Shown in pieces: positions 1 to 64,000 of a stretch of 64,000 nt of DNA. This stretch comes from an uncultured virus (IMG/VR IMGVR_UViG_3300031673_000018). Lineage: Duplodnaviria > Heunggongvirae > Uroviricota > Caudoviricetes. Under the pieces are notes generated by a model, which was not told where the DNA came from, searched no databases, and worked only from the letters and a program-made list of their open reading frames with translations. Every line of letters starts with the position of its first letter. The stretch's first letter is position 1. Both the position numbers and the translations under genes were made by a program. The stretch lies in IMG/VR virus record IMGVR_UViG_3300031673_000018; one strand, written 5' to 3'.

Positions 1-291
1 TGGCTTAATCTCTACGCGAAGTTTAACACTGTAGCCACGGCACAGCTGAAAGGAATCTTCACAGTCAGGCATTCCTCGAGCAACACCATATACGCTAAGT
101 TCGAAGTAACGCAATGGAAGGACCTCTACGCTAAATTCGAGACTGTAGCCACGGCGCAGCTGAAGGGAATCTTCATCGCCAGGCAACCAGATTCGGAAGT
201 CTTACGCGGAGAATTCCGTGTAACTGCCGAAGGATGGATAATGCAGGGACTAACTGCAGCAGTATATCGAGATCTAGGCGTAATATCATAA
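1..291 (+). CDS. C-terminal fragment of a beta-repeat virion fibre protein (5' truncated by window)
   Basis: Frame 1 is open from base 1 to TAA at 289-291 and reads LYAKFETVATAQLKGIF, the same repeat as in 8360-11434 and 11880-13598. Confidence 0.8.
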   Translation, partial: WLNLYAKFNTVATAQLKGIFTVRHSSSNTIYAKFEVTQWKDLYAKFETVATAQLKGIFIARQPDSEVLRGEFRVTAEGWIMQGLTAAVYRDLGVIS

Positions 292-330
292 CCCCTCTTT
301 TTTTATATTCCTGAATGCTTATCTAAATGA

Positions 331-900
331 ATGTTACGTAAATGCATCTTCTGTGGTTTAGAAGCAACCTCTTTGGCTGATTTGGAATTATTTGTAAAAA
401 ATAAAGCCAGTAGTTATGGAAGAATGAATCAATGCAAAAAATGTTGGAATAATAGAATGGTTCTCAGAAGATACGACGATAAAAAATATCTCAAGCATAT
501 ATTCCAAGGAATGAAACAGAGATGCTATAATCCGAAAAATAATAATTATCCAAAATACGGCGCAAAAGGAACTACTATTTGCCAAAGCTGGTTGAAAAAT
601 CCTGAATCCTTTGTAGAATGGGCATTATCCAATGGTTTCAAAAAATCTTTACTGATTGATAGAATGGATAATGAAAACGGATATAGCCCTAATAATTGTC
701 GATGGATTGACGCAAAACTTTCGTCATATAATCGGCGATGTTCAACCACAGACATAAATGCTGGAACCCGTCGATGTGCCCGATGCGGAAAAATCAAGGC
801 ATTAAAAGATTTTCCTAGATCAAAAAACAGGTTTCAAGGACGGGGGCATTGGTGCAAGGCCTGTTTTCGAGAATATAAGAAACTTAGATATACCCAATAG
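331..900 (+). CDS. HNH-type (phage homing-like) endonuclease with Zn-binding CxxC motifs
   Basis: MKQRCYNP..YPKYG..G..IC..W..F..WA..IDRMDN..GYSPNNCRW signature; TATA-like TTTATA about 25 nt upstream (probably leaderless). Confidence 0.8.
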   Translation: MLRKCIFCGLEATSLADLELFVKNKASSYGRMNQCKKCWNNRMVLRRYDDKKYLKHIFQGMKQRCYNPKNNNYPKYGAKGTTICQSWLKNPESFVEWALSNGFKKSLLIDRMDNENGYSPNNCRWIDAKLSSYNRRCSTTDINAGTRRCARCGKIKALKDFPRSKNRFQGRGHWCKACFREYKKLRYTQ

Positions 901-915
901 TCTATACTTGATTCC

Positions 916-1563
916 ATGTCTTTGTGGAATGATAAAAGAGTGCAGCGGTATATCCGGCTCTACGGAGATCCTCGGGAAAAGAAAGGCTCACAGAGCGCCC
1001 TTTGCTCTGACATTGTGTCCTTGATGATAGATGGCTCTGTTGCAGATTTCGCCTGCGGGATGGGCCACTTAGCCGCATACATCGAAGAAGATAGATATTT
1101 GGGTTTGGACTTGAGTGAAGAAATGCTGGAGAAGGCTAGGGGCTTTTTCCCAGATAAAATGTTTATTCGGGTGGACATAACAAAGAATTTCCCGGAGCTC
1201 ATCGAGCAGCTCTACGATAATACTGTTGCTGTAAGCATTTCCCTTCATCTGAAAAGAACAGAAGCCTACGAATTATATCGATCAATGTGGGAACATACTA
1301 GCCCAGGAGGACGCATGATATTCTCCATGGAAACTAACGGCGATAAGATGAATCGAAGGCTAGATGGGCTGCTAATAAGGAACCAGCTTGTTGAAGGTGT
1401 TATTGAAGATGTGCAGGCAATAACAAAAGAAATCGTTAACACTGCCACCCAGAAAACAACGCTAGCAATAGTGGAAGAAATCCACCCTCTATCTGATAAG
1501 GTGAAGATAACTGATTTCACCCAAATAGCTCGAACAACCCTATTCTGGATTAATAAACGGTGA
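916..1563 (+). CDS. Class I SAM-dependent methyltransferase
   Basis: VADFACGMG motif I followed by GLDLSEEML. Confidence 0.8.
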   Translation: MSLWNDKRVQRYIRLYGDPREKKGSQSALCSDIVSLMIDGSVADFACGMGHLAAYIEEDRYLGLDLSEEMLEKARGFFPDKMFIRVDITKNFPELIEQLYDNTVAVSISLHLKRTEAYELYRSMWEHTSPGGRMIFSMETNGDKMNRRLDGLLIRNQLVEGVIEDVQAITKEIVNTATQKTTLAIVEEIHPLSDKVKITDFTQIARTTLFWINKR

Positions 1564-1567
1564 TTAT

Positions 1568-2602
1568 ATGAAGATAGCATTCATTGCACTTAACCAGAAT
1601 TTCTGTGGCTCCATCCTGGGAGAGCTGGAATCAAAACATACAGTCAAGAACTTCAGACCTTCAGGCAACACGGCTTTAGATTACTTCAACATCATGGGCC
1701 TAATCAACTGGTGTGACCTTATCTACTGTGATTTCATCCAGACCCCGATGCCGGAAATCACCCAGATGCAGGGCCTTGGCAAGCCCCTCGTCGCCAGAAT
1801 GGATGGCATCGACATCCTGAACCACCGCATGGTTGACTGGAGAAATGTTTCAGCCCTGGTGCTTATGCCAGTCCAAGAAAAGCGCTTAAGACGTCTGCGG
1901 AATCTGTGGAATAGCGCAAATCCAGATAAAAAATTATTGAATTTACCAAAGAAAATCTTGAAACGCAACGTCGGAATCGATCTAGAGTTATTCCAGCCAG
2001 ATCTTAAGAGGGAACCCGGACATAAAATTGTACTCCACGCATCGGTAGTCCGAGATACTAAAGGCGTATACGAGGCAATCCAAGCATTCCGGCGTCTCAT
2101 CGAGGAAGACACGATTAATCCTTGGCAATTAACCATAATAGGGCAGTGGGAAGGCGGATATCTATGGCCGCAGCGGAAGGAATACGTGATGTGCTGCCAA
2201 GAACTTATCGAGGATCTTCAATTCCCTCCGGGTCGGTTTGGGCTTATTACCCATAACTTGCCTCGCAGAGAATGGGCCCAATACTTGAAAGAAGAAACGG
2301 ACTTCTACTGGTGTTTCAGTAAACGCGAGGGCTTCCCCAACAGCTTAGGAGAAGGCATGGCCTCGGGCGTCGTTCCGGTTATTAACAAGTTCTACGGCGC
2401 CGAACTGCTTTACCCGGACGAATTCATTTGCAAATCCCAGAGCGAGATCATAGAGAAAACCATCGAGTTCGGGCGACTCTATAAAGATTATCGCCAAGAA
2501 TTAAAGGTCGACGTCAGAAAACATATTGAGCGATATGATCGACATAAGACCGCGATTGATATAAGAGAACTCTGCGAGGAGGTATACGAAAATGTCAGGT
2601 AA
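1568..2602 (+). CDS. GT-B (GT4-like) glycosyltransferase
   Basis: NVGIDL, KGVYEAI and EGFPNSLGEGMASG (Ex7E) motifs. Confidence 0.85.
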   Translation: MKIAFIALNQNFCGSILGELESKHTVKNFRPSGNTALDYFNIMGLINWCDLIYCDFIQTPMPEITQMQGLGKPLVARMDGIDILNHRMVDWRNVSALVLMPVQEKRLRRLRNLWNSANPDKKLLNLPKKILKRNVGIDLELFQPDLKREPGHKIVLHASVVRDTKGVYEAIQAFRRLIEEDTINPWQLTIIGQWEGGYLWPQRKEYVMCCQELIEDLQFPPGRFGLITHNLPRREWAQYLKEETDFYWCFSKREGFPNSLGEGMASGVVPVINKFYGAELLYPDEFICKSQSEIIEKTIEFGRLYKDYRQELKVDVRKHIERYDRHKTAIDIRELCEEVYENVR

Positions 2603-3740
2603 AAGCAGTAAACTTGCTCTAGGACCAGACGGTGGAACCCCACCATGGAAAGAAGGAGAAAAAATAGATCTAAGAATAGTTCATTGGTGTCTATGGGGTC
2701 CACGTGTAAGTGGCATGTATGAGACTGTCCGAGAATTAATTCAAGCCGAAAACCAAATTGAAGGAGTCCTCGCCGGTATGTGTGAAACACCTAATTCAAA
2801 AGCACCACAACTAGAGGTCCAGCAAGCCGCCATGGGCGGAAAAGCCGACACACTATTCCCGACACTTAGAACCCAAGACTGGGGTTATGGGATGAAGTAT
2901 GCTGACGTCCACATGATCCATTCCACCATGAGCACAAAAGTTGGTGAGCTCAAACCAAAAGTTTTCTTCCACCATGGCACCCCGGAGGCGTGTTTAGCGA
3001 ATGATCTGGAGAAAGGGTCTGTTAGCTTCATGTCCGCTGCGGAGTGGACTAACAAGATGGAGGCAACATTCGTAACCAGCAAACGTGCCTACGAGATCTG
3101 GAGCGCATTTGACTATGATGATAAAATCCAATTAATAGACAAAGGCATAGATTTGGATTGGTGGAAGAGAAGTACAACGCAGCAGGACATAGATGGAGAT
3201 CCAAGCATTCTTTATGGTGAGATCTGGCGAGGCATAAAACACCCACTGCACCTCTTCTATGCCTGTAAACGTCTTTTTGAGGAAAACCCAAAGATGCGGC
3301 TAAACGTCTGGGGCCTTAATGTACACCAGAAGTTCTGGGAAAAATTCACTCAATGGACTAACTGTAAAGATTTCATTGGTAAACGAGGCCTCAAAGGAAT
3401 AGTGGATTACCCCTCACACTATTATACGCGCGGCGATGTCTTGATGAGCCCTGGACTCTACGGTGATGTCTCGAGAACACAGCAGGAGGCCATGGCGTGT
3501 GGATGCCCAGTTGTCAGCTGGGACACTGATCCTTACGGTGATGCCCATAGCTATAGATACGCCAAGGCATTCAACACAGAGGATCTTGCAGAGAAACTCA
3601 CTGACGTCTATAACGAAGTCCTCGATGATCGAGACGGCGTGGCTCTAAAATGCAGGAACCTTGCAGAGAAATACTTCAATGTCAATGATGAGGCAAAACA
3701 AATCGTCGACGTCCTCAGACAGGTTGTCGGGGAAACCTAA
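2592..3740 (+). CDS. GT-B (GT4-like) glycosyltransferase
   Basis: KGIDL and EAMACGCPVV motifs; overlaps the preceding GT gene. Confidence 0.8.
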   Translation: MSGKSSKLALGPDGGTPPWKEGEKIDLRIVHWCLWGPRVSGMYETVRELIQAENQIEGVLAGMCETPNSKAPQLEVQQAAMGGKADTLFPTLRTQDWGYGMKYADVHMIHSTMSTKVGELKPKVFFHHGTPEACLANDLEKGSVSFMSAAEWTNKMEATFVTSKRAYEIWSAFDYDDKIQLIDKGIDLDWWKRSTTQQDIDGDPSILYGEIWRGIKHPLHLFYACKRLFEENPKMRLNVWGLNVHQKFWEKFTQWTNCKDFIGKRGLKGIVDYPSHYYTRGDVLMSPGLYGDVSRTQQEAMACGCPVVSWDTDPYGDAHSYRYAKAFNTEDLAEKLTDVYNEVLDDRDGVALKCRNLAEKYFNVNDEAKQIVDVLRQVVGET

Positions 3741-3778
3741 TTTATTTTCACCATTGTAAAGTAATAGTTTTATAATAC

Positions 3779-3791
3779 AGAACTATGTTCT
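3779..3791. promoter_or_regulatory. Inverted repeat AGAAC-TAT-GTTCT just downstream of a TATA box (candidate operator)
   Basis: The 17-mer ATACAGAACTATGTTCT at 3775-3791 recurs exactly at 22613-22629. Confidence 0.5.
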
Positions 3792-3810
3792 ATTCTTTGG
3801 GAGAACACCA

Positions 3811-4200
3811 ATGGCACTATCCGCGCCTGAAGTGTCCTTTAGCACGGGATCGATCAACTACGGGACGATCGACGTGGGGGCATCTTCAGCTAAAGCACAG
3901 TACAGCATCTTCGAGCAGAAGAACTCTACCTCTTGGGCCAACGCCATCAACATGAGCATCTCCTTCAAGGAGAGCACCAACGCTAGCGAAGCTCGAAAAG
4001 AAAGCTGGGTAATGGTATCCACTCCAGGTGAAGCCAGCGTCTATATCGAGAGCGTCGGGGGCAACGAGGCCTATGCAGGCAGCCTAGTAGCTAAGGCCAT
4101 ATCGTTAGTCGTCAGGACTAAGGTAAAGGTCGCCGCAGATGCAACAACCGCGGGCCGCGTCGCATTCCTCCTGCATCACAGGTACCAGTATACTGGATAG
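3811..4200 (+). CDS. Small beta-rich putative virion protein
   Basis: 129-aa ORF with GGGAG RBS, TATA box, S/T/A-rich beta-strand pattern, located in the structural module. Confidence 0.55.
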   Translation: MALSAPEVSFSTGSINYGTIDVGASSAKAQYSIFEQKNSTSWANAINMSISFKESTNASEARKESWVMVSTPGEASVYIESVGGNEAYAGSLVAKAISLVVRTKVKVAADATTAGRVAFLLHHRYQYTG

Positions 4201-4329
4201 CCTGAATGCAGAGGATGTGACCACCCAAAAGCAGGTGGCGCAAGCGCAGCTGCAATCGTGTTCAAACCTCCGGTCGTGAAAACGGACCGCCCCTGTCGGA
4301 TGGAAGGTAAAGCAGGACCGAAGTTTTTT

Positions 4330-4347
4330 TTATGCCCCGGGGCATAA
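4330..4347. repeat. Perfect palindrome TTATGCCCCGGGGCATAA, copy 1
   Basis: Seen directly; recurs at 22946-22961 and 56164-56181, all intergenic. Confidence 0.9.
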
Positions 4348-4977
4348 TCAGGCTTTAAGTTGCAACTTTTGGCCTTTCTGTGTGAAGGCGAGTAAAACAT
4401 TTTGGCTGCGAATGACGAGTTCAGCGCGGATCTTAGGGTTATTGAGGATAATGGCTAAGCCAGTCGGTGTTCCACTGACACTTTTAATTACGTTGCTGTT
4501 AATTACCGTGTAGACGTTGTCTATCAAATCTTTTTGCCACGCGGGGAACACTGACCCTTTTTTCGGTGGATCCAGCCTCTTGGCATTGATACCCTGCACA
4601 GTGGCCTCAACAACCTCGAAGAAGCTGAGATTTACATCAAAGTTATTCGGGTCCATGGTTAGTCTGCATTGGACTGGAGGATCTGATCCGATTAAATGGC
4701 ATCCGATGGTTCTTTTCAGAACTTCAGGTGGGGGCTGTGGACCTGCGGTCATTCTCATATCCGCCCCCATGTCTGTGGAAACAAAGAACATCTCGGTGAA
4801 AGGAGATTTCATGATGGTAAGGTGTCGACCTTTTATCAGCCTTTCAACACTGGTTATGCTTTGAAGTGTGTATCCACGACCTCTTAAATCCAGTTCCAGC
4901 TGTTTATGCCCTGGAGGATAAAGGTGCTCATCGGTAAGTGTTTTTCCATCATCTAGATGGATCATCCAGTTAACCAT
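4348..4977 (-). CDS. Hypothetical protein
   Basis: 209-aa ORF with GGTG RBS, transcribed divergently from 5081. Confidence 0.7.
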   Translation of the reverse strand: MVNWMIHLDDGKTLTDEHLYPPGHKQLELDLRGRGYTLQSITSVERLIKGRHLTIMKSPFTEMFFVSTDMGADMRMTAGPQPPPEVLKRTIGCHLIGSDPPVQCRLTMDPNNFDVNLSFFEVVEATVQGINAKRLDPPKKGSVFPAWQKDLIDNVYTVINSNVIKSVSGTPTGLAIILNNPKIRAELVIRSQNVLLAFTQKGQKLQLKA

Positions 4978-5080
4978 ACCACCAAAACACTTTCTATCCT
5001 TATTTGATTTACTTGAAACTGTTGCGCCTATACTAACAGATTTTTTAATCCCATGGGCTTAGTTTAATTAGGCGGAGCTG

Positions 5081-6883
5081 TTGACACAAGAAGACTTCAC
5101 AACTTGGACTGAGACTGGGGTTGTAGCGAGGCTATCCCAAACTCAGGCTCGATCTACTTGGACCCTTCTTCAACGAAATGATTATGACACTCTTCTTTAC
5201 GATACTAAAACCGGTCAGCTACAGAATTTCACTTATTATTTCACGTTTAGATGTACTGCTCAGTTAAGCGCAACCCAGACCATTAGAGTAAACCCGTTCT
5301 CTGTGTGTCAAGTATTACAGGATTACATCGCTCACGATACAGGTAATTATGAAAACTTTGGCGTTATGTACCGGGCAAATGCTAGCAGCAGCACCATTGG
5401 AAGGCTTTCGCTCTTTGAGCTAAACAATGGAACTGGCTACGTCAGTATTGACCATGTTCTCAATGTAGGGACAATCCGTTATCTGAAAATAACCAAAGCC
5501 GGCACAGCCCTTAAACTCCAAGTATACAGTGACGCAGCTTTCACCACCCTGATAGATACTTTGGACCTTGTTCTCCACGCAAACCATAATTTACCTTACC
5601 TGGCATGCCCTCAGAGCGCAGGCTACGCTACAACTGCCACTACCTCAGGTTATATACAGAATCTAAAAGACTCTCTAGTAGAAGATGGGAGCACAGATCT
5701 CTACGCGAAATTCGAGGTTGCCAGTCCAAGTGGATCAGCTGATCTATACGCGAAGTTCGATGTAGGGCAGGGAACTGGAGATTTAAAAGGTATCCTGGTA
5801 GTCAGGAGCTCTTCAAGCTCTGTATTGAAGGGCGTCTTCACAGTCAGGCGCTCTTCAAGCTCCGCATTGAAGGGAATTTTAATCGTCCAGCATTCCTCGA
5901 GCGCAGCTCTGAAAGGTATCCTGGTAGTCAGGAACTCTTCAAGCTCTGTATTGAAGGGCGTCTTCACAGTCAGGCGCTCTTCAAGCTCTATATTGAAGGG
6001 CGTCTTCACAGTCAGGCGCTCTTCAAGCTCCGCATTGAAGGGAGTTTTCATCGTCCAGCATTCCTCGAGTGTGAATCTGAAGGGCATCTTAGTTGTTAAG
6101 AATGCCTCGAGCGCAGTTCTGAAAGGCATCCTGGTAGTCAGGCAAGCCTCGAGCGCAGCTCTGAAAGGTATCCTGGTAGTCAGGAGCTCTTCAAGCTCTG
6201 TATTGAAGGGTGTCTTCACAGTCAGGCACTCTTCAAGCGCCGCATTGAAAGGGGTCTTCATCGTCCAGCATTCCTCGAGTGCGAACCTGAAAGGCATCTT
6301 CACCGTCAGACACACAGCGACCAAGGATCTTTACGCGAGATTTGTGATCCGCACAGGAGTTGATCTCATTGCTGAATTTGAAATTAGGCATTCTAATAAT
6401 GTTGATCTAAAAGGCATCGTCACCGTCCGACATTCCTCGAGCGCGTCATTGAATGGCATCCTCATAGTCCGGCACACATCAACCAAGGACCTCTACGCGA
6501 AGTTCGAGGCTCAAGCCACGGCTGCTCTGAAGGGCGTCATCATCGTCCAGCATTCCTCGAGTGTGGGGGTGAAGGGCATACTCATCGTCCAGCATTCCTC
6601 GAATGTGTGGTTGAAGGGCATACTCATCGTCCGCCATTCCTCGGCTATACAGCTTGCAGCCAAGGTTTTCGTCACACGCCCCGGGTCGAATAACCTTATG
6701 GCGATCTTTGCGACGTCGACGGTGAATGCTTCGCCAGTGGTTTTGAAGAGCATATTCTACGTTAGACCAGGCACGCTTATGGGAGAAGGCTTCAGAATAA
6801 GCGGACGGATGAGGACAGATATACGGATAGGCGGAATTGAAACAACGATAAAAGGTGGCGGAAGGGCCTCAATAAAAGGATAA
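5081..6883 (+). CDS. Putative fibre/spike protein: N-terminal beta-sandwich plus about 20 tandem 14-aa repeats
   Basis: LKG(I/V)(F/L)xV(R/Q)xSSS repeats with a 42-nt period. Confidence 0.7.
   Translation: MTQEDFTTWTETGVVARLSQTQARSTWTLLQRNDYDTLLYDTKTGQLQNFTYYFTFRCTAQLSATQTIRVNPFSVCQVLQDYIAHDTGNYENFGVMYRANASSSTIGRLSLFELNNGTGYVSIDHVLNVGTIRYLKITKAGTALKLQVYSDAAFTTLIDTLDLVLHANHNLPYLACPQSAGYATTATTSGYIQNLKDSLVEDGSTDLYAKFEVASPSGSADLYAKFDVGQGTGDLKGILVVRSSSSSVLKGVFTVRRSSSSALKGILIVQHSSSAALKGILVVRNSSSSVLKGVFTVRRSSSSILKGVFTVRRSSSSALKGVFIVQHSSSVNLKGILVVKNASSAVLKGILVVRQASSAALKGILVVRSSSSSVLKGVFTVRHSSSAALKGVFIVQHSSSANLKGIFTVRHTATKDLYARFVIRTGVDLIAEFEIRHSNNVDLKGIVTVRHSSSASLNGILIVRHTSTKDLYAKFEAQATAALKGVIIVQHSSSVGVKGILIVQHSSNVWLKGILIVRHSSAIQLAAKVFVTRPGSNNLMAIFATSTVNASPVVLKSIFYVRPGTLMGEGFRISGRMRTDIRIGGIETTIKGGGRASIKG
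5780..6650 (+). repeat. 42-bp coding tandem repeat array
   Basis: Repeated units such as ctcttcaagctctgtattgaagggcgtcttcacagtcagg and cattcctcgag. Confidence 0.9.
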
Positions 6884-6899
6884 AAAATAAGAGTAGAGT

Positions 6900-8360
6900 T
6901 TACCAAGCCCAGATTCTTACTTCTCCCCGTCCACCGTCGCCGCCTTTTCCACCAACACTGTTCCCGCCGCCGCCGCCTCCTCCGCCGCCGCCAGGTGCTC
7001 CGCCTTTTCCCCCAGCTCCGCCTGTCCCGGTATTGTTACCTGCTCCGCCTCCTCCTCCCTTTCCGCAGGCATCAACACCATCATCTCCATCCGTGCCATC
7101 GCCTCCGGGTATCGAACCTCCCGCTCCTCCGCCTCCGGTTGTCCAGGTTTTAACGGATCCGCCTACGCCACCCGGCCCCTCTTCTCCGTCAGAGTATAAT
7201 CCTCCTCCTCCGGCGCCGCCTGCTCCGCCTTGTATTGAGCTTCCACCTTTCTCCCCAGAATCTCCTTTATAGTATTTGCCGTAACCTCCGCCTCCACCAC
7301 CATATTCTGCGCTGTCGCCAGTCCATGCGCCACCGTGCGATAAACCTTCGTACTCGTTATGATATGGATGTCCACCATAACCGTTAGTTGATCCAACTCC
7401 GCCTGAGCCTCCGCCTCCAGCACCAACTATCTCACCCGTTACGCCGCCTTTGGCTGGACCGCCTCCAAAAGCACTTAAAATCTCGCCGAAGGAAGATTCT
7501 TCGCCAGCCGTTCCGGGGCTGCCATTAGCTAGACTTCCCCCATCGCCTCCTAATCCTCCATCTCCAACTGTCACGGTTTCGGTGTCGCCACATAAATCTG
7601 CTAGAATTACTTTAGTTGTATAGGCGCCGCCTCCTCCTCCGGCTCCTCCTCCTCTGTAGTAGGTGCTGGATCCCCTTCCTCCGCCTCCGCCACCGCCGCC
7701 AGCTATACATTCGATCAATATGAACATGGCTCCGTCTGGCTTTGTCCAGGTTCCTGAGTTGGTGAAGATCTGGGCGTCCCTCATGGTGCCCACCTCAAAC
7801 TGGCAGAATAGTTCAACATTATATTGTCTTAGACTAAACTCTGTTTTAAGGTCTATCGTTTCCTGCCGTAATCTGAACTCTGCACGCAGCTCCTGAGGGG
7901 CACCGTCACGAGAAATCTTGAACTCCACTGGTAGGTCATTTGTCGTTGATTGCCTCACAATAAATATACCTTTAAGATCAGGGGGCACAACAAACCAGAT
8001 AGTGAGATCCAATACCTTCCTAGTGCCGGTTGTATGGTAGGTCCAGAGGAAAGCTGTGACGTCCGTTGCATCCGGGCGGCTGCCGTCGAGCCCTAGCTCT
8101 GTGAAGCTGCTCATCGGGATGAAGACGTAATGCCAGTTAGCTGGTCCATCCGGGAAATATGCTCTCCAGTAACCTGTTGGACTGTGCATCTCAAACTCGG
8201 TGAGATGATCCGGTGCTCCGGCGCCCCACCAGTAGAAGCCGATCCCTCTGGCGTTGCTGATATTGTACTGCTGGTTGACTCTGAGAATCCCCCATATTTC
8301 GAGGAAGCTCTGTTTGACTGTAAATTCCGTCGAAAGCTCTGCAAAATCAGATAATGACAT
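6900..8360 (-). CDS. Glycine-rich tail fibre-type protein with an N-terminal CBM11-like segment
   Basis: IFTNSGTWTKP..IECIAGGGGGGGG...G.GG.GEVRIWAW glycine-rich fibre domain; a few LKGIFIVRQ-type repeats; TAATG overlap with upstream gene. Confidence 0.7.
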   Translation of the reverse strand: MSLSDFAELSTEFTVKQSFLEIWGILRVNQQYNISNARGIGFYWWGAGAPDHLTEFEMHSPTGYWRAYFPDGPANWHYVFIPMSSFTELGLDGSRPDATDVTAFLWTYHTTGTRKVLDLTIWFVVPPDLKGIFIVRQSTTNDLPVEFKISRDGAPQELRAEFRLRQETIDLKTEFSLRQYNVELFCQFEVGTMRDAQIFTNSGTWTKPDGAMFILIECIAGGGGGGGGRGSSTYYRGGGAGGGGGAYTTKVILADLCGDTETVTVGDGGLGGDGGSLANGSPGTAGEESSFGEILSAFGGGPAKGGVTGEIVGAGGGGSGGVGSTNGYGGHPYHNEYEGLSHGGAWTGDSAEYGGGGGGYGKYYKGDSGEKGGSSIQGGAGGAGGGGLYSDGEEGPGGVGGSVKTWTTGGGGAGGSIPGGDGTDGDDGVDACGKGGGGGAGNNTGTGGAGGKGGAPGGGGGGGGGGNSVGGKGGDGGRGEVRIWAW

Positions 8361-11300
8361 TAGCTGGAGACCTCCGAGATTATTGTATCATCTATAGTCG
8401 CGTCCCATGATTCGATTCTTACATCACCACCTACACCCGAATTTGGAGTCCATGTATACGTGAAGAATGTTCTCCATATTTCCATGGAAGCATTCCACAT
8501 CTGTCCACAGCAAACTAATTCATCATCATTAAGAGCCCAGAAAATCCGGATATGTTTTTTCTCTCCAACATTGATCGCAGTTGTCCATGATTCTCTCGTT
8601 ATGTCAGTACCTGAAATGGTTTCTATTAGCTTTGAAACCCTTGATCTGGGGTTTATTCTAACTTTACAATGATTATCGGAATCTTGGTACCTGAAAAATA
8701 TATCAATATAATTTTCTCTGGCGGTAGTATATTCCACCTTGGAATCTTCACATCTACCCTGATCATATGCCCTTAATTCTGGCCAATCATCTCGATTGAT
8801 CCTAATCCATGTTTTAATGGATCCTTCTATGAGAGTTTTTGATGTATTGAGAGTTACCGCCGGTTTGATTTCGTAGATATTTTGGTAGTTTCTCTTACTC
8901 CAGTCTCTTAATCTGAGGCTTCCTCCTCCATCAACAAGTGGATCATCAGTGTCTATTTCCCAATAATTATTACCTCTAAATGACCATTTTCCCACTGAAT
9001 TCTCTGGAATATATTGTAGCATAATTCTCGGCCTTCTGGTATCAGAGGATCTTCTTGAATAGAATCTGGGGGTATTCGCGTTGACCCTATTTGAGCATCT
9101 AGCATCCCATCCATTACACGTCATCTCGCCTCTTATTCCGATTCCATTATTCTTGAAATCTCCATTAACCCATCCTTCTAGTAGTTCAGTGATTTCGAAC
9201 ATATCCCATTCATTATTTTCGGCGGTGAGTCCATAGTACACTTCAGGTGAATTATTTACGAAGGCCGATAAACCCATATATGGTTGGCCACCCCCCATTG
9301 AGAGGTTATTACGTCCCGAATTATCCCATTTAAGCGCAGACTCGGACCATATATTGCCTTTAAGTGGTCCATAATCGCAGCCACCGATTTTGATGGCAGG
9401 ATTCCAGTATTGGTAGGTCTCTGGTACTTCTTCGCATGAAGCTATTCTTCTCAGACCCATGAGCTGGTGGCAGTTGCTACCGTAGTATCTGAACCATTCA
9501 AACCGTGCATAACCGAGCCGATCCAAGCTAGGGATTCCTACATTGAATCGAATAAAGGATTCCTCATCATCTAGGTTCACATATTTATCAAAGCAATCTC
9601 CTGGATAGACATAATCATAGTAACTGGCTTTTAGATAGTCGACTGTTCCATAATTGATATCAGCTAGAGTCCACCCTCCTTCTGCGAAGTGCCTGGCGAA
9701 TCGAAGCCTTATATGAGTATCAGCGACGACGCTAGTAATGTAGCTCCGTTCATCCCAATCCCAGGGCTCATATACCAGTTCCTCATAATCCCGCTCTCCA
9801 ACACAGGGTGGCGCATCATATATGGGATCCTCCTTTCTCCATCCGAATCGGATTTCCTTATACTGGCCGGCGCCGTGGCTTGAAACGGCTTTGACAGAGA
9901 TTCTTCCCGTGGGTGTGCCTGACTCTGTCTGCAGCGGCGCCGGGGATCCTATGAAGCCGCGGCCTATATTCTCGACGTCATTCAGCAGCTCGGGCATATT
10001 GTAACCGATTAGATTATACATATCCTGAAGTGTGGACCTGATCCTGAAAACTGCGAGCAAGTTCTCAGCCTCCTGTTTGACGGTGAAAACAGCTTTAAGT
10101 TCTTCATTGAGCATCAACCCTATCTCGAGCTCGGCCTTCAGAGCATTTGATGTGCTCCGCTTTGGCGTGAACTTCGCGTAAAGATCAGCTATGGCCTGAG
10201 ATTCGAACTTCGCGTAGAGATCCCTGGTGCCTTGTTTAACTATGAAAATGGCCTTCAACAATGTACAGTGTTGAGCCTCGAACTTCGCGTAGAGATCCCT
10301 GACTACTTGGGCCTCGAACTTCGCGTAGAGATCCCCGTGGTTTTGGCCAACATCGAAGACGCCTTTCAGTTCCGCACTGTCCTGCCCTACGTGGAAGAAC
10401 CCGTGAAGGGTTTCGCTGTCTTGCCCTACATGGAAGACTGCCAGCAAGGTTTCGGCCGTCACCCTGAAGACGCCCTTCAACTCCGCGGTGCCGGCTCCTC
10501 TCACCCGGAGCTTGCTGAACAGGTTCGCGTAGGGCTTGTAGAGGCTGAAAGTGCATTTTATGTTAGCTTCTGGATAGCCTGATGAATGCCTTACAATCAG
10601 TTTCGCATAGAGGTCTTTAACCGCCTGAGCCTCAAACTTCGCGTAGAGGTCCCTCGTAGCTGTATACCTGACGGTGAAGACGCCCTTCAATGCCGCGCTC
10701 GATGCTAATCTGGTGATGAAGATGCCATTCAGGTCCTCCCACTGCGCGGTTTCGAAGATACCCTTCAGGGAAGCCGTGGCCTGGGCCTCAAACTTAGCGT
10801 AGATATCCTTAGTGTCTGTGTGCCTGACGGTGAAGACGCCTTTCAGCTGTGCCGTGGCTACAGTCTCGAATTTAGCGTAGAGATCCTTTGAGATTGTCTG
10901 TCTCACTATGAGCTGAGAATGAATATGGGTGCTGAGGGTGGTATCATCAAGCCACAGATAATTTATATTTAGGGTATGCGTCACGTTTCCGGGGCTTATA
11001 TGAATTATTTTAATTCTAAGAGTTGAGTCTCCCATTGGGGAACTGAAATACTCTGATGAGGTTATCCAACCATAGTTTTGGTCACTGGCCGCGGAAGGCA
11101 TATCCCTAATTCTGGTGGTCAGGTCCTCGTAAACCAGTGTAGTCCAGTTATATGCTTGGATTTTGACTTTATGTGCAGGATTTCCTTGATAGTATCCTTT
11201 CAACCTTAATATAGGTCCGGCTATACACGCGCAAGGAATACCTTGAAACTCGAAGACATAATCAAAACCAGGGGTTGCATTTATTTCCGAAAGAATCAGC

Positions 11301-11434
11301 CGATTCGCATCATCAAAATAGGTATCGGATAGGACTCCGGATATTATGCTGCCGGAATTCGCTGTCAGTTGATGCGCCCAATAATAGGGTATGACGAAGA
11401 ACTCTGAAATCAAGTTTACCGAGCCGTCTGCCAA
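8360..11434 (-). CDS. Large fibre/adhesin protein: beta-repeat shaft plus DNRLRE/CBM96-like domain
   Basis: DLYAKFEAQ and LKGVFTVR repeats; ESFIRFN...W..FEITELLEGWVNG..KNNGIGIR...FYSR...RPRIMLQY pattern. Confidence 0.65.
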   Translation of the reverse strand: MADGSVNLISEFFVIPYYWAHQLTANSGSIISGVLSDTYFDDANRLILSEINATPGFDYVFEFQGIPCACIAGPILRLKGYYQGNPAHKVKIQAYNWTTLVYEDLTTRIRDMPSAASDQNYGWITSSEYFSSPMGDSTLRIKIIHISPGNVTHTLNINYLWLDDTTLSTHIHSQLIVRQTISKDLYAKFETVATAQLKGVFTVRHTDTKDIYAKFEAQATASLKGIFETAQWEDLNGIFITRLASSAALKGVFTVRYTATRDLYAKFEAQAVKDLYAKLIVRHSSGYPEANIKCTFSLYKPYANLFSKLRVRGAGTAELKGVFRVTAETLLAVFHVGQDSETLHGFFHVGQDSAELKGVFDVGQNHGDLYAKFEAQVVRDLYAKFEAQHCTLLKAIFIVKQGTRDLYAKFESQAIADLYAKFTPKRSTSNALKAELEIGLMLNEELKAVFTVKQEAENLLAVFRIRSTLQDMYNLIGYNMPELLNDVENIGRGFIGSPAPLQTESGTPTGRISVKAVSSHGAGQYKEIRFGWRKEDPIYDAPPCVGERDYEELVYEPWDWDERSYITSVVADTHIRLRFARHFAEGGWTLADINYGTVDYLKASYYDYVYPGDCFDKYVNLDDEESFIRFNVGIPSLDRLGYARFEWFRYYGSNCHQLMGLRRIASCEEVPETYQYWNPAIKIGGCDYGPLKGNIWSESALKWDNSGRNNLSMGGGQPYMGLSAFVNNSPEVYYGLTAENNEWDMFEITELLEGWVNGDFKNNGIGIRGEMTCNGWDARCSNRVNANTPRFYSRRSSDTRRPRIMLQYIPENSVGKWSFRGNNYWEIDTDDPLVDGGGSLRLRDWSKRNYQNIYEIKPAVTLNTSKTLIEGSIKTWIRINRDDWPELRAYDQGRCEDSKVEYTTARENYIDIFFRYQDSDNHCKVRINPRSRVSKLIETISGTDITRESWTTAINVGEKKHIRIFWALNDDELVCCGQMWNASMEIWRTFFTYTWTPNSGVGGDVRIESWDATIDDTIISEVSS

Positions 11435-11523
11435 GCCGATACTCCCTCAATTATTGATAATAATAAGCTTCTAGGATTATAATTGTTTTATATGCCGTCA
11501 CAGTTTATTTTACTGAGAGAGCC

Positions 11524-11883
11524 TTGGTGCTGAAGGAAAAAGCCTATCGTGGAACCCGACGATTGTTCGAGGTCATCATCACAGATTTAGATGGGAACCC
11601 TCAGGACCCAGATTCATGCCAAGTCATCTTCCAGAAAATAGGGGAATACTCTTATGACTCGCCTCGAGGGCCATTCACATGCGCCAAGACTGGAAGCACT
11701 GGATACTGGGGATACCACTGGAGTATACCGGATTCAATAACGTTGGGTGACTGGGTTGCAAGGTTCGAATGGAGCGTATTGGACGCCCCCGGGGATACGG
11801 AGATGTTCTTCACCCTCAGGGATTATATCAGGCCTTATCTCAACCAGCCTAATCTTCCCGCTGGCTCGGAGGTGATTGGATGA
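11524..11883 (+). CDS. Small Ig-like virion structural protein
   Basis: GT...EVIITD.DGNPQDPD...GYW.YHW.IP...GDW pattern common in tailed-virus structural modules. Confidence 0.5.
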   Translation: MVLKEKAYRGTRRLFEVIITDLDGNPQDPDSCQVIFQKIGEYSYDSPRGPFTCAKTGSTGYWGYHWSIPDSITLGDWVARFEWSVLDAPGDTEMFFTLRDYIRPYLNQPNLPAGSEVIG

Positions 11884-13598
11884 GCTTACTCGATGGCTCA
11901 GCTGGTCTAAAGGGCATCTACACTGTCAAGCAGTGGTATGCAAACCTTAAGGGAGTCTTCGTTGTAGGGCAGGGCAGCGAGGACCTCTATGCGAAGTTCG
12001 AGGCTCAGGCTGTTAAGGACCTCTACGCGAAGTTCGAGACTGTAGCCACAGCACAGCTGAAAGGGATTCTTACCGTCAGGAATGCCTCGAGCGCGGCATT
12101 GAAAGGCATCCTCATCGTCCAGCAATCCTCGAGCGTGGGGTTAAAGGGAGTTTTCATCGTCCAGCAATCCTCGAGTGCGAACCTGAAGGGAGTTTTCATC
12201 GTCCAGCAATCCTCGAGCGTTGGGTTGAAGGGCATCTTCATCGTTCAGCAGGCAGCTACCAAAGACCTCTATGGGAAGCTCGTGGTCAGGCACACAGACA
12301 CCAAGGATCTATACGCGAAATTTGAGCTTGCCCAGTGGGAGGATCTGAAGGGCATCCTCATCGCCAGGCAGGCAGCTACCAAAGACCTCTATGGAAAGTT
12401 CGTGGTCAGACACACAGCGACCAAGAATCTCTACGCGAAGTTCAAAGCAGCTATCATATTCTCGGGAATACCTAGAAACCTTTTCTCAAAATTCTTTGTC
12501 GGAGTTGATGCGTCTAGGGATCTACATGCCGAATTCAATATCACAGAAGAAGTAGGTTTGCCCGCAGAATTCATCGTCAGACATACGGCTATACTAGACC
12601 TTTTCGCCGACTTCAGGGTTGTGACTTTCTTTAACGAAGGCTGGGCAGTGTTGCCCGGAGTCTTCACCGTCATACATACGGATACTAGGGATCTCTACGC
12701 GAAGTTCACTACTCAGGCGATCAGGGATCTCTACGCTAAATTCGAGGCACAGGTTACCAAGGACCTCTACGCCAAATTCGAGGCACAGGCTGTCAAGGAC
12801 CTCTACGCGAAGTTCGAGACTGTAGCCACGGCACAGCTGAAGGGAGTCTTCACAGTCAGGCACACAGACACTAAGAACTTACATGCCTTCTTCCACGCAG
12901 GCCAAGACAGCGTGGATCTGAAGGGCATCCTCATCGCAAGGCAGTCCTCGAGCGCAGCCTTGAAGGGCACATTCATAGCTAGGCAGGCGGCCGCCGGGGA
13001 TCTACACGCCTTCTTCCACGCAGGACAGGACAGCTATGATCTGAAGGTCATCCTCATCGTCAGACATTCGACGTCAAAAGACCTTCAAGCGGATTTCTTC
13101 GTAAGATGGCCTTACAGATTATGGACAACACGCAGGTACATCAACGGAGTAATCGATTCACCAGAATCCTTAGTCGGAGATTCGACGCTTGAAATCACCA
13201 TTGAAGGCGTGATGGATGACATCAAAACCTACCTAGCTGCTAACCAGATTGAAACCTACACAGAGTGGCACTCGATAGAGGACGTCCCCATCCAGATCCG
13301 ACGCGCAGCAACATATGGAACCGTAGCCAGCCTCTACTCCAGACATACAAAAACCTTCAACTCGAGAGTAATACCCTCCGTGGCACCTGTCACAGTCACC
13401 GTTAAAGGCGATCAATGGGAGGCCATGGAGTACTGGGAGGATCGCTATGAAACCATGATGCAGCGATACCTATCCTACGTGCAGACAGGGAAACTATTCA
13501 GCAGCACCGCTGATGAGGAACCGGTATTCACTATGGAAGACATACCTCCCGCGGGAGGAGCTTCTTATCAGAACTGGCATGAGTGGGTAACAGGATGA
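11880..13598 (+). CDS. Beta-repeat fibre fused to a C-terminal head-tail adaptor-like domain
   Basis: About 400 aa of shared repeats, then a helical domain with VPIQIRRAATYGTVASLY; directly upstream of neck genes. Confidence 0.6.
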   Translation: MSLLDGSAGLKGIYTVKQWYANLKGVFVVGQGSEDLYAKFEAQAVKDLYAKFETVATAQLKGILTVRNASSAALKGILIVQQSSSVGLKGVFIVQQSSSANLKGVFIVQQSSSVGLKGIFIVQQAATKDLYGKLVVRHTDTKDLYAKFELAQWEDLKGILIARQAATKDLYGKFVVRHTATKNLYAKFKAAIIFSGIPRNLFSKFFVGVDASRDLHAEFNITEEVGLPAEFIVRHTAILDLFADFRVVTFFNEGWAVLPGVFTVIHTDTRDLYAKFTTQAIRDLYAKFEAQVTKDLYAKFEAQAVKDLYAKFETVATAQLKGVFTVRHTDTKNLHAFFHAGQDSVDLKGILIARQSSSAALKGTFIARQAAAGDLHAFFHAGQDSYDLKVILIVRHSTSKDLQADFFVRWPYRLWTTRRYINGVIDSPESLVGDSTLEITIEGVMDDIKTYLAANQIETYTEWHSIEDVPIQIRRAATYGTVASLYSRHTKTFNSRVIPSVAPVTVTVKGDQWEAMEYWEDRYETMMQRYLSYVQTGKLFSSTADEEPVFTMEDIPPAGGASYQNWHEWVTG

Positions 13599-14143
13599 GT
13601 ACACCGCATATACAAGTCACAGTTAAGGGCCTTGAAGACGTTATCATGGTTGGACATAAATTACCAGAGATCCCAGTAGATGCCATGCTTCCCCTAGTTT
13701 ACAGCCTAAGGGATATTGGTGTCGAGAAAGCTAAGGCAACTCTAGAGAAAACAGCCGTATCGGAAAAATCGACGGGGAAGACGGCTGAACTTATGACCGG
13801 GCTCATCGAGCCGATTAGCTTCCCTGATGAATGGCTCATAAGCATAGGTCCAGCCACAGGAGGGATGGGGAAAGACGCAGAATACCCTAAATTTGTGGAG
13901 CTTGGTTCAGCGTCGGGTGTCACGATTAATAGAAACGTGCAAGTTTTGCCTTATCCCCTTCGATGGGGTTTCTCAGAGCTTGGAGAATGGCGTTTTATTG
14001 GTATAAGAAAGACAGAAATCGTGGGGCATCCATGGATGGAAAATACACGTGATGCCGTAGTTAATGAAACATCGAAAATATACGGAAAAGAAATTTACAA
14101 ACTCGTCGTTGAATTAAATAAACAGCGTAATAAGGTGGAATAG
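13595..14143 (+). CDS. HK97 gp10-like neck protein
   Basis: IQVTVKGLED..TG...EYPKFVELGS...HPWM; ATG at 13595 overlaps the previous stop (ATGA). Confidence 0.65.
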   Translation: MSTPHIQVTVKGLEDVIMVGHKLPEIPVDAMLPLVYSLRDIGVEKAKATLEKTAVSEKSTGKTAELMTGLIEPISFPDEWLISIGPATGGMGKDAEYPKFVELGSASGVTINRNVQVLPYPLRWGFSELGEWRFIGIRKTEIVGHPWMENTRDAVVNETSKIYGKEIYKLVVELNKQRNKVE

Positions 14144-14578
14144 ATGAGTGCATACATTAGCCTTGAGACGCTTGTAGAAAGTATAGTACAAGCCTTCAAA
14201 GAGGAAATCAATAATGTTGATGGAATAGATCTTATCAATGAAGGCGAGATAGGTTTCCAAGGCGGTACAGAAGTCTGGGTTGTCCCAAGCCAGGCACGTC
14301 CCACAATGTCCAGCACGACGAGTATTAAATGGAGCCAAACAATCTACGTTATCCTCGCTAATTCTCAAGAAGGCGCGACGCTCTCTGAACTTAGAAAGAA
14401 AGCCTACCAAATCTATAATGAACTGGCAAAAGATCCCACCCATGGGGGGACGGCTTGGGCGACTTTTCCCCGCCTATTTCACCCCGGATACATGAGTTTC
14501 AGCCCCGAGCAGCTCTTTGTAGGGGTTTTAATGTCATATGACGCTCAGTTTTTCCAGAAATATATCAACGATTCTTAA
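14144..14578 (+). CDS. Putative tail terminator/completion protein
   Basis: Size, position before the tail tube gene and a DPTHGG motif. Confidence 0.55.
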   Translation: MSAYISLETLVESIVQAFKEEINNVDGIDLINEGEIGFQGGTEVWVVPSQARPTMSSTTSIKWSQTIYVILANSQEGATLSELRKKAYQIYNELAKDPTHGGTAWATFPRLFHPGYMSFSPEQLFVGVLMSYDAQFFQKYINDS

Positions 14579-14626
14579 TCATCTTAATATATGAATTACT
14601 CTAATTGTTAGACTGGGAGAAACAGA

Positions 14627-15418
14627 TTGGCAAGTATACAGGGAGGCTTTGACGCCACCGTATGGACTAGCGCCACAAAAACCGGAGTTGCAACAAACAT
14701 CGGAGTGGCGGCTAGAGTAAACCCTATTGTTGATCCGGGTAATATCGATGTCCCGGGAACTGGTAGGAGGGGACTCTATGATATCCTACTCGGAACAGTT
14801 GAACCAATTTTCAACCTCGATTTTAAACCGGTATCGGCATCCTTCATCGATACCTACCAGGATGGTCAGACCGTCATACCTTTCCTACACCTAAAATTCG
14901 GCACCTCTCTTGGAATCACTTTCACTAATGTCTATGTAAGCACCCTCTCAGTGGAGCAGAGAGCAGGCGACGCTTTGTCGGCAACCTCGGAGATGTGGGC
15001 AGAGCTAGGGGAAGCCTTGGCTGCAGCTTCATGGGGAGTTCCAGTGACAACTCCGTTAAGATGGCTTGACACCGTGCTAGAAATCGGGGGGACCCCTGAG
15101 ACTGAATGGCATCTATGGAGGTATGAAGTTACTAATAACCTTCAGAGGCTCCCAAACGTATCTACGAGAGGCACACGCGAAATAGTTGGTAAAAACAGGG
15201 CTGTGTCGGGGCTCATCCAGAAGGATCTCAGAGACTTCGATGAATGGACTGCCCTTATGACCGTAGCTTCGGACACAGCTAAATTCAATATCACCATTGA
15301 AATCGATGGCACCGAGGTCTTGAACAGCAACTGCAGATGGAATAGAATTGAAGCCCCCGCAGGGCCCGAGGATCTTGTCCTAAAACGTTTTCCATTCACA
15401 GCACTAGACTTAACGTAG
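14627..15418 (+). CDS. Major tail tube protein
   Basis: Own TATA box and RBS; beta-rich; YEVTNNLQR..GTR..R.VSG motif; synteny. Confidence 0.7.
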   Translation: MASIQGGFDATVWTSATKTGVATNIGVAARVNPIVDPGNIDVPGTGRRGLYDILLGTVEPIFNLDFKPVSASFIDTYQDGQTVIPFLHLKFGTSLGITFTNVYVSTLSVEQRAGDALSATSEMWAELGEALAAASWGVPVTTPLRWLDTVLEIGGTPETEWHLWRYEVTNNLQRLPNVSTRGTREIVGKNRAVSGLIQKDLRDFDEWTALMTVASDTAKFNITIEIDGTEVLNSNCRWNRIEAPAGPEDLVLKRFPFTALDLT

Positions 15419-15427
15419 GGATGAAAC

Positions 15428-15814
15428 ATGAGTAACGACATATTTGAACATGAGCGGGAAATAACCATCAGCAAAAAAGAGGCCCCATGGGCCCCTGATG
15501 AAGAACTCGGGAAATACAAACTCAAACGCTGGAGCTGGTTTAATAAGCAGAAGACACTCGCTGAATCAGCCATCGTGATCGATGAGAAAAAGGGGGACGC
15601 TATTCTAGACATAGCCGAATACTATGCTAGAATGATAAAATGCTCAGTAACACCACTCGGGGACATAGAATGGACTTTAGAAAGAGTTAAAAATCTAGAT
15701 CCCGAAATCGGCACCATCCTGAGGGATCAATGCAGGGAAATAAACGGCCTCACCTGGGAGGAAAAACGCGGTTTTTTAAAGCCCTCCGATCAGGAGAAAG
15801 CCACCCCTGGCTAA
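15428..15814 (+). CDS. Tail assembly chaperone (lambda gpG-like)
   Basis: Lies between tube and tape-measure genes; slippery site near its 3' end. Confidence 0.7.
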   Translation: MSNDIFEHEREITISKKEAPWAPDEELGKYKLKRWSWFNKQKTLAESAIVIDEKKGDAILDIAEYYARMIKCSVTPLGDIEWTLERVKNLDPEIGTILRDQCREINGLTWEEKRGFLKPSDQEKATPG

Positions 15815-15954
15815 CGCTTCTGTGGGCGTGCAAAAACCTGAATAGTTTCCCAGAGCCTTCAAAGGCGATATGGGAACAAGATCCAAAAGTTTTCGAAGCC
15901 ATGATGTATGCTGAAGCACAAGTATTAAAGGAGATAAAAGATGAGTTCAGATAA
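15772..15954 (+). CDS. -1 frameshift extension of the tail chaperone (gpGT-like)
   Basis: In-frame T_TTT_TTA at 15772-15778; the -1 frame stays open to 15954 and overlaps the tape-measure start. Confidence 0.75.
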   Translation, partial: FFKALRSGESHPWLTLLWACKNLNSFPEPSKAIWEQDPKVFEAMMYAEAQVLKEIKDEFR

Positions 15955-17107
15955 AATCCCTATCGCCGTAGATATTCAAATTCGAATAGCCCAAACCGGC
16001 TCCCTTAAAGTAATGATAAGTGATTCTCAACAGCTGAATAAAGAAATAGTGGGTATGTCAAGTGCCACTACTCAGATGGGCAAAACTTCGGGAAGCTCAA
16101 GAAGCTCTGTTAGAGGCTTGGCTTTTGATTTGAGATTAGTCTCATCGGGATTATCTGTGCTAAAAACAGAATTCGGAGGATTCAGCCCTGTAGTCGATTC
16201 TGCCATAGGCGGAATGCGCATTCTATCAGGAGCTTTAAGCGCAGGGCTTGGGACTATAAGCTTTGTCTCACGGGCAACCGAATCATTAAACAAAGAGTTT
16301 GGAGGTTTGTCCGGATTGTTGGGTTCAGCAAGCGGGGGTATGGCGAAACTTACTGCTTCGGGCGCTGCTTTTGGTGTGATTGTGGGCGCCGTCATTGGAT
16401 TATCGCTTGGTACTTGGTATGGAGAATGGAGCACCGGTATCGCTGATATGAAAAGTGATGTCAAAGACCTGAATAAAGAACTTGACGCTTATAAATTCCG
16501 TTTGCTGGGTTTGCAGGATGTGCAGGCAGGATACCGGGAAGATCAGGCGCTTCTAAATATGGTTATCCAGCAGACGGAGTACTCTATCGGACAGCAAGGA
16601 TATGCTACAGAGCTCCAATCAGCTACGTTATTAGCCGCCCAAAACCAAACAAAACGTTTAGGGGTTAGTAATGCAGTTCTCGCTTACGAGCTGGCCCAAG
16701 TCGACACAAAAGCTGGGGGAGCAACACGCCAAATAGAGAGATATGGCCTCGAGATAAAGCGTATCGAAGTCGGAGCTAAGGAAATATTACTAGGCGGTGG
16801 AAGAAGAGGCCCCGGTGGAATGCAAAGTGGAAATTTGCCCGGTGGTAAATTAGGCGGAGAGGTAGGGAGAACTGGGCCTATATGGGCTGAAGCCGGCGAA
16901 GTCATTATGCAGAAAGAGCAAATGGCTACAATGATGTCTCAAGGCGGTGGTGGAGGAGCTATCTCAGTAAGCATCAGTTTACCTGGAGCAATCATAAATT
17001 CGGGGGACGATCTAGAAGGTGCTCTAGCTCGAGGTGGAAGACGCGCCGGAAGTGAATTGATGCGGGCTCTGGATATGGATCGATACCGTATACAGCGGAG
17101 AGGGTAG
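15941..17107 (+). CDS. Tape measure protein (short)
   Basis: G/A/S-rich helical protein with hydrophobic segment and coiled coil; GGEVGRTGPIWAEAGEVIM C-terminal motif. Confidence 0.75.
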   Translation: MSSDKIPIAVDIQIRIAQTGSLKVMISDSQQLNKEIVGMSSATTQMGKTSGSSRSSVRGLAFDLRLVSSGLSVLKTEFGGFSPVVDSAIGGMRILSGALSAGLGTISFVSRATESLNKEFGGLSGLLGSASGGMAKLTASGAAFGVIVGAVIGLSLGTWYGEWSTGIADMKSDVKDLNKELDAYKFRLLGLQDVQAGYREDQALLNMVIQQTEYSIGQQGYATELQSATLLAAQNQTKRLGVSNAVLAYELAQVDTKAGGATRQIERYGLEIKRIEVGAKEILLGGGRRGPGGMQSGNLPGGKLGGEVGRTGPIWAEAGEVIMQKEQMATMMSQGGGGGAISVSISLPGAIINSGDDLEGALARGGRRAGSELMRALDMDRYRIQRRG

Positions 17108-17111
17108 ATGA

Positions 17112-19781
17112 ATGGGGATCCCAACTTCAATAACCTTCCATATAGCCTCAACAAATTATACGGCGATTAACAGCCAGTTCGCCAGCGTCTTTATATCGGG
17201 GACGATTGATGCCGGAGTTGCCGGTTTAACAATCTCACTCAGTTATGAGGATCCAGAGGGAAGCGGGGTTTGGGTAGCTCTTGGAAACCTAACAACCATT
17301 ATCCCGGGGTACTTCTCTACTACGGTTCCAATTCCCTTCGGAATCCCTAGAACCGTTAAAGCGAGTTTCGCCGGGGATGCGACATATGATGCCAGTAGCG
17401 AGGAAGAAGAAACCGATGTAATCGGTAGAGGTGAGCAGCAGCTCTCCGCGCTTTTCTGGGTGACGCATTACCCGAAACCCGAGGACATAGAAGCAGATAC
17501 TTACGGGTATGTCCTATGCATCGACCCTAATGGAGTTAGAACCCGAGGACCACGAGGACCTCTCTTCCTTCTCCTCGATGAAGCAGTAGTCAAACCCGGG
17601 CTAACTGATAGGAATGGCTCGATGGCAGGATTCCTCAACGATAACCAGAATTATATCGATGAAGGACCATACACAGGGCAAGTCAAACACTGGGACATGT
17701 ATCTCATCAGGGACGATGCGACCTACATACTTGATGAAGATGAATTCTGGATAGGGATTCAAAGAGGCCCAGACGTTGCGCCATCCGATGATCCTGGAAG
17801 CGATATCTGGCATGCGCTTGGAGGCGGCGATGGGAAGGGCGCCGGAAGACGCTGGCTTATGGGTGGCTACATAACAAAGAGATATTATGTCTATAGCTCA
17901 GACACTAGGATAACCGCAATAATCCGCGGAAAAGACTACATGGATCTCTGGAAAGACCAGCCATTTGGAACACCAGATATCCCGCGGAATTACACTAGCG
18001 CCACGGATTTTGCTCAGATAGCGGCCGATGTCTTAACCGACGCAAACATTACAAGCGGACTCTCCGGTACCCCATTCACGACACATCCTGACTGGTGGCC
18101 TGGAGCAGGCACGGTACCTGCGAATACCGGGGTTTCGTGGGTTAAGGAATTCAAACAGGAATGGTCATCAGATGTTATGCGTAACGGCTGTGAACAGGCT
18201 GGATGGGAATGGCAGATAAACTTTAGGAAACAAGTGATGCTCTACCAGAGAGATGCGGCGCCCCTTGTAGCTCAGCCGTTAATCGAATATGATCGAAACA
18301 TAAGGAATGCCCCTGAAATAGTGATGGGGGAAACAGGGGAGCTCATAACCCATGTTATCGTCACTGATGGCGAAGCGGTCACAACTCCTTCGGATACAGA
18401 CGGTTGGTGTAGAGAACCTAAAGACTGGCCAGATATCAGCAACCCCAATATGGTTTTCAGCGTAATAGATTTCCCTGCGCCGCCGAATATCGATCGAGGG
18501 ATATTCGCAGACCAGTCTCTGACATTCGATGATCAGGGTCATCCTGCCCTCTGCTTCATCAAAGACAATGCTCCCCAGTTTAACATAGCTCAGTCCTTCT
18601 TCTCTGATGCAGCTGGAAACGCCGAATACGCTACATTGAATCTTGACCTGAGAAAATGGCGGAGAATCAAACTCAGATTCAGACACGCCACTAGGAATCC
18701 GGCATATGAATATGGTGGCGGAAGCTATACGGTAGGAACTATCTACAGAATCTTCATCATGACCGGTTACAACACCGGATACTTCTATGATTTCGGTAAA
18801 GGCACATCGAACCCAATTAACCAAAGCCCACAGCTCGTTAATGCTTACACTGACCACGATACAGTAACAGGAACAGGTTACAATGAAATCGAGTTATTAT
18901 TACCAGAGCCAGACATCAACGGTATAGTTTCTGACGCGAACCTCAAAGGCTGGATTAGACTTGGCAATCCCCTTAACATCTGCAACTACCTTAGCTTCTC
19001 AATCATTCAAGCAGAACCTAATCCAGGACCTTATGGCCCGACGCGCACACTCGGAGCCAACATCACAGCAGGCGATGATTTTATTGATATCAATGGCGTA
19101 GACCAGCTGGCTGGATATCCTCCCGGCACAACTTTGGAAACCCCCATCACCCGAAAAATTGAGCTAATCGCAGTACAAGGTGCAGTGAAAGAATCGCTGT
19201 ATGTTCAGGGGATCAATGGAAGCTATTACCCTCTTGGAAAAAATAGTATGATAAGCCCACAGGCCCAGAATAATTTTGCAGCAGCATCTACGGCGCTTTA
19301 TGTTAGGGTGGGTTGGACTATTGCCTTCAGCCAGCTCAGGTTCGAGCGTGCCCTGAGATACGAAGAAGAAGCTCTCTCGCCTCTCGGGCCGCCATACAGA
19401 TACAAATTTGTGACTAAAAAAGAGATGGAATATCTGACTGAAGCTGAATCATACGCGGCAATCGAGTTAGCCCAGGAAGCCGCAGCCAAACAATGGATAA
19501 AAATTGTCGTCGACGGGGATCCTCGAATCACTATTGGATACCGGATGACGATCCGATTAGATCCATATCACTCCAAGGTCTTTCAAAACGTCCCGATGAT
19601 AATAGATGACTTGGAATATAACCTTGAGAACCAGGTTGACTTCTTCATGGAGCTTATGTTAGCCCCGTCGAATAAGACCTCTAAGGCTAGAGCCCTAACC
19701 GAGATGACTGCTTTTGACGTGCTATTCCGAAAAACAGAAAACCTATCAACACCTAAAGAATTAACGAAGGGAACACAATGA
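17112..19781 (+). CDS. Tail tip / baseplate hub-like protein
   Basis: 889 aa after the tape measure; FAGDATY Ig-like start, IRGKDY, and GDPRITIG hub-type motifs. Confidence 0.6.
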   Translation: MGIPTSITFHIASTNYTAINSQFASVFISGTIDAGVAGLTISLSYEDPEGSGVWVALGNLTTIIPGYFSTTVPIPFGIPRTVKASFAGDATYDASSEEEETDVIGRGEQQLSALFWVTHYPKPEDIEADTYGYVLCIDPNGVRTRGPRGPLFLLLDEAVVKPGLTDRNGSMAGFLNDNQNYIDEGPYTGQVKHWDMYLIRDDATYILDEDEFWIGIQRGPDVAPSDDPGSDIWHALGGGDGKGAGRRWLMGGYITKRYYVYSSDTRITAIIRGKDYMDLWKDQPFGTPDIPRNYTSATDFAQIAADVLTDANITSGLSGTPFTTHPDWWPGAGTVPANTGVSWVKEFKQEWSSDVMRNGCEQAGWEWQINFRKQVMLYQRDAAPLVAQPLIEYDRNIRNAPEIVMGETGELITHVIVTDGEAVTTPSDTDGWCREPKDWPDISNPNMVFSVIDFPAPPNIDRGIFADQSLTFDDQGHPALCFIKDNAPQFNIAQSFFSDAAGNAEYATLNLDLRKWRRIKLRFRHATRNPAYEYGGGSYTVGTIYRIFIMTGYNTGYFYDFGKGTSNPINQSPQLVNAYTDHDTVTGTGYNEIELLLPEPDINGIVSDANLKGWIRLGNPLNICNYLSFSIIQAEPNPGPYGPTRTLGANITAGDDFIDINGVDQLAGYPPGTTLETPITRKIELIAVQGAVKESLYVQGINGSYYPLGKNSMISPQAQNNFAAASTALYVRVGWTIAFSQLRFERALRYEEEALSPLGPPYRYKFVTKKEMEYLTEAESYAAIELAQEAAAKQWIKIVVDGDPRITIGYRMTIRLDPYHSKVFQNVPMIIDDLEYNLENQVDFFMELMLAPSNKTSKARALTEMTAFDVLFRKTENLSTPKELTKGTQ

Positions 19782-20080
19782 GCGATGACGCTGAGACGAA
19801 GTTACAATTCCCTGATGTCAGTGAACTTAGACCTACTTTTATGGAGAAATTTGATGAATGGAAGGTCTATCAGAAACGATGCAATTTTGTTGCTGGACGG
19901 GGAATGTACTGTCAATTCGGAGGACACCCTTGTGCTTTCAAACTCTGTCCAGCTAGAATGTATGAGAACCAATACACGATCTCAACAATGGTTTCCGAGG
20001 AAATTACCGGTATAAAAAGCCAGCTGAAGAAAATAGAAAAGCTGCTTAACCAGGTAATTCAAGGAATTAAAAAAGATTAA
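19778..20080 (+). CDS. Hypothetical Cys-containing coiled-coil protein
   Basis: ATGA coupling to upstream gene; last plus-strand gene of the module. Confidence 0.6.
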   Translation: MSDDAETKLQFPDVSELRPTFMEKFDEWKVYQKRCNFVAGRGMYCQFGGHPCAFKLCPARMYENQYTISTMVSEEITGIKSQLKKIEKLLNQVIQGIKKD

Positions 20081-20385
20081 CGGTCAACCTTCTGATTTTT
20101 TACATTTAACTCAGCCTTGATGTCTTGTTGATTTTCGCGTCGAACTTTGAATTGAGCCCTCTGATCTATATAGGCAAGACTCTTTCTTCCAGTCTGGATA
20201 TCCAAATTAGCCAGCTCCTCGAGGAGTTTCACATCCTCTATCATCTGAACAAAATCGATTTGCTGAGCCCTTATTCTAACCTGCCTAACTCCATCGGGCA
20301 TACGTGCAGGGCGATCCCTCAAGTATTTTTTGATGTTATCCCGTTGACTCTCTGGTAGAATATATTCTCGCACCAAATTCCACAC
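20077..20385 (-). CDS. Hypothetical protein
   Basis: 102-aa ORF with protein-like composition and a divergent promoter region. Confidence 0.55.
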   Translation of the reverse strand: MWNLVREYILPESQRDNIKKYLRDRPARMPDGVRQVRIRAQQIDFVQMIEDVKLLEELANLDIQTGRKSLAYIDQRAQFKVRRENQQDIKAELNVKNQKVDR

Positions 20386-20450
20386 GTGTATGAACCACTG
20401 TCACAGAGTGTTTAAGGGTTACGATTTTATATACCCTAGTCTATACATAT

Positions 20451-20879
20451 TTGGTTGAAATGTTCGAGAAACAAAACATCATCATCCACACATGGAATGA
20501 AGTCCTCAGTTATGAGAAATGCTCAGAAGAACTTATCAGAACCCTTGAAGGTAAACCCGTTATAATATACGTTGCTGGCGTGAAACAAAAAATAGGCACT
20601 GTCCGGAAAGCTAGATACGGCGCCTCCGGGATTACAGTCGATCTCGTGTTAGCCACAGACGAAGTATTATCGTTTAATAAAAAAGAAGATGGGACCGTAA
20701 TCTTCAAAGAAATTTACATGAATTACCCGGATGCTGTTCTCAAGGCCCCCAAGATCGTCTTCGATATGGCTGGAGAACAGCCCTTAGATTGCGGAGCATC
20801 AACAGCCCCTGATATACTCAGAGAATCTGAGGAATCTAAAAATATCGGTGGCCCAGACGAAGAGATCACTGAACCTTAG
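20451..20879 (+). CDS. Hypothetical protein
   Basis: ORF preceded by TTTTATA TATA box. Confidence 0.55.
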   Translation: MVEMFEKQNIIIHTWNEVLSYEKCSEELIRTLEGKPVIIYVAGVKQKIGTVRKARYGASGITVDLVLATDEVLSFNKKEDGTVIFKEIYMNYPDAVLKAPKIVFDMAGEQPLDCGASTAPDILRESEESKNIGGPDEEITEP

Positions 20880-22614
20880 TTACCGCGTAGTTTCCTACAA
20901 CCATTTTTTTTAGCCCTGATTTTAAGAAAGTATCCATAGCTATCTCTGCATCCTTCACAATCGGGAAACCATGTAGATTAAAACTGGTATTAATGAACCC
21001 GCTGAAACCAGATTTCTCTCTGAACATCTCGAGAATCTTGTAGTAGTCTCCATTGCTTGCATCAACGGTTTGTGGACGTGCAGTTCTATCGTAGGGGTGG
21101 GTAGCTGCCTTCAACTGCTTATAGCCTTCCTCGGTCGTCTTGAATGCCTGGATCATCCATTTGGCTTTAAGATCCTTCGGATTTTCAATGAGCTTGCCCT
21201 GGTCCTCCTCGAGTATCGAGGGCGCAAAAGGCATCCAGAAATCCCTGTGCTTGATACTAGCATTAAGAAGATCAGTGATACCATGATCGGAGGCCTTCGC
21301 CATAATTGTGCGATTACCCAGCGCCCTGGCGCCGAACTCACACCTTCCACTGCATCTGGCCACAATATCACCGGCAGCCAATGACTCTGCGATCCATTCG
21401 ATGACATCTCTTGGGCTGGATTCCCGGACCTCGACACCCTCCGGCGGCTTATAATCCACGAAAAAGCTTGACTGATCCATGGGACCAAGATACAGATTAC
21501 TGATCGGCTCTATCTTCTCCTTAGGATTCTCGCCGTGCTCGAGGCAATCCTTAGCATAAACATGCATGGCGGCGCCGATACTGGTGGACTCATCGCCGGC
21601 ACTGGGGAAGATGAACATATCCTCGACCTCCTCCCTCTCTGAGATCACCTGGTTTCCTTTCACATTCATGAAGGTGCCGCCGGCGCATGCGAGTTTTACT
21701 GGAGTCTCGTTAATAGACATCATGTCGGAAGCGGAGATAACCCAGTTGGCCATGATTTCCTCAAACCATGCCTGCAGGCTAGCACAGATTCGGTCGAACC
21801 GCTGCTTTTTATAGAGTTTAGCAAGCATCCCATATGCGTAATCGCTGTTCATACTGGAGATAAAACGGGCCTTATGATAATCGACTTGTATCATCTTATG
21901 GAGCTGGTCGACGATATAACGATCAGGATAAGAATACGGGGCCATGCCCATGAGCTTGTATTCATGTTCCCATGCACGGAAACCAAGATAATGCGTGGTG
22001 AGGGAATAGAGCTCGCCAACGCTTCCGCCTCGAGTAGTTTCGCTGAGTCTCTCCATTTCACCGGCATAGCCTTTGCTCACGGTTGAGCTCACACCATCCC
22101 CGGATCCGTCTGCAGTTAATACTAGGACTGAATCCTCTTTGTCGTAATGGCTGCCGTAGTATGCGGTTGCTGCGTGAGCCGTATGGTGATCAACAACGGT
22201 AATCGGTGGGCACTGATCCATTGACGGGAAAAGCTCTGGGAAAAGTATGCCCTGCAATAGATCTAATCTTTCTTTAAGCCGGTTCCGGAAATAGGGATCG
22301 AAGTTCCGCCTTAGGGGCCACGAAAATTTGTTGATAATACGGTCCGTCCTGTTCTTTTCCCAGAGATCCTGTTTCCTAAATCTTGACTCCCCTTTCTTTC
22401 TGAACCAACTGGGCTCATGGATGAAATTAGTTGCGAGTGCAACCTCATCAACATCACGGTGGTTCCTCAGGATCTCCCTTATGGCATTAACCGGCATACC
22501 AGGCATATTTTTTTGATTGACCATCCGCTCCTCCTGGATGGCGCCCTGTAACTTACCATCGACTAGAAGACAGGCTGAAGCATTATGGCCGTCCTGGACC
22601 CCTAATATATTCAT
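20866..22614 (-). CDS. Carbamoyltransferase, CmcH/NodU/TobZ family
   Basis: ILG..DGHNASA, EERM, HHTAHAA, DGSGD, EYKLMGMAPY, EFGARALGNR, PFAPS, TARPQTV, NTSFNLHG. Confidence 0.95.
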   Translation of the reverse strand: MNILGVQDGHNASACLLVDGKLQGAIQEERMVNQKNMPGMPVNAIREILRNHRDVDEVALATNFIHEPSWFRKKGESRFRKQDLWEKNRTDRIINKFSWPLRRNFDPYFRNRLKERLDLLQGILFPELFPSMDQCPPITVVDHHTAHAATAYYGSHYDKEDSVLVLTADGSGDGVSSTVSKGYAGEMERLSETTRGGSVGELYSLTTHYLGFRAWEHEYKLMGMAPYSYPDRYIVDQLHKMIQVDYHKARFISSMNSDYAYGMLAKLYKKQRFDRICASLQAWFEEIMANWVISASDMMSINETPVKLACAGGTFMNVKGNQVISEREEVEDMFIFPSAGDESTSIGAAMHVYAKDCLEHGENPKEKIEPISNLYLGPMDQSSFFVDYKPPEGVEVRESSPRDVIEWIAESLAAGDIVARCSGRCEFGARALGNRTIMAKASDHGITDLLNASIKHRDFWMPFAPSILEEDQGKLIENPKDLKAKWMIQAFKTTEEGYKQLKAATHPYDRTARPQTVDASNGDYYKILEMFREKSGFSGFINTSFNLHGFPIVKDAEIAMDTFLKSGLKKMVVGNYAVTKVQ

Positions 22615-22945
22615 ACAGAACTATGTTCTGTTTATAGAATTTAAGAGGATTGAGTAAAAGTATTAACCAGTGTCACAGCTAGTTCTATGGCTTTCCCCTG
22701 ATGGCCACACATTTAACACATTTGAGAACATAGTCGTCTTCACAGGGCTCATAAACCCGCCTCACCTCGTCTGTCATACAATCACATAACCCGTGGACGT
22801 CGGCTAGAGTTGTTCCATGTAAATCCATCATGTAATTTTCTTCAGTGTATCCGTGTTTTGCCCACTCAGGATCATATTTACCTTTTTCCATATAATTCCA
22901 CTTCCTCAAGTCCAACTAGCATATACTCTAACATATACAAAAGTC

Positions 22946-22961
22946 TATGCCCCGGGGCATA
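22946..22961. repeat. Perfect palindrome TATGCCCCGGGGCATA, copy 2, abutting a 35-bp A/T-only tract
   Basis: Seen directly. Confidence 0.9.
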
Positions 22962-23247
22962 AATAAATAAATAATAAATTAAATAAATAAAATTAGGGTT
23001 CATCTCTCTTTTTTCTGCATTCTCTCCACCAGTTGCACTCAAAGCATGGCCCCAAATCTCCGCTTGGTGACCTGGTTAAAACCATCTTAGATCCTAGGCA
23101 GGAGGGCTCTTTATTGGGATCTCTTGATGGTTCTCTTCGCATCATATTTTAGTCAGCCCACGCCAAGGACATTTCTCACCGTATTTTTTCCAGTTCTCAC
23201 AGCCATCGCTTTCTGAACAGTGTTGAGGATAGAATGGGTGATTGCAA

Positions 23248-23772
23248 TCAGTCAACAGGATATCGCCCGCAGGTATAGTCTTTGCAGACTTGGGGTCTGT
23301 CCTTGTATATGATGCAGTGATATTGATCGCCGTCCTTGGCGAGTTGCAAACATGGTACAGGATTATAGATTAGGATCTTATCGTTTTTGGTATCGAGAAC
23401 CCAGTATCCGTGCGTCCTACCCGTCTTTGTTAAATGCTCAATATGCTTATCTGGGAGAGGCCCATCGAAATCCATAAGCCCGTTTTTGCTGAATGGCATA
23501 TACATGCGAATCTTTTTTTGGTCTAGTCTCCAGTAACCATGAGGGTACTTAGCAAGCATATAGAGCGAATCTAATAGCTTTGGATCACTGATGTTAAGAA
23601 CATAATAGTTCCACGCGCAACAATCTCCGCAGCGTTTACATTCATACCTATCCGAAACCTGTCCCGTGTCCTCGCTTAGCATACTCTTTTGCCTTTTAAG
23701 GAAATCGGTCACGGTTTCCTGTAAACAGGGGTTCCCTGGTAATTCTAAATGTTCTTTATTAGTTGGTTTCAT
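23248..23772 (-). CDS. YkgJ/CxxCxxCC family cysteine-cluster protein
   Basis: ECKRCGDCC...PC..L...CIIYKDRPQVCKDY. Confidence 0.85.
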   Translation of the reverse strand: MKPTNKEHLELPGNPCLQETVTDFLKRQKSMLSEDTGQVSDRYECKRCGDCCAWNYYVLNISDPKLLDSLYMLAKYPHGYWRLDQKKIRMYMPFSKNGLMDFDGPLPDKHIEHLTKTGRTHGYWVLDTKNDKILIYNPVPCLQLAKDGDQYHCIIYKDRPQVCKDYTCGRYPVD

Positions 23773-24533
23773 TCCTTAGTGTCCTCCGTTAGGTCGGGCT
23801 CGCCATACTGTTCGAGCATGTGTGGTGAGGCGTGAGGGCAGGTTGCCCAGTGATATGACTCTTCGCCTAACGCTATGTCTGTCATGTACCATTCACCCTT
23901 CTTAGTTTGACAGAGATCAATGCTCCAGTAGCCACCCACGGCCTTCCCCACGGTTTCAGCTATATCCCCGACATGCTCAAGTTCAACCTGGGTAAGTGTC
24001 TGCATCTCCTTGAGAACAGGATACCAGTTCTCTATTGATGGTTCAAGTATTGCGCGTGGAGGCCAGTATGGGTGCCAGCACTCAAGTTCACCATCTCTGA
24101 CGAACATTCTAAACTCGCGGGCCACCGGCATTTTACCCCCGTGAGATGTGAACCGCCATGTGAGGTCAAGGAACTCCCTGACGGCTATCCCGTAGAAGTT
24201 GGGACCGAAAGACATAGCCGTGAACTCAAGAATGTTGCAGATGTGACTGTATAACTGATCTTCATTCTCCACATAACATGAGTCCTTCCATTCATGCTTA
24301 TTTGATAGTTCATCTGAGCGTATGAATACAGGATAACCTATCTCTTTGGCAGCTTTTTTGACTCCCTCAAGCATGTCAAGGAAGTATTGATCTGGTTTCC
24401 CATCAATTGGTGAATAACTAAGTTTTCCCTTGAATGCACCTTCATGTCTCACCATTATGGTCTTAGGAATCGGTATATCAAGGTCTTTGACCTTGGACCA
24501 CCAATAGAACATACTGCTTTTATCAATTTTCAT
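23769..24533 (-). CDS. ATP-grasp domain protein
   Basis: GYPVFIRS..SNKH.W, AVREFL, EFRMFV, WSIDL..WYMTD. Confidence 0.75.
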   Translation of the reverse strand: MKIDKSSMFYWWSKVKDLDIPIPKTIMVRHEGAFKGKLSYSPIDGKPDQYFLDMLEGVKKAAKEIGYPVFIRSDELSNKHEWKDSCYVENEDQLYSHICNILEFTAMSFGPNFYGIAVREFLDLTWRFTSHGGKMPVAREFRMFVRDGELECWHPYWPPRAILEPSIENWYPVLKEMQTLTQVELEHVGDIAETVGKAVGGYWSIDLCQTKKGEWYMTDIALGEESYHWATCPHASPHMLEQYGEPDLTEDTKE

Positions 24534-24940
24534 TATCCTTCCTCCTCAAAAACAATCCCGGGGGGTCTCAAGTCTTTCTCGGTGATAACAGGCATATCCT
24601 TTAATGTCGTTACGTCATGGTATTTGATTACAGTCTCAGTGATAGCTTCAGACTTCTGCGGATCATGACCTACGATTTCAACATCGATAGCGAATTTGAT
24701 CACTGTTTTAACTTCAACGCAATCATCGCAGATAATGGCTGTCGCCCGCACTCCAATGCGATCCTCCTCCCTCTTCGCCAAGATGTTGCCCCATGTAGGG
24801 AACTCCCAGTTAGCAGCTTTATCGAGAGTGATTAAGTTAAGATGCTTTGAATTCCTCAAAGGATTCTCGCAGGCACAGCATTTACCTAAGGCTATGACCT
24901 CATCACTCCACTGCGGTTGTGTCATTCCCATCCCTCCCAC
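24533..24940 (-). CDS. Hypothetical Zn-binding protein
   Basis: CxxC pairs; coupled in the minus-strand operon. Confidence 0.55.
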   Translation of the reverse strand: MGGMGMTQPQWSDEVIALGKCCACENPLRNSKHLNLITLDKAANWEFPTWGNILAKREEDRIGVRATAIICDDCVEVKTVIKFAIDVEIVGHDPQKSEAITETVIKYHDVTTLKDMPVITEKDLRPPGIVFEEEG

Positions 24941-25605
24941 TTACACGCTGCTGGACGACTGCCCCACTGACGCTTAAAACTCGCACAGTCCAAGCACTTA
25001 TCATCTATGATATGATGCGAAGAGAATTCTCCACGAGGCTCAGCGCAACCATGAGGACAGACTTTTGGAATATTTTGAGAATCTGCCTTATATCCGCAAT
25101 GAGGGCAGACGCCATCCTTGAATCCGAGTTCTTCACATTTAGGGCAGAAATCAACTGTCTGATCTCTATCAGGCTCAGGTTCTACCTCATCCTCTACATA
25201 TTCCGGCTCTGGCTCTTCTTGAGGTATCGGTTTTTCTGGTTCCCAGACTTTGATGATCAGAAGCTTTTCTTCGTCGTTCCAGATAGCCTTGTAATGATCG
25301 GGTGTTATTGGATGGTTTTTGAGGAACTTACGTGTGTTCAACACACAACTGGTCTTTCCTTTACGATTTTTCAAGCAGTACCCTTCTTCTACAGTAGGGA
25401 CAGGCCGGAATCCAATTTCCCCGGTTTCCCGGTTGAGGAATATTTGAACCTTTGAAAAATCATCACGATCGATGTTTTCATTAGGATTTCTGAAATATTT
25501 ATCAACGAGATCCCTCGAGACGGCTATCTCTTTTACCCTGATGCTGATTACGCCAACAAGTGGTGATTTGGCTGCCTGATGAATCTTAACTAATTCCCAC
25601 GGCAA
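24922..25605 (-). CDS. Hypothetical protein with C-terminal Zn ribbons
   Basis: CPKC and CPHC motifs. Confidence 0.6.
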   Translation of the reverse strand: MPWELVKIHQAAKSPLVGVISIRVKEIAVSRDLVDKYFRNPNENIDRDDFSKVQIFLNRETGEIGFRPVPTVEEGYCLKNRKGKTSCVLNTRKFLKNHPITPDHYKAIWNDEEKLLIIKVWEPEKPIPQEEPEPEYVEDEVEPEPDRDQTVDFCPKCEELGFKDGVCPHCGYKADSQNIPKVCPHGCAEPRGEFSSHHIIDDKCLDCASFKRQWGSRPAACKWEGWE

Positions 25606-26019
25606 TTACCTTTCCTCCAATTCATTATCTACTTCTTTATGGAAAAAATCTCCGATGTTCTCAGGAGTTATCTCATCCTGTAAACTCGCTAGTTTCTTCC
25701 TGATCTCTTCTTCAAGGCTAAGAATCTGAGCTCTCAGGCCAATGACATCGCTGGCAATTTCCATGTTTCTGCCGGTAGCTCTATGTAACTTGTATCCATA
25801 ACCAAGGAGTATCCATTGATCTGAATCTCTTTCCTCAATATGTAATTGCACGCTCTCTTCTGTTCTAGTGGTCTCAGGTAACACACAGTACTCTAGACCC
25901 AATGCTTTTGAGAATTTGGCGCCCCCCTCACGATAGATGAGGACCTCCCGTTTTCTAGGAACCGGATTTGGGTTTGGATGGCCTCGAGCCAGGCTGTCTG
26001 GGTGTTCAAAATCTCTCAT
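25606..26019 (-). CDS. Hypothetical protein
   Basis: ATGA-coupled ORF. Confidence 0.6.
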   Translation of the reverse strand: MRDFEHPDSLARGHPNPNPVPRKREVLIYREGGAKFSKALGLEYCVLPETTRTEESVQLHIEERDSDQWILLGYGYKLHRATGRNMEIASDVIGLRAQILSLEEEIRKKLASLQDEITPENIGDFFHKEVDNELEER

Positions 26020-27596
26020 GTTGAGGCCTCCGCAATTTTATATTTATCTCCTTCTTGGATTATGAGTTTGTATCTCTTCTTCAAGCTGGACATCGCCGCA
26101 TTGAATGATCCGCCTTTTACACTGTAGGCCAGTGTTAACGCTATCTGCTCTTTAGTCAAAGGGACACCTATTTTACCGGCAAGTAAAATGACGATCTTTC
26201 TCTCCATCTTTTTGAGTTTCGGAAGCCATAGATCCACCCACGGGATACCTGTCTCTCCAGGATCCTGAATTCTCTGCCTTTTTTTGACGGGGAGCTCATC
26301 TATTTTCCTTTCGATGAGTTTCTCGATTTGCTTATCCGTAAGGGTTGGCCCATTTTTTGGTATTAATTCATTTACTATCGGCTCAATGATGGCTGTAATG
26401 GCTTCCTTAAACAGATCTAAAGATTCCAGCTGCTGCTCCAATTCAGTAAGTTGATCTTCTATTCCCTTCACATTCTCAGGGGAGGTCCACGTGCTTTTTA
26501 ATAGCTGAAGCTCTTCCTCATGCTTTTTTTCGATTTCCATGATTTTCTTTGCGACGTCGGCGCTATCACTGGGTTCTCCTCCTTGTAGTAAGCTCTTCAG
26601 ATCTGATGCGAGTTTAAGCTGTTCACCTTGACGTGCTATTGTTCTCTCGAGGCCCTCGATAATTTTTCCGAATTTATTGATCTCGGATTCCTCGGCGTCC
26701 TTGGCTGCCATAGCTTCCTCGAGCTTCTTCCTTAGATCTTCGAGGACCGGGGCTAACTCAACCTGCACAGGCGCATACTCGATGTCGGGTGTGTCGGCGC
26801 CATGAGGCGTTTTCCTCATCTCGGCTGGAACCGTGACTTTATGGAAGCCATGAACATCATTGATGAAGAATTCGGCGTATTCACCTTTGACGACTTTCAG
26901 CTGCATAAAGTCCTTCTCAGTGATGTTGGTGTTGAGTTTCTTGGCGTAAAACATGACCCCCGTCTTTGAATCCAGATCCGCTGGGGCGGCAAATTTGCCT
27001 AGGATGTGGATGGAAGATTGTGATGTAGGCGTTTTATCTATGTCGGCAGGTCTCTGAGTGATGAGTACCAGGAATAATCCGACCTTGCGGCCTCTCTTGG
27101 CGATGGTTCTAACCGCGTCTCTACAGGATTTGCTGAACCTATCATACATCTGAGGGGCCCACATATCTGCTTCCTCGAGGAAGAGGAAGACTGGTTTACG
27201 GTGACGTTGCTCCCGGGCGTAGAGGCTTCTCAGGAACCTCGAGACAAAGTTTCGCTGCTCCTCCTCTGTCTCGAAGTCGCTGACATTGACTACGAGGTTT
27301 ATTCCATTTGCTAGGGCTGTCTCGACATATTCGGGGATGAACCTGACGTCGATAGGGAGATCTTGGAATGGTCCGCCGATTACCACGATGTTACTGTAAT
27401 GGGCCTTTAGTGTATGCCATTCCGCGACTGGCTCGATGATGATGACTTGACCGCCTTGCTCAATGATCTGCTCTGCGAGTATCGCCGTTGTATTGGATTT
27501 TCCTGCACCAGACATCCCCATGGCGTTGATTCTAACGCCTTCTGCGGCATAATCATCGGTGTCAAGCGTGTAATCTGGGCTTAATGATAGCTTCAT
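26016..27596 (-). CDS. HerA/FtsK-superfamily (DUF87) ATPase with coiled coil and C-terminal winged helix
   Basis: GMSGAGKS Walker A, LFLEEAD Walker B, RGRKVG..LITQRPA. Confidence 0.85.
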   Translation of the reverse strand: MKLSLSPDYTLDTDDYAAEGVRINAMGMSGAGKSNTTAILAEQIIEQGGQVIIIEPVAEWHTLKAHYSNIVVIGGPFQDLPIDVRFIPEYVETALANGINLVVNVSDFETEEEQRNFVSRFLRSLYAREQRHRKPVFLFLEEADMWAPQMYDRFSKSCRDAVRTIAKRGRKVGLFLVLITQRPADIDKTPTSQSSIHILGKFAAPADLDSKTGVMFYAKKLNTNITEKDFMQLKVVKGEYAEFFINDVHGFHKVTVPAEMRKTPHGADTPDIEYAPVQVELAPVLEDLRKKLEEAMAAKDAEESEINKFGKIIEGLERTIARQGEQLKLASDLKSLLQGGEPSDSADVAKKIMEIEKKHEEELQLLKSTWTSPENVKGIEDQLTELEQQLESLDLFKEAITAIIEPIVNELIPKNGPTLTDKQIEKLIERKIDELPVKKRQRIQDPGETGIPWVDLWLPKLKKMERKIVILLAGKIGVPLTKEQIALTLAYSVKGGSFNAAMSSLKKRYKLIIQEGDKYKIAEAST

Positions 27597-27790
27597 TATA
27601 GCTCCTCCAGAAAGGCATCAATGAAGCCTATGAATACTGAAAATGATATGCCTCCGATGCCTAATGAGAGAGATGCGACAAACAATGTAAAATCCCATTG
27701 CCAGAGACTCCAAGCTATTAAACCCCCAGACACAACCGATATCAGCGAAATGCTTCTCCTAAACCATTTCCACTTTGTTTCAAGCTTCAT
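27596..27790 (-). CDS. Small two-TM membrane protein
   Basis: Two hydrophobic segments; coupled stops and starts. Confidence 0.6.
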   Translation of the reverse strand: MKLETKWKWFRRSISLISVVSGGLIAWSLWQWDFTLFVASLSLGIGGISFSVFIGFIDAFLEEL

Positions 27791-28455
27791 CCCTCTACCT
27801 CCCAGTGCGCTTCTCTGTCTCCTTTTCCTTTCGAGCTCCAGCGGGCGCCGATTTTCTTCATGGCATTATCGACAAGTGCGTAATCTGCGTCAAGCCATTT
27901 CTTGGGGCTGATCCACCAGACCCCATTTTTATATTCGACGTCGAGAAGATCCTTCCACGGTTTCGAGAGTTCAAGCTTATCCAGCTCGGTATAGAGACGA
28001 TTACCTTGAGGATCTTCTTGAGTCGGTACAATCGGGGCAGGTGAAGAAATACCTCCACCTACGCCTGTTACTGTTATGTTGACGTCCTGAGAAAACAATT
28101 TATCAAAAATGAATCCAGGCATCCCTTCAACATAGGTTACCATCTGGCCCTCTCTATGGATTAGAAAGACCCCTGTGGGCTGAGGGTCTGCTATCTTCCA
28201 CTCTATCTGCTGTGTCGTGGGAAGCTGCTGCAGCTCCTCATAGCGTTTCTTTTTCGCCATTACTCCTGTGCGTTGGTCGTCTTGAAGTTTCTCGGCCGTG
28301 GAGAAATCGGTGAAGTTCTCCAGCTGCTTCTCCAGTGTTTTAAGTTCCTTCTTCTCTTCTTTAGTGAGATCCCTGAAGAAAACATCTCCATGTTCAACAA
28401 GGACCTGGCTCAGCGGAGTACCATCCCGGTTAATTGTCAATCTAGTGAGGTTCAC
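27787..28455 (-). CDS. Hypothetical protein
   Basis: 222-aa coupled ORF. Confidence 0.6.
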   Translation of the reverse strand: MNLTRLTINRDGTPLSQVLVEHGDVFFRDLTKEEKKELKTLEKQLENFTDFSTAEKLQDDQRTGVMAKKKRYEELQQLPTTQQIEWKIADPQPTGVFLIHREGQMVTYVEGMPGFIFDKLFSQDVNITVTGVGGGISSPAPIVPTQEDPQGNRLYTELDKLELSKPWKDLLDVEYKNGVWWISPKKWLDADYALVDNAMKKIGARWSSKGKGDREAHWEVEG

Positions 28456-28802
28456 GGCACGCCCTCCTCCGGCTGCTCCTGTTTAAGAAGCTTCACGAGC
28501 TTGATATTGGCCTCGACGACGGTTATGCAGGCTTCAAGGATCTCTATGGATTTTGAGATCTCCACAATCTTTGAAAGATAACCCCACTTCCGGGCTTCAT
28601 CGATCCACCCGGGGCCATCCTCTGATGGCCATGACAGAGTTAGGCGAGGAATATCAGGCGATATGTCTCGCCACCACCATCCAAGGTATGGGATTGCCTT
28701 GTTTTCATTGATTAGGTCCTCGCTTTCCATGAGTTCATTCAGTTTCTCAGCAAGCTCTTTGAATCTCTCCGTCTGCCGGCGGTATATGGCTTTGGCGCTC
28801 AT
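28452..28802 (-). CDS. Hypothetical protein
   Basis: Coupled ORF. Confidence 0.6.
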   Translation of the reverse strand: MSAKAIYRRQTERFKELAEKLNELMESEDLINENKAIPYLGWWWRDISPDIPRLTLSWPSEDGPGWIDEARKWGYLSKIVEISKSIEILEACITVVEANIKLVKLLKQEQPEEGVP

Positions 28803-29584
28803 GCCATTCTCTCCTTTTTGAAATGAAGCTTTCCATCGATCATCTTAAAGGGGTATTCCTCGAGCTTTTCATCGCAAAGTCCATCAGAGACATAATCCCC
28901 TAGATTCGGCTTCAGAAACACATATGCACCTGCTTCACGGGCTTTTGCTATGAGGGATCTAACCCACGAATTAGGGGGCCTAAAGCCAGGCACAGCTTTT
29001 AGATGCCTGATGCTAGGCTGCCTCGAGCGGGCTCCGATGATAACCCAGCCTATACCTTCGAGATCCACGATGTTGGCAACGTCCTCGAGTAACGGTTCGA
29101 AGCTGATGACTTTACAATAAGCCTCTGAATCCCTTAATTGTTCGATGCCCCATACCTGGCTGCGTTTTGTGACACTGATCCCGAGTATAACATTTTTAGG
29201 AAAGACTCCTCCAGGTGAATCATAGGCCGCTTTCCAGAGGTTCTTGTACTGCTTGGTGAGGGTGATGAAGATATGATCCGGTTTCCCGCACATTACGCTG
29301 AGGCAGTTTCGCCTCCAGCTACTCTCAACATCATCGTCAAGCCAATCACACATGCTGCCGAAGAACCAGACCGTCGCTTTCCTCCTCTTCGTGATGTTTT
29401 TGAGGCGATGAGGATGCCATGTTGGCCGGAAAGGATCCTCTGCAGGGTAACCGTTTATGCCGGCGAACCTCATAGCGATTCTCTCCGCATAACACCCGAC
29501 ACATCTAACGCCCTCAGGGCCATTACAGCCGGTTATCGAGTTAATGGATTTCTCTGACCATTCGATGTTCTTCTTCTGCTTCAT
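28799..29584 (-). CDS. DUF5131 (phage Gp37/Gp68) radical-SAM-like protein
   Basis: IEW...N.ITGC..C.GCYA, SMCDW, LTK, SFEPLL, WVIIGA. Confidence 0.9.
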   Translation of the reverse strand: MKQKKNIEWSEKSINSITGCNGPEGVRCVGCYAERIAMRFAGINGYPAEDPFRPTWHPHRLKNITKRRKATVWFFGSMCDWLDDDVESSWRRNCLSVMCGKPDHIFITLTKQYKNLWKAAYDSPGGVFPKNVILGISVTKRSQVWGIEQLRDSEAYCKVISFEPLLEDVANIVDLEGIGWVIIGARSRQPSIRHLKAVPGFRPPNSWVRSLIAKAREAGAYVFLKPNLGDYVSDGLCDEKLEEYPFKMIDGKLHFKKERMA

Positions 29585-29829
29585 ATAGTCCCTCCAGCCC
29601 TCACTAGCTCAGTGTCCAGAGTTTCTTGTGCCCATTCTACGATTGCCGCGGATGCGGCGATGTAACACCAGTCTTTGTTTCTCAGGTTGGCACACCGGGG
29701 ATAATCTTTACAGTCTAAACATATTTTAACTGCTCTTTTATCCATCTCCTCTTTAGGCATATTATGTTCTTTAGCCCAATCGTTTAGTTCCTTGAAACTC
29801 TCTAATTCAACTGTCTTTGTTGCAACCAT
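29581..29829 (-). CDS. Hypothetical protein
   Basis: Coupled ORF. Confidence 0.55.
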   Translation of the reverse strand: MVATKTVELESFKELNDWAKEHNMPKEEMDKRAVKICLDCKDYPRCANLRNKDWCYIAASAAIVEWAQETLDTELVRAGGTI

Positions 29830-29830
29830 T

Positions 29831-30187
29831 TTACATCACTTCCCCTACTTCCATATGGAGTATAGTGTGATCTTTGTTATTTTTTAGTTCGAGAACACTT
29901 CCTGATCCTAACCCAATAATGTATGCAGGATCTGGTCTACCGTGTTCTTTAGCCTTAGTTTCGTCATTCCAGATGAGCAATTTTACTGGAGGCTCATCGT
30001 CGGAAAAGGTCTCCAGTGTTTTCTTAGTTTGCTTTGAGCTATCGTAAGCTATTTTCCACATAAATATATGTTCGGCAACTTTTAAATCGGGATCATCTTC
30101 GTAGTTAGCCAATACTATACATAAATCGCCAATATCTTTTACCGTTTTAAGTTCTTCTAAAAACACATCATAATAGTACTCACTCAC
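29831..30187 (-). CDS. Hypothetical protein
   Basis: ORF with GGAG RBS. Confidence 0.55.
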   Translation of the reverse strand: MSEYYYDVFLEELKTVKDIGDLCIVLANYEDDPDLKVAEHIFMWKIAYDSSKQTKKTLETFSDDEPPVKLLIWNDETKAKEHGRPDPAYIIGLGSGSVLELKNNKDHTILHMEVGEVM

Positions 30188-30257
30188 TTTTCTTCCTCCC
30201 CCAAGGATTCTGCAACAAAATAGTCAATCCCCTTTCTTGATGCCGTTTTGAGAACCG

Positions 30258-30515
30258 TCACTTCCTATTCCTCCCGTAGATTGGCTGGCGCTGGCCATCA
30301 ACTTTCTCGACTATCAACCACGGCTCTTTTTGCTTACTCTGGATATGCTCTATTAAATCCAGATGCCTCTTAGTGGTAGTCCAGTCCAGCCCAGCCTTCT
30401 CAGCCAGGCGGGCTACATTGATTTTGCTCTGCACTGGCAAAATATCGTAAATCAGGTCGATTATTTCGGTGGTGGTGCGCCTCAAGGGTGGATTCTTCTT
30501 ATTATTCGATTCCAT
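30258..30515 (-). CDS. Winged-helix DNA-binding protein
   Basis: INVARLAEKAGLDWTTTKRHL helix-turn-helix. Confidence 0.75.
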   Translation of the reverse strand: MESNNKKNPPLRRTTTEIIDLIYDILPVQSKINVARLAEKAGLDWTTTKRHLDLIEHIQSKQKEPWLIVEKVDGQRQPIYGRNRK

Positions 30516-30689
30516 TTTGATTAGAAAGTAATACCTTATGTGGATATATTAATGAAATGGTGCAGCCACTATAACAGAATCGCTTGTTAAAGATAGAGAA
30601 CTGATGATAAATGGGTTAGATTAACTGCCATGGAGTATCATGCATCATTTTATGGCTTTTTACAGCCTCTTTGCGTTAAAGAAACGAAT

Positions 30690-31070
30690 CTAGGGTTTGT
30701 TTGGTATATAAAGGCTGGGGGGTGGATTTTTACTTATATCTGTATCTTCGGTCAGATATTCCTTGATTTTATTTTCGACGTTCCGCTCCCTTTTGATTCT
30801 CCCCGCCTCTCTTTCAGCCGGAGTATACGCCACTCCACAATTCCAGCACCCGAGGGCTCCAGAGATAGCGGCTATTTCATGGTTGAGGCAATCAATTTTT
30901 TTGGGTTTAAGCGCTTTCTCCGGGTCGCAGGGGGGAAGCCCGCCTTTTTTGATTTTATAATTTTTCACCTCGACGCGTTTACCCTGCTCATCGTAGAGGG
31001 ATCCGAGGGAGCAGTTACGGCACGTTGAAAACCCTTTCCGGGGTTTGTCCTTTTCCCAGCTATGCCTCAT
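30690..31070 (-). CDS. Hypothetical Zn-binding protein
   Basis: H.W..CRNC and CWNC motifs; coupled to the AbrB gene. Confidence 0.55.
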   Translation of the reverse strand: MRHSWEKDKPRKGFSTCRNCSLGSLYDEQGKRVEVKNYKIKKGGLPPCDPEKALKPKKIDCLNHEIAAISGALGCWNCGVAYTPAEREAGRIKRERNVENKIKEYLTEDTDISKNPPPSLYIPNKP

Positions 31071-31366
31071 CTTGTCACTGACTCATCCATGGCCTGTAGA
31101 GCTGCTAAGAAGGCGTCGGATACCCCCGTCATGGCGTTGATCTTCTCTTTGAGTCCTTCGACTGTAGGCCCTTTTTCCAGTAGATCTACACACGCTTCCT
31201 CTATGGCTGAAAACTCTTTGTCTTCAGGCACGATGATGAGGGCGCCCCCCATTTTATAGATTGCAGTAATGTGTTCCGTGGTCTCGTTTATGCCGTGACT
31301 TTCTCTCCATTCCTTGGGCAACGTTATGAGCCCTTTGGTCCCGATGATACTTCGAGATTCTCTCAT
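31067..31366 (-). CDS. AbrB/MazE/SpoVT-fold DNA-binding protein
   Basis: KGLITLPKEWRESHGI...ALIIVP. Confidence 0.8.
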   Translation of the reverse strand: MRESRSIIGTKGLITLPKEWRESHGINETTEHITAIYKMGGALIIVPEDKEFSAIEEACVDLLEKGPTVEGLKEKINAMTGVSDAFLAALQAMDESVTR

Positions 31367-31451
31367 ACCCTAATAGAACACAGTTCGGTATATTAATTCT
31401 ATCCTCAAGTGTATACCTAAACTTATCTTATGCGAGCAACTTCCACTACTT

Positions 31452-32006
31452 ATGGTCGACGTCGAAGATCAGAAATCCCTAATACCGCTTGATGATCAAC
31501 AATTCCCCGTTGAACCAGGGCTACGGCACCTGATGCCCAAGGATATCAAGAAAGAAGTCAGAAAAGAATGGCACTGGTTCCTATGGCTTCGGCAGATGAC
31601 CTACAAAGAAATGGAAGCTATTACGGGATTCGAGCGCACCACCATCTGGAAGGATCTGACAGAGGTTCAGGAAGAATTAGCACGCAACCCCCTCGATCAC
31701 CAGAAGACCCTCCAGCTCGCCATGATACAACTGAGATTTAACCATGCTGAAGTGATTCAGCGGGCCCGAGACTCTGAATCAGACAAGAATGCAGCTGAAC
31801 TCTATAAGATAGCGGCCCAGATACAGATCAAGATCCTAGAGCGATTCACACAGCCCATCCATGTCGGTGAACAAACTATCCGCGGTGAACAAGATCACGC
31901 TCAGGCCATCATTGATTTCATGATAGAGAAATATGGTCCGGAATCCCTAGATGCATTCGAGATCTGGTATTCTAAAAAACGGGTTGCCAAAGCGACAATG
32001 GGGTAG
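31452..32006 (+). CDS. HTH-containing helical protein (regulator or terminase small subunit-like)
   Basis: MTYKEMEAITGFERTTIWKDL HTH; only convincing plus-strand gene in the right arm. Confidence 0.55.
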   Translation: MVDVEDQKSLIPLDDQQFPVEPGLRHLMPKDIKKEVRKEWHWFLWLRQMTYKEMEAITGFERTTIWKDLTEVQEELARNPLDHQKTLQLAMIQLRFNHAEVIQRARDSESDKNAAELYKIAAQIQIKILERFTQPIHVGEQTIRGEQDHAQAIIDFMIEKYGPESLDAFEIWYSKKRVAKATMG

Positions 32007-32457
32007 CGATCTCGCCGGGGACAGCCATTACATCTGTTCCATGTTTCTCATAATACAGGTAGAATTCCATGGCATCGATCTTGTAGCAATTACCGTCTTC
32101 AAACATGGAGGCGATCTTAGCGTTCTGCAGGGCTGCCCAGTGAGTTAGCTTGAGGTTATTCATGACGCCATAGCCTTTCTCCTTGACGTCAGGGAAATGC
32201 TTGCTGAACATGAAGTAATACTGGCGTTTGAAGACCAGGAGTATCTTTTCATCTGATCTTTCATCTTTGTAATATCTGCCGATCCTGGCCCCCTCGAAGC
32301 TGACGTCTTGCAGAATCTTGATTCGGGAACCCATTTTAGTCTCAAAGACCTGGATGGCTTGCGCTAAGCTCCGCACCCTTATTGAGGCGTTTCTTATAGG
32401 TGTCATTTTTGACTCCTTCTCCGCAATGGAACTGTTTCCGAACAGTCTCTGTTGCAT
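31972..32457 (-). CDS. Hypothetical protein
   Basis: 161-aa ORF. Confidence 0.6.
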   Translation of the reverse strand: MQQRLFGNSSIAEKESKMTPIRNASIRVRSLAQAIQVFETKMGSRIKILQDVSFEGARIGRYYKDERSDEKILLVFKRQYYFMFSKHFPDVKEKGYGVMNNLKLTHWAALQNAKIASMFEDGNCYKIDAMEFYLYYEKHGTDVMAVPGEIATPLSLWQPVF

Positions 32458-32563
32458 TTTTCTAATTAATCTACATCATTCGGTTCTTAAATAATATTAT
32501 GTTTTTTGGATTGTCACAGTTATTTTGGATGATTCTAATACTTAGAGTCTTATGGATTGGCAT

Positions 32564-33259
32564 TTATAGCCAAATCTGTGTATCATCAGGTGTTTCAGGC
32601 TTTGGTTTCACAAATCCTGGGAGCCAATCAGGTAATCCTTCGGGGTACATTTCTCTGAGATCTCCGATGGTGAAACCCAAGACGCCGGCAGATACCATGT
32701 AATCAGGTACAACCATGTCAAGCCCCGCCCTTATTGCAGTATGCAGCTGGTTATGGAATCTACCTGTCTGTTCTCCATCCTCATTATAGGTCGCATATTT
32801 GTAAAAGTAGTCATCAAAATGATCAGAGAAGCAATAATCTAATTCCCGTATTTCATGATCCCATCCAGCAATATCATATTTGAGAATGTCATCTGGATCG
32901 AAATCATTGATGAATTCCTTCACTTCCTCAAGTATTTTTGATCCCCGTGTCTCTGTGCATTCCATCTGTTTGATGAGTCTTGTGCTGAAGTCAAGCCACC
33001 TTTCATAAACTGTCTTGAATGGCTGATAGTCCTCAGGCTTCGTGTAGTAGAATCCTATAGGTACTCCCAGTTCGATTTTTGATAGCCAGTGTTCATCGAA
33101 ACCCCCTCCCATCTTACGCCGTCCGCAGCATCGCTGGGCTTCGGTCTGTTTCTTGTAGACTCGATGGCAGATCGGGCATCCCCACTCAAATTCTTTGGGC
33201 ATTCTAGGTGAAAACTGTGTATACCATTCCAGTACAACCCTTTTCGCTAAAGGCGCCAT
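32564..33259 (-). CDS. Hypothetical protein with N-terminal Zn finger
   Basis: CPIC...CC motif. Confidence 0.6.
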   Translation of the reverse strand: MAPLAKRVVLEWYTQFSPRMPKEFEWGCPICHRVYKKQTEAQRCCGRRKMGGGFDEHWLSKIELGVPIGFYYTKPEDYQPFKTVYERWLDFSTRLIKQMECTETRGSKILEEVKEFINDFDPDDILKYDIAGWDHEIRELDYCFSDHFDDYFYKYATYNEDGEQTGRFHNQLHTAIRAGLDMVVPDYMVSAGVLGFTIGDLREMYPEGLPDWLPGFVKPKPETPDDTQIWL

Positions 33260-33307
33260 ATTTTTTCACTCCATCTTTTTCCTCTGGAAAATAATCGAAA
33301 TAATGGA

Positions 33308-33733
33308 TTAAGCCTTAGTTACCATCAGTACAGTGTGTTCGACGAGCAGAGGTCTCGATATCGGGTCCTCGGTGAGTACAGCTGATGTAGAGATATTTAA
33401 TGGGAAGTACCCCTCTTCCATGAGCCTCAAGACGTCGCTTAACGCTTGTTCTCTGGATCCTGTTACTATGGCTGCTCGAGGCGCGTCCTCGATCTTGAGT
33501 TCCTTCATGATCCATTGATAATGGTTTGGATCTCCTACTCGGTCATTTTCGAAGAGGTAGTCCTTGGCCGAGATGCTGAGGCCTTCGTCTCTTATTTTCC
33601 TGAAATACTCAATAGACATGCCGTAATCATGGAGGCAGCCTTCGATATACTTGAAGGCCTTCATGATGTCGTGATACAGCATGATATCTTCGGCGAGGCC
33701 GCCGATCACGCCTATGCATACCCAGAGTCCCAT
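33308..33733 (-). CDS. Hypothetical protein
   Basis: Directly downstream of PCNA. Confidence 0.55.
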   Translation of the reverse strand: MGLWVCIGVIGGLAEDIMLYHDIMKAFKYIEGCLHDYGMSIEYFRKIRDEGLSISAKDYLFENDRVGDPNHYQWIMKELKIEDAPRAAIVTGSREQALSDVLRLMEEGYFPLNISTSAVLTEDPISRPLLVEHTVLMVTKA

Positions 33734-33736
33734 GTT

Positions 33737-34513
33737 TTACACTCCTATGCAGGGGGCTAGATAGATGTCACATGTTATCCTTGAATTGCCGTTGAGCGAT
33801 ATTTTCATCGGCATATCTGAGGACAGCTCTATGGTGACTTGTTTGGTTAATGGCTTGACTGCATTCACGAAGCCGGCGAGCCATGAAGTGGTATATGTAG
33901 CCTGGGATTCTTCTGAATCACTGATCTCGAATTTGTCGAAGGTGTTTACCTCGAGGAAGCTCTCACCCATGTCTCCTTTTGCCTCAAATGTCAGTTTATT
34001 GTCTTCGCCTTCTTTGAAGATTTTAAGCGCAATATGCTCCGAAACCATCACGGCGTCCTTGATAGCCTGATCTATGTCGTCTAACCCAAACTTGGCTAAG
34101 CAATGGAACACTATTTTTGGCTTAGGCACTTCCTCGTCAAGTGGCTCGAGAAGGGATAGTTTTAGAAGTCGTTTTCTCTGTGTATCCGGGTTTCTGACAT
34201 CAAGTAATACTTTCATCATCTTTGCGTCATGCTGTATAGAGACGCGCTCCTCTTTGGGGTCTACTGTATCTAGGCGTTTCCTGAGTTCGTTTATGTTGAA
34301 GGAGAGCAGCAAGTCCTCTTCGACGTCGTATTCGCCGAAGGCGCTTTTATCCACCTTCATGTCGATCATAGCAACGTGGCTGTTGTCCATAGCTATCGCT
34401 GTTATATTTTCCTTGGTTATGCTCAGCGACATCTCTTCGTTGACGGCACCGAGTAGTTTCAGAACATCTCCTAGGAATTTGACTTCCTTTGGTTCCGTTA
34501 GTCCTATTCTCAT
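33737..34513 (-). CDS. pcn: PCNA sliding clamp
   Basis: AMDNSHVAMID, F.EY.V, DMPMKI..IYLAP motifs; 258 aa. Confidence 0.95.
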   Translation of the reverse strand: MRIGLTEPKEVKFLGDVLKLLGAVNEEMSLSITKENITAIAMDNSHVAMIDMKVDKSAFGEYDVEEDLLLSFNINELRKRLDTVDPKEERVSIQHDAKMMKVLLDVRNPDTQRKRLLKLSLLEPLDEEVPKPKIVFHCLAKFGLDDIDQAIKDAVMVSEHIALKIFKEGEDNKLTFEAKGDMGESFLEVNTFDKFEISDSEESQATYTTSWLAGFVNAVKPLTKQVTIELSSDMPMKISLNGNSRITCDIYLAPCIGV

Positions 34514-34538
34514 TTTATTTCCCTTTCTACAGGTCTGT

Positions 34539-34582
34539 CACCTGTTCGCATTTTTAGGCCAGGTTTACGGATTTGAACCGCA
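34539..34582 (-). ncRNA. Two-hairpin leader element, copy A (upstream of PCNA)
   Basis: UGCGG-UUCAAAU-CCGUA + AACCUG-GCCUAAAAAUGCGAA-CAGGUG. Confidence 0.8.
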
Positions 34583-34602
34583 TGACAGTCTCGAAATAGA
34601 GG

Positions 34603-34621
34603 CCCCCGAGGAAACTCGGGG
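34603..34621 (-). terminator. GC-rich hairpin immediately after the MCM stop
   Basis: CCCCGAG-GAAA-CTCGGGG on the plus strand; function inferred from position. Confidence 0.5.
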
Positions 34622-36454
34622 TTATCTGATTACTACTTGTGCCTTGGCGTCTCTTTTACCTTTCTGGATTATCCTGCCACTGTCTCTTAGGTTGTTCCAT
34701 TCTTCGTAGAATGTGCTTTCGCCGCATAGCGCTATGTCGTTTACTATGTAATGCTTGATGCTAAGCCTGGTTACCCATCCGTCCTCGCTATCGTTGCTCA
34801 TGTTATGTATGAACAACACGATTTCATCTCCGATAGTTTTCAGGTTTCTGTTTGCCCGTGGACCATATAGTTGCACCCTGAATTGTAGAAGATTTTCCCA
34901 TAGACTTATCGCCTTGCATACATCTTCGTCGTTAGCCCAGAGTGTTTTGTTGGCTCCGTCAAACTTTCTATTCGAAAAGTTGACGCAGGCTATTGTGTTC
35001 ACGAACCTCGCCAGCCCTTCCGCGTCCCTTAAGAGAACCATGGGTCTATTCTGCAAGATTCGGCGGCGTATGTCTATCTGATTGTGTAGCTTAAAGATGT
35101 CTTTGAGTCTTTTCTCTTGTTCTTTTGTCATCATGACGCGCTTTATCAGTTTCATGCCTTCAGCAAGGGTGTCCAATTCGTTTTTAATTTTCGTGAAGTC
35201 GATCTGGTCCTCAAGTTCTCCTGTCATTAAATGCATTTTGTCTATAAGTATCTCGTTTTTCACTTGTGTGGCAGTCAATGGTATGAGGCAATCGAATCTT
35301 GTTAGTATCCCTTCCTTGAATTTTAGCTGGCTTCTGAAACTCGTTTCCTCGAGGAAGAAATCTGCCTCTGGATTGCATGCCGTCAGCAGTTGCGTGTTGA
35401 CATCAATGCTTTTCCTATCTCCGCCTTTATGTGTCTCTATGTATTCGCAGTCCATGATCCGCCTGAATAGTGGCATCTTTGCAAATTGTGGATTAAATTC
35501 CTCGACTATAATGCTGCCATTCATGGCTTGATCTAGTATTCCTTCTTGTATTCCTTTACCTATCTTGAAGACGCCCTCGAGGGCGGGTTTGGTCATATCA
35601 TCGACTATAACCATCTTGGGTGCAATTAGTTTGCATATTTTATGTACCTTGGATTTTGCTGTACTTATGTCTCCAGCCAGCATAATGTGTATGCATGCTC
35701 GGTAGTCAAGGTTATTTACAAGCATTCGAGGCGCGTTAGGGCTCATCAAACCATATAAGACCAGTTCCCAAACAGCTTCTCCAACGATCACAATTCTGTT
35801 TAGTTGCTTAGCCAATTTCTCTATGTCTGTCTTCTTTGCTGCCTCGATTCGTTTAAGCTGTTTATCGAAGTCTCCAATGTTGGAATTTATATGTTCTCGA
35901 ATTTCCTGCACTTTACGGTTATGTTGTTGTTGCTCATACTCATTGAGTTCATTTAATGAGGGCTCGGTTCTGAATGGTGTGGCTAATCCCGGGTATTTTT
36001 CGTTTATTATATCCGCGATTTTTTCGATGTATTCTGGTTCCTCGATACATTTTTGGGCTATTCTTGATAGCTGTGTACTGAATTCCTCATTTGTCCCCCA
36101 TCCGGGTTCTTCTTTTACATGGACTCCTCGGGCTATAGTGTTGAAGAAGCCAAATAATTTGTATGTCTGAGAGTATTCCTTGATGTCATTATTTACATAC
36201 CAGTCGGCGAACATATCTTCGCCAGGTTCCTTTACGATTGAGCCGCTTTCTGTAAACTGAACTTCCTTGAAGCTATCAAGCAGTTCATAATACCAGCTTT
36301 GTAAGTATTCTTGTATTTGTGATTTAGGTTTAGCCGCTATAGCTTTGATTTCCTTTGTAGTGTACTCTTTTGGTTTTTCTATTCCTTCTTTGGCCAACGC
36401 CTCTATCCAGAGGGCGTCGACGCCTGCATTTTCCGGTATATCTTTCTTTGCCAT
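34622..36454 (-). CDS. mcm: MCM-family helicase (divergent)
   Basis: IHIMLAGDISTAKS Walker A, GIL..A.NG.IIVEEF Walker B, LLTACNP sensor 1, ILTRFD arginine finger. Confidence 0.8.
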   Translation of the reverse strand: MAKKDIPENAGVDALWIEALAKEGIEKPKEYTTKEIKAIAAKPKSQIQEYLQSWYYELLDSFKEVQFTESGSIVKEPGEDMFADWYVNNDIKEYSQTYKLFGFFNTIARGVHVKEEPGWGTNEEFSTQLSRIAQKCIEEPEYIEKIADIINEKYPGLATPFRTEPSLNELNEYEQQQHNRKVQEIREHINSNIGDFDKQLKRIEAAKKTDIEKLAKQLNRIVIVGEAVWELVLYGLMSPNAPRMLVNNLDYRACIHIMLAGDISTAKSKVHKICKLIAPKMVIVDDMTKPALEGVFKIGKGIQEGILDQAMNGSIIVEEFNPQFAKMPLFRRIMDCEYIETHKGGDRKSIDVNTQLLTACNPEADFFLEETSFRSQLKFKEGILTRFDCLIPLTATQVKNEILIDKMHLMTGELEDQIDFTKIKNELDTLAEGMKLIKRVMMTKEQEKRLKDIFKLHNQIDIRRRILQNRPMVLLRDAEGLARFVNTIACVNFSNRKFDGANKTLWANDEDVCKAISLWENLLQFRVQLYGPRANRNLKTIGDEIVLFIHNMSNDSEDGWVTRLSIKHYIVNDIALCGESTFYEEWNNLRDSGRIIQKGKRDAKAQVVIR

Positions 36455-36456
36455 TT

Positions 36457-36496
36457 CTCACCGTCGCATTTTCGGCGAGCTCGGAGTTGCACCGAG
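36457..36496 (-). ncRNA. Two-hairpin leader element, copy B (upstream of MCM)
   Basis: CUCGG-UGCAACU-CCGAG + CUCGCCG-AAAAUGCGA-CGGUGAG, then AA-AUG. Confidence 0.8.
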
Positions 36497-36655
36497 TTAT
36501 ACCAGGGTTGACCAATGGGTTTGGGAGAACACCTCAAAAGATTTAATCAGTTGGGCGTCCGAACTTAATCGGTTCTCTTCCCCCCATGGTCAGTAAATAC
36601 TCATGTATATACCTCTATTTAACCTTGTTTCGGACATTCTATTTCAGATACACTC

Positions 36656-37684
36656 CTAGTTTGGCTTGCACATATATGTCCCTACAGCTAGTTTTTCTCC
36701 TAAGGGACCGGTATTACTGGCAATAAATGAACCAACGGCGAGTTTCTCTGAAGGCACAAAGGATCCTATTATTATCCTATTTGGATTAATGGCTGCGCCT
36801 CCATCGGCACCAACGGCGCTCGATATAAATGTGCCAATAGCTAGTTTCTTAGATGGTGCTGCCACCATTGGTGTAGTCCTTGGTGATTGTATTCCAACAT
36901 CAACTTTTCCTGGAGCCGCCGCCGCTATTTTAGATTTTACTTTATCGATGAATGGGTCATCAATTCCTAGATCAATGCGGCCAGGTGACGGTGTTGCTAT
37001 TTTTTTACGGTCTGGATTGGAAATATTATCCGTGTATTTTCGGTAGTCTACGCTAGTATGAAGTCCTTTCATACTTCCTATGCCGAGACTTTTTGGCTTG
37101 TGAGGATTAAGGTTTCCCATCGTCCACACACCCCTGGTTTCTGCAGCATAGGTTCCCATAGCTATACGCGCCTTATCCGGATCGGTGATTATTTCGAGAT
37201 TAAATTCCATCTCTTCTTTTGTCCACCCATGGACGACCGGAATCACCCATGGAAGTTCCGACGCCATTTCATAATAATATCCTGCGCTACGGGTAATGAG
37301 TTGTTTTCTAATATCTGGGGCTTGGTCAAACCTCGGGGGTAAATCCAGTTGTATCGGATAATCCCTCTTCATAACCCCCATCCTTTTGTAAAGATCAATA
37401 GTATTCTTCGCGGTTACTGGGACCTCTATTCCACAAGGTAGTAATTCAGATTGTTCCATCTTAAATTTACCCATTAGAAATGAGAATCCACCACTGTCTA
37501 ATCCCGCCGTATGTTTTTTCGTCATGCCATAATTTTTTCTGAAGTCATTAGCTTTCTCTGGTTTTTTATAGAAATCAGTTATTGAAATCATGATCTCTTT
37601 ACTAAGATTTACTACGCCGTTTGTTCTTCCACCGTGACGTGCCTGATCCGTTAGAAATATACGTATTTTATCGTCTACTGACAA
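36656..37684 (-). CDS. TGT/DpdA-like (guanine transglycosylase fold) protein, C-terminally truncated or degenerate
   Basis: LDSGGFSF, QLDLPP and IPVVHGW motifs; the later barrel is replaced by repeated KLA(V/I)G(T/S) segments. Confidence 0.65.
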   Translation of the reverse strand: MSVDDKIRIFLTDQARHGGRTNGVVNLSKEIMISITDFYKKPEKANDFRKNYGMTKKHTAGLDSGGFSFLMGKFKMEQSELLPCGIEVPVTAKNTIDLYKRMGVMKRDYPIQLDLPPRFDQAPDIRKQLITRSAGYYYEMASELPWVIPVVHGWTKEEMEFNLEIITDPDKARIAMGTYAAETRGVWTMGNLNPHKPKSLGIGSMKGLHTSVDYRKYTDNISNPDRKKIATPSPGRIDLGIDDPFIDKVKSKIAAAAPGKVDVGIQSPRTTPMVAAPSKKLAIGTFISSAVGADGGAAINPNRIIIGSFVPSEKLAVGSFIASNTGPLGEKLAVGTYMCKPN

Positions 37685-37855
37685 CGGTTATTCATCTTTG
37701 GCTTTTGAAAGTACTTCATCATCTCTAGCCAGCATGGCATTATCGATCATTCGGGCATGCTCATCTGCCATTTCTTCATCGGTTGGATCACGGCCGAGTT
37801 CTTCAGCTAGTTTGATGAATAATTCCTTACTCATTGTTTCACCTGTTCGGTTGAG

Positions 37856-38173
37856 TTATCCACGTATATGTTTCTCGACGACGTCGCTATAGATGACCCC
37901 GGCCCAATCTTCTTCATTATCTACGTTGATGAAATTGGGGCATTCAGACCAGCTGGATTCTCGTGGTCCTTCTTGGACGTTGCCGGCGTAGTATCGAGTT
38001 GCCTTCTTCAGCAGATCATAGATCCATTCTCCGGCGCCTTCGCGGAAGTCCTTGATGGCTCGCCTCGAGGGTGTTGTGTCCTCATTGTTTAGAGCTCCAA
38101 CTCCGTCTGCGAGATCCTCTAGTGCTTTCCCTAGTTGTTCTTTCAGTTTCTCTCTATCCGTCTTTCCTGTCAA
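37856..38173 (-). CDS. Hypothetical protein
   Basis: TTG start at 38173 correctly spaced from the GGTGA of element copy C. Confidence 0.55.
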   Translation of the reverse strand: MTGKTDREKLKEQLGKALEDLADGVGALNNEDTTPSRRAIKDFREGAGEWIYDLLKKATRYYAGNVQEGPRESSWSECPNFINVDNEEDWAGVIYSDVVEKHIRG

Positions 38174-38179
38174 GTTATT

Positions 38180-38219
38180 CACCTGCACGCATTCACCAGG
38201 TGCCAGCCTTTCGGTCTGG
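38180..38219 (-). ncRNA. Two-hairpin leader element, copy C
   Basis: CCAG-A-CC-GAAA-GG-CUGG + CACCUG-GUGAAUGCGUG-CAGGUG; preceded by a U7 tract. Confidence 0.8.
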
Positions 38220-38241
38220 TAAAAAAATGGGATTTGATGGA

Positions 38242-38550
38242 TTAGGCTTCTTCGACATTGACTATCTTGATTTCAAGTTCTCCAGTAGAGATCATTGCTA
38301 TGGCAAGTTTAAGTGCCTCTTCTCGGGTGGGAGCAGCTATTTCTGGGCTATTCAAGTCAACCCAGTATGGATATAATTCGTCCTCATCCAAGTCTTCCCA
38401 TGGTTGAATCTCTCTTACCTTTACCTCGAATTCGTCTTCAGTTGCTTCGTTGACATAATGCTCGAACCTGTCTTTGGATTCCTCTTCATTGGCTGCCTCT
38501 ATGATGGCGCCAATTCTTTTACTCAGGTAGAATCTTGGCATTGTTCTCAT
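38242..38550 (-). CDS. Hypothetical acidic protein
   Basis: Coupled ORF. Confidence 0.55.
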   Translation of the reverse strand: MRTMPRFYLSKRIGAIIEAANEEESKDRFEHYVNEATEDEFEVKVREIQPWEDLDEDELYPYWVDLNSPEIAAPTREEALKLAIAMISTGELEIKIVNVEEA

Positions 38551-39772
38551 CAGGACTAACTTTTTTGATTAACTCGTGGATTTTCTTAGCGCCTTCTTGC
38601 ATATCGCCATTCCAGCCATACTGTGTTTCGATGCGTGCGAGCTCGCCTGCTTTATAGTCTTTCTTGAGGCCTTTGAAGTAAAACTTTGGATCTTCTATCA
38701 GTTCTATGTCGATGCTTGATCCCCTAACAATCATTTTCTGTATGTTCTCCTTGATCAGCGGGGCCAGGATTGTCTCGAGGGATACGCTGCTCCTGAAGTT
38801 CTCAGGAACTTTTTCTCCCTCTTCCTCTTCTTCCTCTTGTTGTCGTTGTTCATTTGCTTCTTTTTGCACCATATCGGCAACGTCTTTTGGTGTGAGCTTT
38901 ATTTTCTCTGGTCCTTCTTCGACCTCGAAACCAAGTTTCTTTGCTTCCTGTTTCAGTTCGTAATATTTCCAAGGTTCCTTTGTTTCCTTGTGCCATGAAT
39001 GGTTGCAATCATCACAGTCTAGTTTATCTTCAGATCCTTGCCATCTTGATTCAGAGATGTTTTTGCTCTCGCATTTGGGACATGGACCGTATTTCTCTAG
39101 AAGCTCATTTTGTTTCTTGATCTTATCCAGAAGGTTTGTAACAAATTCATCTGCTCTCTCTATTGTCCTTATTCCGCTGTAACTGTTTTTTATGCCCTCT
39201 TCTATTTTCTCAAGTAATTCATTCTGTGCTTCAGGGTACTTCGATAGCCTCATTGTGACTTTAGCATATCCCAATGGGATGTCTTTCTTCTCGAACCGCT
39301 CCAGTAACTTCTTTGGCAACATCATCAACGATCTTCTGTCTTTGATGTAGCTTTCCTTTACACCAAGCTGTTCAGCCACTTCCTTTACCGGGATCTTGCC
39401 TACCGTCAACAGTGTGTATATGACTCGAGCTTCCTCCCATTTACTGAAATCCTTGCGGAAAAAGTTCTCCGCAGCAGCTATGATGAGGGCCTCCCTATCG
39501 TCGAGTTCCCTGATCTTCTTCGGTATCTCTTCCCAGGTTTTGCCTAAGAGCTTCTGATGGAAGTATCGTCTTGCTCCAGCAATTAATTCGAACTGTTCTC
39601 CTTTAGGTCTGAAGATCGAGTCTTGTATCTGTCCTGTTTCTCTCAAGCTGTTTAATAGTTTGAGATCAACCGTTAGATTGTCTCGCCATTTAATGATCTC
39701 TGAGTGCAGCGTTACTTGGGAATCTAGTAGTGCTTCTACATCTATTGGCTGTCCATTTCTCAGTTTATCCAT
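38519..39772 (-). CDS. ParB/Srx-domain protein with HTH and Zn ribbon
   Basis: SLRETGQIQ..FRP..ELIAGARR...AENFFRKD..EEA; CPKC/CDDC. Confidence 0.9.
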   Translation of the reverse strand: MDKLRNGQPIDVEALLDSQVTLHSEIIKWRDNLTVDLKLLNSLRETGQIQDSIFRPKGEQFELIAGARRYFHQKLLGKTWEEIPKKIRELDDREALIIAAAENFFRKDFSKWEEARVIYTLLTVGKIPVKEVAEQLGVKESYIKDRRSLMMLPKKLLERFEKKDIPLGYAKVTMRLSKYPEAQNELLEKIEEGIKNSYSGIRTIERADEFVTNLLDKIKKQNELLEKYGPCPKCESKNISESRWQGSEDKLDCDDCNHSWHKETKEPWKYYELKQEAKKLGFEVEEGPEKIKLTPKDVADMVQKEANEQRQQEEEEEEGEKVPENFRSSVSLETILAPLIKENIQKMIVRGSSIDIELIEDPKFYFKGLKKDYKAGELARIETQYGWNGDMQEGAKKIHELIKKVSPDENNAKILPE

Positions 39773-39778
39773 TTTATT

Positions 39779-39822
39779 CGCCTGCTCGCATTTTTAGGTC
39801 AGGCGTCAGGTTATGAACCTGA
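39779..39822 (-). ncRNA. Two-hairpin leader element, copy D (upstream of ParB)
   Basis: UCAGG-UUCAUAA-CCUGA + CGCCUG-ACCUAAAAAUGCGAG-CAGGCG (compensatory pair). Confidence 0.85.
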
Positions 39823-40404
39823 TTCTTTCTCTATAGCTTTTGCGTCTCTTCTCTTTCTTCTATCTAGTTTTTCCTGCATCACTTCTTCGTAGGGTCTTCT
39901 CTTCTTCTTTATATTTTTCTCTGCTTTGCCTTTCGCAAAATCCACGAGTGTATTTCCTTTAAGGTATTTGTCATAATATTCTCTCTTCATCTTCTTTTGT
40001 TTGAGTGTTCTTCGTAATGCTTTTCTAGCTTCAATATGGGGTTCTTTAAAGGTGAAGGCAAAGTTGACTCTTGCTGTTCCTCCTAGGGTCTGTGGGACCG
40101 GGATCTCTGTTATTATCCAGCCTAGAAATTCACCGAATGCTTTCTTTCTTCCTTTCTTATTTATCCAATAACTGGCTGCATCCCCGGGATTACCATAAAC
40201 GTTTGCTTTCTCGAAAACACTTACTATGCCTCGCTGAGTTTTCCATGACTCACCTGTTGGTTTTATCCCATCAAACGTGTTAATGATATCCCTATATTTC
40301 ATGATCTTTGGTGGTAGCTTTTTGAATTTATCTTCAAGCATCTTTGCCTTGGCTAGAAATATAATGTCGTATAGCTCGTCAGCAAGCTCAAGCAGTGGTT
40401 CCAT
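39811..40404 (-). CDS. Hypothetical basic protein
   Basis: 197-aa ORF whose stop lies within element copy D. Confidence 0.6.
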   Translation of the reverse strand: MEPLLELADELYDIIFLAKAKMLEDKFKKLPPKIMKYRDIINTFDGIKPTGESWKTQRGIVSVFEKANVYGNPGDAASYWINKKGRKKAFGEFLGWIITEIPVPQTLGGTARVNFAFTFKEPHIEARKALRRTLKQKKMKREYYDKYLKGNTLVDFAKGKAEKNIKKKRRPYEEVMQEKLDRRKRRDAKAIEKESGS

Positions 40405-40609
40405 GTAACCATACCTCTCGGCAATTAGGTCTTGTTCTATGGGGCTTAATCTCTATCCTGTTTTCTTCAATCAACATATGTAGAGCTTCCATGAAAGTAG
40501 GCCATCGAGGTTGTCGGATATTGCTTCTTAATCGGGTTAAAACTATGGGAGATTTAATCCTAAGTTCCTTAATTATATCTTCCTTCACTTCAACCTGTGT
40601 TCTACCCAT
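40388..40609 (-). CDS. Small winged-helix-like protein
   Basis: Helix-helix-wing pattern; coupled ORF. Confidence 0.5.
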   Translation of the reverse strand: MGRTQVEVKEDIIKELRIKSPIVLTRLRSNIRQPRWPTFMEALHMLIEENRIEIKPHRTRPNCREVWLHGTTA

Positions 40610-41244
40610 AATATGTTCTTCTCCGCGGCTCGCCAGAATATAGAGTCAATTGTATGGACGTCATAATATATGCCGGTAAGCTCCTCAGATTTCTCTGATA
40701 GATATTCACACATCGACTCTGTTGTCATGTTATATGCGGCAGCTATTCTCTCGAGGTGTCGATCCGGTTTGGCTACGTTAAACCCCACGTTTCTGGCAAG
40801 ATGGAATTTAGTTTTTGGTCCGATGAATGGCAGCTCTTCAAGAACATTGAAGCTTGGGGCAGAATCTTTTATCTGCTGCTTATAGTTGATCCAGGTTCCC
40901 CACTTCATATCTTTCAGCAGCTCTGCCGTGTTTAATATGGATTCTACTTTTATCTTGTTACCGATGTGTTTCAATGCGCTTTCTCTTATCTGTTCTCTAG
41001 ACCGTGATATTAGCGCCGAGTTGAATCCGTGATAGATTTGATAGAGAGCAGGCCAGTGTTTTTCAACCACGCTCTGTCTGAATCCTGAACAATAAACAAC
41101 ATAGGCATACTCGCGTAGAAATGTAGCTTTATCCACTTCTTTTAATGGCTCTACTTTCACCTGGTGTTTGCTCCATTCAAGATCATCTGGATAGTTTTCT
41201 CTTACAAAGGCCTCAGCTTTTATGAATAATGTTTCAATGTTCAA
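40585..41244 (-). CDS. HhH-GPD superfamily DNA glycosylase-like protein
   Basis: LEELPFIGPKT..HLARN.G...KPDRH. Confidence 0.75.
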   Translation of the reverse strand: MNIETLFIKAEAFVRENYPDDLEWSKHQVKVEPLKEVDKATFLREYAYVVYCSGFRQSVVEKHWPALYQIYHGFNSALISRSREQIRESALKHIGNKIKVESILNTAELLKDMKWGTWINYKQQIKDSAPSFNVLEELPFIGPKTKFHLARNVGFNVAKPDRHLERIAAAYNMTTESMCEYLSEKSEELTGIYYDVHTIDSIFWRAAEKNILWVEHRLK

Positions 41245-42154
41245 GGAAACCCTCCTTTAGTGTTCTCTGAAATGGAGTTTTAATTAATTCAGCTATACGA
41301 TATGCTAGCCTCGGAGGCATGGCGTTAGCTATCATCTTGGCTTTATCCGTATCCGGGCCTTCAGGTATGTACCATGATGGTATTCCTTGCAACGCCATAG
41401 CCTCTGCGATTGAGATGATCCGGTCCTCCTCCGGGTGCAGGATCTGGGCTTTCTTAATATTTGTTACCGCCACCGATGGCTTATCCCATGTGAGCCTGAC
41501 GGTGCCCTGATAGTCTGAAGTCGTTTCCTTGCTTATCCAAGAAGTTGACCTGACATTCTTGAATTTCTCGATGGTCTCTGGTCGATGCTTTGTGAACCCC
41601 CAGTTTGAATCCATGGAGTTGAATGCATCCCTCACGGTCAGGATTTTCGCCTCGAGGGGAGGTGTAAGCTTGATATGCCTGGCTCTAGAGCCGATGAAGA
41701 TCTTTCTTTTACGGCTCTGGGGAACTTCGTAATCAGCCGAATCTGCGATCTCTTTGGTGACTTTATATCCAGGTATCTCAAATAACGCGGCCTCAGCCCA
41801 TTTAGAAAGGTGTATCACATTCTCGAATACGAAGGCCTCAGGCTTGATATCATTAACGATTCTACAGAAGTCGAGGACTAGCTGAGCTCTCTTACCATAA
41901 ATGTTGCGTTTGGTATTGACTAAACTGAAATCATCGCATGGTGACCCTCCAACAATAACTACCTCGTAGTCCTTCTTTCCCGGATAGAACAAGGCTAAAT
42001 CCATGAGATGCCCCGGGGCGCCAAGATACTTCTCATAGGTTTTTACTGCAGCACCCCAGTTATCGAAGCCGCCGTCCAGATCATACCCGGATTCCTTGAA
42101 TCCATATGACAGATAGCCTCCACCGCAAAACAAATCGAGCACTCTGGGTATCAT
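41234..42154 (-). CDS. C5-cytosine DNA methyltransferase
   Basis: DLFCGGG, GGSPCDDFS, FENV, PQSRKR, R.IS..EA..LQG, IANA; likely ATG at 42154. Confidence 0.95.
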   Translation of the reverse strand: MIPRVLDLFCGGGYLSYGFKESGYDLDGGFDNWGAAVKTYEKYLGAPGHLMDLALFYPGKKDYEVVIVGGSPCDDFSLVNTKRNIYGKRAQLVLDFCRIVNDIKPEAFVFENVIHLSKWAEAALFEIPGYKVTKEIADSADYEVPQSRKRKIFIGSRARHIKLTPPLEAKILTVRDAFNSMDSNWGFTKHRPETIEKFKNVRSTSWISKETTSDYQGTVRLTWDKPSVAVTNIKKAQILHPEEDRIISIAEAMALQGIPSWYIPEGPDTDKAKMIANAMPPRLAYRIAELIKTPFQRTLKEGFLEH

Positions 42155-42342
42155 TTCTTCTCGTCCCTGAAGTGTAATTGCACCGGCTTCATGCAGGTAG
42201 GGCACTCTGTCTCGAGCTGCTCTAAGAAAGCCAGAATATCTTTGAGATGGAGCCCAGCATTTACGCATCCAAACTCCGCTTTATAGGCGTTTATCACGTG
42301 CTCGCTTGGCCTAATTTTATCGATCCTGATTCTGATTCTCAT
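42151..42342 (-). CDS. Small Zn-ribbon protein
   Basis: CPTC motif; ATGA coupling on both sides. Confidence 0.55.
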   Translation of the reverse strand: MRIRIRIDKIRPSEHVINAYKAEFGCVNAGLHLKDILAFLEQLETECPTCMKPVQLHFRDEKK

Positions 42343-42842
42343 TTCTCAAGCTCCAGTTTGATTTGCCTAGTCAACCTGCCGACTGGCTTGAAGTTCTTCC
42401 TCAACTTAGGTTGCTCCCGTTTGTATTCCTGCCAGGGATCTATCCTGATCCACTCCCCATTTGGCCCAGCCTCTGTATCTTTGAATGGCTCCGGGAAATG
42501 TTGGCACCCTCGGAAACATAGGTTAAGGATCTCCCCTGTATCGGGGCAGTAGAACATAGTCATTCTCTTTTTAACCGAGCCACAGAATGAACACTCTAAT
42601 CTGTTACGGTTGCTGCGAATCATATTCCTACGGAGATGCCCAATGATATTCTGGAAGGCATTTATGGATATGAGATATTGTTCCTCAGTTATTATCGGTT
42701 CTGAATCGATGACTTTCTTTAATTTCTTGATGTAATCTTCGTAAACCATTTCATTTTGTTTGTAGCCTGAGATCTCTAGCTCAAGCTCAACAAGCCGTTT
42801 CTTCAGCTCCTTTTCGGATTCGCTCAAAATCAATGTACTCAT
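42339..42842 (-). CDS. Coiled-coil plus Zn-finger hypothetical protein
   Basis: CSFC..C..C. Confidence 0.6.
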   Translation of the reverse strand: MSTLILSESEKELKKRLVELELEISGYKQNEMVYEDYIKKLKKVIDSEPIITEEQYLISINAFQNIIGHLRRNMIRSNRNRLECSFCGSVKKRMTMFYCPDTGEILNLCFRGCQHFPEPFKDTEAGPNGEWIRIDPWQEYKREQPKLRKNFKPVGRLTRQIKLELEK

Positions 42843-43065
42843 TTTTCATCACGTATAACCTGATCATTTTTGTGCCTTTGAGTATCTCGACGCAGTCAAC
42901 ACTATGATTCTGCCTCAGATAATATCCGGTTACTGTTGGGGCGAGTCTATCACCGCATATTTCACCCGCCTTTTTCGCTACCTCTGTAGCGGTTACTGGT
43001 TCTTTGAACAATTTAATTGCTTCATCTATCGCCCGTCTTTGGTATCCCTTTCCCATTTTTCTCAT
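42787..43065 (-). CDS. Winged-helix-like protein
   Basis: PVTATEVAKK...VTGYYL. Confidence 0.5.
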   Translation of the reverse strand: MRKMGKGYQRRAIDEAIKLFKEPVTATEVAKKAGEICGDRLAPTVTGYYLRQNHSVDCVEILKGTKMIRLYVMKNEYIDFERIRKGAEETAC

Positions 43066-44431
43066 CTATGTCGTTATCTTTATTGAGCCTGCGTAATCGC
43101 TCGATTAGTTTTTCATCATCTTCATTCCAGTTTCCTGAAGTAATCTCTTTGGCCTCTTTATCAGATAAGGGAGTTGATCTTGTTAAGACTCCATCTCCCC
43201 CATCATTTTCAAATTCCATCATGTCTCTCTCCACCATTCTCTGGGCTTTAGTTTTGATTTTTCCGAATTGTTTGTCGATAATTGCACCATCACTGTTTAT
43301 TACTATTTGTTGCTCTTCCTCCTCATTTTCAAGTCTTGCATCTATTCCAAGCATCTTCTCGAAATCTGTGTTTTTGCTTCTTGTAGTTTCTATTTCACGT
43401 GTTTTAATGGTCCGAGAACCTATTTCACCGATGATGATACATTCTCCTACAAGGAATGATTTCAGTTTCTTTATGGCTGCTTCACTGAAATATGTTATTG
43501 ATCGTAATGCTGTTTCGTTGCTTCTTCCAGTTACATGGAAGCATATTGTTGAGTTGCAATTATCTCTCACATCAGATGTTAGTCTGTTGATCCTCTGGAC
43601 GGCCACTATCAGACCGATGCCTAATTTAGATCCTCTTTTGGCAATCTCTTCTATAATGTCCGTGCTCCTATCAAAATCTCTGCTTCTCCTGTATTGTCTA
43701 TCTGGTGAAAAGATATCCCCTTCATCGATCATTATTAGCGTCGGCGGGATATTTAGCAGCCTATAATCATTGTTTGCCTCGGAATAATCTTTTTCTTTTG
43801 CTTCAACAAATTTCTCCAGTAGAATCGATAGCCTCATGGCCTTGTGGGCATTGCCTTCTCCTAACAAGTTTATGATGATGATTCTGCGTTGCTGTAAGTG
43901 TGATATCAAATCTTTACTGTTGATGTCTTCAACGACTATCACGTTTTTATATATTTCAGGTAAATTGACGCACTCGCCCTGAGTATCGAATATTATGGCA
44001 GGAACCCCTAGTTTTGCTAATTCCTCTATCAGAATTATGAGCAGATGTGTTTTACCTCTCTGTGGTTTACCACCAATCAGAAGGTGTACAAAGAGAGGAT
44101 TCAAATCAAGCCGAACTATATTTCCCCTGAAATCCGTTCCAACATTGAGTATTCCTGTCTGGACCTCTTCTCTTTTGTATATTGGTGTTAAAGCTTTAGG
44201 TGGTTTAGTTGGCCGATCTTTGAAGGATATATAGCCTATTAATCCCGAATATGAAACTGTTTCTAGTATATCGATGCGAGCCCTGATTACCTCATCCCCT
44301 ACTTTGAAGGATACAGGTTCACCTTCCTCGGCTGTAGAATCAAATTCACAGCGAGCATTTTCTAGTGTTGCTTCTAATATTCTTCCGATAACTTCTAAGT
44401 TTTCATTCAACATTTTTTTCCTTTTCCTCAA
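43022..44431 (-). CDS. HerA-like ATPase with N-terminal HAS-barrel-like region
   Basis: HLLIGGKPQRGKT, IIFDTQGE, MIDEGD, RGSKLGI..AVQR. Confidence 0.85.
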   Translation of the reverse strand: MRKRKKMLNENLEVIGRILEATLENARCEFDSTAEEGEPVSFKVGDEVIRARIDILETVSYSGLIGYISFKDRPTKPPKALTPIYKREEVQTGILNVGTDFRGNIVRLDLNPLFVHLLIGGKPQRGKTHLLIILIEELAKLGVPAIIFDTQGECVNLPEIYKNVIVVEDINSKDLISHLQQRRIIIINLLGEGNAHKAMRLSILLEKFVEAKEKDYSEANNDYRLLNIPPTLIMIDEGDIFSPDRQYRRSRDFDRSTDIIEEIAKRGSKLGIGLIVAVQRINRLTSDVRDNCNSTICFHVTGRSNETALRSITYFSEAAIKKLKSFLVGECIIIGEIGSRTIKTREIETTRSKNTDFEKMLGIDARLENEEEEQQIVINSDGAIIDKQFGKIKTKAQRMVERDMMEFENDGGDGVLTRSTPLSDKEAKEITSGNWNEDDEKLIERLRRLNKDNDIDEKNGKGIPKTGDR

Positions 44432-44732
44432 TCCTCTTTACGACATCTGAGACTTCGAACCAGTCTTTACCATTGATACTGACAAAGAGTTGCTCTGTTA
44501 TTGAGTGCCTGAGATGTCCTTTTACTGGGTCTTTTAATCTGACGTAGAACTCATTGTTTAACAAAGGATTATCATTGAGAAATTTCTGAAGAGATCTCTT
44601 GGATCTCACCTCAGCCGTCCTGGTCCTATCGGCCACCTGACCTCCCTCGCTCATCCTTTGCCTGGATTCATCTGTTATTCTATCCTTGACTTTTTCTCGT
44701 GGCTCTTTAGGCGTATAGATGATCCCGCTCAT
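44403..44732 (-). CDS. Hypothetical protein
   Basis: Coupled ORF. Confidence 0.55.
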   Translation of the reverse strand: MSGIIYTPKEPREKVKDRITDESRQRMSEGGQVADRTRTAEVRSKRSLQKFLNDNPLLNNEFYVRLKDPVKGHLRHSITEQLFVSINGKDWFEVSDVVKRIEEKEKNVE

Positions 44733-46384
44733 ACCATTGCCTCCAGCTTTCTTGCTATGATCAGGTCGTATCTGGCTTTGCTGTTTAACCTTCTAAGTAC
44801 ATTTTTCCTGAATACAGGGTGGACTTCATCATAACATAATTCACAGCTTTCAGTTGGTTTGATATAGACTTCTCTGCATGATCCGCATTGATACAGTAGT
44901 TGATCAGAGTATTCAGCCATACGTTGCCGCTTTTCCTCTGATAGATGCTTGTATTTTTGTATGGTTCGTGCCGCGAATTCAGCAGGATCATATCGATATA
45001 CCTCACCTTCTTTCTTCGCTAATCCATATTCTACGAGGTTATTCAGGGAATCTTCAGCTTTATTCTTATACATCCTCAGGTCATACGTGATGTCTTCAAC
45101 CGTCATCGGTTGCTCTAATATGCTTCCTAGTATGATGTTCTCAGGGTTGCCGTAACTTCTTATAGCTTCATAGATTACTGGATCCTCATCTGCCTCTAAT
45201 CTAACATAGATTCTTGCTTTATGCTGAGGCTGTAAGTTGAAGTTCTCTTTTATAAATTTAATATCATCAAGTTTTGTGATGATCAGATTGTAGTTGAATC
45301 TATTTTTACCGGTTGACTCGGCTTTATTTAATCCTGGTATGACGCCTTGTCTTGTGAACCATAGATGCATTTGTTGCATGAATGTCTTGATATGTTTTTC
45401 AGTATATCCTATTCCTAAGATTCTTACCTCGAGGACTGGAATAGACCGTTTAGTGATCTGTGATGCTACCTGGAGTGATGTTTGGCACTTACCTGTTGAC
45501 ATATAGCCATCTATGAATTGCTGCATATAGTTATCGTTGTTGAGGATCCAACTGGGAATGACTGGTTTGTAACCAGACGCTGCGAGTAGGAGTTCTTTTC
45601 TGTCATCGACTTCGAAGACATCATCAGGCAACCCAAATTTCTTCAGGATAACATACTCAGGCCACCCGAATACAATCTGGTCTCGTATCCCAACGCCTAT
45701 GTTGCCTTTTCCACTCCCTCTGAATTTCTCGGTTACTTGATAGTTCACCGCATGTAATCCGATGCTATTGGAATTGCTGAGGAATCTAGGTATCAGAGGA
45801 TCTTGAACCCTTATCCTAATGTAGATACTGTTATAGCCGCCTTTCTTGCTATGTGGACCTTCTCTTTCCATGTAGAACATGTTGCCTGCCCCAAAGTAAA
45901 AGCCAAAGAGCCAAGCCCATTCCTTGTTGGCGATTATGGGTAGTTGTTTTACTTTGACTTCTCTCACGTTATCAGAGAATTTGCCGACTCTAAAACCCGT
46001 TATAGCTTTATTCAGGTTGGCATCGTCAATCTCTATTCCCTCCCTAAGGACAGAGATATCGGATTTTTCTATCCATGAGCCAGTGTCAACGTATCTTCTT
46101 GGATCATCTTTTGCATAATGATAATCCTTCCATCGATGCCTTCCCCATAGCTTTTCGAATAAGCTATGCCTCCGTTTGTAGCCATCGACTTCTTCTTCAG
46201 TCATCTTATCCAAGGTTCTCTTATGTAGTTCTCCTGCTTCCCAATGTCTTGCAATCCGCTTCCTGCTTAGATCATATTTGTATGGTCGGTTAAGTTGATC
46301 AAGCTCATTAACAAATGCGTCATTGAGCTTTATCCACCAGCCATCTGGAATGTCAGCTAATGTAAATTCCGGTACTGTTGTCAA
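44729..46384 (-). CDS. Free-standing LAGLIDADG-fold protein with winged helix and Zn ribbon
   Basis: AWLFGFYFGAG and IPSWIL..QFIDGYMSTG helices; C-terminal wHTH and CGSC/CELC. Confidence 0.65.
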   Translation of the reverse strand: MTTVPEFTLADIPDGWWIKLNDAFVNELDQLNRPYKYDLSRKRIARHWEAGELHKRTLDKMTEEEVDGYKRRHSLFEKLWGRHRWKDYHYAKDDPRRYVDTGSWIEKSDISVLREGIEIDDANLNKAITGFRVGKFSDNVREVKVKQLPIIANKEWAWLFGFYFGAGNMFYMEREGPHSKKGGYNSIYIRIRVQDPLIPRFLSNSNSIGLHAVNYQVTEKFRGSGKGNIGVGIRDQIVFGWPEYVILKKFGLPDDVFEVDDRKELLLAASGYKPVIPSWILNNDNYMQQFIDGYMSTGKCQTSLQVASQITKRSIPVLEVRILGIGYTEKHIKTFMQQMHLWFTRQGVIPGLNKAESTGKNRFNYNLIITKLDDIKFIKENFNLQPQHKARIYVRLEADEDPVIYEAIRSYGNPENIILGSILEQPMTVEDITYDLRMYKNKAEDSLNNLVEYGLAKKEGEVYRYDPAEFAARTIQKYKHLSEEKRQRMAEYSDQLLYQCGSCREVYIKPTESCELCYDEVHPVFRKNVLRRLNSKARYDLIIARKLEAMV

Positions 46385-46389
46385 TTGTT

Positions 46390-46429
46390 CTCACCTACGC
46401 ATTCACGGTGAGCCCGGTCTTGCACCGGG
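46390..46429 (-). ncRNA. Two-hairpin leader element, copy E
   Basis: CCCGG-UGCAAGA-CCGGG + CUCACC-GUGAAUGCGUA-GGUGAG. Confidence 0.8.
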
Positions 46430-46484
46430 ATTAACCTATTGACTTTTTGGTTTCTTAAGTTCTAATATTGCTGTCTTCCGTCTG

Positions 46485-47486
46485 TCATGCCTTCACCCCC
46501 GCCAGTAGATCCTTGATGCTCAGCTGCTGCTTCACAGCCTTGATGGAGCGTTGGTGGTGGATCATGTTGTTTCCCTGTTGGTCCTTCAGCATAGAAGGGA
46601 ATCTAAAGATACCGTTTTTGGTTGTCTCGTAGAACTTGACCGTTACCTCGAGATCCAGTTTGACCGGCGTATAGGGCTGCTCCGCGTCGACGGGCTTAAT
46701 CTCTACTTCGGATGATTCGAGCTGCTTGTAGATATGCTTCACCTCAGCATTGTTGAACCCGGTTCCGACCTTGCCGGCATACTGAAGCACGCCATCATCG
46801 TTAGGCTTTGCCAGTATGAGGCTTCCGAAATAGTTTGCGCGTGTACCTGTTCCCTCTGTATATCCGACGACTAGGCATCGTTCACTGTACCATTTCTTGA
46901 CCTTCAGCCAGATGTCGCTTCTCTTTCGCACATAGGGGCTTCCGAATCGTTTCAGAATGACGCCCTCCTCCCCGCGGAGAGTTACCTCCTCGAAGAATCC
47001 ACGTCTATCCTCAGTGTGTGGAAGATATTGAATGGCTTCTTGAGTCGAGTCTTCCAGAAGTCCTTGGAGAAGTTCTTTGCGTTGTTCCCATGGCATCCTG
47101 GTGATGTCTTTTCCGTCGAGTTCGGTGAGGTCGAAGGCTAGAAGCACTACGGGATACTTTGCCTTTAGGAGCATCTGTTTCGCAGGATCCTCTGTCCTGC
47201 ATCTCCGCTGACTCCCCTCGAACCATGTGCGTCCGGCTTCATCAAAGACGACGGCTTCACCTACTACCTCGAAGCTGCCTGATAAAGCGTTAGCTGCATC
47301 CGTTACTTCAGTCAGTCTGTTAGTGTATTCGGGGGTCCCTGAATCCTTAGGACGCCCGAAGATCCTGCTCACCTCATCCTTGGTAACTCTGACGTGTGTT
47401 CCATCAGCTTTCAGCTCAGCTGCATACCCTGGGTCGTCTAGTTTATTTTCGTCTGCGCTTTCGCATAGCATTAATTCTTTAGTCAT
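46485..47486 (-). CDS. ATP-dependent DNA ligase (compact, LigD/LigC-ligase-domain-like)
   Basis: ELKADG, GEAVV, AFDL, EGVILK, WLKVKK, GKVGTGF, FRFP. Confidence 0.95.
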   Translation of the reverse strand: MTKELMLCESADENKLDDPGYAAELKADGTHVRVTKDEVSRIFGRPKDSGTPEYTNRLTEVTDAANALSGSFEVVGEAVVFDEAGRTWFEGSQRRCRTEDPAKQMLLKAKYPVVLLAFDLTELDGKDITRMPWEQRKELLQGLLEDSTQEAIQYLPHTEDRRGFFEEVTLRGEEGVILKRFGSPYVRKRSDIWLKVKKWYSERCLVVGYTEGTGTRANYFGSLILAKPNDDGVLQYAGKVGTGFNNAEVKHIYKQLESSEVEIKPVDAEQPYTPVKLDLEVTVKFYETTKNGIFRFPSMLKDQQGNNMIHHQRSIKAVKQQLSIKDLLAGVKA

Positions 47487-47490
47487 TTTT

Positions 47491-47534
47491 CCTCTGCTCG
47501 CATGTTTAGGCCAGAGGTCAGGTAGTGAACCTGA
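47491..47534 (-). ncRNA. Two-hairpin leader element, copy F (upstream of ligase)
   Basis: UCAGG-UUCACUA-CCUGA + CCUCUG-GCCUAAACAUGCGAG-CAGAGG (double compensatory change). Confidence 0.85.
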
Positions 47535-48073
47535 ATCGAACTAGGGTATCACATTGTATGATGTCCATAGTTGCCATACTTCCTCCGGGTAGCCCTCCTT
47601 CTGGGGCCTCACCGTGATTTTCCAGACGTTATTGACATGGCCGCTGTATTCATCTGAACCTGAGAAGGATCCTAGTGTGGCGCCGTCTTTCGTCAAGATC
47701 TCCACGCTCCCAGTGAACATCTGGATATAGACGATCTTGGCCTCCTTCCACCTGCGCCTCCACTCCTTCTGGATGTGGCTGGCTGCCATAATCTTCACAT
47801 TCTTGTAGTCCTCCCTGATCCTCTGAACCTTTTCTATATCATCGGCGGATAGTGTCATATCGGCGGGGTTGACTACGATCGTTACAGGTTCACCCTCCCA
47901 CAATATCTCAGTCATTTCATCACTCCATGTATCTCTATGAGCCTGAGATCCCCGACTACTCCTTGCTTCATGTAGATCTCGTCGGGGTTGTCCCAGATTG
48001 CCCGTATCTTTTCCTCTGTGTCCTGGTATAGTATTCCAGCGTCGTCTAGGATTGCCCATTGGTGGTCAGACAT

Positions 48074-48436
48074 TTATTCACCCATTGGTTCCATCAGGAG
48101 TTTTCCATCTCCATCAACATACAACGTCTGCATATCGGCGGCTTCGTTGTCCTCGTAGTCCTTAACGGATGAACCTGGGGCCGTGAAGATGCCGGCGACG
48201 CTGGCGTATTCAGAGTAGAAAACCGCTTGAAGAGTTAGTGTTACTCTTGGGAAGGGTGTTGAGTGGCCACCCTTAACGAGTTGGCCGTCTTTAACGCTGC
48301 TCCTGTGTTTCTCTAGTTTCTCTATCAGCTCATCGATGTTGAGTATATGGACGTTGCTTAGGTTAATTCCTACCATCATAGCTATTCCTCGTTGTTCGAA
48401 ACCCGGTTGCACAGGTCTTGGATCTCCGTGATCCAT
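48074..48436 (-). CDS. Hypothetical protein (start probably about 48379)
   Basis: ORF in the minus-strand cluster. Confidence 0.5.
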   Translation of the reverse strand: MDHGDPRPVQPGFEQRGIAMMVGINLSNVHILNIDELIEKLEKHRSSVKDGQLVKGGHSTPFPRVTLTLQAVFYSEYASVAGIFTAPGSSVKDYEDNEAADMQTLYVDGDGKLLMEPMGE

Positions 48437-48701
48437 ATGCTTCGGGTGGATGATAGCATGTCCTTCAGTTTGGATTTAAGTAGGTATTTGAAATCGTCAA
48501 GAGCCTGCCTATCTATCTGGGAAAGCCGGTGTCTCCTCTTCTTTTTCGGTTCCGGTTCCTCTTCTTCTGGGCACTGGGCATGCATATAGAAGTGGTCGCC
48601 TACCTCGAGATCACCGTCTTCAGTTACCGTGCCTGAGGCCGAGTGAACAATATCTTCTCCTGGGAGAAGGGGACGTCCACATTCTTCACAGTCCATATCC
48701 G

Positions 48702-49214
48702 TCATTGTGGGGCCTCTGTATGGAACCCGCAGGGGCATACATAGTAGGCCGTGAATGGCTCTCCCTTCGGCTCTACGAGATCCAGTTTACCGCCGCAGTT
48801 TGGACAAATATTTGCCTCGAAGATATGTCCACAGTTATCGCAATGGAACTTTCCTTCGGAGACTTCGGTGGCCTGATGTTTTACGGTTATCGTTGAGCAT
48901 TTGTAGCAGCTTGTGGTTCTGGTGAGCCCGGTGTCTACGCAGAACTTTCCGATGATGGTTCCCCACGACGCTGGAATACTATACCAGGTTGTGGTCAGCA
49001 GATAGTGTGCGAGGTATCCTGAATCGTAGAGATACTGGAGGAGTTCCTCGCCGACGTCCTCGACGATTCCCTTAACTAAGGATCTCTCATCGGTGATGGT
49101 GTAATCTACCAGCGATAGGCCCTTGGTGTGCTCTGTCTGTATGCCTTCGCATTTCCAGTCTGCATTTGCTTCATAGAATTGGGTCATTACTTTCTGTATC
49201 AATTCTTTATCCAT
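48702..49214 (-). CDS. Hypothetical multi-Zn-ribbon protein
   Basis: CYKC, CDNC, CPNC, CPC motifs. Confidence 0.65.
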   Translation of the reverse strand: MDKELIQKVMTQFYEANADWKCEGIQTEHTKGLSLVDYTITDERSLVKGIVEDVGEELLQYLYDSGYLAHYLLTTTWYSIPASWGTIIGKFCVDTGLTRTTSCYKCSTITVKHQATEVSEGKFHCDNCGHIFEANICPNCGGKLDLVEPKGEPFTAYYVCPCGFHTEAPQ

Positions 49215-49221
49215 TTGTTTT

Positions 49222-49265
49222 CACCTGCTCGCATGTTTAGGCCAGGCGTTCAGTAGTTAGCTGAG
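49222..49265 (-). ncRNA. Two-hairpin leader element, copy G
   Basis: UCAG-CUAACUA-CUGA + CGCCUG-GCCUAAACAUGCGAG-CAGGUG (G-U pair). Confidence 0.85.
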
Positions 49266-49354
49266 AAAAAATGGAGGTTAGCGTTTGAAGTTCGGGTGCT
49301 TGATGTCGTAATCATAAGCCGCATCTGTCGCATTTCATTTTGTTTCCTCGTAGG

Positions 49355-50335
49355 CTAAGCGGCCGCTGTCTTCAGCATCTCGGCGAAGCTCTCCATCACG
49401 AGGGGCTTCTGCTCCCTCATGACTGTTAACGGGACTTCTCCTGGTGCTGGCACAGCCATGGGTTTCGCGTATTTCATGATGGTCCTTGTTAGTTTCATCA
49501 GGAAAACGAACTTGTCTTCGCCGCCGGATTGGATCCTCTCCGGGACTATGAGAGCATGATATTGTTTCGTGGTGCCTGATTGGGCGATGTAGCCTTGCCT
49601 GACGATCATGGCCTCCTCGAATGTTACTATGGGGTTGCCTTCGTCGTCTAGCTTTACTTTGCCCTTGTCGTCTTTGACCGGGAATGGGTACTCGTCAAGT
49701 TTCTGGGCGAGCCTCCATAAATCGAACCGGCTTGCATCGTCCTTGGCTGTTAGCTGGTATACGCTGTCCGGCAACCACATGTCGTAGTAGATCCGGGGCC
49801 AGATACAGAGCCCTGTTTCATCCTTCTCCTCGATTACGTGCGTCATCTCGAGGTAGGGGAATTCTTCTAGGAGTTCTTTACCTGCTTCGTTGACCCCTGC
49901 GACTCGGTATTTGTAGACGTCCTCTGACTCGACTTTGTTTCCCTTTCTGTCGAGATACCCTCGCGTATAGGTGTCCAGCGGGATGGTTACTAGCATCTGT
50001 AGTGCTGCGGACATCAATGTGTTGAACTTGCTGTTGGCTAAATCTTCGTCGCTATCCTTGTAGATGTGGGTCGCCTCGAAGCCGTTATCCTTGAAAAGTG
50101 ACACCAGTTTGCTCACGGTGTCTGGTCTGTAGACGGGCCATGGTGCGCTCTGAATTAGTTCTATGGGGCGTTTGCTTCCCTCTTCTGGGGGTGCTTTGCC
50201 GTATCGTATGATGGGTTGCGGTGTGATGTTCTCTGCAGATAGTTTCTTCTTGCTTAGCGATATGTACTTGCCTTCCTCTGTCTTGAGCCATAGACCTTTT
50301 GATAAGTCTAGCTTGTTACTTCTTTTTTTTGGCAC
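49355..50335 (-). CDS. Possible divergent Ku-like DNA end-binding protein
   Basis: GNKVESEDVYKY, IWPRIYYD..DSVYQL, LWRLAQKL, YHALIVP and FLMKL follow the order of prokaryotic Ku core motifs; GTG start at 50335 fits SD spacing. Confidence 0.4.
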   Translation of the reverse strand: MPKKRSNKLDLSKGLWLKTEEGKYISLSKKKLSAENITPQPIIRYGKAPPEEGSKRPIELIQSAPWPVYRPDTVSKLVSLFKDNGFEATHIYKDSDEDLANSKFNTLMSAALQMLVTIPLDTYTRGYLDRKGNKVESEDVYKYRVAGVNEAGKELLEEFPYLEMTHVIEEKDETGLCIWPRIYYDMWLPDSVYQLTAKDDASRFDLWRLAQKLDEYPFPVKDDKGKVKLDDEGNPIVTFEEAMIVRQGYIAQSGTTKQYHALIVPERIQSGGEDKFVFLMKLTRTIMKYAKPMAVPAPGEVPLTVMREQKPLVMESFAEMLKTAAA

Positions 50336-50341
50336 AGTTTT

Positions 50342-50385
50342 CACCTGTTCGCATTTTTAGGCCAAGTGCTCAGTTGTGAACTGAG
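50342..50385 (-). ncRNA. Two-hairpin leader element, copy H
   Basis: CUCAG-UUCACAA-CUGAG + CACUUG-GCCUAAAAAUGCGAA-CAGGUG (U-G pair). Confidence 0.85.
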
Positions 50386-51056
50386 TTCGCTGTGTTTCAT
50401 TATGGATACCCCGTATCGGTTATCTCGAACCAGGGGCAATCCTTCCGTTTGCACTCTGGGTCTTGACCGTCACAATTATCTGGATAATCAGGACAAGTCC
50501 ATTTAGTTTGCTTCTTAATGGTTAACATGTCCCTCGACCATCATTTTCTGCTATATTGAGTACTTCGTCGATCATACAACTTATGTTCAAAGTTACGGTC
50601 GGATCATCAATGAATATCTCGTATTTTTCAGCGAAATCGTTAAGCTCACACACTCTATCTTTGATCACCCATAAACGATCTAAGAAAGACTTGATTGCTT
50701 TTTCTCGTGTAAGTTTAGGCATTTATTCTGATCTCCTAAGTTTGGTTTCTCTTACGGATTCTTCAACAAGTTCCATTATACACTGTCCACAGAGCCAACC
50801 GACAACAGTGAATATTGACTCTCCAATTTTCCCGCATCTTTTACATGGGATTGTCGTGGAATATAGTGGATCACTCATGTTGACCGCTTCCTGTGTTTGA
50901 TAATGGATAGAAATTCAAGTTCACCTGTTTCTCTATGAGAACCTGTTTCCTCACCAGCCCAAGCGAGATGTTCAAAATCTGTGTTGAGGTAGGGCTTCAA
51001 ATAGATGTTTGTTTCATCTTGCCAAAGTTCACCTTGTAGGCAACAACCAATGAAGA

Positions 51057-51491
51057 TCATGCTTTGTCCTCCGACCCGAGTTTATCTGAGGCTATGGACG
51101 GATTCACAATTTGTTTTTCACAGGCCCACCCATCTCCCACGTCGTCATTATCGCAAATTAGATAATATCCATCTGAAACAAACCCTAATTCATCTGGATC
51201 AACATATCGGCCCCCGCAATCGCATCGAAGGGGGTCATTCTCTAAATCTTTAAGGAGTTTGTGTCTCATCAACTGCATTATTATAGTCATAATGGGCAGG
51301 GATTGAGTGGATGCCCAGATAATGTTTTTATGAGTTGGAGTTAAATTAGAAGGCAAAAATATAATCGAAAATCCTAAAAGACAGCCTAAGCCCAACATGA
51401 CAAAATCCAGTCGCTTTCTCTTAATATACCAAATTGGGTATTCATACAAAGTATAATCAAGACTATCTCTGGGTGATCTAAATACTTTCAT
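51057..51491 (-). CDS. Two-TM membrane protein with Cys-rich tail
   Basis: Hydrophobic segments; CDC..C..C. Confidence 0.55.
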   Translation of the reverse strand: MKVFRSPRDSLDYTLYEYPIWYIKRKRLDFVMLGLGCLLGFSIIFLPSNLTPTHKNIIWASTQSLPIMTIIMQLMRHKLLKDLENDPLRCDCGGRYVDPDELGFVSDGYYLICDNDDVGDGWACEKQIVNPSIASDKLGSEDKA

Positions 51492-51996
51492 TTTTCTGGT
51501 CTCCTAAGTTCTTTAGATTAAATGGTAAGTAATGCCTGTTCTTGTTCTGGGGTGCGTTTGGTTTCAGCTATATGTTGCGCTAGATGTCCCATCATTACTG
51601 CCATCCCACCTACTTGAGAGGGGTCCCCGTGGTCTAGCTTCACCCCTTTCCTCAAGTGATCGGTCCACCATTTAGCAGCTACTTTAGCCATCCGTTTATC
51701 CATTATGACCCTCCACCGTGGTATTTTTGGTGAATTTCAAGAAGCTGTTTTCGAGTTAACTTTCTTAACCAGTGATGAATGTTTGATCCCCACCATTCAA
51801 TTCCTTCCTTTTTAGCTTGGTTCTCGTGGGCGTAACTCATGTGGTAGAGGATTTCAACCTTCACGGTTTTAGCGTTCGGCTCCCACTCAGGGAATCTAGA
51901 ATCTCTTTCAAATTCTATATCCATTTGAACCACTTAGGTATAGACTGTGGTATATATATTAAGGTTCCATAGCTTGAAACAAAAAAGGTGGTTGGT

Positions 51997-53388
51997 TTAG
52001 TTTCTGCGCCTGTATAGTACATAAACACCAGCAGCAATGATGACCAATACCAGTACCCCGATCCACACCGGGAATCCGTCTTCTTCAGCCGTCACAGTGA
52101 AGCCGCCCGTGAGTCCATCAACATTTACGGTATGCTCCCCGGGGGCTTCAATCACATTTACGGTGACCGTTGCGGATGCTCCACCTTCTAGAGTTGTTTC
52201 CATGGATGGTCCCTCGGGCCTATCTCCGTCTACAGTTATTTCTAGGGTGTGGATGCCCGGAGTCTCACCTATGTTCGTTATAGTGACACTGACCGTGACT
52301 TCCTCTCCCTCTTGGACTTCGGAAGGTGAGACCATGAGGTTTGAGATAATAAACTCCGCTGGCTCCGGTGGCGGTGTAATGAACACCGTGAAGCTTCCCG
52401 TCATTCCGTCGACTGTTACCCAATAGGTTCCTTCGGCCTCGGGTGTCAAGGTTTGTGATACCGTCTTTGCCTCATAGGCTTCCAGTTCGACTTCCTCTAG
52501 CAGTGTGAGTTCTTCTATCCGCATTGTGACTATGTATGTAATGGATTGGCTGTCGATGTTTTCAACAAGTAACTGTATCGTGACTTCTTCTCCAAGCTCA
52601 ATTTCCTCTGGTGTTATAATGAGGTTGGATAGTATCGGCGGCAACGGTGGAATAATCAGCGGCTCAGTTTCCTCGATTACCGTGACAACGCAGCTATCGG
52701 ATGCCTCTGCATTCCTCCAGTCCTTCACCGTAAGGGTGACAGTGTAGTTACCCGGCATCGAGTATGTGTGTGAAGTCGTCTCACCGGAGGTCGTCTCTCC
52801 GTCGCCGAAGTTCCAGCTCCAGCTCCTGATCGTGCCGTCAGGATCGTAGCTTCCCGAGCCATCGAAGAAAACAGTTTCGTCAATGTAAACTGTCTGATTC
52901 ATTCCTGCGTCTGCTTTTGGCTTCTTGTTCGAGTATCCGCCAGCTCCTGATGGAGTTGGTTCAGGCTCGATCTCCTCTCCAAACAGACCGATATCTAGTT
53001 CATAGGTTCCTGGCATGAGGTTGATTGCAGTCCTTATGATGGTGATGAGTTCATTATGAGAGCTATCGTCTACGGATCCCCCTGTTGTGAAGGAGCCAGC
53101 CACGTCCATGTTGGTTGCAATGCTAACGCCATTCAACCACATGTCAACGAAGACCTCGTTGGGCCCAATAGAATAATCTGAGGTGACAATCATTTCTACA
53201 ATAAGGTCAATGGATTGCTTTGCAGTGTTGTCGAACTCGATGATCATCTCATAAGAGTTCCCTGCTACCATATTCTCAGACAGGTTCTTGGTGATCACCA
53301 TGTTCTCTATTGGATACGCATGGGCTCCTGGGATCATGATAATTGCCATCAGCACTATAAGTGCGAATGTGCATGTCTTCCTATTCAT
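51997..53388 (-). CDS. Exported cell-surface protein with PKD and two CARDB-like domains and a C-terminal TM anchor
   Basis: Signal peptide; P.ADAG..FDGSGSYDPDG.I..WSWNFGDG..HTY..PGNYTVTLTV; VTVSVTITNIG; TM helix then YRRRN. Confidence 0.9.
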   Translation of the reverse strand: MNRKTCTFALIVLMAIIMIPGAHAYPIENMVITKNLSENMVAGNSYEMIIEFDNTAKQSIDLIVEMIVTSDYSIGPNEVFVDMWLNGVSIATNMDVAGSFTTGGSVDDSSHNELITIIRTAINLMPGTYELDIGLFGEEIEPEPTPSGAGGYSNKKPKADAGMNQTVYIDETVFFDGSGSYDPDGTIRSWSWNFGDGETTSGETTSHTYSMPGNYTVTLTVKDWRNAEASDSCVVTVIEETEPLIIPPLPPILSNLIITPEEIELGEEVTIQLLVENIDSQSITYIVTMRIEELTLLEEVELEAYEAKTVSQTLTPEAEGTYWVTVDGMTGSFTVFITPPPEPAEFIISNLMVSPSEVQEGEEVTVSVTITNIGETPGIHTLEITVDGDRPEGPSMETTLEGGASATVTVNVIEAPGEHTVNVDGLTGGFTVTAEEDGFPVWIGVLVLVIIAAGVYVLYRRRN

Positions 53389-53474
53389 CTTTTTATTTTC
53401 CTCCTTTCTGATTTCGACCCGTCTCAGGGTCTTCTCAAGGGGCTATGCCCCGATTCAAAAAATTGGATTAGCCC

Positions 53475-54347
53475 TTAAGGGCTAGGAACTACTAACGTAG
53501 TTATTGTGTAAGTGTTCGGTATAAGAGCAACATCGAACTCGTAGCAAACTAAGAAACCCATTTTTGATTCTGCTGAAACCCAGAAGGGTGCAGTCAATGG
53601 TTCTAAAAGTGTTGCTACAAATTGTGGGACTTCATAACCGCTGCCGGTTTCACCGGAATTTATCCAAACCTGTGAGCCATCGTAGTTTGCATAGCCATGC
53701 CAGAGGAATGATTCGACACATCCAAGAGCACTTTTCTTGATGCTTACTGTCAGTACACTGTCGATTGCTGATGTCTCAACCCAATCTTCGTAGGTGCCTC
53801 CAATGTATTCTGCAAACTTTACCTCAACTCCAACGTCTGGGGCATAGTACCAACCATCATGTGAGCCATCGTCAAAGGTGGTTATACTGAAGCCATTTGG
53901 ATAGTCTATTGCTACAGTCATTTTGGGTGTATGAGTAGGTTCATCTGCGTATGTGTAAGTCCATGTTAGCCATTCACCATCGTCTGCAACTTCTACTTCT
54001 ACATTATTAATGGTGGCCGAGTATTCGTAGTCAATGGGCGTATAGTAACTTGTTGTGATACCTACTCCATCCGGACTGTAACTCGTTTGTAAAAATACTT
54101 GTGCGTCGACCTCAGCTCTATTCTTTAGAGTATAAGGTGAACACTCAGTGCTGCCTGCAATAATATCAAAGACATCTGTTGCACTTGTAGAATCGTCATC
54201 AAAAACCACGGACTGTGAAACCGTGGCTGTTGCTGTTATGGATACGTAGTAAGTTAGAAGTGCTGCGCTTGCGCCTATGGTCAGTAGCCCGACTAGCACT
54301 ATTGCTATTAGAGGTATACTTTTCCCGAACATTTTTACATTTTTCAT
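53475..54347 (-). CDS. Exported/surface protein with N-terminal signal peptide
   Basis: MKNVKMFGKSIPLIAIVLVGLLTIGASAALL; AAGGAG RBS before ATG 54347. Confidence 0.7.
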   Translation of the reverse strand: MKNVKMFGKSIPLIAIVLVGLLTIGASAALLTYYVSITATATVSQSVVFDDDSTSATDVFDIIAGSTECSPYTLKNRAEVDAQVFLQTSYSPDGVGITTSYYTPIDYEYSATINNVEVEVADDGEWLTWTYTYADEPTHTPKMTVAIDYPNGFSITTFDDGSHDGWYYAPDVGVEVKFAEYIGGTYEDWVETSAIDSVLTVSIKKSALGCVESFLWHGYANYDGSQVWINSGETGSGYEVPQFVATLLEPLTAPFWVSAESKMGFLVCYEFDVALIPNTYTITTLVVPSP

Positions 54348-54509
54348 TTTTTTTCTTTCTCCTTTTACCATTTCACCGGGAGCTTTAACCCACCGGTATG
54401 GAAGGTCTCCATGGCACTTCGCGCCTTTCGGCCAGGCAGCTCCCGCCTCCACGCCATTAGGCATGGTTTAGGTATATACTTTAGTATATAAACTGTTGTA
54501 TATTAAAAT

Positions 54510-55256
54510 TTATTCAAGTATTGATGAACTCAATTCTTTCCACTTTTTGTTGAACTCTTCGGATGTGTACTTTAACATAGCACACTGTTGATGTGTGGCG
54601 TTAAGCAGCTGCTCTATGTACTCGGGGAAGTAATCTGTTGCGACGTCGACGAAATATATCCCGAAGTCATTCGACTTATCCTTAGGATCCCCCACGGTGT
54701 ACCTTGCTTTCTTGTTGGTGTATTCCGGCTGCGCTCGAGGCCTGCCCTGCGATGGGTTCTTCTTGTGGAATTCGAGGGTCATCTTCTCTGCTTCTTCTCT
54801 AGCGTCCCACTCCGATACCACATGGAACCCTGAGCCATCGCTTGGGCCGCGATAATCTTTAACCCAGTTCTTTATCTCGTGGTTGATCATCGCTATCATG
54901 GTGATGCTCTCGAAGGCCATGATGGTGCCATCCTCGAACTTCTTCAAGGTCCACCACTCGTCGCCGGCGTTGATCTGGTTGATGAATGCCAGGTTCTTGT
55001 AAGTGAAGCACTGCCTGATACCCCAGTTACCGTAGAGGAAAGCTGCCTTCAGTTCGTCGATGCTCAAACATTCGTATGCAGTGTAGCTGTAATCGTAGGT
55101 TGGGTACTCCGTGTATATTCCATCCTCTGCGTCACGGTTCCTCAGCCAGCTATTCTCCTCCTGCTTCTTCGTGAGCTCCTCTATTGTGAAGTGCTTGCTC
55201 TCGAACTTCCTGTCGTTGTCTATTGGCCACCCATATTCGTCATAGGTCTTTACCAT
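54510..55256 (-). CDS. Hypothetical protein
   Basis: Start reassigned to the ATG after the SD of element copy I. Confidence 0.65.
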   Translation of the reverse strand: MVKTYDEYGWPIDNDRKFESKHFTIEELTKKQEENSWLRNRDAEDGIYTEYPTYDYSYTAYECLSIDELKAAFLYGNWGIRQCFTYKNLAFINQINAGDEWWTLKKFEDGTIMAFESITMIAMINHEIKNWVKDYRGPSDGSGFHVVSEWDAREEAEKMTLEFHKKNPSQGRPRAQPEYTNKKARYTVGDPKDKSNDFGIYFVDVATDYFPEYIEQLLNATHQQCAMLKYTSEEFNKKWKELSSSILE

Positions 55257-55261
55257 ATTTT

Positions 55262-55305
55262 CACCTGCTCGCATGTTTAGGTCAGGCGCCGAGTAACTAG
55301 CTCGG
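55262..55305 (-). ncRNA. Two-hairpin leader element, copy I
   Basis: CCGAG-CUAGUUA-CUCGG + CGCCUG-ACCUAAACAUGCGAG-CAGGUG. Confidence 0.85.
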
Positions 55306-55321
55306 ATAAAATAAAAAGAGG

Positions 55322-55588
55322 TTAAGAAAGATTGATTGATATCGTGCTTATCTTTCTGCCCTCGTCCATTTCTTGGGTGCCGATGTCGATGCTTTGCACA
55401 TCGACGTGGGCGAATCGGTTTCTCAGAACCTCAGCGACGTCAACCGCCCGGCCTATTGCGCGTCCCCGGGCGGCGATGGTTACCTCCCCACAATCATTCA
55501 GTGTCATGAGGCATGTGGGGATGTAGTCCATTACTGGTCTCTCGCTGCCGACGTATACCGTGTCGTATCTTTTTGCCGTTGTACTCAC
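55322..55588 (-). CDS. albA: Alba DNA/RNA-binding protein
   Basis: VYVG..PVMDY...VTIAARGRAIGRAVDVAEVLRNRF...IDIGT...ISTISI. Confidence 0.95.
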   Translation of the reverse strand: MSTTAKRYDTVYVGSERPVMDYIPTCLMTLNDCGEVTIAARGRAIGRAVDVAEVLRNRFAHVDVQSIDIGTQEMDEGRKISTISINLS

Positions 55589-55591
55589 CAG

Positions 55592-55969
55592 TCAGTCTTT
55601 AAACAGCCTCGGGAGACCTGAAGCTACTGTGAGCTTCTCACGGGTCTCCTTCGCTATCTTCTGCCAGAACTCTTCTTCCGTTATTTTTGCGCTGTATATT
55701 CTCCGGTGTCCGCCTTTGCCTGTGATCGTCGTGTAATCTAGGAAGTGGTCGTCAACCATGTCGTTGAGGAAGTTTATGACGGACGCTCTGCTGATCGACG
55801 TCCTCTCTCCCTCCAGCCTCATGTTGACTGCTTCCCAGACATCATGGCTACTGCTGCCGTGATCATCTAGATCCGATTTCGACCACAGGTAACGCATCGC
55901 TACTTCTTGGTAGTCCTTCAGTATTAGTCCGAGTCCGGGGCTCTGAGTCAGGTCTATAGATATCTTCAT
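55592..55969 (-). CDS. BlaI/MecI/CopY-like winged-helix regulator
   Basis: QEVAMRYLW..SHDVW..ISRASVINFLNDMV..GKGGHRRIY; start after element copy J. Confidence 0.8.
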   Translation of the reverse strand: MKISIDLTQSPGLGLILKDYQEVAMRYLWSKSDLDDHGSSSHDVWEAVNMRLEGERTSISRASVINFLNDMVDDHFLDYTTITGKGGHRRIYSAKITEEEFWQKIAKETREKLTVASGLPRLFKD

Positions 55970-55974
55970 GTTTT

Positions 55975-56018
55975 CACCTGCTCGCATGTTTAGGTCAGGC
56001 GTCGGGTAGTGAACCCGA
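55975..56018 (-). ncRNA. Two-hairpin leader element, copy J
   Basis: UCGGG-UUCACUA-CCCGA + CGCCUG-ACCUAAACAUGCGAG-CAGGUG. Confidence 0.85.
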
Positions 56019-56163
56019 TTCATCTTAGACTCATCTTCTCCTTTCTCGGCGGCGAGGTTCGCTTCTCGGTGACGGTTTACCATGGCACCTAATCACCATG
56101 TGAGGCAGAAAGCCTAGCGGACTTTTACCGCGTCCCCCTCTACCGCTTTCGAGTGGTCGACCG

Positions 56164-56181
56164 TTATGCCCCGGGGCATAA
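56164..56181. repeat. Perfect palindrome TTATGCCCCGGGGCATAA, copy 3
   Basis: Seen directly. Confidence 0.9.
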
Positions 56182-56224
56182 TTTACCTCTCTTCATCCAG
56201 TAACGGTAACTCTTCTGCATAGGT

Positions 56225-56491
56225 TCACTCTTCTTGTATCTCTGTCTCATAGTAATTTGGATCATATTCGTGTATGACGTCAGCCATGTCTATGAGCTCA
56301 GGGTCCAGTTCCTGTGCCTTGGCTAAAACGATCTCAGGCTCTCCGCCTTGGGTGGATTCGTCGAGCCACCACTCTCTTATTCCCTCCGCTTCGGTTACCT
56401 CGAACCAGAAACCTAGCCGCGCCAGTTGCTTCTCAACAGCCACGGCTCTCTCCCTTAGGCTCGAGACAAACCTGATTGTGACGTCATCCAT
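56225..56491 (-). CDS. Hypothetical protein
   Basis: TAATG-coupled ORF. Confidence 0.6.
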   Translation of the reverse strand: MDDVTIRFVSSLRERAVAVEKQLARLGFWFEVTEAEGIREWWLDESTQGGEPEIVLAKAQELDPELIDMADVIHEYDPNYYETEIQEE

Positions 56492-57072
56492 TAGACGTTT
56501 CCTATCCTTGCTCTCACGTATTCGGCTAACGCCTGTTTCTCGGTGTCGTCTAGGTCTGAGGAGTAGAACTCCTTCTCGAGGCCGATTAGCTCCTTCTCAC
56601 TCATGGCTGCCAGGATCCTCTTCTTGAACTCGTCGTAGTCGTTGGTTGACGTCCACCAGTGGATTAGCGGTAAGTCGCTGTGTCTTCGTTTAAAGATCCT
56701 CCTCAGCTTACCGTCCTCGTAGACTAGATGGAATGCTCCGTGGTATGTGTCTACGATTATGGTGGTTGGGTTCTCTCTCCAGCAGAGGCCTCCGCATTGC
56801 TCGCAGACATAGGAGAGCTCAGCCTGGGCTTTCTCGATCGACCAGTTGACGTTTACTTCGTGTTCTCCCTCGCCTCCGAGGACTATGTTCCTATCCCCGC
56901 TGCGCTGCATCTTGATGAGCTCGACGACTGGGTTGCCCTCCTTATAGTTACGGTAGGCGAACCGCCCATCTTCGAGTTCCGGTGTGAGGCAGCCTTCGCA
57001 GTTCTTTCGGATAAGGCCGTTGATGCATTTCCTGCAGTCACCAGCGATCTCAAGGACGTGGATATCAACCAT
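56491..57072 (-). CDS. Hypothetical Cys-motif protein
   Basis: CRKC, CEGC, CEQC. Confidence 0.6.
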   Translation of the reverse strand: MVDIHVLEIAGDCRKCINGLIRKNCEGCLTPELEDGRFAYRNYKEGNPVVELIKMQRSGDRNIVLGGEGEHEVNVNWSIEKAQAELSYVCEQCGGLCWRENPTTIIVDTYHGAFHLVYEDGKLRRIFKRRHSDLPLIHWWTSTNDYDEFKKRILAAMSEKELIGLEKEFYSSDLDDTEKQALAEYVRARIGNV

Positions 57073-57508
57073 TCACTTCATCTCCGTAGTTGTAGACCGT
57101 TGCACCATATTCTCTGGCGAGTAAGCAGTATTCTTCAACTGAAACAAAGCTGAGATTCCCTAGAAGCGCTGCGGCTTTTATGGATGGGTGCATATACTCG
57201 ACGAGCTGGAACTCCTCTACGCCGAAGGAACCTACATCCCGCTCCACCTTGGCGCCCCTGATCCCTTTTATGTCAGGGTCTACCATCGGGGACTGGAAGG
57301 CCCACCTTACTATCTTGTCCTCCGGGATGGATCTTATATTAACCACCGGTGTACCTGGTTGGATGTATTTCTTCCATCCATCCCCGTATCCTTGGATGGT
57401 TCCTTTTGATGCGATTGATCCATCTGCTCTGTGTTCGTTGGGTTTTATGACGGTCCACCCGTTTTTGTGTATTCTTACAAGGACTCCGTCGATTTTTTCT
57501 TCTCTCAT
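57065..57508 (-). CDS. Hypothetical protein
   Basis: ATG at 57508 (MREEKID) with GGAGG RBS, overlapping the RHH gene's natural stop. Confidence 0.6.
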   Translation of the reverse strand: MREEKIDGVLVRIHKNGWTVIKPNEHRADGSIASKGTIQGYGDGWKKYIQPGTPVVNIRSIPEDKIVRWAFQSPMVDPDIKGIRGAKVERDVGSFGVEEFQLVEYMHPSIKAAALLGNLSFVSVEEYCLLAREYGATVYNYGDEVNG

Positions 57509-57664
57509 TGCTCTTCCTCCCCAGCGGTGCGCTCCATGCGCAGCTTCTCGATGAGGGCTTCCCGGGCAAACGCGCTGATACTCGGGCCAATATCCAACTT
57601 CCTCCATGAGCTTGGTGACATCATCAGCTAGGCCCTTCGGGATGCTAACCGTCGTGTACTTCAT
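57505..57664 (-). pseudogene. Ribbon-helix-helix (CopG/Arc) regulator split by a +1 frameshift
   Basis: MKYTTVSIPKGLADDV..VGYWP continues in the +1 frame as SISAFAREALIEKL..stop at 57505. Confidence 0.75.
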
Positions 57665-57894
57665 TGCTCTGCCCCCACTCGGGTCATCAGGTCTTTAAGG
57701 AAGCTCAACTGTCTTTACCTTCTGTGCATCCAATTGCCGTAGAAGTTCCTCTGTTGAATCTGCGAACTCTTTTCGGCTTGGGAAGGTGAGAAGTATAAGG
57801 CAGTTCTCGCAGTCGTTATCACAAGCTGTTAGATGTTCTTGGCAATTCTCTTTCTTTGGTTTTGACATAGTCACTATATCATCCATTTGTTTTT

Positions 57895-57934
57895 CACCTG
57901 CACGCATTCATCAGGTGCTCAGTAGTGAACTGAG
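57895..57934 (-). ncRNA. Two-hairpin leader element, copy K
   Basis: CUCAG-UUCACUA-CUGAG + CACCUG-AUGAAUGCGUG-CAGGUG. Confidence 0.85.
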
Positions 57935-57935
57935 A

Positions 57936-58160
57936 TTAAACCGGCTGGTTTAACTCCCGAATGGATTCTTTAAAGCATAGTGGGCATTCTATACGCCCCT
58001 CGTATCCCTTCTTGTAGTTCTCCACTGAGCCGTGGATTGGGCAGTCAAAGCGGTAGAATGGTTCGAAGCCTCTCCAGCCGGGGAATTTCCTGTGCTCAAC
58101 ATATCCAGTAAACAAGAAGAATAGCTTCATCTTCCAGTCCACATAAGATTGGTATTTCAT
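57936..58160 (-). CDS. Small Zn-finger protein
   Basis: CPIHG..CPLC. Confidence 0.6.
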   Translation of the reverse strand: MKYQSYVDWKMKLFFLFTGYVEHRKFPGWRGFEPFYRFDCPIHGSVENYKKGYEGRIECPLCFKESIRELNQPV

Positions 58161-58420
58161 TATGTATCCCTACTTGTATCCAGATGTTTATCAATTTCGT
58201 TGATGCCTTCATCGAGAAATTTGAATTGGTCTTTTCCCTCGAGTAGCATGAGGCTGCTACCGCTGTCCCACTTGATGCTGTGCTGAGGAATGGAAACTGG
58301 TATAGTGTATGACTGCTGTAGGAAATCGTATGTGCCTCTGTCTCCGGGTTTGAGCTTGGTGTAGGGATCGTCGGTGTGTATTAGTTCTACTCGTCTTCCA
58401 TGGTTCCTGTAATCCATCAT
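58160..58420 (-). CDS. DUF4314-like small beta-barrel protein
   Basis: GRRVELIHTDDPYTKLKPGDRGT..IKWDSGSSLMLLEGKD. Confidence 0.75.
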   Translation of the reverse strand: MMDYRNHGRRVELIHTDDPYTKLKPGDRGTYDFLQQSYTIPVSIPQHSIKWDSGSSLMLLEGKDQFKFLDEGINEIDKHLDTSRDT

Positions 58421-58427
58421 TTTATTT

Positions 58428-58467
58428 CACCTGCACGCATTCACCAGGTGTCTGCCTCTCGGTCAGA
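58428..58467 (-). ncRNA. Two-hairpin leader element, copy L
   Basis: UCUG-A-CC-GAGA-GG-CAGA + CACCUG-GUGAAUGCGUG-CAGGUG. Confidence 0.85.
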
Positions 58468-58650
58468 AAAAATGGGGTTATGTTATTTCTATTAGATTGT
58501 AGATTATATGGAATCCATAAGCTAGAAGTATCATGGAGCCCGATACGATGGCGGTTGGTATGTCTCGTTTCCTAGTGTAGACTAGACAGATTATGCCTCT
58601 CTCGAAACACACTCCGCAGGCCATTAGGAACAGGACGATGATTAACTTCT

Positions 58651-58989
58651 TCATTGCAGCAGACCACAGACCTCGTCTATCAGGTCGTATGTCTCGTCTT
58701 CCACGATGTTACGCCGGTTGAGGGCATGGAAAAACTCTTGGACGAAAAGCTTCCGGACGTTCATATCTACATCCTTGAGTTCGCTGTTCATCGCGTAAGC
58801 GAGGGATGTCGCCAGTCCCCGGGCTGTTCCCCAGCCTAGCTTAGTGCCCCTGTTGAGGGTGCCAGTGACTTCCATCAAGGTCTCAAGTGTCTCCTTGAAT
58901 TCGTTGACTCCGTCGTCGAGCATCTTCTCATGGTCTCTTAGCACAGTGATCAAGAGATCGATGATGTCCATCTTCTCAAGATTGTACAT
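58651..58989 (-). CDS. Hypothetical helical protein
   Basis: EKMDIIDLLITVLRDHEKMLD coiled-coil-like start. Confidence 0.6.
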   Translation of the reverse strand: MYNLEKMDIIDLLITVLRDHEKMLDDGVNEFKETLETLMEVTGTLNRGTKLGWGTARGLATSLAYAMNSELKDVDMNVRKLFVQEFFHALNRRNIVEDETYDLIDEVCGLLQ

Positions 58990-59245
58990 CTAGGTGGGTC
59001 CCCACAAACTCTGTCAGGCTCATCGTGCGATCATCTTTTGCGCTCCAGTGTGCTACAGTGTTCTCGCAGAATGGGCATTGGAGATCAGCTTCCTTCTCAG
59101 TTCCTTCGACCTGTTCTGAAGCTGACCAGTCGATGCATTCTCCGCCGTATCTCTTCTCGCTCTTGTATGCAGTGTACTTGTTTTCCTCGGTTACGTAGAC
59201 AGTTACTTCCTCGTAGTCTTTTTCGCATTTGTTACATGTAGGCAT
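58976..59245 (-). CDS. Zn-ribbon hypothetical protein
   Basis: CNKC..CPFC; follows element copy M. Confidence 0.6.
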   Translation of the reverse strand: MPTCNKCEKDYEEVTVYVTEENKYTAYKSEKRYGGECIDWSASEQVEGTEKEADLQCPFCENTVAHWSAKDDRTMSLTEFVGTHLDVQS

Positions 59246-59251
59246 TCTTCT

Positions 59252-59692
59252 TCACCTGCTCGCGTGTTTAGGCCAGGTGTCAGGTAGTGAACCTGATTGT
59301 TCTGCCTCGACCATAGCGCTAACTATGTTTGGTGATATCTGGAGACCGTGTATAGTATCCAGAACTGGGGTTAGTTTTCCTTCGGAGATTAGTGAAACGA
59401 TCTGATCGTGTGCCTTTACGATGTCCTCGGATTCATTGGCTCTGTAATACCCGAAACTGCTGGCCCCTAATTTGGTTGTCTTGAATCTGCTTTCATCCTC
59501 AATCTTGAATATCATGGTTTCATATTTCCAATGCACATCATCGATGCGATCTCTAAGGAACCCAAAGAATTCTAGGATGTTCTCTGGATCCTCAATAACT
59601 CTGATGGTGCTGATCTCCCACTTTGCATCTCCGACATCTACGTAATTGCGTTTCAACACTCTTGGGTGCAGATCGGTATCTTCAGTTATCAA
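59252..59692 (-). CDS. Hypothetical protein ending inside element copy M
   Basis: C-terminus DTWPKHASR is encoded by the element. Confidence 0.55.
   Translation of the reverse strand: MITEDTDLHPRVLKRNYVDVGDAKWEISTIRVIEDPENILEFFGFLRDRIDDVHWKYETMIFKIEDESRFKTTKLGASSFGYYRANESEDIVKAHDQIVSLISEGKLTPVLDTIHGLQISPNIVSAMVEAEQSGSLPDTWPKHASR
59253..59296 (-). ncRNA. Two-hairpin leader element, copy M
   Basis: UCAGG-UUCACUA-CCUGA + CACCUG-GCCUAAACACGCGAG-CAGGUG. Confidence 0.85.
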
Positions 59693-59769
59693 GGCTTCAT
59701 CGTTTCCTAGCCAGCACTACTCGCATGACCGTCATCTCTATCTCGGTTAGAGGCTTGGCTATCTCTATC

Positions 59770-60528
59770 TCATCCTTCGATAGTTGATTGTCTGTACTCA
59801 TCTTTCTTAACCTTCTTCTTCTCGCGCTTCCTCATCGTCGGGGCGTTGTCGATGAACTTTTGTAGACCTACCTTAGGGGCCTCAAACTTCGGCATGATCT
59901 CCTCGAGGCGCTCCTTAGACAGAGTCTTCCACATAGTCGGGTATCCTAATGGCTGCCACACCACGGTGCCCTCCCAATACTCGAGGGCGATGCTGTTGCA
60001 GTGGACGTTGAGGCTCGGTATGCCGTAGAGTATCGCATTCATGGTCATGTAGACATACATGCGGAAGTCGATGTCCTGGTTAACGTAGATGAAGTTGAGG
60101 CAGCCAACACGCTTGGCGTAGATCTCGGCGGCGCCGATCATGAATCGCCCGCAGCCTGCAGCGGGGTCGTTAAGCCGTTGGGATTCAGCCATCAGTTGTT
60201 CGTCTGTTTGCACGCCGATGGTCATCTCGCACATCATCCTCACGATAGGCATGGGGGTGAAGAACTGTCCTGCCCGGGAGTTGAGTTGCTCTGTCTCTAT
60301 GAGGTATGACCCGAACATGTCATCCCATTCGCCGTGCCTGGGATCCTTCTGGAATTCCTGATGGGCTAACCAGATCTCCCTTATGAGCTCCATGTTCTCT
60401 TTGTAGTCAGCTGCTGTCTCGGGTGTGAAGTCCTGTGCTTCTTTGATGATCTTAGTGTAGATCTGTCTATCCAGTTTCTTGGTTCCGGTTATCGGCTCGA
60501 GGTTCTTCAGTCTCTTTATCCAGCTCAT
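59770..60528 (-). CDS. N6-adenine DNA methylase-like protein (HsdM-type SAM-binding half)
   Basis: GQFFTPMPI, LNDPAAGCGRF, NQDID; no NPP(Y/F) motif seen. Confidence 0.75.
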   Translation of the reverse strand: MSWIKRLKNLEPITGTKKLDRQIYTKIIKEAQDFTPETAADYKENMELIREIWLAHQEFQKDPRHGEWDDMFGSYLIETEQLNSRAGQFFTPMPIVRMMCEMTIGVQTDEQLMAESQRLNDPAAGCGRFMIGAAEIYAKRVGCLNFIYVNQDIDFRMYVYMTMNAILYGIPSLNVHCNSIALEYWEGTVVWQPLGYPTMWKTLSKERLEEIMPKFEAPKVGLQKFIDNAPTMRKREKKKVKKDEYRQSTIEG

Positions 60529-61018
60529 CGTAGTAGCACCATATCTCTGGGTGTCCTGGGTTAGGGCAGTTGCCCCCGTATTCGCATGGGTAAACCTTGC
60601 ACTTTACGGGACAACTTAGACTCCTATTCCATCCATGGTCGCATGGGAGGTCGTCTTCTCGAGTGTAGTCCGGCGTCTTATGCATGAGGTTCCACTCGTT
60701 GTTCCCCCACCTTAAAGCCTCAGCAAAGTCCTTCGTCGTGAAGGCTATCGCTTCTGTTCCTGTCGGCTTATGGGTGATTACTTGCCATGACTCGGCTTCG
60801 ATGTCCTCCCCATAACCGTGCAGCACAACCGTCCTGCTGAAGGTTCGGTAGAGTTCCCATACTTTGTCGACTAGGTTCCTCCGTAGACTCAGCTGGTGGT
60901 TGGGGAGTATGGTTGTTATCTTATCGGCTGGTATCCATGCGTAGTAGTCAACCTCATGCATCGAGTACCCGGGGTTATCCGGGTCATCTCTTTGGAAAGC
61001 GTATTCACATATCCTCAT
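60467..61018 (-). CDS. Hypothetical protein
   Basis: 183-aa ORF with Cys-rich end. Confidence 0.55.
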   Translation of the reverse strand: MRICEYAFQRDDPDNPGYSMHEVDYYAWIPADKITTILPNHQLSLRRNLVDKVWELYRTFSRTVVLHGYGEDIEAESWQVITHKPTGTEAIAFTTKDFAEALRWGNNEWNLMHKTPDYTREDDLPCDHGWNRSLSCPVKCKVYPCEYGGNCPNPGHPEIWCYYDELDKETEEPRADNRNQETG

Positions 61019-61022
61019 TTCG

Positions 61023-61430
61023 TTAATCCTCTGTTGACTCGAATCTATACTCTTTAGCCTCGAAGTCCTTGATCGTTGCGATCACTTCATGGTTGCTGAA
61101 CATGAATAGCTCAGGATACATGAAGGAATCAAACCCATCCCTTTTCAGCATCCTCTCTATCAGCTGGAAATCTTCTTCATCCTCGTAATGATAGCTTAGG
61201 TACATCACGCTATTCGAATAATTGGGATGATTCACCCAGTCTAAGAGTATCTTCTTACCGTCTTTGACTAGATACATCTGTGCATCTAGACCGAAGATCA
61301 TAGCTTGCCAGATGATCTTCAATGGCGTCCATGGAGGATCCTCCCAATTCTTAGGTGCGTATTGTTCTTCATGTGTTTCATCGATCTGATCTCCGCAGAT
61401 TGAACAGGGCTGTCTGATGTATCTTTTCAT
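61023..61430 (-). CDS. Hypothetical protein
   Basis: ORF in operon. Confidence 0.55.
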   Translation of the reverse strand: MKRYIRQPCSICGDQIDETHEEQYAPKNWEDPPWTPLKIIWQAMIFGLDAQMYLVKDGKKILLDWVNHPNYSNSVMYLSYHYEDEEDFQLIERMLKRDGFDSFMYPELFMFSNHEVIATIKDFEAKEYRFESTED

Positions 61431-61434
61431 CTTA

Positions 61435-61866
61435 TCACTTCTTCACGAAGGGCCTCCACCACTGGATGGCTTTCTGGTTGGCGAGCTTGTCGCCTTCCTT
61501 ATCCTCTATGCAGTAGTTGAGGACTCCGTTAGGGAGATCTGTGTCTAGTAGGTTGACCTCGAGGTTTCTGAACTGGGCTACTAGGAATCGGTGCTTGTAC
61601 CTGAGGATGGTTTCGATGAGCTTCTCAAGCCCTCTGGAATGCACCCTCACGGTGCCGTTGACGTTGTATTCCTCGTCTATGAACTCGGTGGTATCCTTCA
61701 CTTCGAATAGGTCCTCGAACTCCTCTGGGGAGAAGGCAAGTATCACCGCTTTCTTTCCCTCCTTAAAGGCGGGATGAAAGGCAGGGTCTACCTGGATCTC
61801 CAGTGTGTGGTAGTCGTCGTCAGGACCCCATCTGTGGGTCTTTACTTCTGTCTCTGCTATCTTCAT
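61435..61866 (-). CDS. Hypothetical protein
   Basis: Follows element copy N. Confidence 0.6.
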   Translation of the reverse strand: MKIAETEVKTHRWGPDDDYHTLEIQVDPAFHPAFKEGKKAVILAFSPEEFEDLFEVKDTTEFIDEEYNVNGTVRVHSRGLEKLIETILRYKHRFLVAQFRNLEVNLLDTDLPNGVLNYCIEDKEGDKLANQKAIQWWRPFVKK

Positions 61867-61871
61867 CTAAT

Positions 61872-61915
61872 CACCTGCTCGCATGTTTAGGTCAGGTGTC
61901 TGCCTCTCGGTCAGA
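61872..61915 (-). ncRNA. Two-hairpin leader element, copy N
   Basis: UCUG-A-CC-GAGA-GG-CAGA + CACCUG-ACCUAAACAUGCGAG-CAGGUG. Confidence 0.85.
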
Positions 61916-62119
61916 ATAAATGAGGGGGTCTACCGTAGAATCCTTGATCTTGTTTTGATGCCGATTATCTCGAGCTCCCATTCCAGTTCATCTGGTTTCT
62001 GTTTCTTGTATTTATCCCCGGTTACTGGGTCTATGCCCTTGTCTCTAAGGTATTGGTTATTGATCCTGTGCTGCTCGATGATCTTCTCCGCTATCTCAAG
62101 GTAAGCTATGTCCATGGTT

Positions 62120-62521
62120 TCATGTTTGCGCATTAACAATCTTTGATATCCCTTCCTGTATTGAATTCAGTTTCTCCATGATCATCACCATCACACGGTT
62201 TTTCTCGCTGAGGGATTCTATCTTTGCCCTCCTGTGTGGGAGGTTGGTGGAGAGGTGATAAGGTCTACCCTCAAGGGAGCATCTTATTAGGTGCGTGTAG
62301 ATGCGAGATATCTCCTCGAGTAGATTGTGGTGGTGTTGACATAATGGAATCTTGGTTTGCTTGATGACTCTTATATCATCTGGTGTGAGGTCTGGTAGAG
62401 TTTTTAGTAAGGTCTGTGCTATAAGATGATGATCCCCATGCGACGGGAGACCACACATTACACATATTACATCCACTGTATCTCCCTCACTAGATCTCTT
62501 CACAGTATAATCCAAGCTCAA
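62120..62521 (-). CDS. Hypothetical protein, possibly HNH-like Zn finger
   Basis: CVMC..HH...IPLCQHHH. Confidence 0.5.
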   Translation of the reverse strand: MSLDYTVKRSSEGDTVDVICVMCGLPSHGDHHLIAQTLLKTLPDLTPDDIRVIKQTKIPLCQHHHNLLEEISRIYTHLIRCSLEGRPYHLSTNLPHRRAKIESLSEKNRVMVMIMEKLNSIQEGISKIVNAQT

Positions 62522-62837
62522 GCATGGCCTCGACTTTAAATGGACTGTTCATAAGCCTGAACCGTATCACCTGTTTGTTCCAACTATCCTCTGAGCAGTC
62601 TTTCCTACATGCCTTGCAGAGCTCGTCGGCTTTCTTCATACGATCCTCCGGCTCTTTGGCTGGTCGAATAAGCCTGGTGCCCAGCTGTGTGCCGTATTTC
62701 TTGAAGTGTTCTTGGCACATGTAGGCGTGTATTCCGAGTGTGGTTTGGGCGTCATACTCTGCCGGCTCCGGTGGCTCACGGCCCTCTTGTTTGCAGAAGT
62801 CACAATCAGGTAGCTCGGTCATTGGTGTACTTTCCAT
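62490..62837 (-). CDS. Hypothetical Zn-finger protein
   Basis: CDFC..YDA.T..G..AYMC..H. Confidence 0.6.
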   Translation of the reverse strand: MESTPMTELPDCDFCKQEGREPPEPAEYDAQTTLGIHAYMCQEHFKKYGTQLGTRLIRPAKEPEDRMKKADELCKACRKDCSEDSWNKQVIRFRLMNSPFKVEAMLELGLYCEEI

Positions 62838-62843
62838 CTGGTT

Positions 62844-63092
62844 TCACCTGCTCGCATGTTTAGGCCAGGTGTCTGCCTTTCGGTCAGAAAAAGATGGGGC
62901 ATCATCAGCGTATGCTATCTCTGAATGCCCTTGGCTGCAGAACTGAGACTCGAACTTTGCCTCTGTTCCGTCAGTGAACCGAATTGTGAGACGGTCAAAT
63001 ATGTCACCCCAAACTTTAGGCTCTTCGATTGTTTCCTTGGTCACTTTGGCTATGGTTTTACCTTCTAGTTTCTTCATGGTTCCATTCCTCAA
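62844..63092 (-). CDS. Hypothetical protein ending inside element copy O
   Basis: C-terminus DTWPKHASR is encoded by the element. Confidence 0.5.
   Translation of the reverse strand: MRNGTMKKLEGKTIAKVTKETIEEPKVWGDIFDRLTIRFTDGTEAKFESQFCSQGHSEIAYADDAPSFSDRKADTWPKHASR
62845..62888 (-). ncRNA. Two-hairpin leader element, copy O
   Basis: UCUG-A-CC-GAAA-GG-CAGA + CACCUG-GCCUAAACAUGCGAG-CAGGUG. Confidence 0.85.
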
Positions 63093-63352
63093 ATTGGCTC
63101 CAGTAATAGGAAGCCTCCGTTTTCATCGTAGTTGCACAGGACATGCTTATCCTCTATGATGATCTCGGTTAGGTCCTCTAGCATAAACTCTGGTTCATAG
63201 TAGAAACAGTCTTCGGGTTTGATGCACACCCATAAAGCGGGCGTCGAGTCTGGGTAAGGTGGATCTATGAAGTCGTTTCCTCTGTCCTCTACCTCGAGCT
63301 CCCTGATCTTTTCAAGGGTGGAGAAGCAGCCGTGGGTGCTGTAAACCTTCAT
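63089..63352 (-). CDS. Hypothetical protein
   Basis: Coupled ORF. Confidence 0.5.
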   Translation of the reverse strand: MKVYSTHGCFSTLEKIRELEVEDRGNDFIDPPYPDSTPALWVCIKPEDCFYYEPEFMLEDLTEIIIEDKHVLCNYDENGGFLLLEPI

Positions 63353-63378
63353 GCCGATGCTTCCTATGTTCTCAGTCC

Positions 63379-63690
63379 TCAGTCGTAGATTACTTCGGAT
63401 CCGCGCCTCTTCATCCAGCTTATCTCTTCGTCTTCATCCCAGATAACCGTAGTTGCCTGATCGAAAGCCCCACGCCACTCTTTCATATGGCAGTGCTTCG
63501 TGTAGACTTTGACGCACACCTTGCTGGGCCCGTCGCATGTCTCCATGACCTCTATCTGGGAGTTGCATTTGTCACACCATAGGCCTCCGAATGGGGCCAA
63601 GTATGTGAACCGGGTTCCCCCACATACGGGGCATTTGAAGTAGGGCCTGGTTATCGGGTTGAAGTTTCCTATCATGTGTATGCTTATCAT
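63379..63690 (-). CDS. Zn-ribbon hypothetical protein
   Basis: CPVC..CDKC; GGTGA RBS. Confidence 0.6.
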   Translation of the reverse strand: MISIHMIGNFNPITRPYFKCPVCGGTRFTYLAPFGGLWCDKCNSQIEVMETCDGPSKVCVKVYTKHCHMKEWRGAFDQATTVIWDEDEEISWMKRRGSEVIYD

Positions 63691-63694
63691 TTTA

Positions 63695-63955
63695 TCACCA
63701 GATGATAGAGTCCACTACGCAATCAACGATCTGATGCCATGTCAGAGTGTCACGATCGATATCGAGTCCATCGCACCAGCTCTGAAGCCTCTTCTCCTCG
63801 TCCTCGTCTTGGAGCTTTATCTGGGCGTCTATGAGGTCCTCCATTGTAAGCGCTGACTTACCGTCCTTGATCATCTGTATATCGGCTTCCAATGCCTTCA
63901 CCCATTTCCGGGCGGTTTCTCTCTGCTCTTCCGTGGTGATGTCGTAGCGGCTCAA
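63695..63955 (-). CDS. Hypothetical protein
   Basis: ORF with GGAGG RBS. Confidence 0.55.
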   Translation of the reverse strand: MSRYDITTEEQRETARKWVKALEADIQMIKDGKSALTMEDLIDAQIKLQDEDEEKRLQSWCDGLDIDRDTLTWHQIVDCVVDSIIW

Positions 63956-64000
63956 CCAGGTCCTCCGGATGAATCCGATCTCTCCCTCGAGTGATTCGAT

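Follow-up and report, generated by a model that had tools for sequence, protein, structure and literature searches.

What purpose is served by a short, repeated two-hairpin sequence that stands ahead of one early gene after another in the genome of an uncultured archaeal virus? The stretch of DNA analysed here (the window) comprises 64,000 nt of a circular contig of ~110 kb on which at least 20 copies of this element are present. Fifteen of them lie in the window, all on the minus strand and 40 or 44 nt long when measured from the first base of the first hairpin (P1) to the last base of the second (P2); number, coordinates, strand and length were all as proposed in a first-pass annotation of the sequence. 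The downstream genes that it had named, namely the PCNA, MCM, ParB-like, ATP-dependent ligase and BlaI-like winged-helix genes, were recovered as well.

Copies of the element in the window

The copies are listed below, with bit scores from the covariance model described in the next section.

34539-34582, minus strand: copy 1, upstream of the PCNA gene (33737-34513); 7-nt-loop P1, long P2 loop; 59.5 bits
36457-36496, minus strand: copy 2, upstream of the MCM helicase gene (34622-36454); 7-bp P2 (CUCGCCG/CGGUGAG, one of the pairs a G.U) whose loop has 9 nt, AAAAUGCGA; start codon 2 nt past P2; 46.1 bits
38180-38219, minus strand: copy 3, upstream of a 105-aa ORF with TTG start; GNRA-type P1, short P2 loop GUGAAUGCGUG, T7 run directly 5'
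39779-39822, minus strand: copy 4, upstream of the ParB-like gene (38519-39772); 72.5 bits
46390-46429, minus strand: copy 5, upstream of a 551-aa ORF (44729-46384) with TTG start; P2 is CUCACC/GGUGAG
47491-47534, minus strand: copy 6, upstream of the ATP-dependent DNA ligase gene (46485-47486); CCUCUG/CAGAGG forms P2, the GAGG being the Shine-Dalgarno (SD) sequence
49222-49265, minus strand: copy 7, upstream of a 170-aa ORF (48702-49214); T6 run 5'
50342-50385, minus strand: copy 8, upstream of a 326-aa ORF (49355-50335) with GTG start
55262-55305, minus strand: copy 9, between the Alba gene (55322-55588) and a 248-aa ORF (54510-55256); T-rich box 5'
55975-56018, minus strand: copy 10, upstream of the BlaI-like winged-helix gene (55592-55969), with the Alba gene coming next; 72.2 bits
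57895-57934, minus strand: copy 11, upstream of a 63-aa ORF (57695-57886); 7-nt-loop P1, short P2 loop
58428-58467, minus strand: copy 12, upstream of the DUF4314 gene (58160-58420); GNRA-type P1, short loop, CCCCAUUUUUU box 5'
59253-59296, minus strand: copy 13, upstream of an 89-aa zinc-finger-like ORF (58976-59245)
61872-61915, minus strand: copy 14, upstream of a 143-aa ORF (61435-61866); GNRA-type P1
62845-62888, minus strand: copy 15, upstream of a 115-aa ORF (62490-62837); GNRA-type P1

Fold and covariation

A 21-nt degenerate core pattern gave 10 matches against 0.08 expected, and 10 or more were obtained in none of 100 shuffles. A covariance model, which the first-pass annotation had suggested building, was derived from the 15 copies and, with filters disabled, applied to both strands of the window; it returned exactly these 15 (46-72.5 bits, E 3.7e-17 to 3e-10), and no 16th copy was found in the window, the next match scoring 11.3 bits (E 0.42). 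By the same model the copies are confined to the early/replication half of the genome and the structural half of the window contains none, which bears out their claimed absence from the structural module.

Standard pairs occupy 96.4% of the 165 cells in the MAFFT alignment of the 15 copies, compared with 73.6 ± 1.9% in shuffled alignments (observed level reached in 0/500), and pairing falls to 18-39% when the 3' partner is slid by 1-3 columns. The covariation earlier described for P1 and P2 was recovered as two-sided changes at 9 of the 11 pairs, and at 10 of 11 in a set of 55 distinct copies that includes related metagenome contigs, where 95.8% of 598 cells are paired (74.5% in shuffles, 19-37% with slid partners). 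The two hairpins constitute the minimum-energy fold of every window copy, with a mean energy of -15.0 kcal/mol on the minus versus -12.9 kcal/mol on the plus strand (mean z -2.4). Six G-U positions had been reported on the minus strand, and the 15 copies indeed contain 6 G.U pairs; the stem wobbles (16 G.U versus 3 A.C) favour the sense strand.

The general anatomy proposed for P1 and P2 held, except that the P2 loop of copy 2 has 9 nt and that about one third of the P1 hairpins are of a GNRA type, in which a GNRA tetraloop caps a 4+2 bp stem containing a bulged A. The two P2 loop forms interchange at orthologous sites and have in common A-AUGCG-W-R, located 2 nt from the stem. Of the 15 window copies, 14 contain AUGCG, as had been stated, the exception being copy 13 with ACGCG; family-wide, the variants are AUGUG, AUGCA, ACGCG and AACGA. 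No Rfam family was matched, even at E <= 5, in line with the initial failure to recognise one. These results support the conclusion that the element is a real, structured, strand-specific motif without a matching Rfam family.

Shine-Dalgarno sequences and start codons

The 3' strand of P2 is an SD-like block of purines, normally spaced from the start codon. It usually reads CAGGUG; the variant strands CAGAGG, CAGGAG, GGUGAG and CGGUGAG each contain another SD-like word (GAGG, GGAG or GGUGAG), with a matching change in the 5' strand. The location of the SD in this strand was correctly described at first pass, while the spacing of 2-7 nt required widening, an ORF-opening start codon being found 2-9 nt past P2 in 43 of the 55 distinct copies. 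The ORF begins 15-42 nt from P2 in 8 of the 55, so the SD of that gene itself lies outside P2; the same applies to the PCNA gene, which starts 25 nt past P2 of copy 1. Genes without the element have a GGAGG or GGUGA-type SD in 26 of 72 cases, against a background of 8%.

At least 12 of the 55 copies contain the end of an upstream ORF that is 100 codons long or longer. Two window copies have the stop at the UGA of GGUGA: copy 13, which is spanned entirely by ORF 59252-59692, and copy 15 (ORF 62844-63092); ORF 39811-40404 terminates within P1 of copy 4. Such endings may be counted in favour of transcription of the element into RNA.

A predicted third helix

The 5' flank can pair with the start-codon region to form a further helix (P0), and P0, P1 and P2 together give a predicted three-way junction. 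At least 4 flank-to-flank pairs are present in the minimum-energy fold of 42 of 54 copies (12 of 15 in the window), a figure to be read against a null that also yields ~5 pairs. The energy gained from the flanks was -4.57 kcal/mol, versus -3.47 ± 0.23 kcal/mol when the downstream flanks were permuted among copies (0/300). For the copies without a T-run (see below), the cognate duplex energy was -4.82 versus -3.23 (0/5000 permutations), whereas cognate flanks of T-run copies paired no better than non-cognate ones (p 0.33). The type of start codon covaries with its P0 partner (AUG/CAU, GUG/CAC, UUG/CAA), and at least two of the three start-codon bases are paired in the minimum-energy fold in only 17 of 47 copies. 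There is thus moderate but significant support for a P0-closed junction that would hide the SD and the start region.

Within the window, P0 helices include that of copy 15 (CCAUCU/AGAUGG; 12 flank pairs) and that of copy 5, where GUCAAU/AUUGAC and GUU/AAC lie over the UUG start (46443-46433 with 46389-46380; 9 P0 pairs, -25.3 kcal/mol). P0 covers the AUG of the gene behind copy 7 (UCCAUUU/AAAUGGA; 49275-49269 with 49216-49210) and the GUG behind copy 8 (CACAG/CUGUG), and it reads AGGCA/UGCCU in copy 13 and UCAUUUA/UUAGAUGA in copy 14. Copy 1 has 4 P0 pairs, and P0 is absent from the minimum-energy fold of copy 4.

T-run boxes and transcription

A T-run lies flush against P1 in 19 of the 55 copies and is lacking in the other 36. 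In 17 of the 19, a C-rich box with the T-run ends 0-1 nt before P1, which places it 23-24 nt upstream of the P2 loop. The T-run may represent a TATA-like box or a terminator, and in several copies it stands behind a hairpin and has the look of a terminator. If transcription started ~23 nt downstream of the T-run, those mRNAs would lose P1 and half of P2. That the T-run region is contained in the RNA is suggested by the compensatory changes in P1, which persist in T-run copies (UCUG/CAGA versus CCAG/CUGG), and by complementarity between the T-run and the A-rich spacer. The box, a plain T-run after a C-rich stretch, differs from the canonical TATA boxes of this virus, exemplified by the following contrast feature, which is separate from the element:

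54492 (within 54465-54500), minus strand: canonical TATA box TTTATATA

It is located 28 nt before the start codon of an element-less gene (53475-54464), and similar boxes occur at 51962, 31396 and 30552. No canonical TATA box was found 20-40 nt upstream of any element.

Elements at recombination junctions

The ends of homology blocks shared by related viruses cluster at the elements: 27 of 94 interior block ends lie within 40 nt of one, compared with 7.7% of the sequence. Cassettes of gene plus element have been gained, lost and moved between relatives; for example, a cassette is inserted at copy 9 in relatives L018 and L007, and the DUF4314 gene is deleted flush with copy 12 in L018. Orthologous sites mix P1 types, P2 loop types and flanks in varied combinations. 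Two copies in L005 have even the first 11 nt of coding sequence in common. The copy at L010:5119-5162 has neither an SD nor a downstream ORF and stands at the head of a candidate non-coding RNA. The element is matched by a CRISPR spacer from a Bathyarchaeia genome bin; for the CRISPR spacer in L026 the best match is copy 14 (30/36 contiguous).

The first-pass annotation did not include P0, the T-run box of about one third of the copies, the overlaps with the 3' ends of upstream ORFs or the role at recombination junctions.

Discussion

We consider it probable, if only just, that the element is a cis-acting mRNA structure controlling the translation initiation of early-gene cassettes. The post-transcriptional regulon originally envisaged is supported in part, by the structured, strand-specific nature of the motif, its SD content and its location in the early half. 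In the proposed mechanism, the element would be carried in the sense-strand mRNA at the 5' edge of an early or replication gene or small operon, where the SD block in P2 (usually AGGUGA) would pair with CACCUG, an upstream sequence that mimics the anti-SD of rRNA. P1, a hairpin without sequence constraint, would abut P2 with no spacer, and in most copies the 5' flank and the spacer/start-codon region would close the three-way junction through P0. Thus folded, the element would keep the ribosome off its site. It might be opened by ribosomes finishing the upstream ORF and melting it, i.e. by translational coupling, or be governed by a factor that recognises P2 at its conserved apical loop and holds the element shut, melts it or cuts it. 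The conserved P2 loop is probably the binding site of this putative factor, which the first-pass annotation had pictured as a protein, nuclease or ligand, and is probably read in the folded state, since the loop motif is fixed at 2 nt from the stem and not fixed relative to the SD. Lowered initiation, the trans-acting factor and the direction of control are what we infer from this arrangement. No loop-binding factor and no RegA- or RegB-like protein was found with Pfam, PHROGs or NCBIfam, by which most early proteins remained unnamed.

Translational coupling by secondary structure is familiar from the RNA phage MS2 and bacterial ribosomal-protein operons, where upstream pairing closes a downstream ribosome site that translation of the upstream ORF opens, by structures idiosyncratic to each operon. 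The present element resembles these in that, among the 36 copies lacking a T-run, 21 adjoin or overlap an upstream ORF that is 60 codons long or longer. It differs in being one conserved module with a conserved loop, and in that non-coding T-run boxes precede one third of the copies, so that no upstream ribosome can act there. The RNase III sites of T7 early genes, long irregular duplexes cut by the host enzyme, are likewise repeated intercistronic structures in a long early viral transcript, but here two short hairpins and a closing helix are built around an SD and a start codon, and RNase III is not known from most archaea. In T4, according to the excerpt of PMC3014915, the sites of RegA are rich in A+U and lack structure, and GGAG is all that RegB requires; the gp43 operator and genes e and I-TevI have the SD inside a hairpin, and RegB targets the SD. 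Common to T4 and the present virus is the post-transcriptional control suggested for many early and replication genes through a common translation-initiation signal, whereas the one-off hairpins described for T4 in that excerpt contrast with one covarying three-helix fold with a conserved apical loop, repeated ~20 times in an archaeal virus. The PeSLs of T4-type phages, as presented in the abstracts of PMC2839356 and PMC4122927, are also small conserved stem-loop cassettes dispersed between early genes of unknown function, at points where related phages differ by the insertion, deletion or exchange of modules; they combine a sigma-70 promoter with a terminator hairpin and act on transcription, unlike the present element, which carries an SD, RNA-type covariation and G.U pairs and no recognisable promoter.

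Other explanations have to be weighed against translational control. The elements stand at nearly every sub-operon boundary of a 35-kb one-strand block without canonical promoters, and an endoribonuclease of host or virus might read the junction and the P2 loop and cut the early transcripts into gene-sized pieces, their 3' ends protected by the P1 hairpin and their 5' ends bearing the P2 hairpin. Such RNA punctuation, which is compatible with translational control, we regard as unlikely: it leaves unexplained the SD in the 3' strand of P2, the placement of P0 over the start region and the 2-9-nt spacing, no nuclease was found with Pfam, PHROGs or NCBIfam, and no bulge-helix-bulge could be drawn in the element by inspection, even though the abutting P1 and P2 would offer a natural cut point, P1 is constrained in shape only, as for an exonuclease block, and the loop is conserved in its folded register. 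Host RNase III sites between the early genes of phage T7 would be comparable. A precedent is RegB of T4, a phage nuclease targeting early-gene SDs in the excerpt of PMC3014915. A little less likely again is a switch between alternative transcripts, in which read-through RNA would carry the whole lock and be silent, and a promoter overlapping the T-run box, with its start site within the element and close to the first P2-loop purine, would produce a short leader with the SD free. The distance from T-run box to P2 loop in 17 of the 19 T-run copies equals the usual archaeal TATA-to-start distance of 23-24 nt, these genes have no other promoter-like box, and a small TFIIB/TFB-cyclin-like protein is encoded at L010:1730-2068; against this stand the 36 copies without a T-run, the dissimilarity to the virus's TTTATATA boxes, the terminator-like T-runs behind hairpins and the signs that the T-run region is in the RNA. 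The same excerpt offers a precedent in T4: early transcripts of genes e and I-TevI keep the ribosome site sequestered, and those initiated at an internal late promoter leave it free (PMC3014915).

We find it improbable that the element is a portable ribosome-binding cassette without a trans regulator, whose hairpins insulate the SD and tune its strength, with uniformity arising through gene conversion or recombination and the loop kept by common descent. The mixing of types at orthologous sites, the mobile gene-and-element units, the excess of homology-block ends and the L005 pair all speak for it, but the loop is conserved across viruses only 75-90% identical in flanking genes and across two loop lengths, a fully paired SD with a paired start region would be odd for a constitutive ribosome site, and the L010:5119-5162 copy, lacking both an SD and a downstream ORF, heads a candidate non-coding RNA. 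Very unlikely, in our estimate, is a DNA-level element such as a hairpin or cruciform promoter served by its own polymerase (as with phage N4 early promoters), a REP/IS200-like single-stranded hairpin acted on by a transposase or replication protein, or the double-stranded operator of a dimeric repressor. Dispersed one-strand repeats forming hairpins, missing canonical promoters and the several winged-helix proteins and the TFB-like protein encoded by the virus would suit it; yet complementarity is retained by half-sites whose sequences vary freely, and orthologous sites have arms 11 or 15 nt apart, neither of which suits a single dimer on duplex DNA. Moreover, each sense-strand G.U would be an A.C mismatch on the template strand, the 3' arm stays SD-like at SD-type spacing from start codons, and no polymerase or transposase was found in the 74.5 kb examined of the ~110-kb genome.

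Under the preferred reading, that of translational control, the same ~45-nt cassette heads many genes and would on that account also be a site of homologous exchange between viruses. The element may represent a repeated RNA lock on viral gene starts that also marks the points at which cassettes are swapped between related viruses.

A recurrent element of two hairpins

The 15 minus-strand copies reported by the first-pass annotation were all found where it had placed them, each of 40 or 44 nt when counted from the start of P1 to the end of P2. The architecture ascribed to them was borne out in every one: a 17-nt hairpin (P1) is followed, with zero spacer, by a stem-loop (P2) of 6-7 bp, and the 3' strand of P2 is mostly CAGGUG followed by A, with the start codon a few bases further on. 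A 21-nt degenerate core pattern gave 10 matches in the window against 0.08 expected. When both strands of the window were searched, with filters off, using R1, a covariance model built from the MAFFT alignment of the 15 copies (A1), exactly these 15 copies were returned with scores of 46-72.5 bits; the next candidate scored 11.3 bits with an E value of 0.42, so there is no further copy within the window. The asserted absence of the element from the structural module also held, R1 finding no copy among the plus-strand structural genes, to which the tail-tube-like gene at 14627-15418 belongs.

The two stems, P1 and P2, are real. In A1, 96.4% of 165 cells carry standard pairs, compared to 73.6 ± 1.9% after shuffling of the 3' letters (0 of 500 shuffles reached the observed value) and 18-39% when the partner was slid by 1-3 columns; nine of the 11 pairs have changed on both sides, which upholds the stem covariation proposed initially. 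A scan of metagenome contigs with a 25-nt pattern gave matches on 18 contigs, and R1, applied to the window and 18 related loci, returned 61 matches, 55 of them distinct. Among these 55 copies, 95.8% of 598 cells pair (shuffles 74.5 ± 0.9%; slid partners 19-37%) and compensatory change is seen in 10 of the 11 pairs, with P2 alone reaching 98.8% paired cells and covariation in five of its six pairs. The relatives contribute pair sets of their own, GAGAA/UUCUC and CUAGG/CCUAG in P1, CUCCUG/CAGGAG and AACCCCG/GGGGGUU in P2.

The minimum-energy structure consists of two hairpins in 15/15 window copies, with a mean z of -2.4 against dinucleotide shuffles and a mean fold energy of -15.0 kcal/mol on the minus strand versus -12.9 on the plus strand. 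P1 has one of two shapes: its stem is either 5 bp long with a 7-nt loop, or 4+2 bp long, interrupted by a bulged A and capped by a GAAA or GAGA tetraloop. The stem pairs of the 55 copies comprise 557 Watson-Crick, 16 G.U, 3 A.C and 22 A.G cells, the last being mostly the bulged A of the tetraloop-type P1. The excess of G.U over A.C, which confirms the wobble bias noted earlier, suggests that it is the sense strand that folds.

Relatives, copy number and probable host

The window belongs to contig Ga0307376_10000128 (110,543 bp), whose last 186 nt (locus L011) are 99.5% identical to its first 186 nt (L010), and this terminal overlap implies a complete genome, circular or terminally redundant, of ~110.4 kb. 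The minus-strand early gene block continues across the contig junction into L010, where R1 detected five further minus-strand copies at contig positions 485-5162; with the 15 window copies, this makes at least 20 copies in the 74.5 kb seen of ~110.4 kb. The flanking genes of the relatives are 75-90% identical to those of the window. Scans of viral contigs (IMG/VR-type) with three element patterns gave 0 matches, an MCM protein query confirmed no related locus in viral contigs, and no DNA match to the element-bearing stretch was found in deposited phage and virus genomes; the one MCM match there, in Haloarcula tailed virus 3, is distant (24% identity over 24% of the protein). The sequence was found in six DNA sequencing runs, with no RNA run among the matches listed.

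A search of the genome collection yielded a single match, a 36-nt CRISPR spacer on L026, a contig from a genome bin labelled Bathyarchaeia. The array (L026:6335-7171) has at least 10 repeats of 37 nt, and the spacer extends from the end of P1 across the whole of P2 and takes in the Shine-Dalgarno sequence (SD). It shares 30 contiguous bases with window 61871-61900 and 28 with several other copies; since the match to the window is incomplete, the true protospacer should lie in a relative. R1 found no other copy of the element in the genome of L026. Most of the Atlas clusters nearest to the BlaI-like protein carry the label Candidatus Bathyarchaeota, and the host is likely a member of the Bathyarchaeia, an assignment based on binned data. 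A host spacer against a signal present in many copies means that such repeats also leave the virus vulnerable.

Among 151 genomes sampled from the class of L026, one other genome, G076, gave R1 matches. Its two copies (L028:1135-1180 and L029:1375-1420) are divergent and GC-richer, with P2 CUCCUG/CAGGAG, the loop AAAACGAG and the SD GGAG, and are found on short contigs, flanked on one side by a thymidylate kinase gene and on the other by a 105-aa ORF with an ATP-dependent DNA ligase gene after it. Divergent copies in a second genome of the same class indicate that the element family is wider than this virus clade.

On the strand of the element spacer, five to six of the eight spacers of the L026 array terminate in an SD-like block and ATG or ATGA (for example ...GAGGAGAAGGAAAAATGA); these spacers seem to have been taken from translation-initiation regions, and a PAM, an RNA-derived origin or chance may account for this. 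In the window itself, 916-3740 and 20866-22614 encode a methyltransferase, two group-1 glycosyltransferases and a carbamoyltransferase beside structural genes, which may serve virion or host-surface modification.

Position of the ribosome-binding site

A start codon opening an ORF follows P2 at 2-9 nt in 43 of the 55 distinct copies and at 15-42 nt in eight; none was found in the other four, one of which is truncated by the contig end. The 3' strand of P2 varies (CAGAGG, CAGGAG, GGUGAG, CGGUGAG) and the 5' strand changes to match, all these variants being words complementary to the conserved 3' tail of 16S rRNA. The host 16S gene in G001, a Bathyarchaeia genome, is present as a 5' fragment, so the anti-SD sequence is taken from general knowledge and from SD usage. 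Genes lacking the element use free GGAGG or GGUGA-type sites, a consensus 5-mer being present at -20 to -3 in 26 of 72 such genes versus 8% of random positions. In most element-headed genes, the SD thus lies within a covarying helix at a functional distance from the start codon, the arrangement of an SD-sequestering hairpin.

The genes downstream of elements include those for PCNA, MCM, a ParB-like protein, ATP-dependent DNA ligase and DUF4314, as well as a BlaI-like winged-helix gene followed by an Alba gene; C5 methylase and HerA/FtsK-like ATPase genes are located farther along in element-headed operons. Genes internal to the sub-operons overlap stop-to-start and carry no element, which makes the element a mark of the 5' edge of each cassette.

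Two sites deviate in their initiation signals. In the PCNA copy 34539 (window 34520-34545, minus strand), the P2 3' strand ACAGGU has a possible alternative partner in an ACCUGU downstream, and the true start codon lies 25 nt beyond P2, behind its own AAGGG block; the arrangement is kept in a relative (L001:7058), and this copy may be an alternative-hairpin variant of the element. In two orthologues of 58976-59245 (L024:224-276 and L018:5735-5787), ATA CCT ACA TG. stands against ATG CCT ACA TGT of the window, the remaining N-terminus being conserved, and the ATA may reflect a non-canonical or shifted start.

Upstream context and transcription

A T-run, defined as at least four T within 14 nt before P1, is present in 19/55 copies and ends 0-1 nt from P1 in 17 of these 19, usually preceded by a C-rich box such as AACCCCAUUUUU. 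Window copy 58428 is one with a T-run. No long ORF reaches P1 in 16 of the 19 T-run copies; among the 36 that lack the T-run, 21 adjoin or overlap an ORF of 60 codons or more on their upstream side. Upstream ORFs with a length of 100 codons or above terminate within the element in at least 12/55 copies, and in two from the window, 59253 and 62845, the stop is the UGA contained in GGUGA. The mRNAs of such ORFs must contain at least part of the element, and the overlap provides direct evidence, at the level of sequence, that the element is transcribed at least in part.

Canonical TATA boxes (TTTATATA or TTAATATA) are located on the minus strand at 54492, 51962, 31396 and 30552, 28-37 nt before the start codons of element-less genes, a distance implying leaderless or short-leader mRNAs. 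No canonical TATA was found in, or 20-40 nt upstream of, any element, and a scan for bacterial-type promoters and terminators gave counts at or below those of shuffles. Two of the starts behind TATA boxes have ACCUAA(ACC) in front of them, a sequence similar to CCUAAAC in the P2 loop. Outside the window, L010:1730-2068 (minus strand) encodes a 112-aa early protein with a single match to a TFIIB/TFB cyclin repeat (Pfam PF00382, 26.4 bits, E 7e-6; PDB TFIIB chains, E 2e-4). It has no zinc ribbon, the part of TFB needed for polymerase recruitment, and a TFB fragment of this kind, made by the virus, could divert host transcription or block it.

A predicted third helix around the start codon

When each copy was folded with 15-18 nt of its 5' flank and 18-22 nt of its 3' flank, the flanks paired together around the start codon, forming a further helix, P0, in the window copies as follows (copies named by start coordinate, all on the minus strand).

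P0 helices predicted in five window copies
49222, minus strand: UCCAUUU / AAAUGGA, covering the AUG start
62845, minus strand: CCAUCU / AGAUGG, covering the AUG start
46390, minus strand: GUCAAU / AUUGAC plus GUU / AAC, covering the UUG start
50342, minus strand: CACAG / CUGUG, covering the GUG start
59253, minus strand: AGGCA / UGCCU, covering the last two bases of AUG and the next codon

The L004 orthologue of 50342, which has a different upstream module, forms P0 as UCUUGGU/GCCAAGA. P0 is strong in window copy 46390 and absent from 39779. At least four P0 pairs occur in the minimum-energy folds of 12/15 window copies and 42/54 distinct copies, and the number of P0 pairs (5.87) exceeds that obtained with permuted downstream flanks (4.55 ± 0.48; 0/200). 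With the core constrained, the flanks gain -4.57 kcal/mol versus -3.47 ± 0.23 when permuted (0/300), and form 6.00 pairs versus 4.97 (3/300). The cognate duplex energy stands out in copies without a T-run (-4.82 vs -3.23; 0/5000 permutations); in T-run copies, cognate and non-cognate flanks are alike (-4.59 vs -4.43, p 0.33), and a generic CCAUUUU / AAAAUGG complementarity is common to all of them. In the minimum-energy fold, only 17/47 copies pair at least two of the three start-codon bases. Taken as a prediction from folding, P0 has moderate support as a real helix, and together with P1 and P2 it would form a three-way junction in which the SD is buried in P2 and the start region in P0.

The P2 loop

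The two loop forms originally described, RCCUAAAMAUGCGAR and RUGAAUGCGUR, were recovered; the AUGCG within them proved not to be invariant across the family, where AUGUG, AUGCA, ACGCG and AACGA also occur. The forms swap at orthologous sites (for example L022:2229 vs L010:3031; 38180 vs L001:9995) and share A-AUGCG-W-R, 2 nt from the P2 3' strand. In 36457 and 46390, whose stem register is shifted, it is the distance of the motif from the stem, not from GGUGA, that stays constant, which suggests that the loop is read in the folded state.

A search of the window for an antisense partner of the P2 loop gave 22 matches at up to three mismatches compared to 16.7 expected, all those with 0-1 mismatch being elements themselves. 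In two Bathyarchaeia genomes, the only exact match to the loop, sought as a host mimic, was the spacer itself, with two 1-mismatch matches (G076 C13 and G001 C47). Searches for a loop-binding factor with the PHROGs and NCBIfam HMMs named almost none of the early proteins, and the BlaI-like protein and Alba show no mutual similarity.

One copy, L010:5119-5162, has no SD and directly follows a T6 run. After it come ~110 nt without a same-strand ORF of at least 50 aa, ending in a GC-rich hairpin plus a T7 run, and the 176-nt stretch as a whole (L010:4990-5165, minus strand) has a fold energy of -57.8 kcal/mol (z -3.1). As a candidate small RNA headed by the element, it could be a decoy for a putative loop binder.

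Comparison with known RNA and DNA elements

The first-pass annotation had recognised no known RNA family in the element, and none of the elements had a match in Rfam 15. The whole window gave 0 matches at gathering thresholds, four related loci with six copies gave 0 matches at E <= 5, and window 54400-64000 gave five weak matches (E 1.3-3.7), none overlapping an element. ARAGORN found 0 tRNA or tmRNA genes in the window, and a tRNA-like element was rejected for want of an ARAGORN cloverleaf; by inspection, the order of arms around P0 mirrors that of tRNA. The element does not resemble a riboswitch: the P1/P2 junction is 0 nt, neither the length nor the sequence of the remaining junction strands is constant, the conserved part is the apical loop of P2, and no Rfam riboswitch matched. 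Kink-turns and K-loops, the sites of L7Ae, contain tandem sheared G.A pairs beside a stem (UGAUGA...CUGA-type boxes); the positions flanking P2 show G.A, A.G, G.G and A.A, by inspection without a GA/AG pattern. A CRISPR repeat or Cas6 substrate was rejected as well, the 37-nt repeat of L026 being, by inspection, unlike the element, which occurs there only as a spacer.

The P2 loop is not the TATA box of leaderless mRNAs, because at orthologous sites the long form gives way to a short loop without an A+T-rich box, and the spacing to the start codon is variable. Its AUG is not the start codon, being in frame with the gene in only three window copies (by inspection). On inspection, two further readings were inconsistent across copies, namely a kissing interaction of the P1 loop with the P2 loop and CCUAAA as a GNRA receptor, and no bulge-helix-bulge site can be drawn.

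Cassette exchange at the element

The relatives differ from the window by whole cassettes that start at an element. In L018 and L007, an extra 190-codon ORF with an element on each side is inserted between Alba and the homologue of 54510-55256; in L020, the Alba module is joined at an element to the homologue of 61435-61866, these modules being distant in the window; L018 has a 226-nt deletion, comprising the DUF4314 gene, flush with element 58428; and L005 carries two copies alike even in the first 11 nt of the coding sequence. Of 94 interior homology-block ends, 27 fall no more than 40 nt from an element, where elements with these margins make up 7.7% of the sequence (binomial p 1.4e-9), a count to be read with the general tendency of homology blocks to stop in intergenic DNA. 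Breakpoints of homology and indels of whole cassettes thus coincide with elements, as in PeSLs; the PeSL cassettes of T4-type phages show matching exchange behaviour, as far as outlined in PMC2839356 and PMC4122927. As with those PeSLs, a regulatory element is linked to cassette exchange, here in a different domain of life.

Proposed function and competing explanations

The best-supported interpretation is that the element is an mRNA structure that would limit the access of ribosomes to the SD and the start codon. Its structure, strand, SD content and position come from the present analysis; the proposed effect on initiation is drawn from such structures in bacteria and phages. Opening could occur by two routes, both of which fit the anatomy of the element: upstream ribosomes would melt those copies that overlap an ORF, and a putative factor reading the P2 loop would act on all copies, by repressing, activating or cutting.

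The weightiest rival is that the element is a processing site in the transcript. Next in weight comes an internal-promoter switch like that described for the T4 genes e and I-TevI in PMC3014915. A passive, portable ribosome site whose uniformity is kept by recombination ranks third. Last is a hairpin or operator acting at the DNA level. An operator for a dimeric repressor on double-stranded DNA is disfavoured because the half-sites vary (CACCUG, CGCCUG, CCUCUG, CUCACC, CUCGCCG and CUCCUG, each with its matching partner) and the arms are 11 or 15 nt apart at orthologous positions. A template-strand hairpin, whether an N4-type promoter or a single-stranded DNA hairpin of the REP or IS200-IS605 kind, is disfavoured by the wobble pairs, whose ratio of 16 G.U to 3 A.C speaks for the sense strand; the scanned ORFs, from the 74.5 kb seen of ~110.4 kb, contained neither a polymerase nor a transposase domain.

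Beyond the translational lock of single genes, a more far-reaching and distinctly tentative proposal is that some 20 early and replication cassettes of this Bathyarchaeia virus are under one post-transcriptional switch, in which three-way junctions would lock SD and start codon, a single P2-loop factor would open, shut or cut all of them, and the SD-less copy L010:5119-5162 would serve as decoy. The loop factor might then be encoded by the virus (Alba, for example, which lies in an element-headed operon) or be a host protein. Were this true, it would, as far as the searches show, be without precedent among archaeal viruses as a translational regulon, and would constitute a new class of archaeal cis-regulatory RNA that is also a recombination joint for cassette shuffling. 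A full-text literature search on SD hairpins of archaeal viruses gave nothing relevant among the matches listed, and the main text of the Bathyarchaeia virus survey PMC10848311 mentions no such motif, hairpin or promoter, nor this contig.

An SD-sequestering operator combined with a recombination cassette is a kind of mechanism known from phages; what is new is its recurrence in an archaeal virus as a covarying three-way junction. To our knowledge, few cis-regulatory RNAs are known in archaea, and the post-transcriptional timing of gene expression in archaeal viruses is largely unknown. With ~20 copies in one genome and more than 50 distinct ones across relatives, the fold can be defined from natural variation without experiments. 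If it gates translation, the element would provide a compact, portable off-switch for archaeal ribosome sites, its P2 loop would be a handle for finding an RNA-binding regulator, and its presence would mark the early genes of uncultivated Bathyarchaeia viruses.
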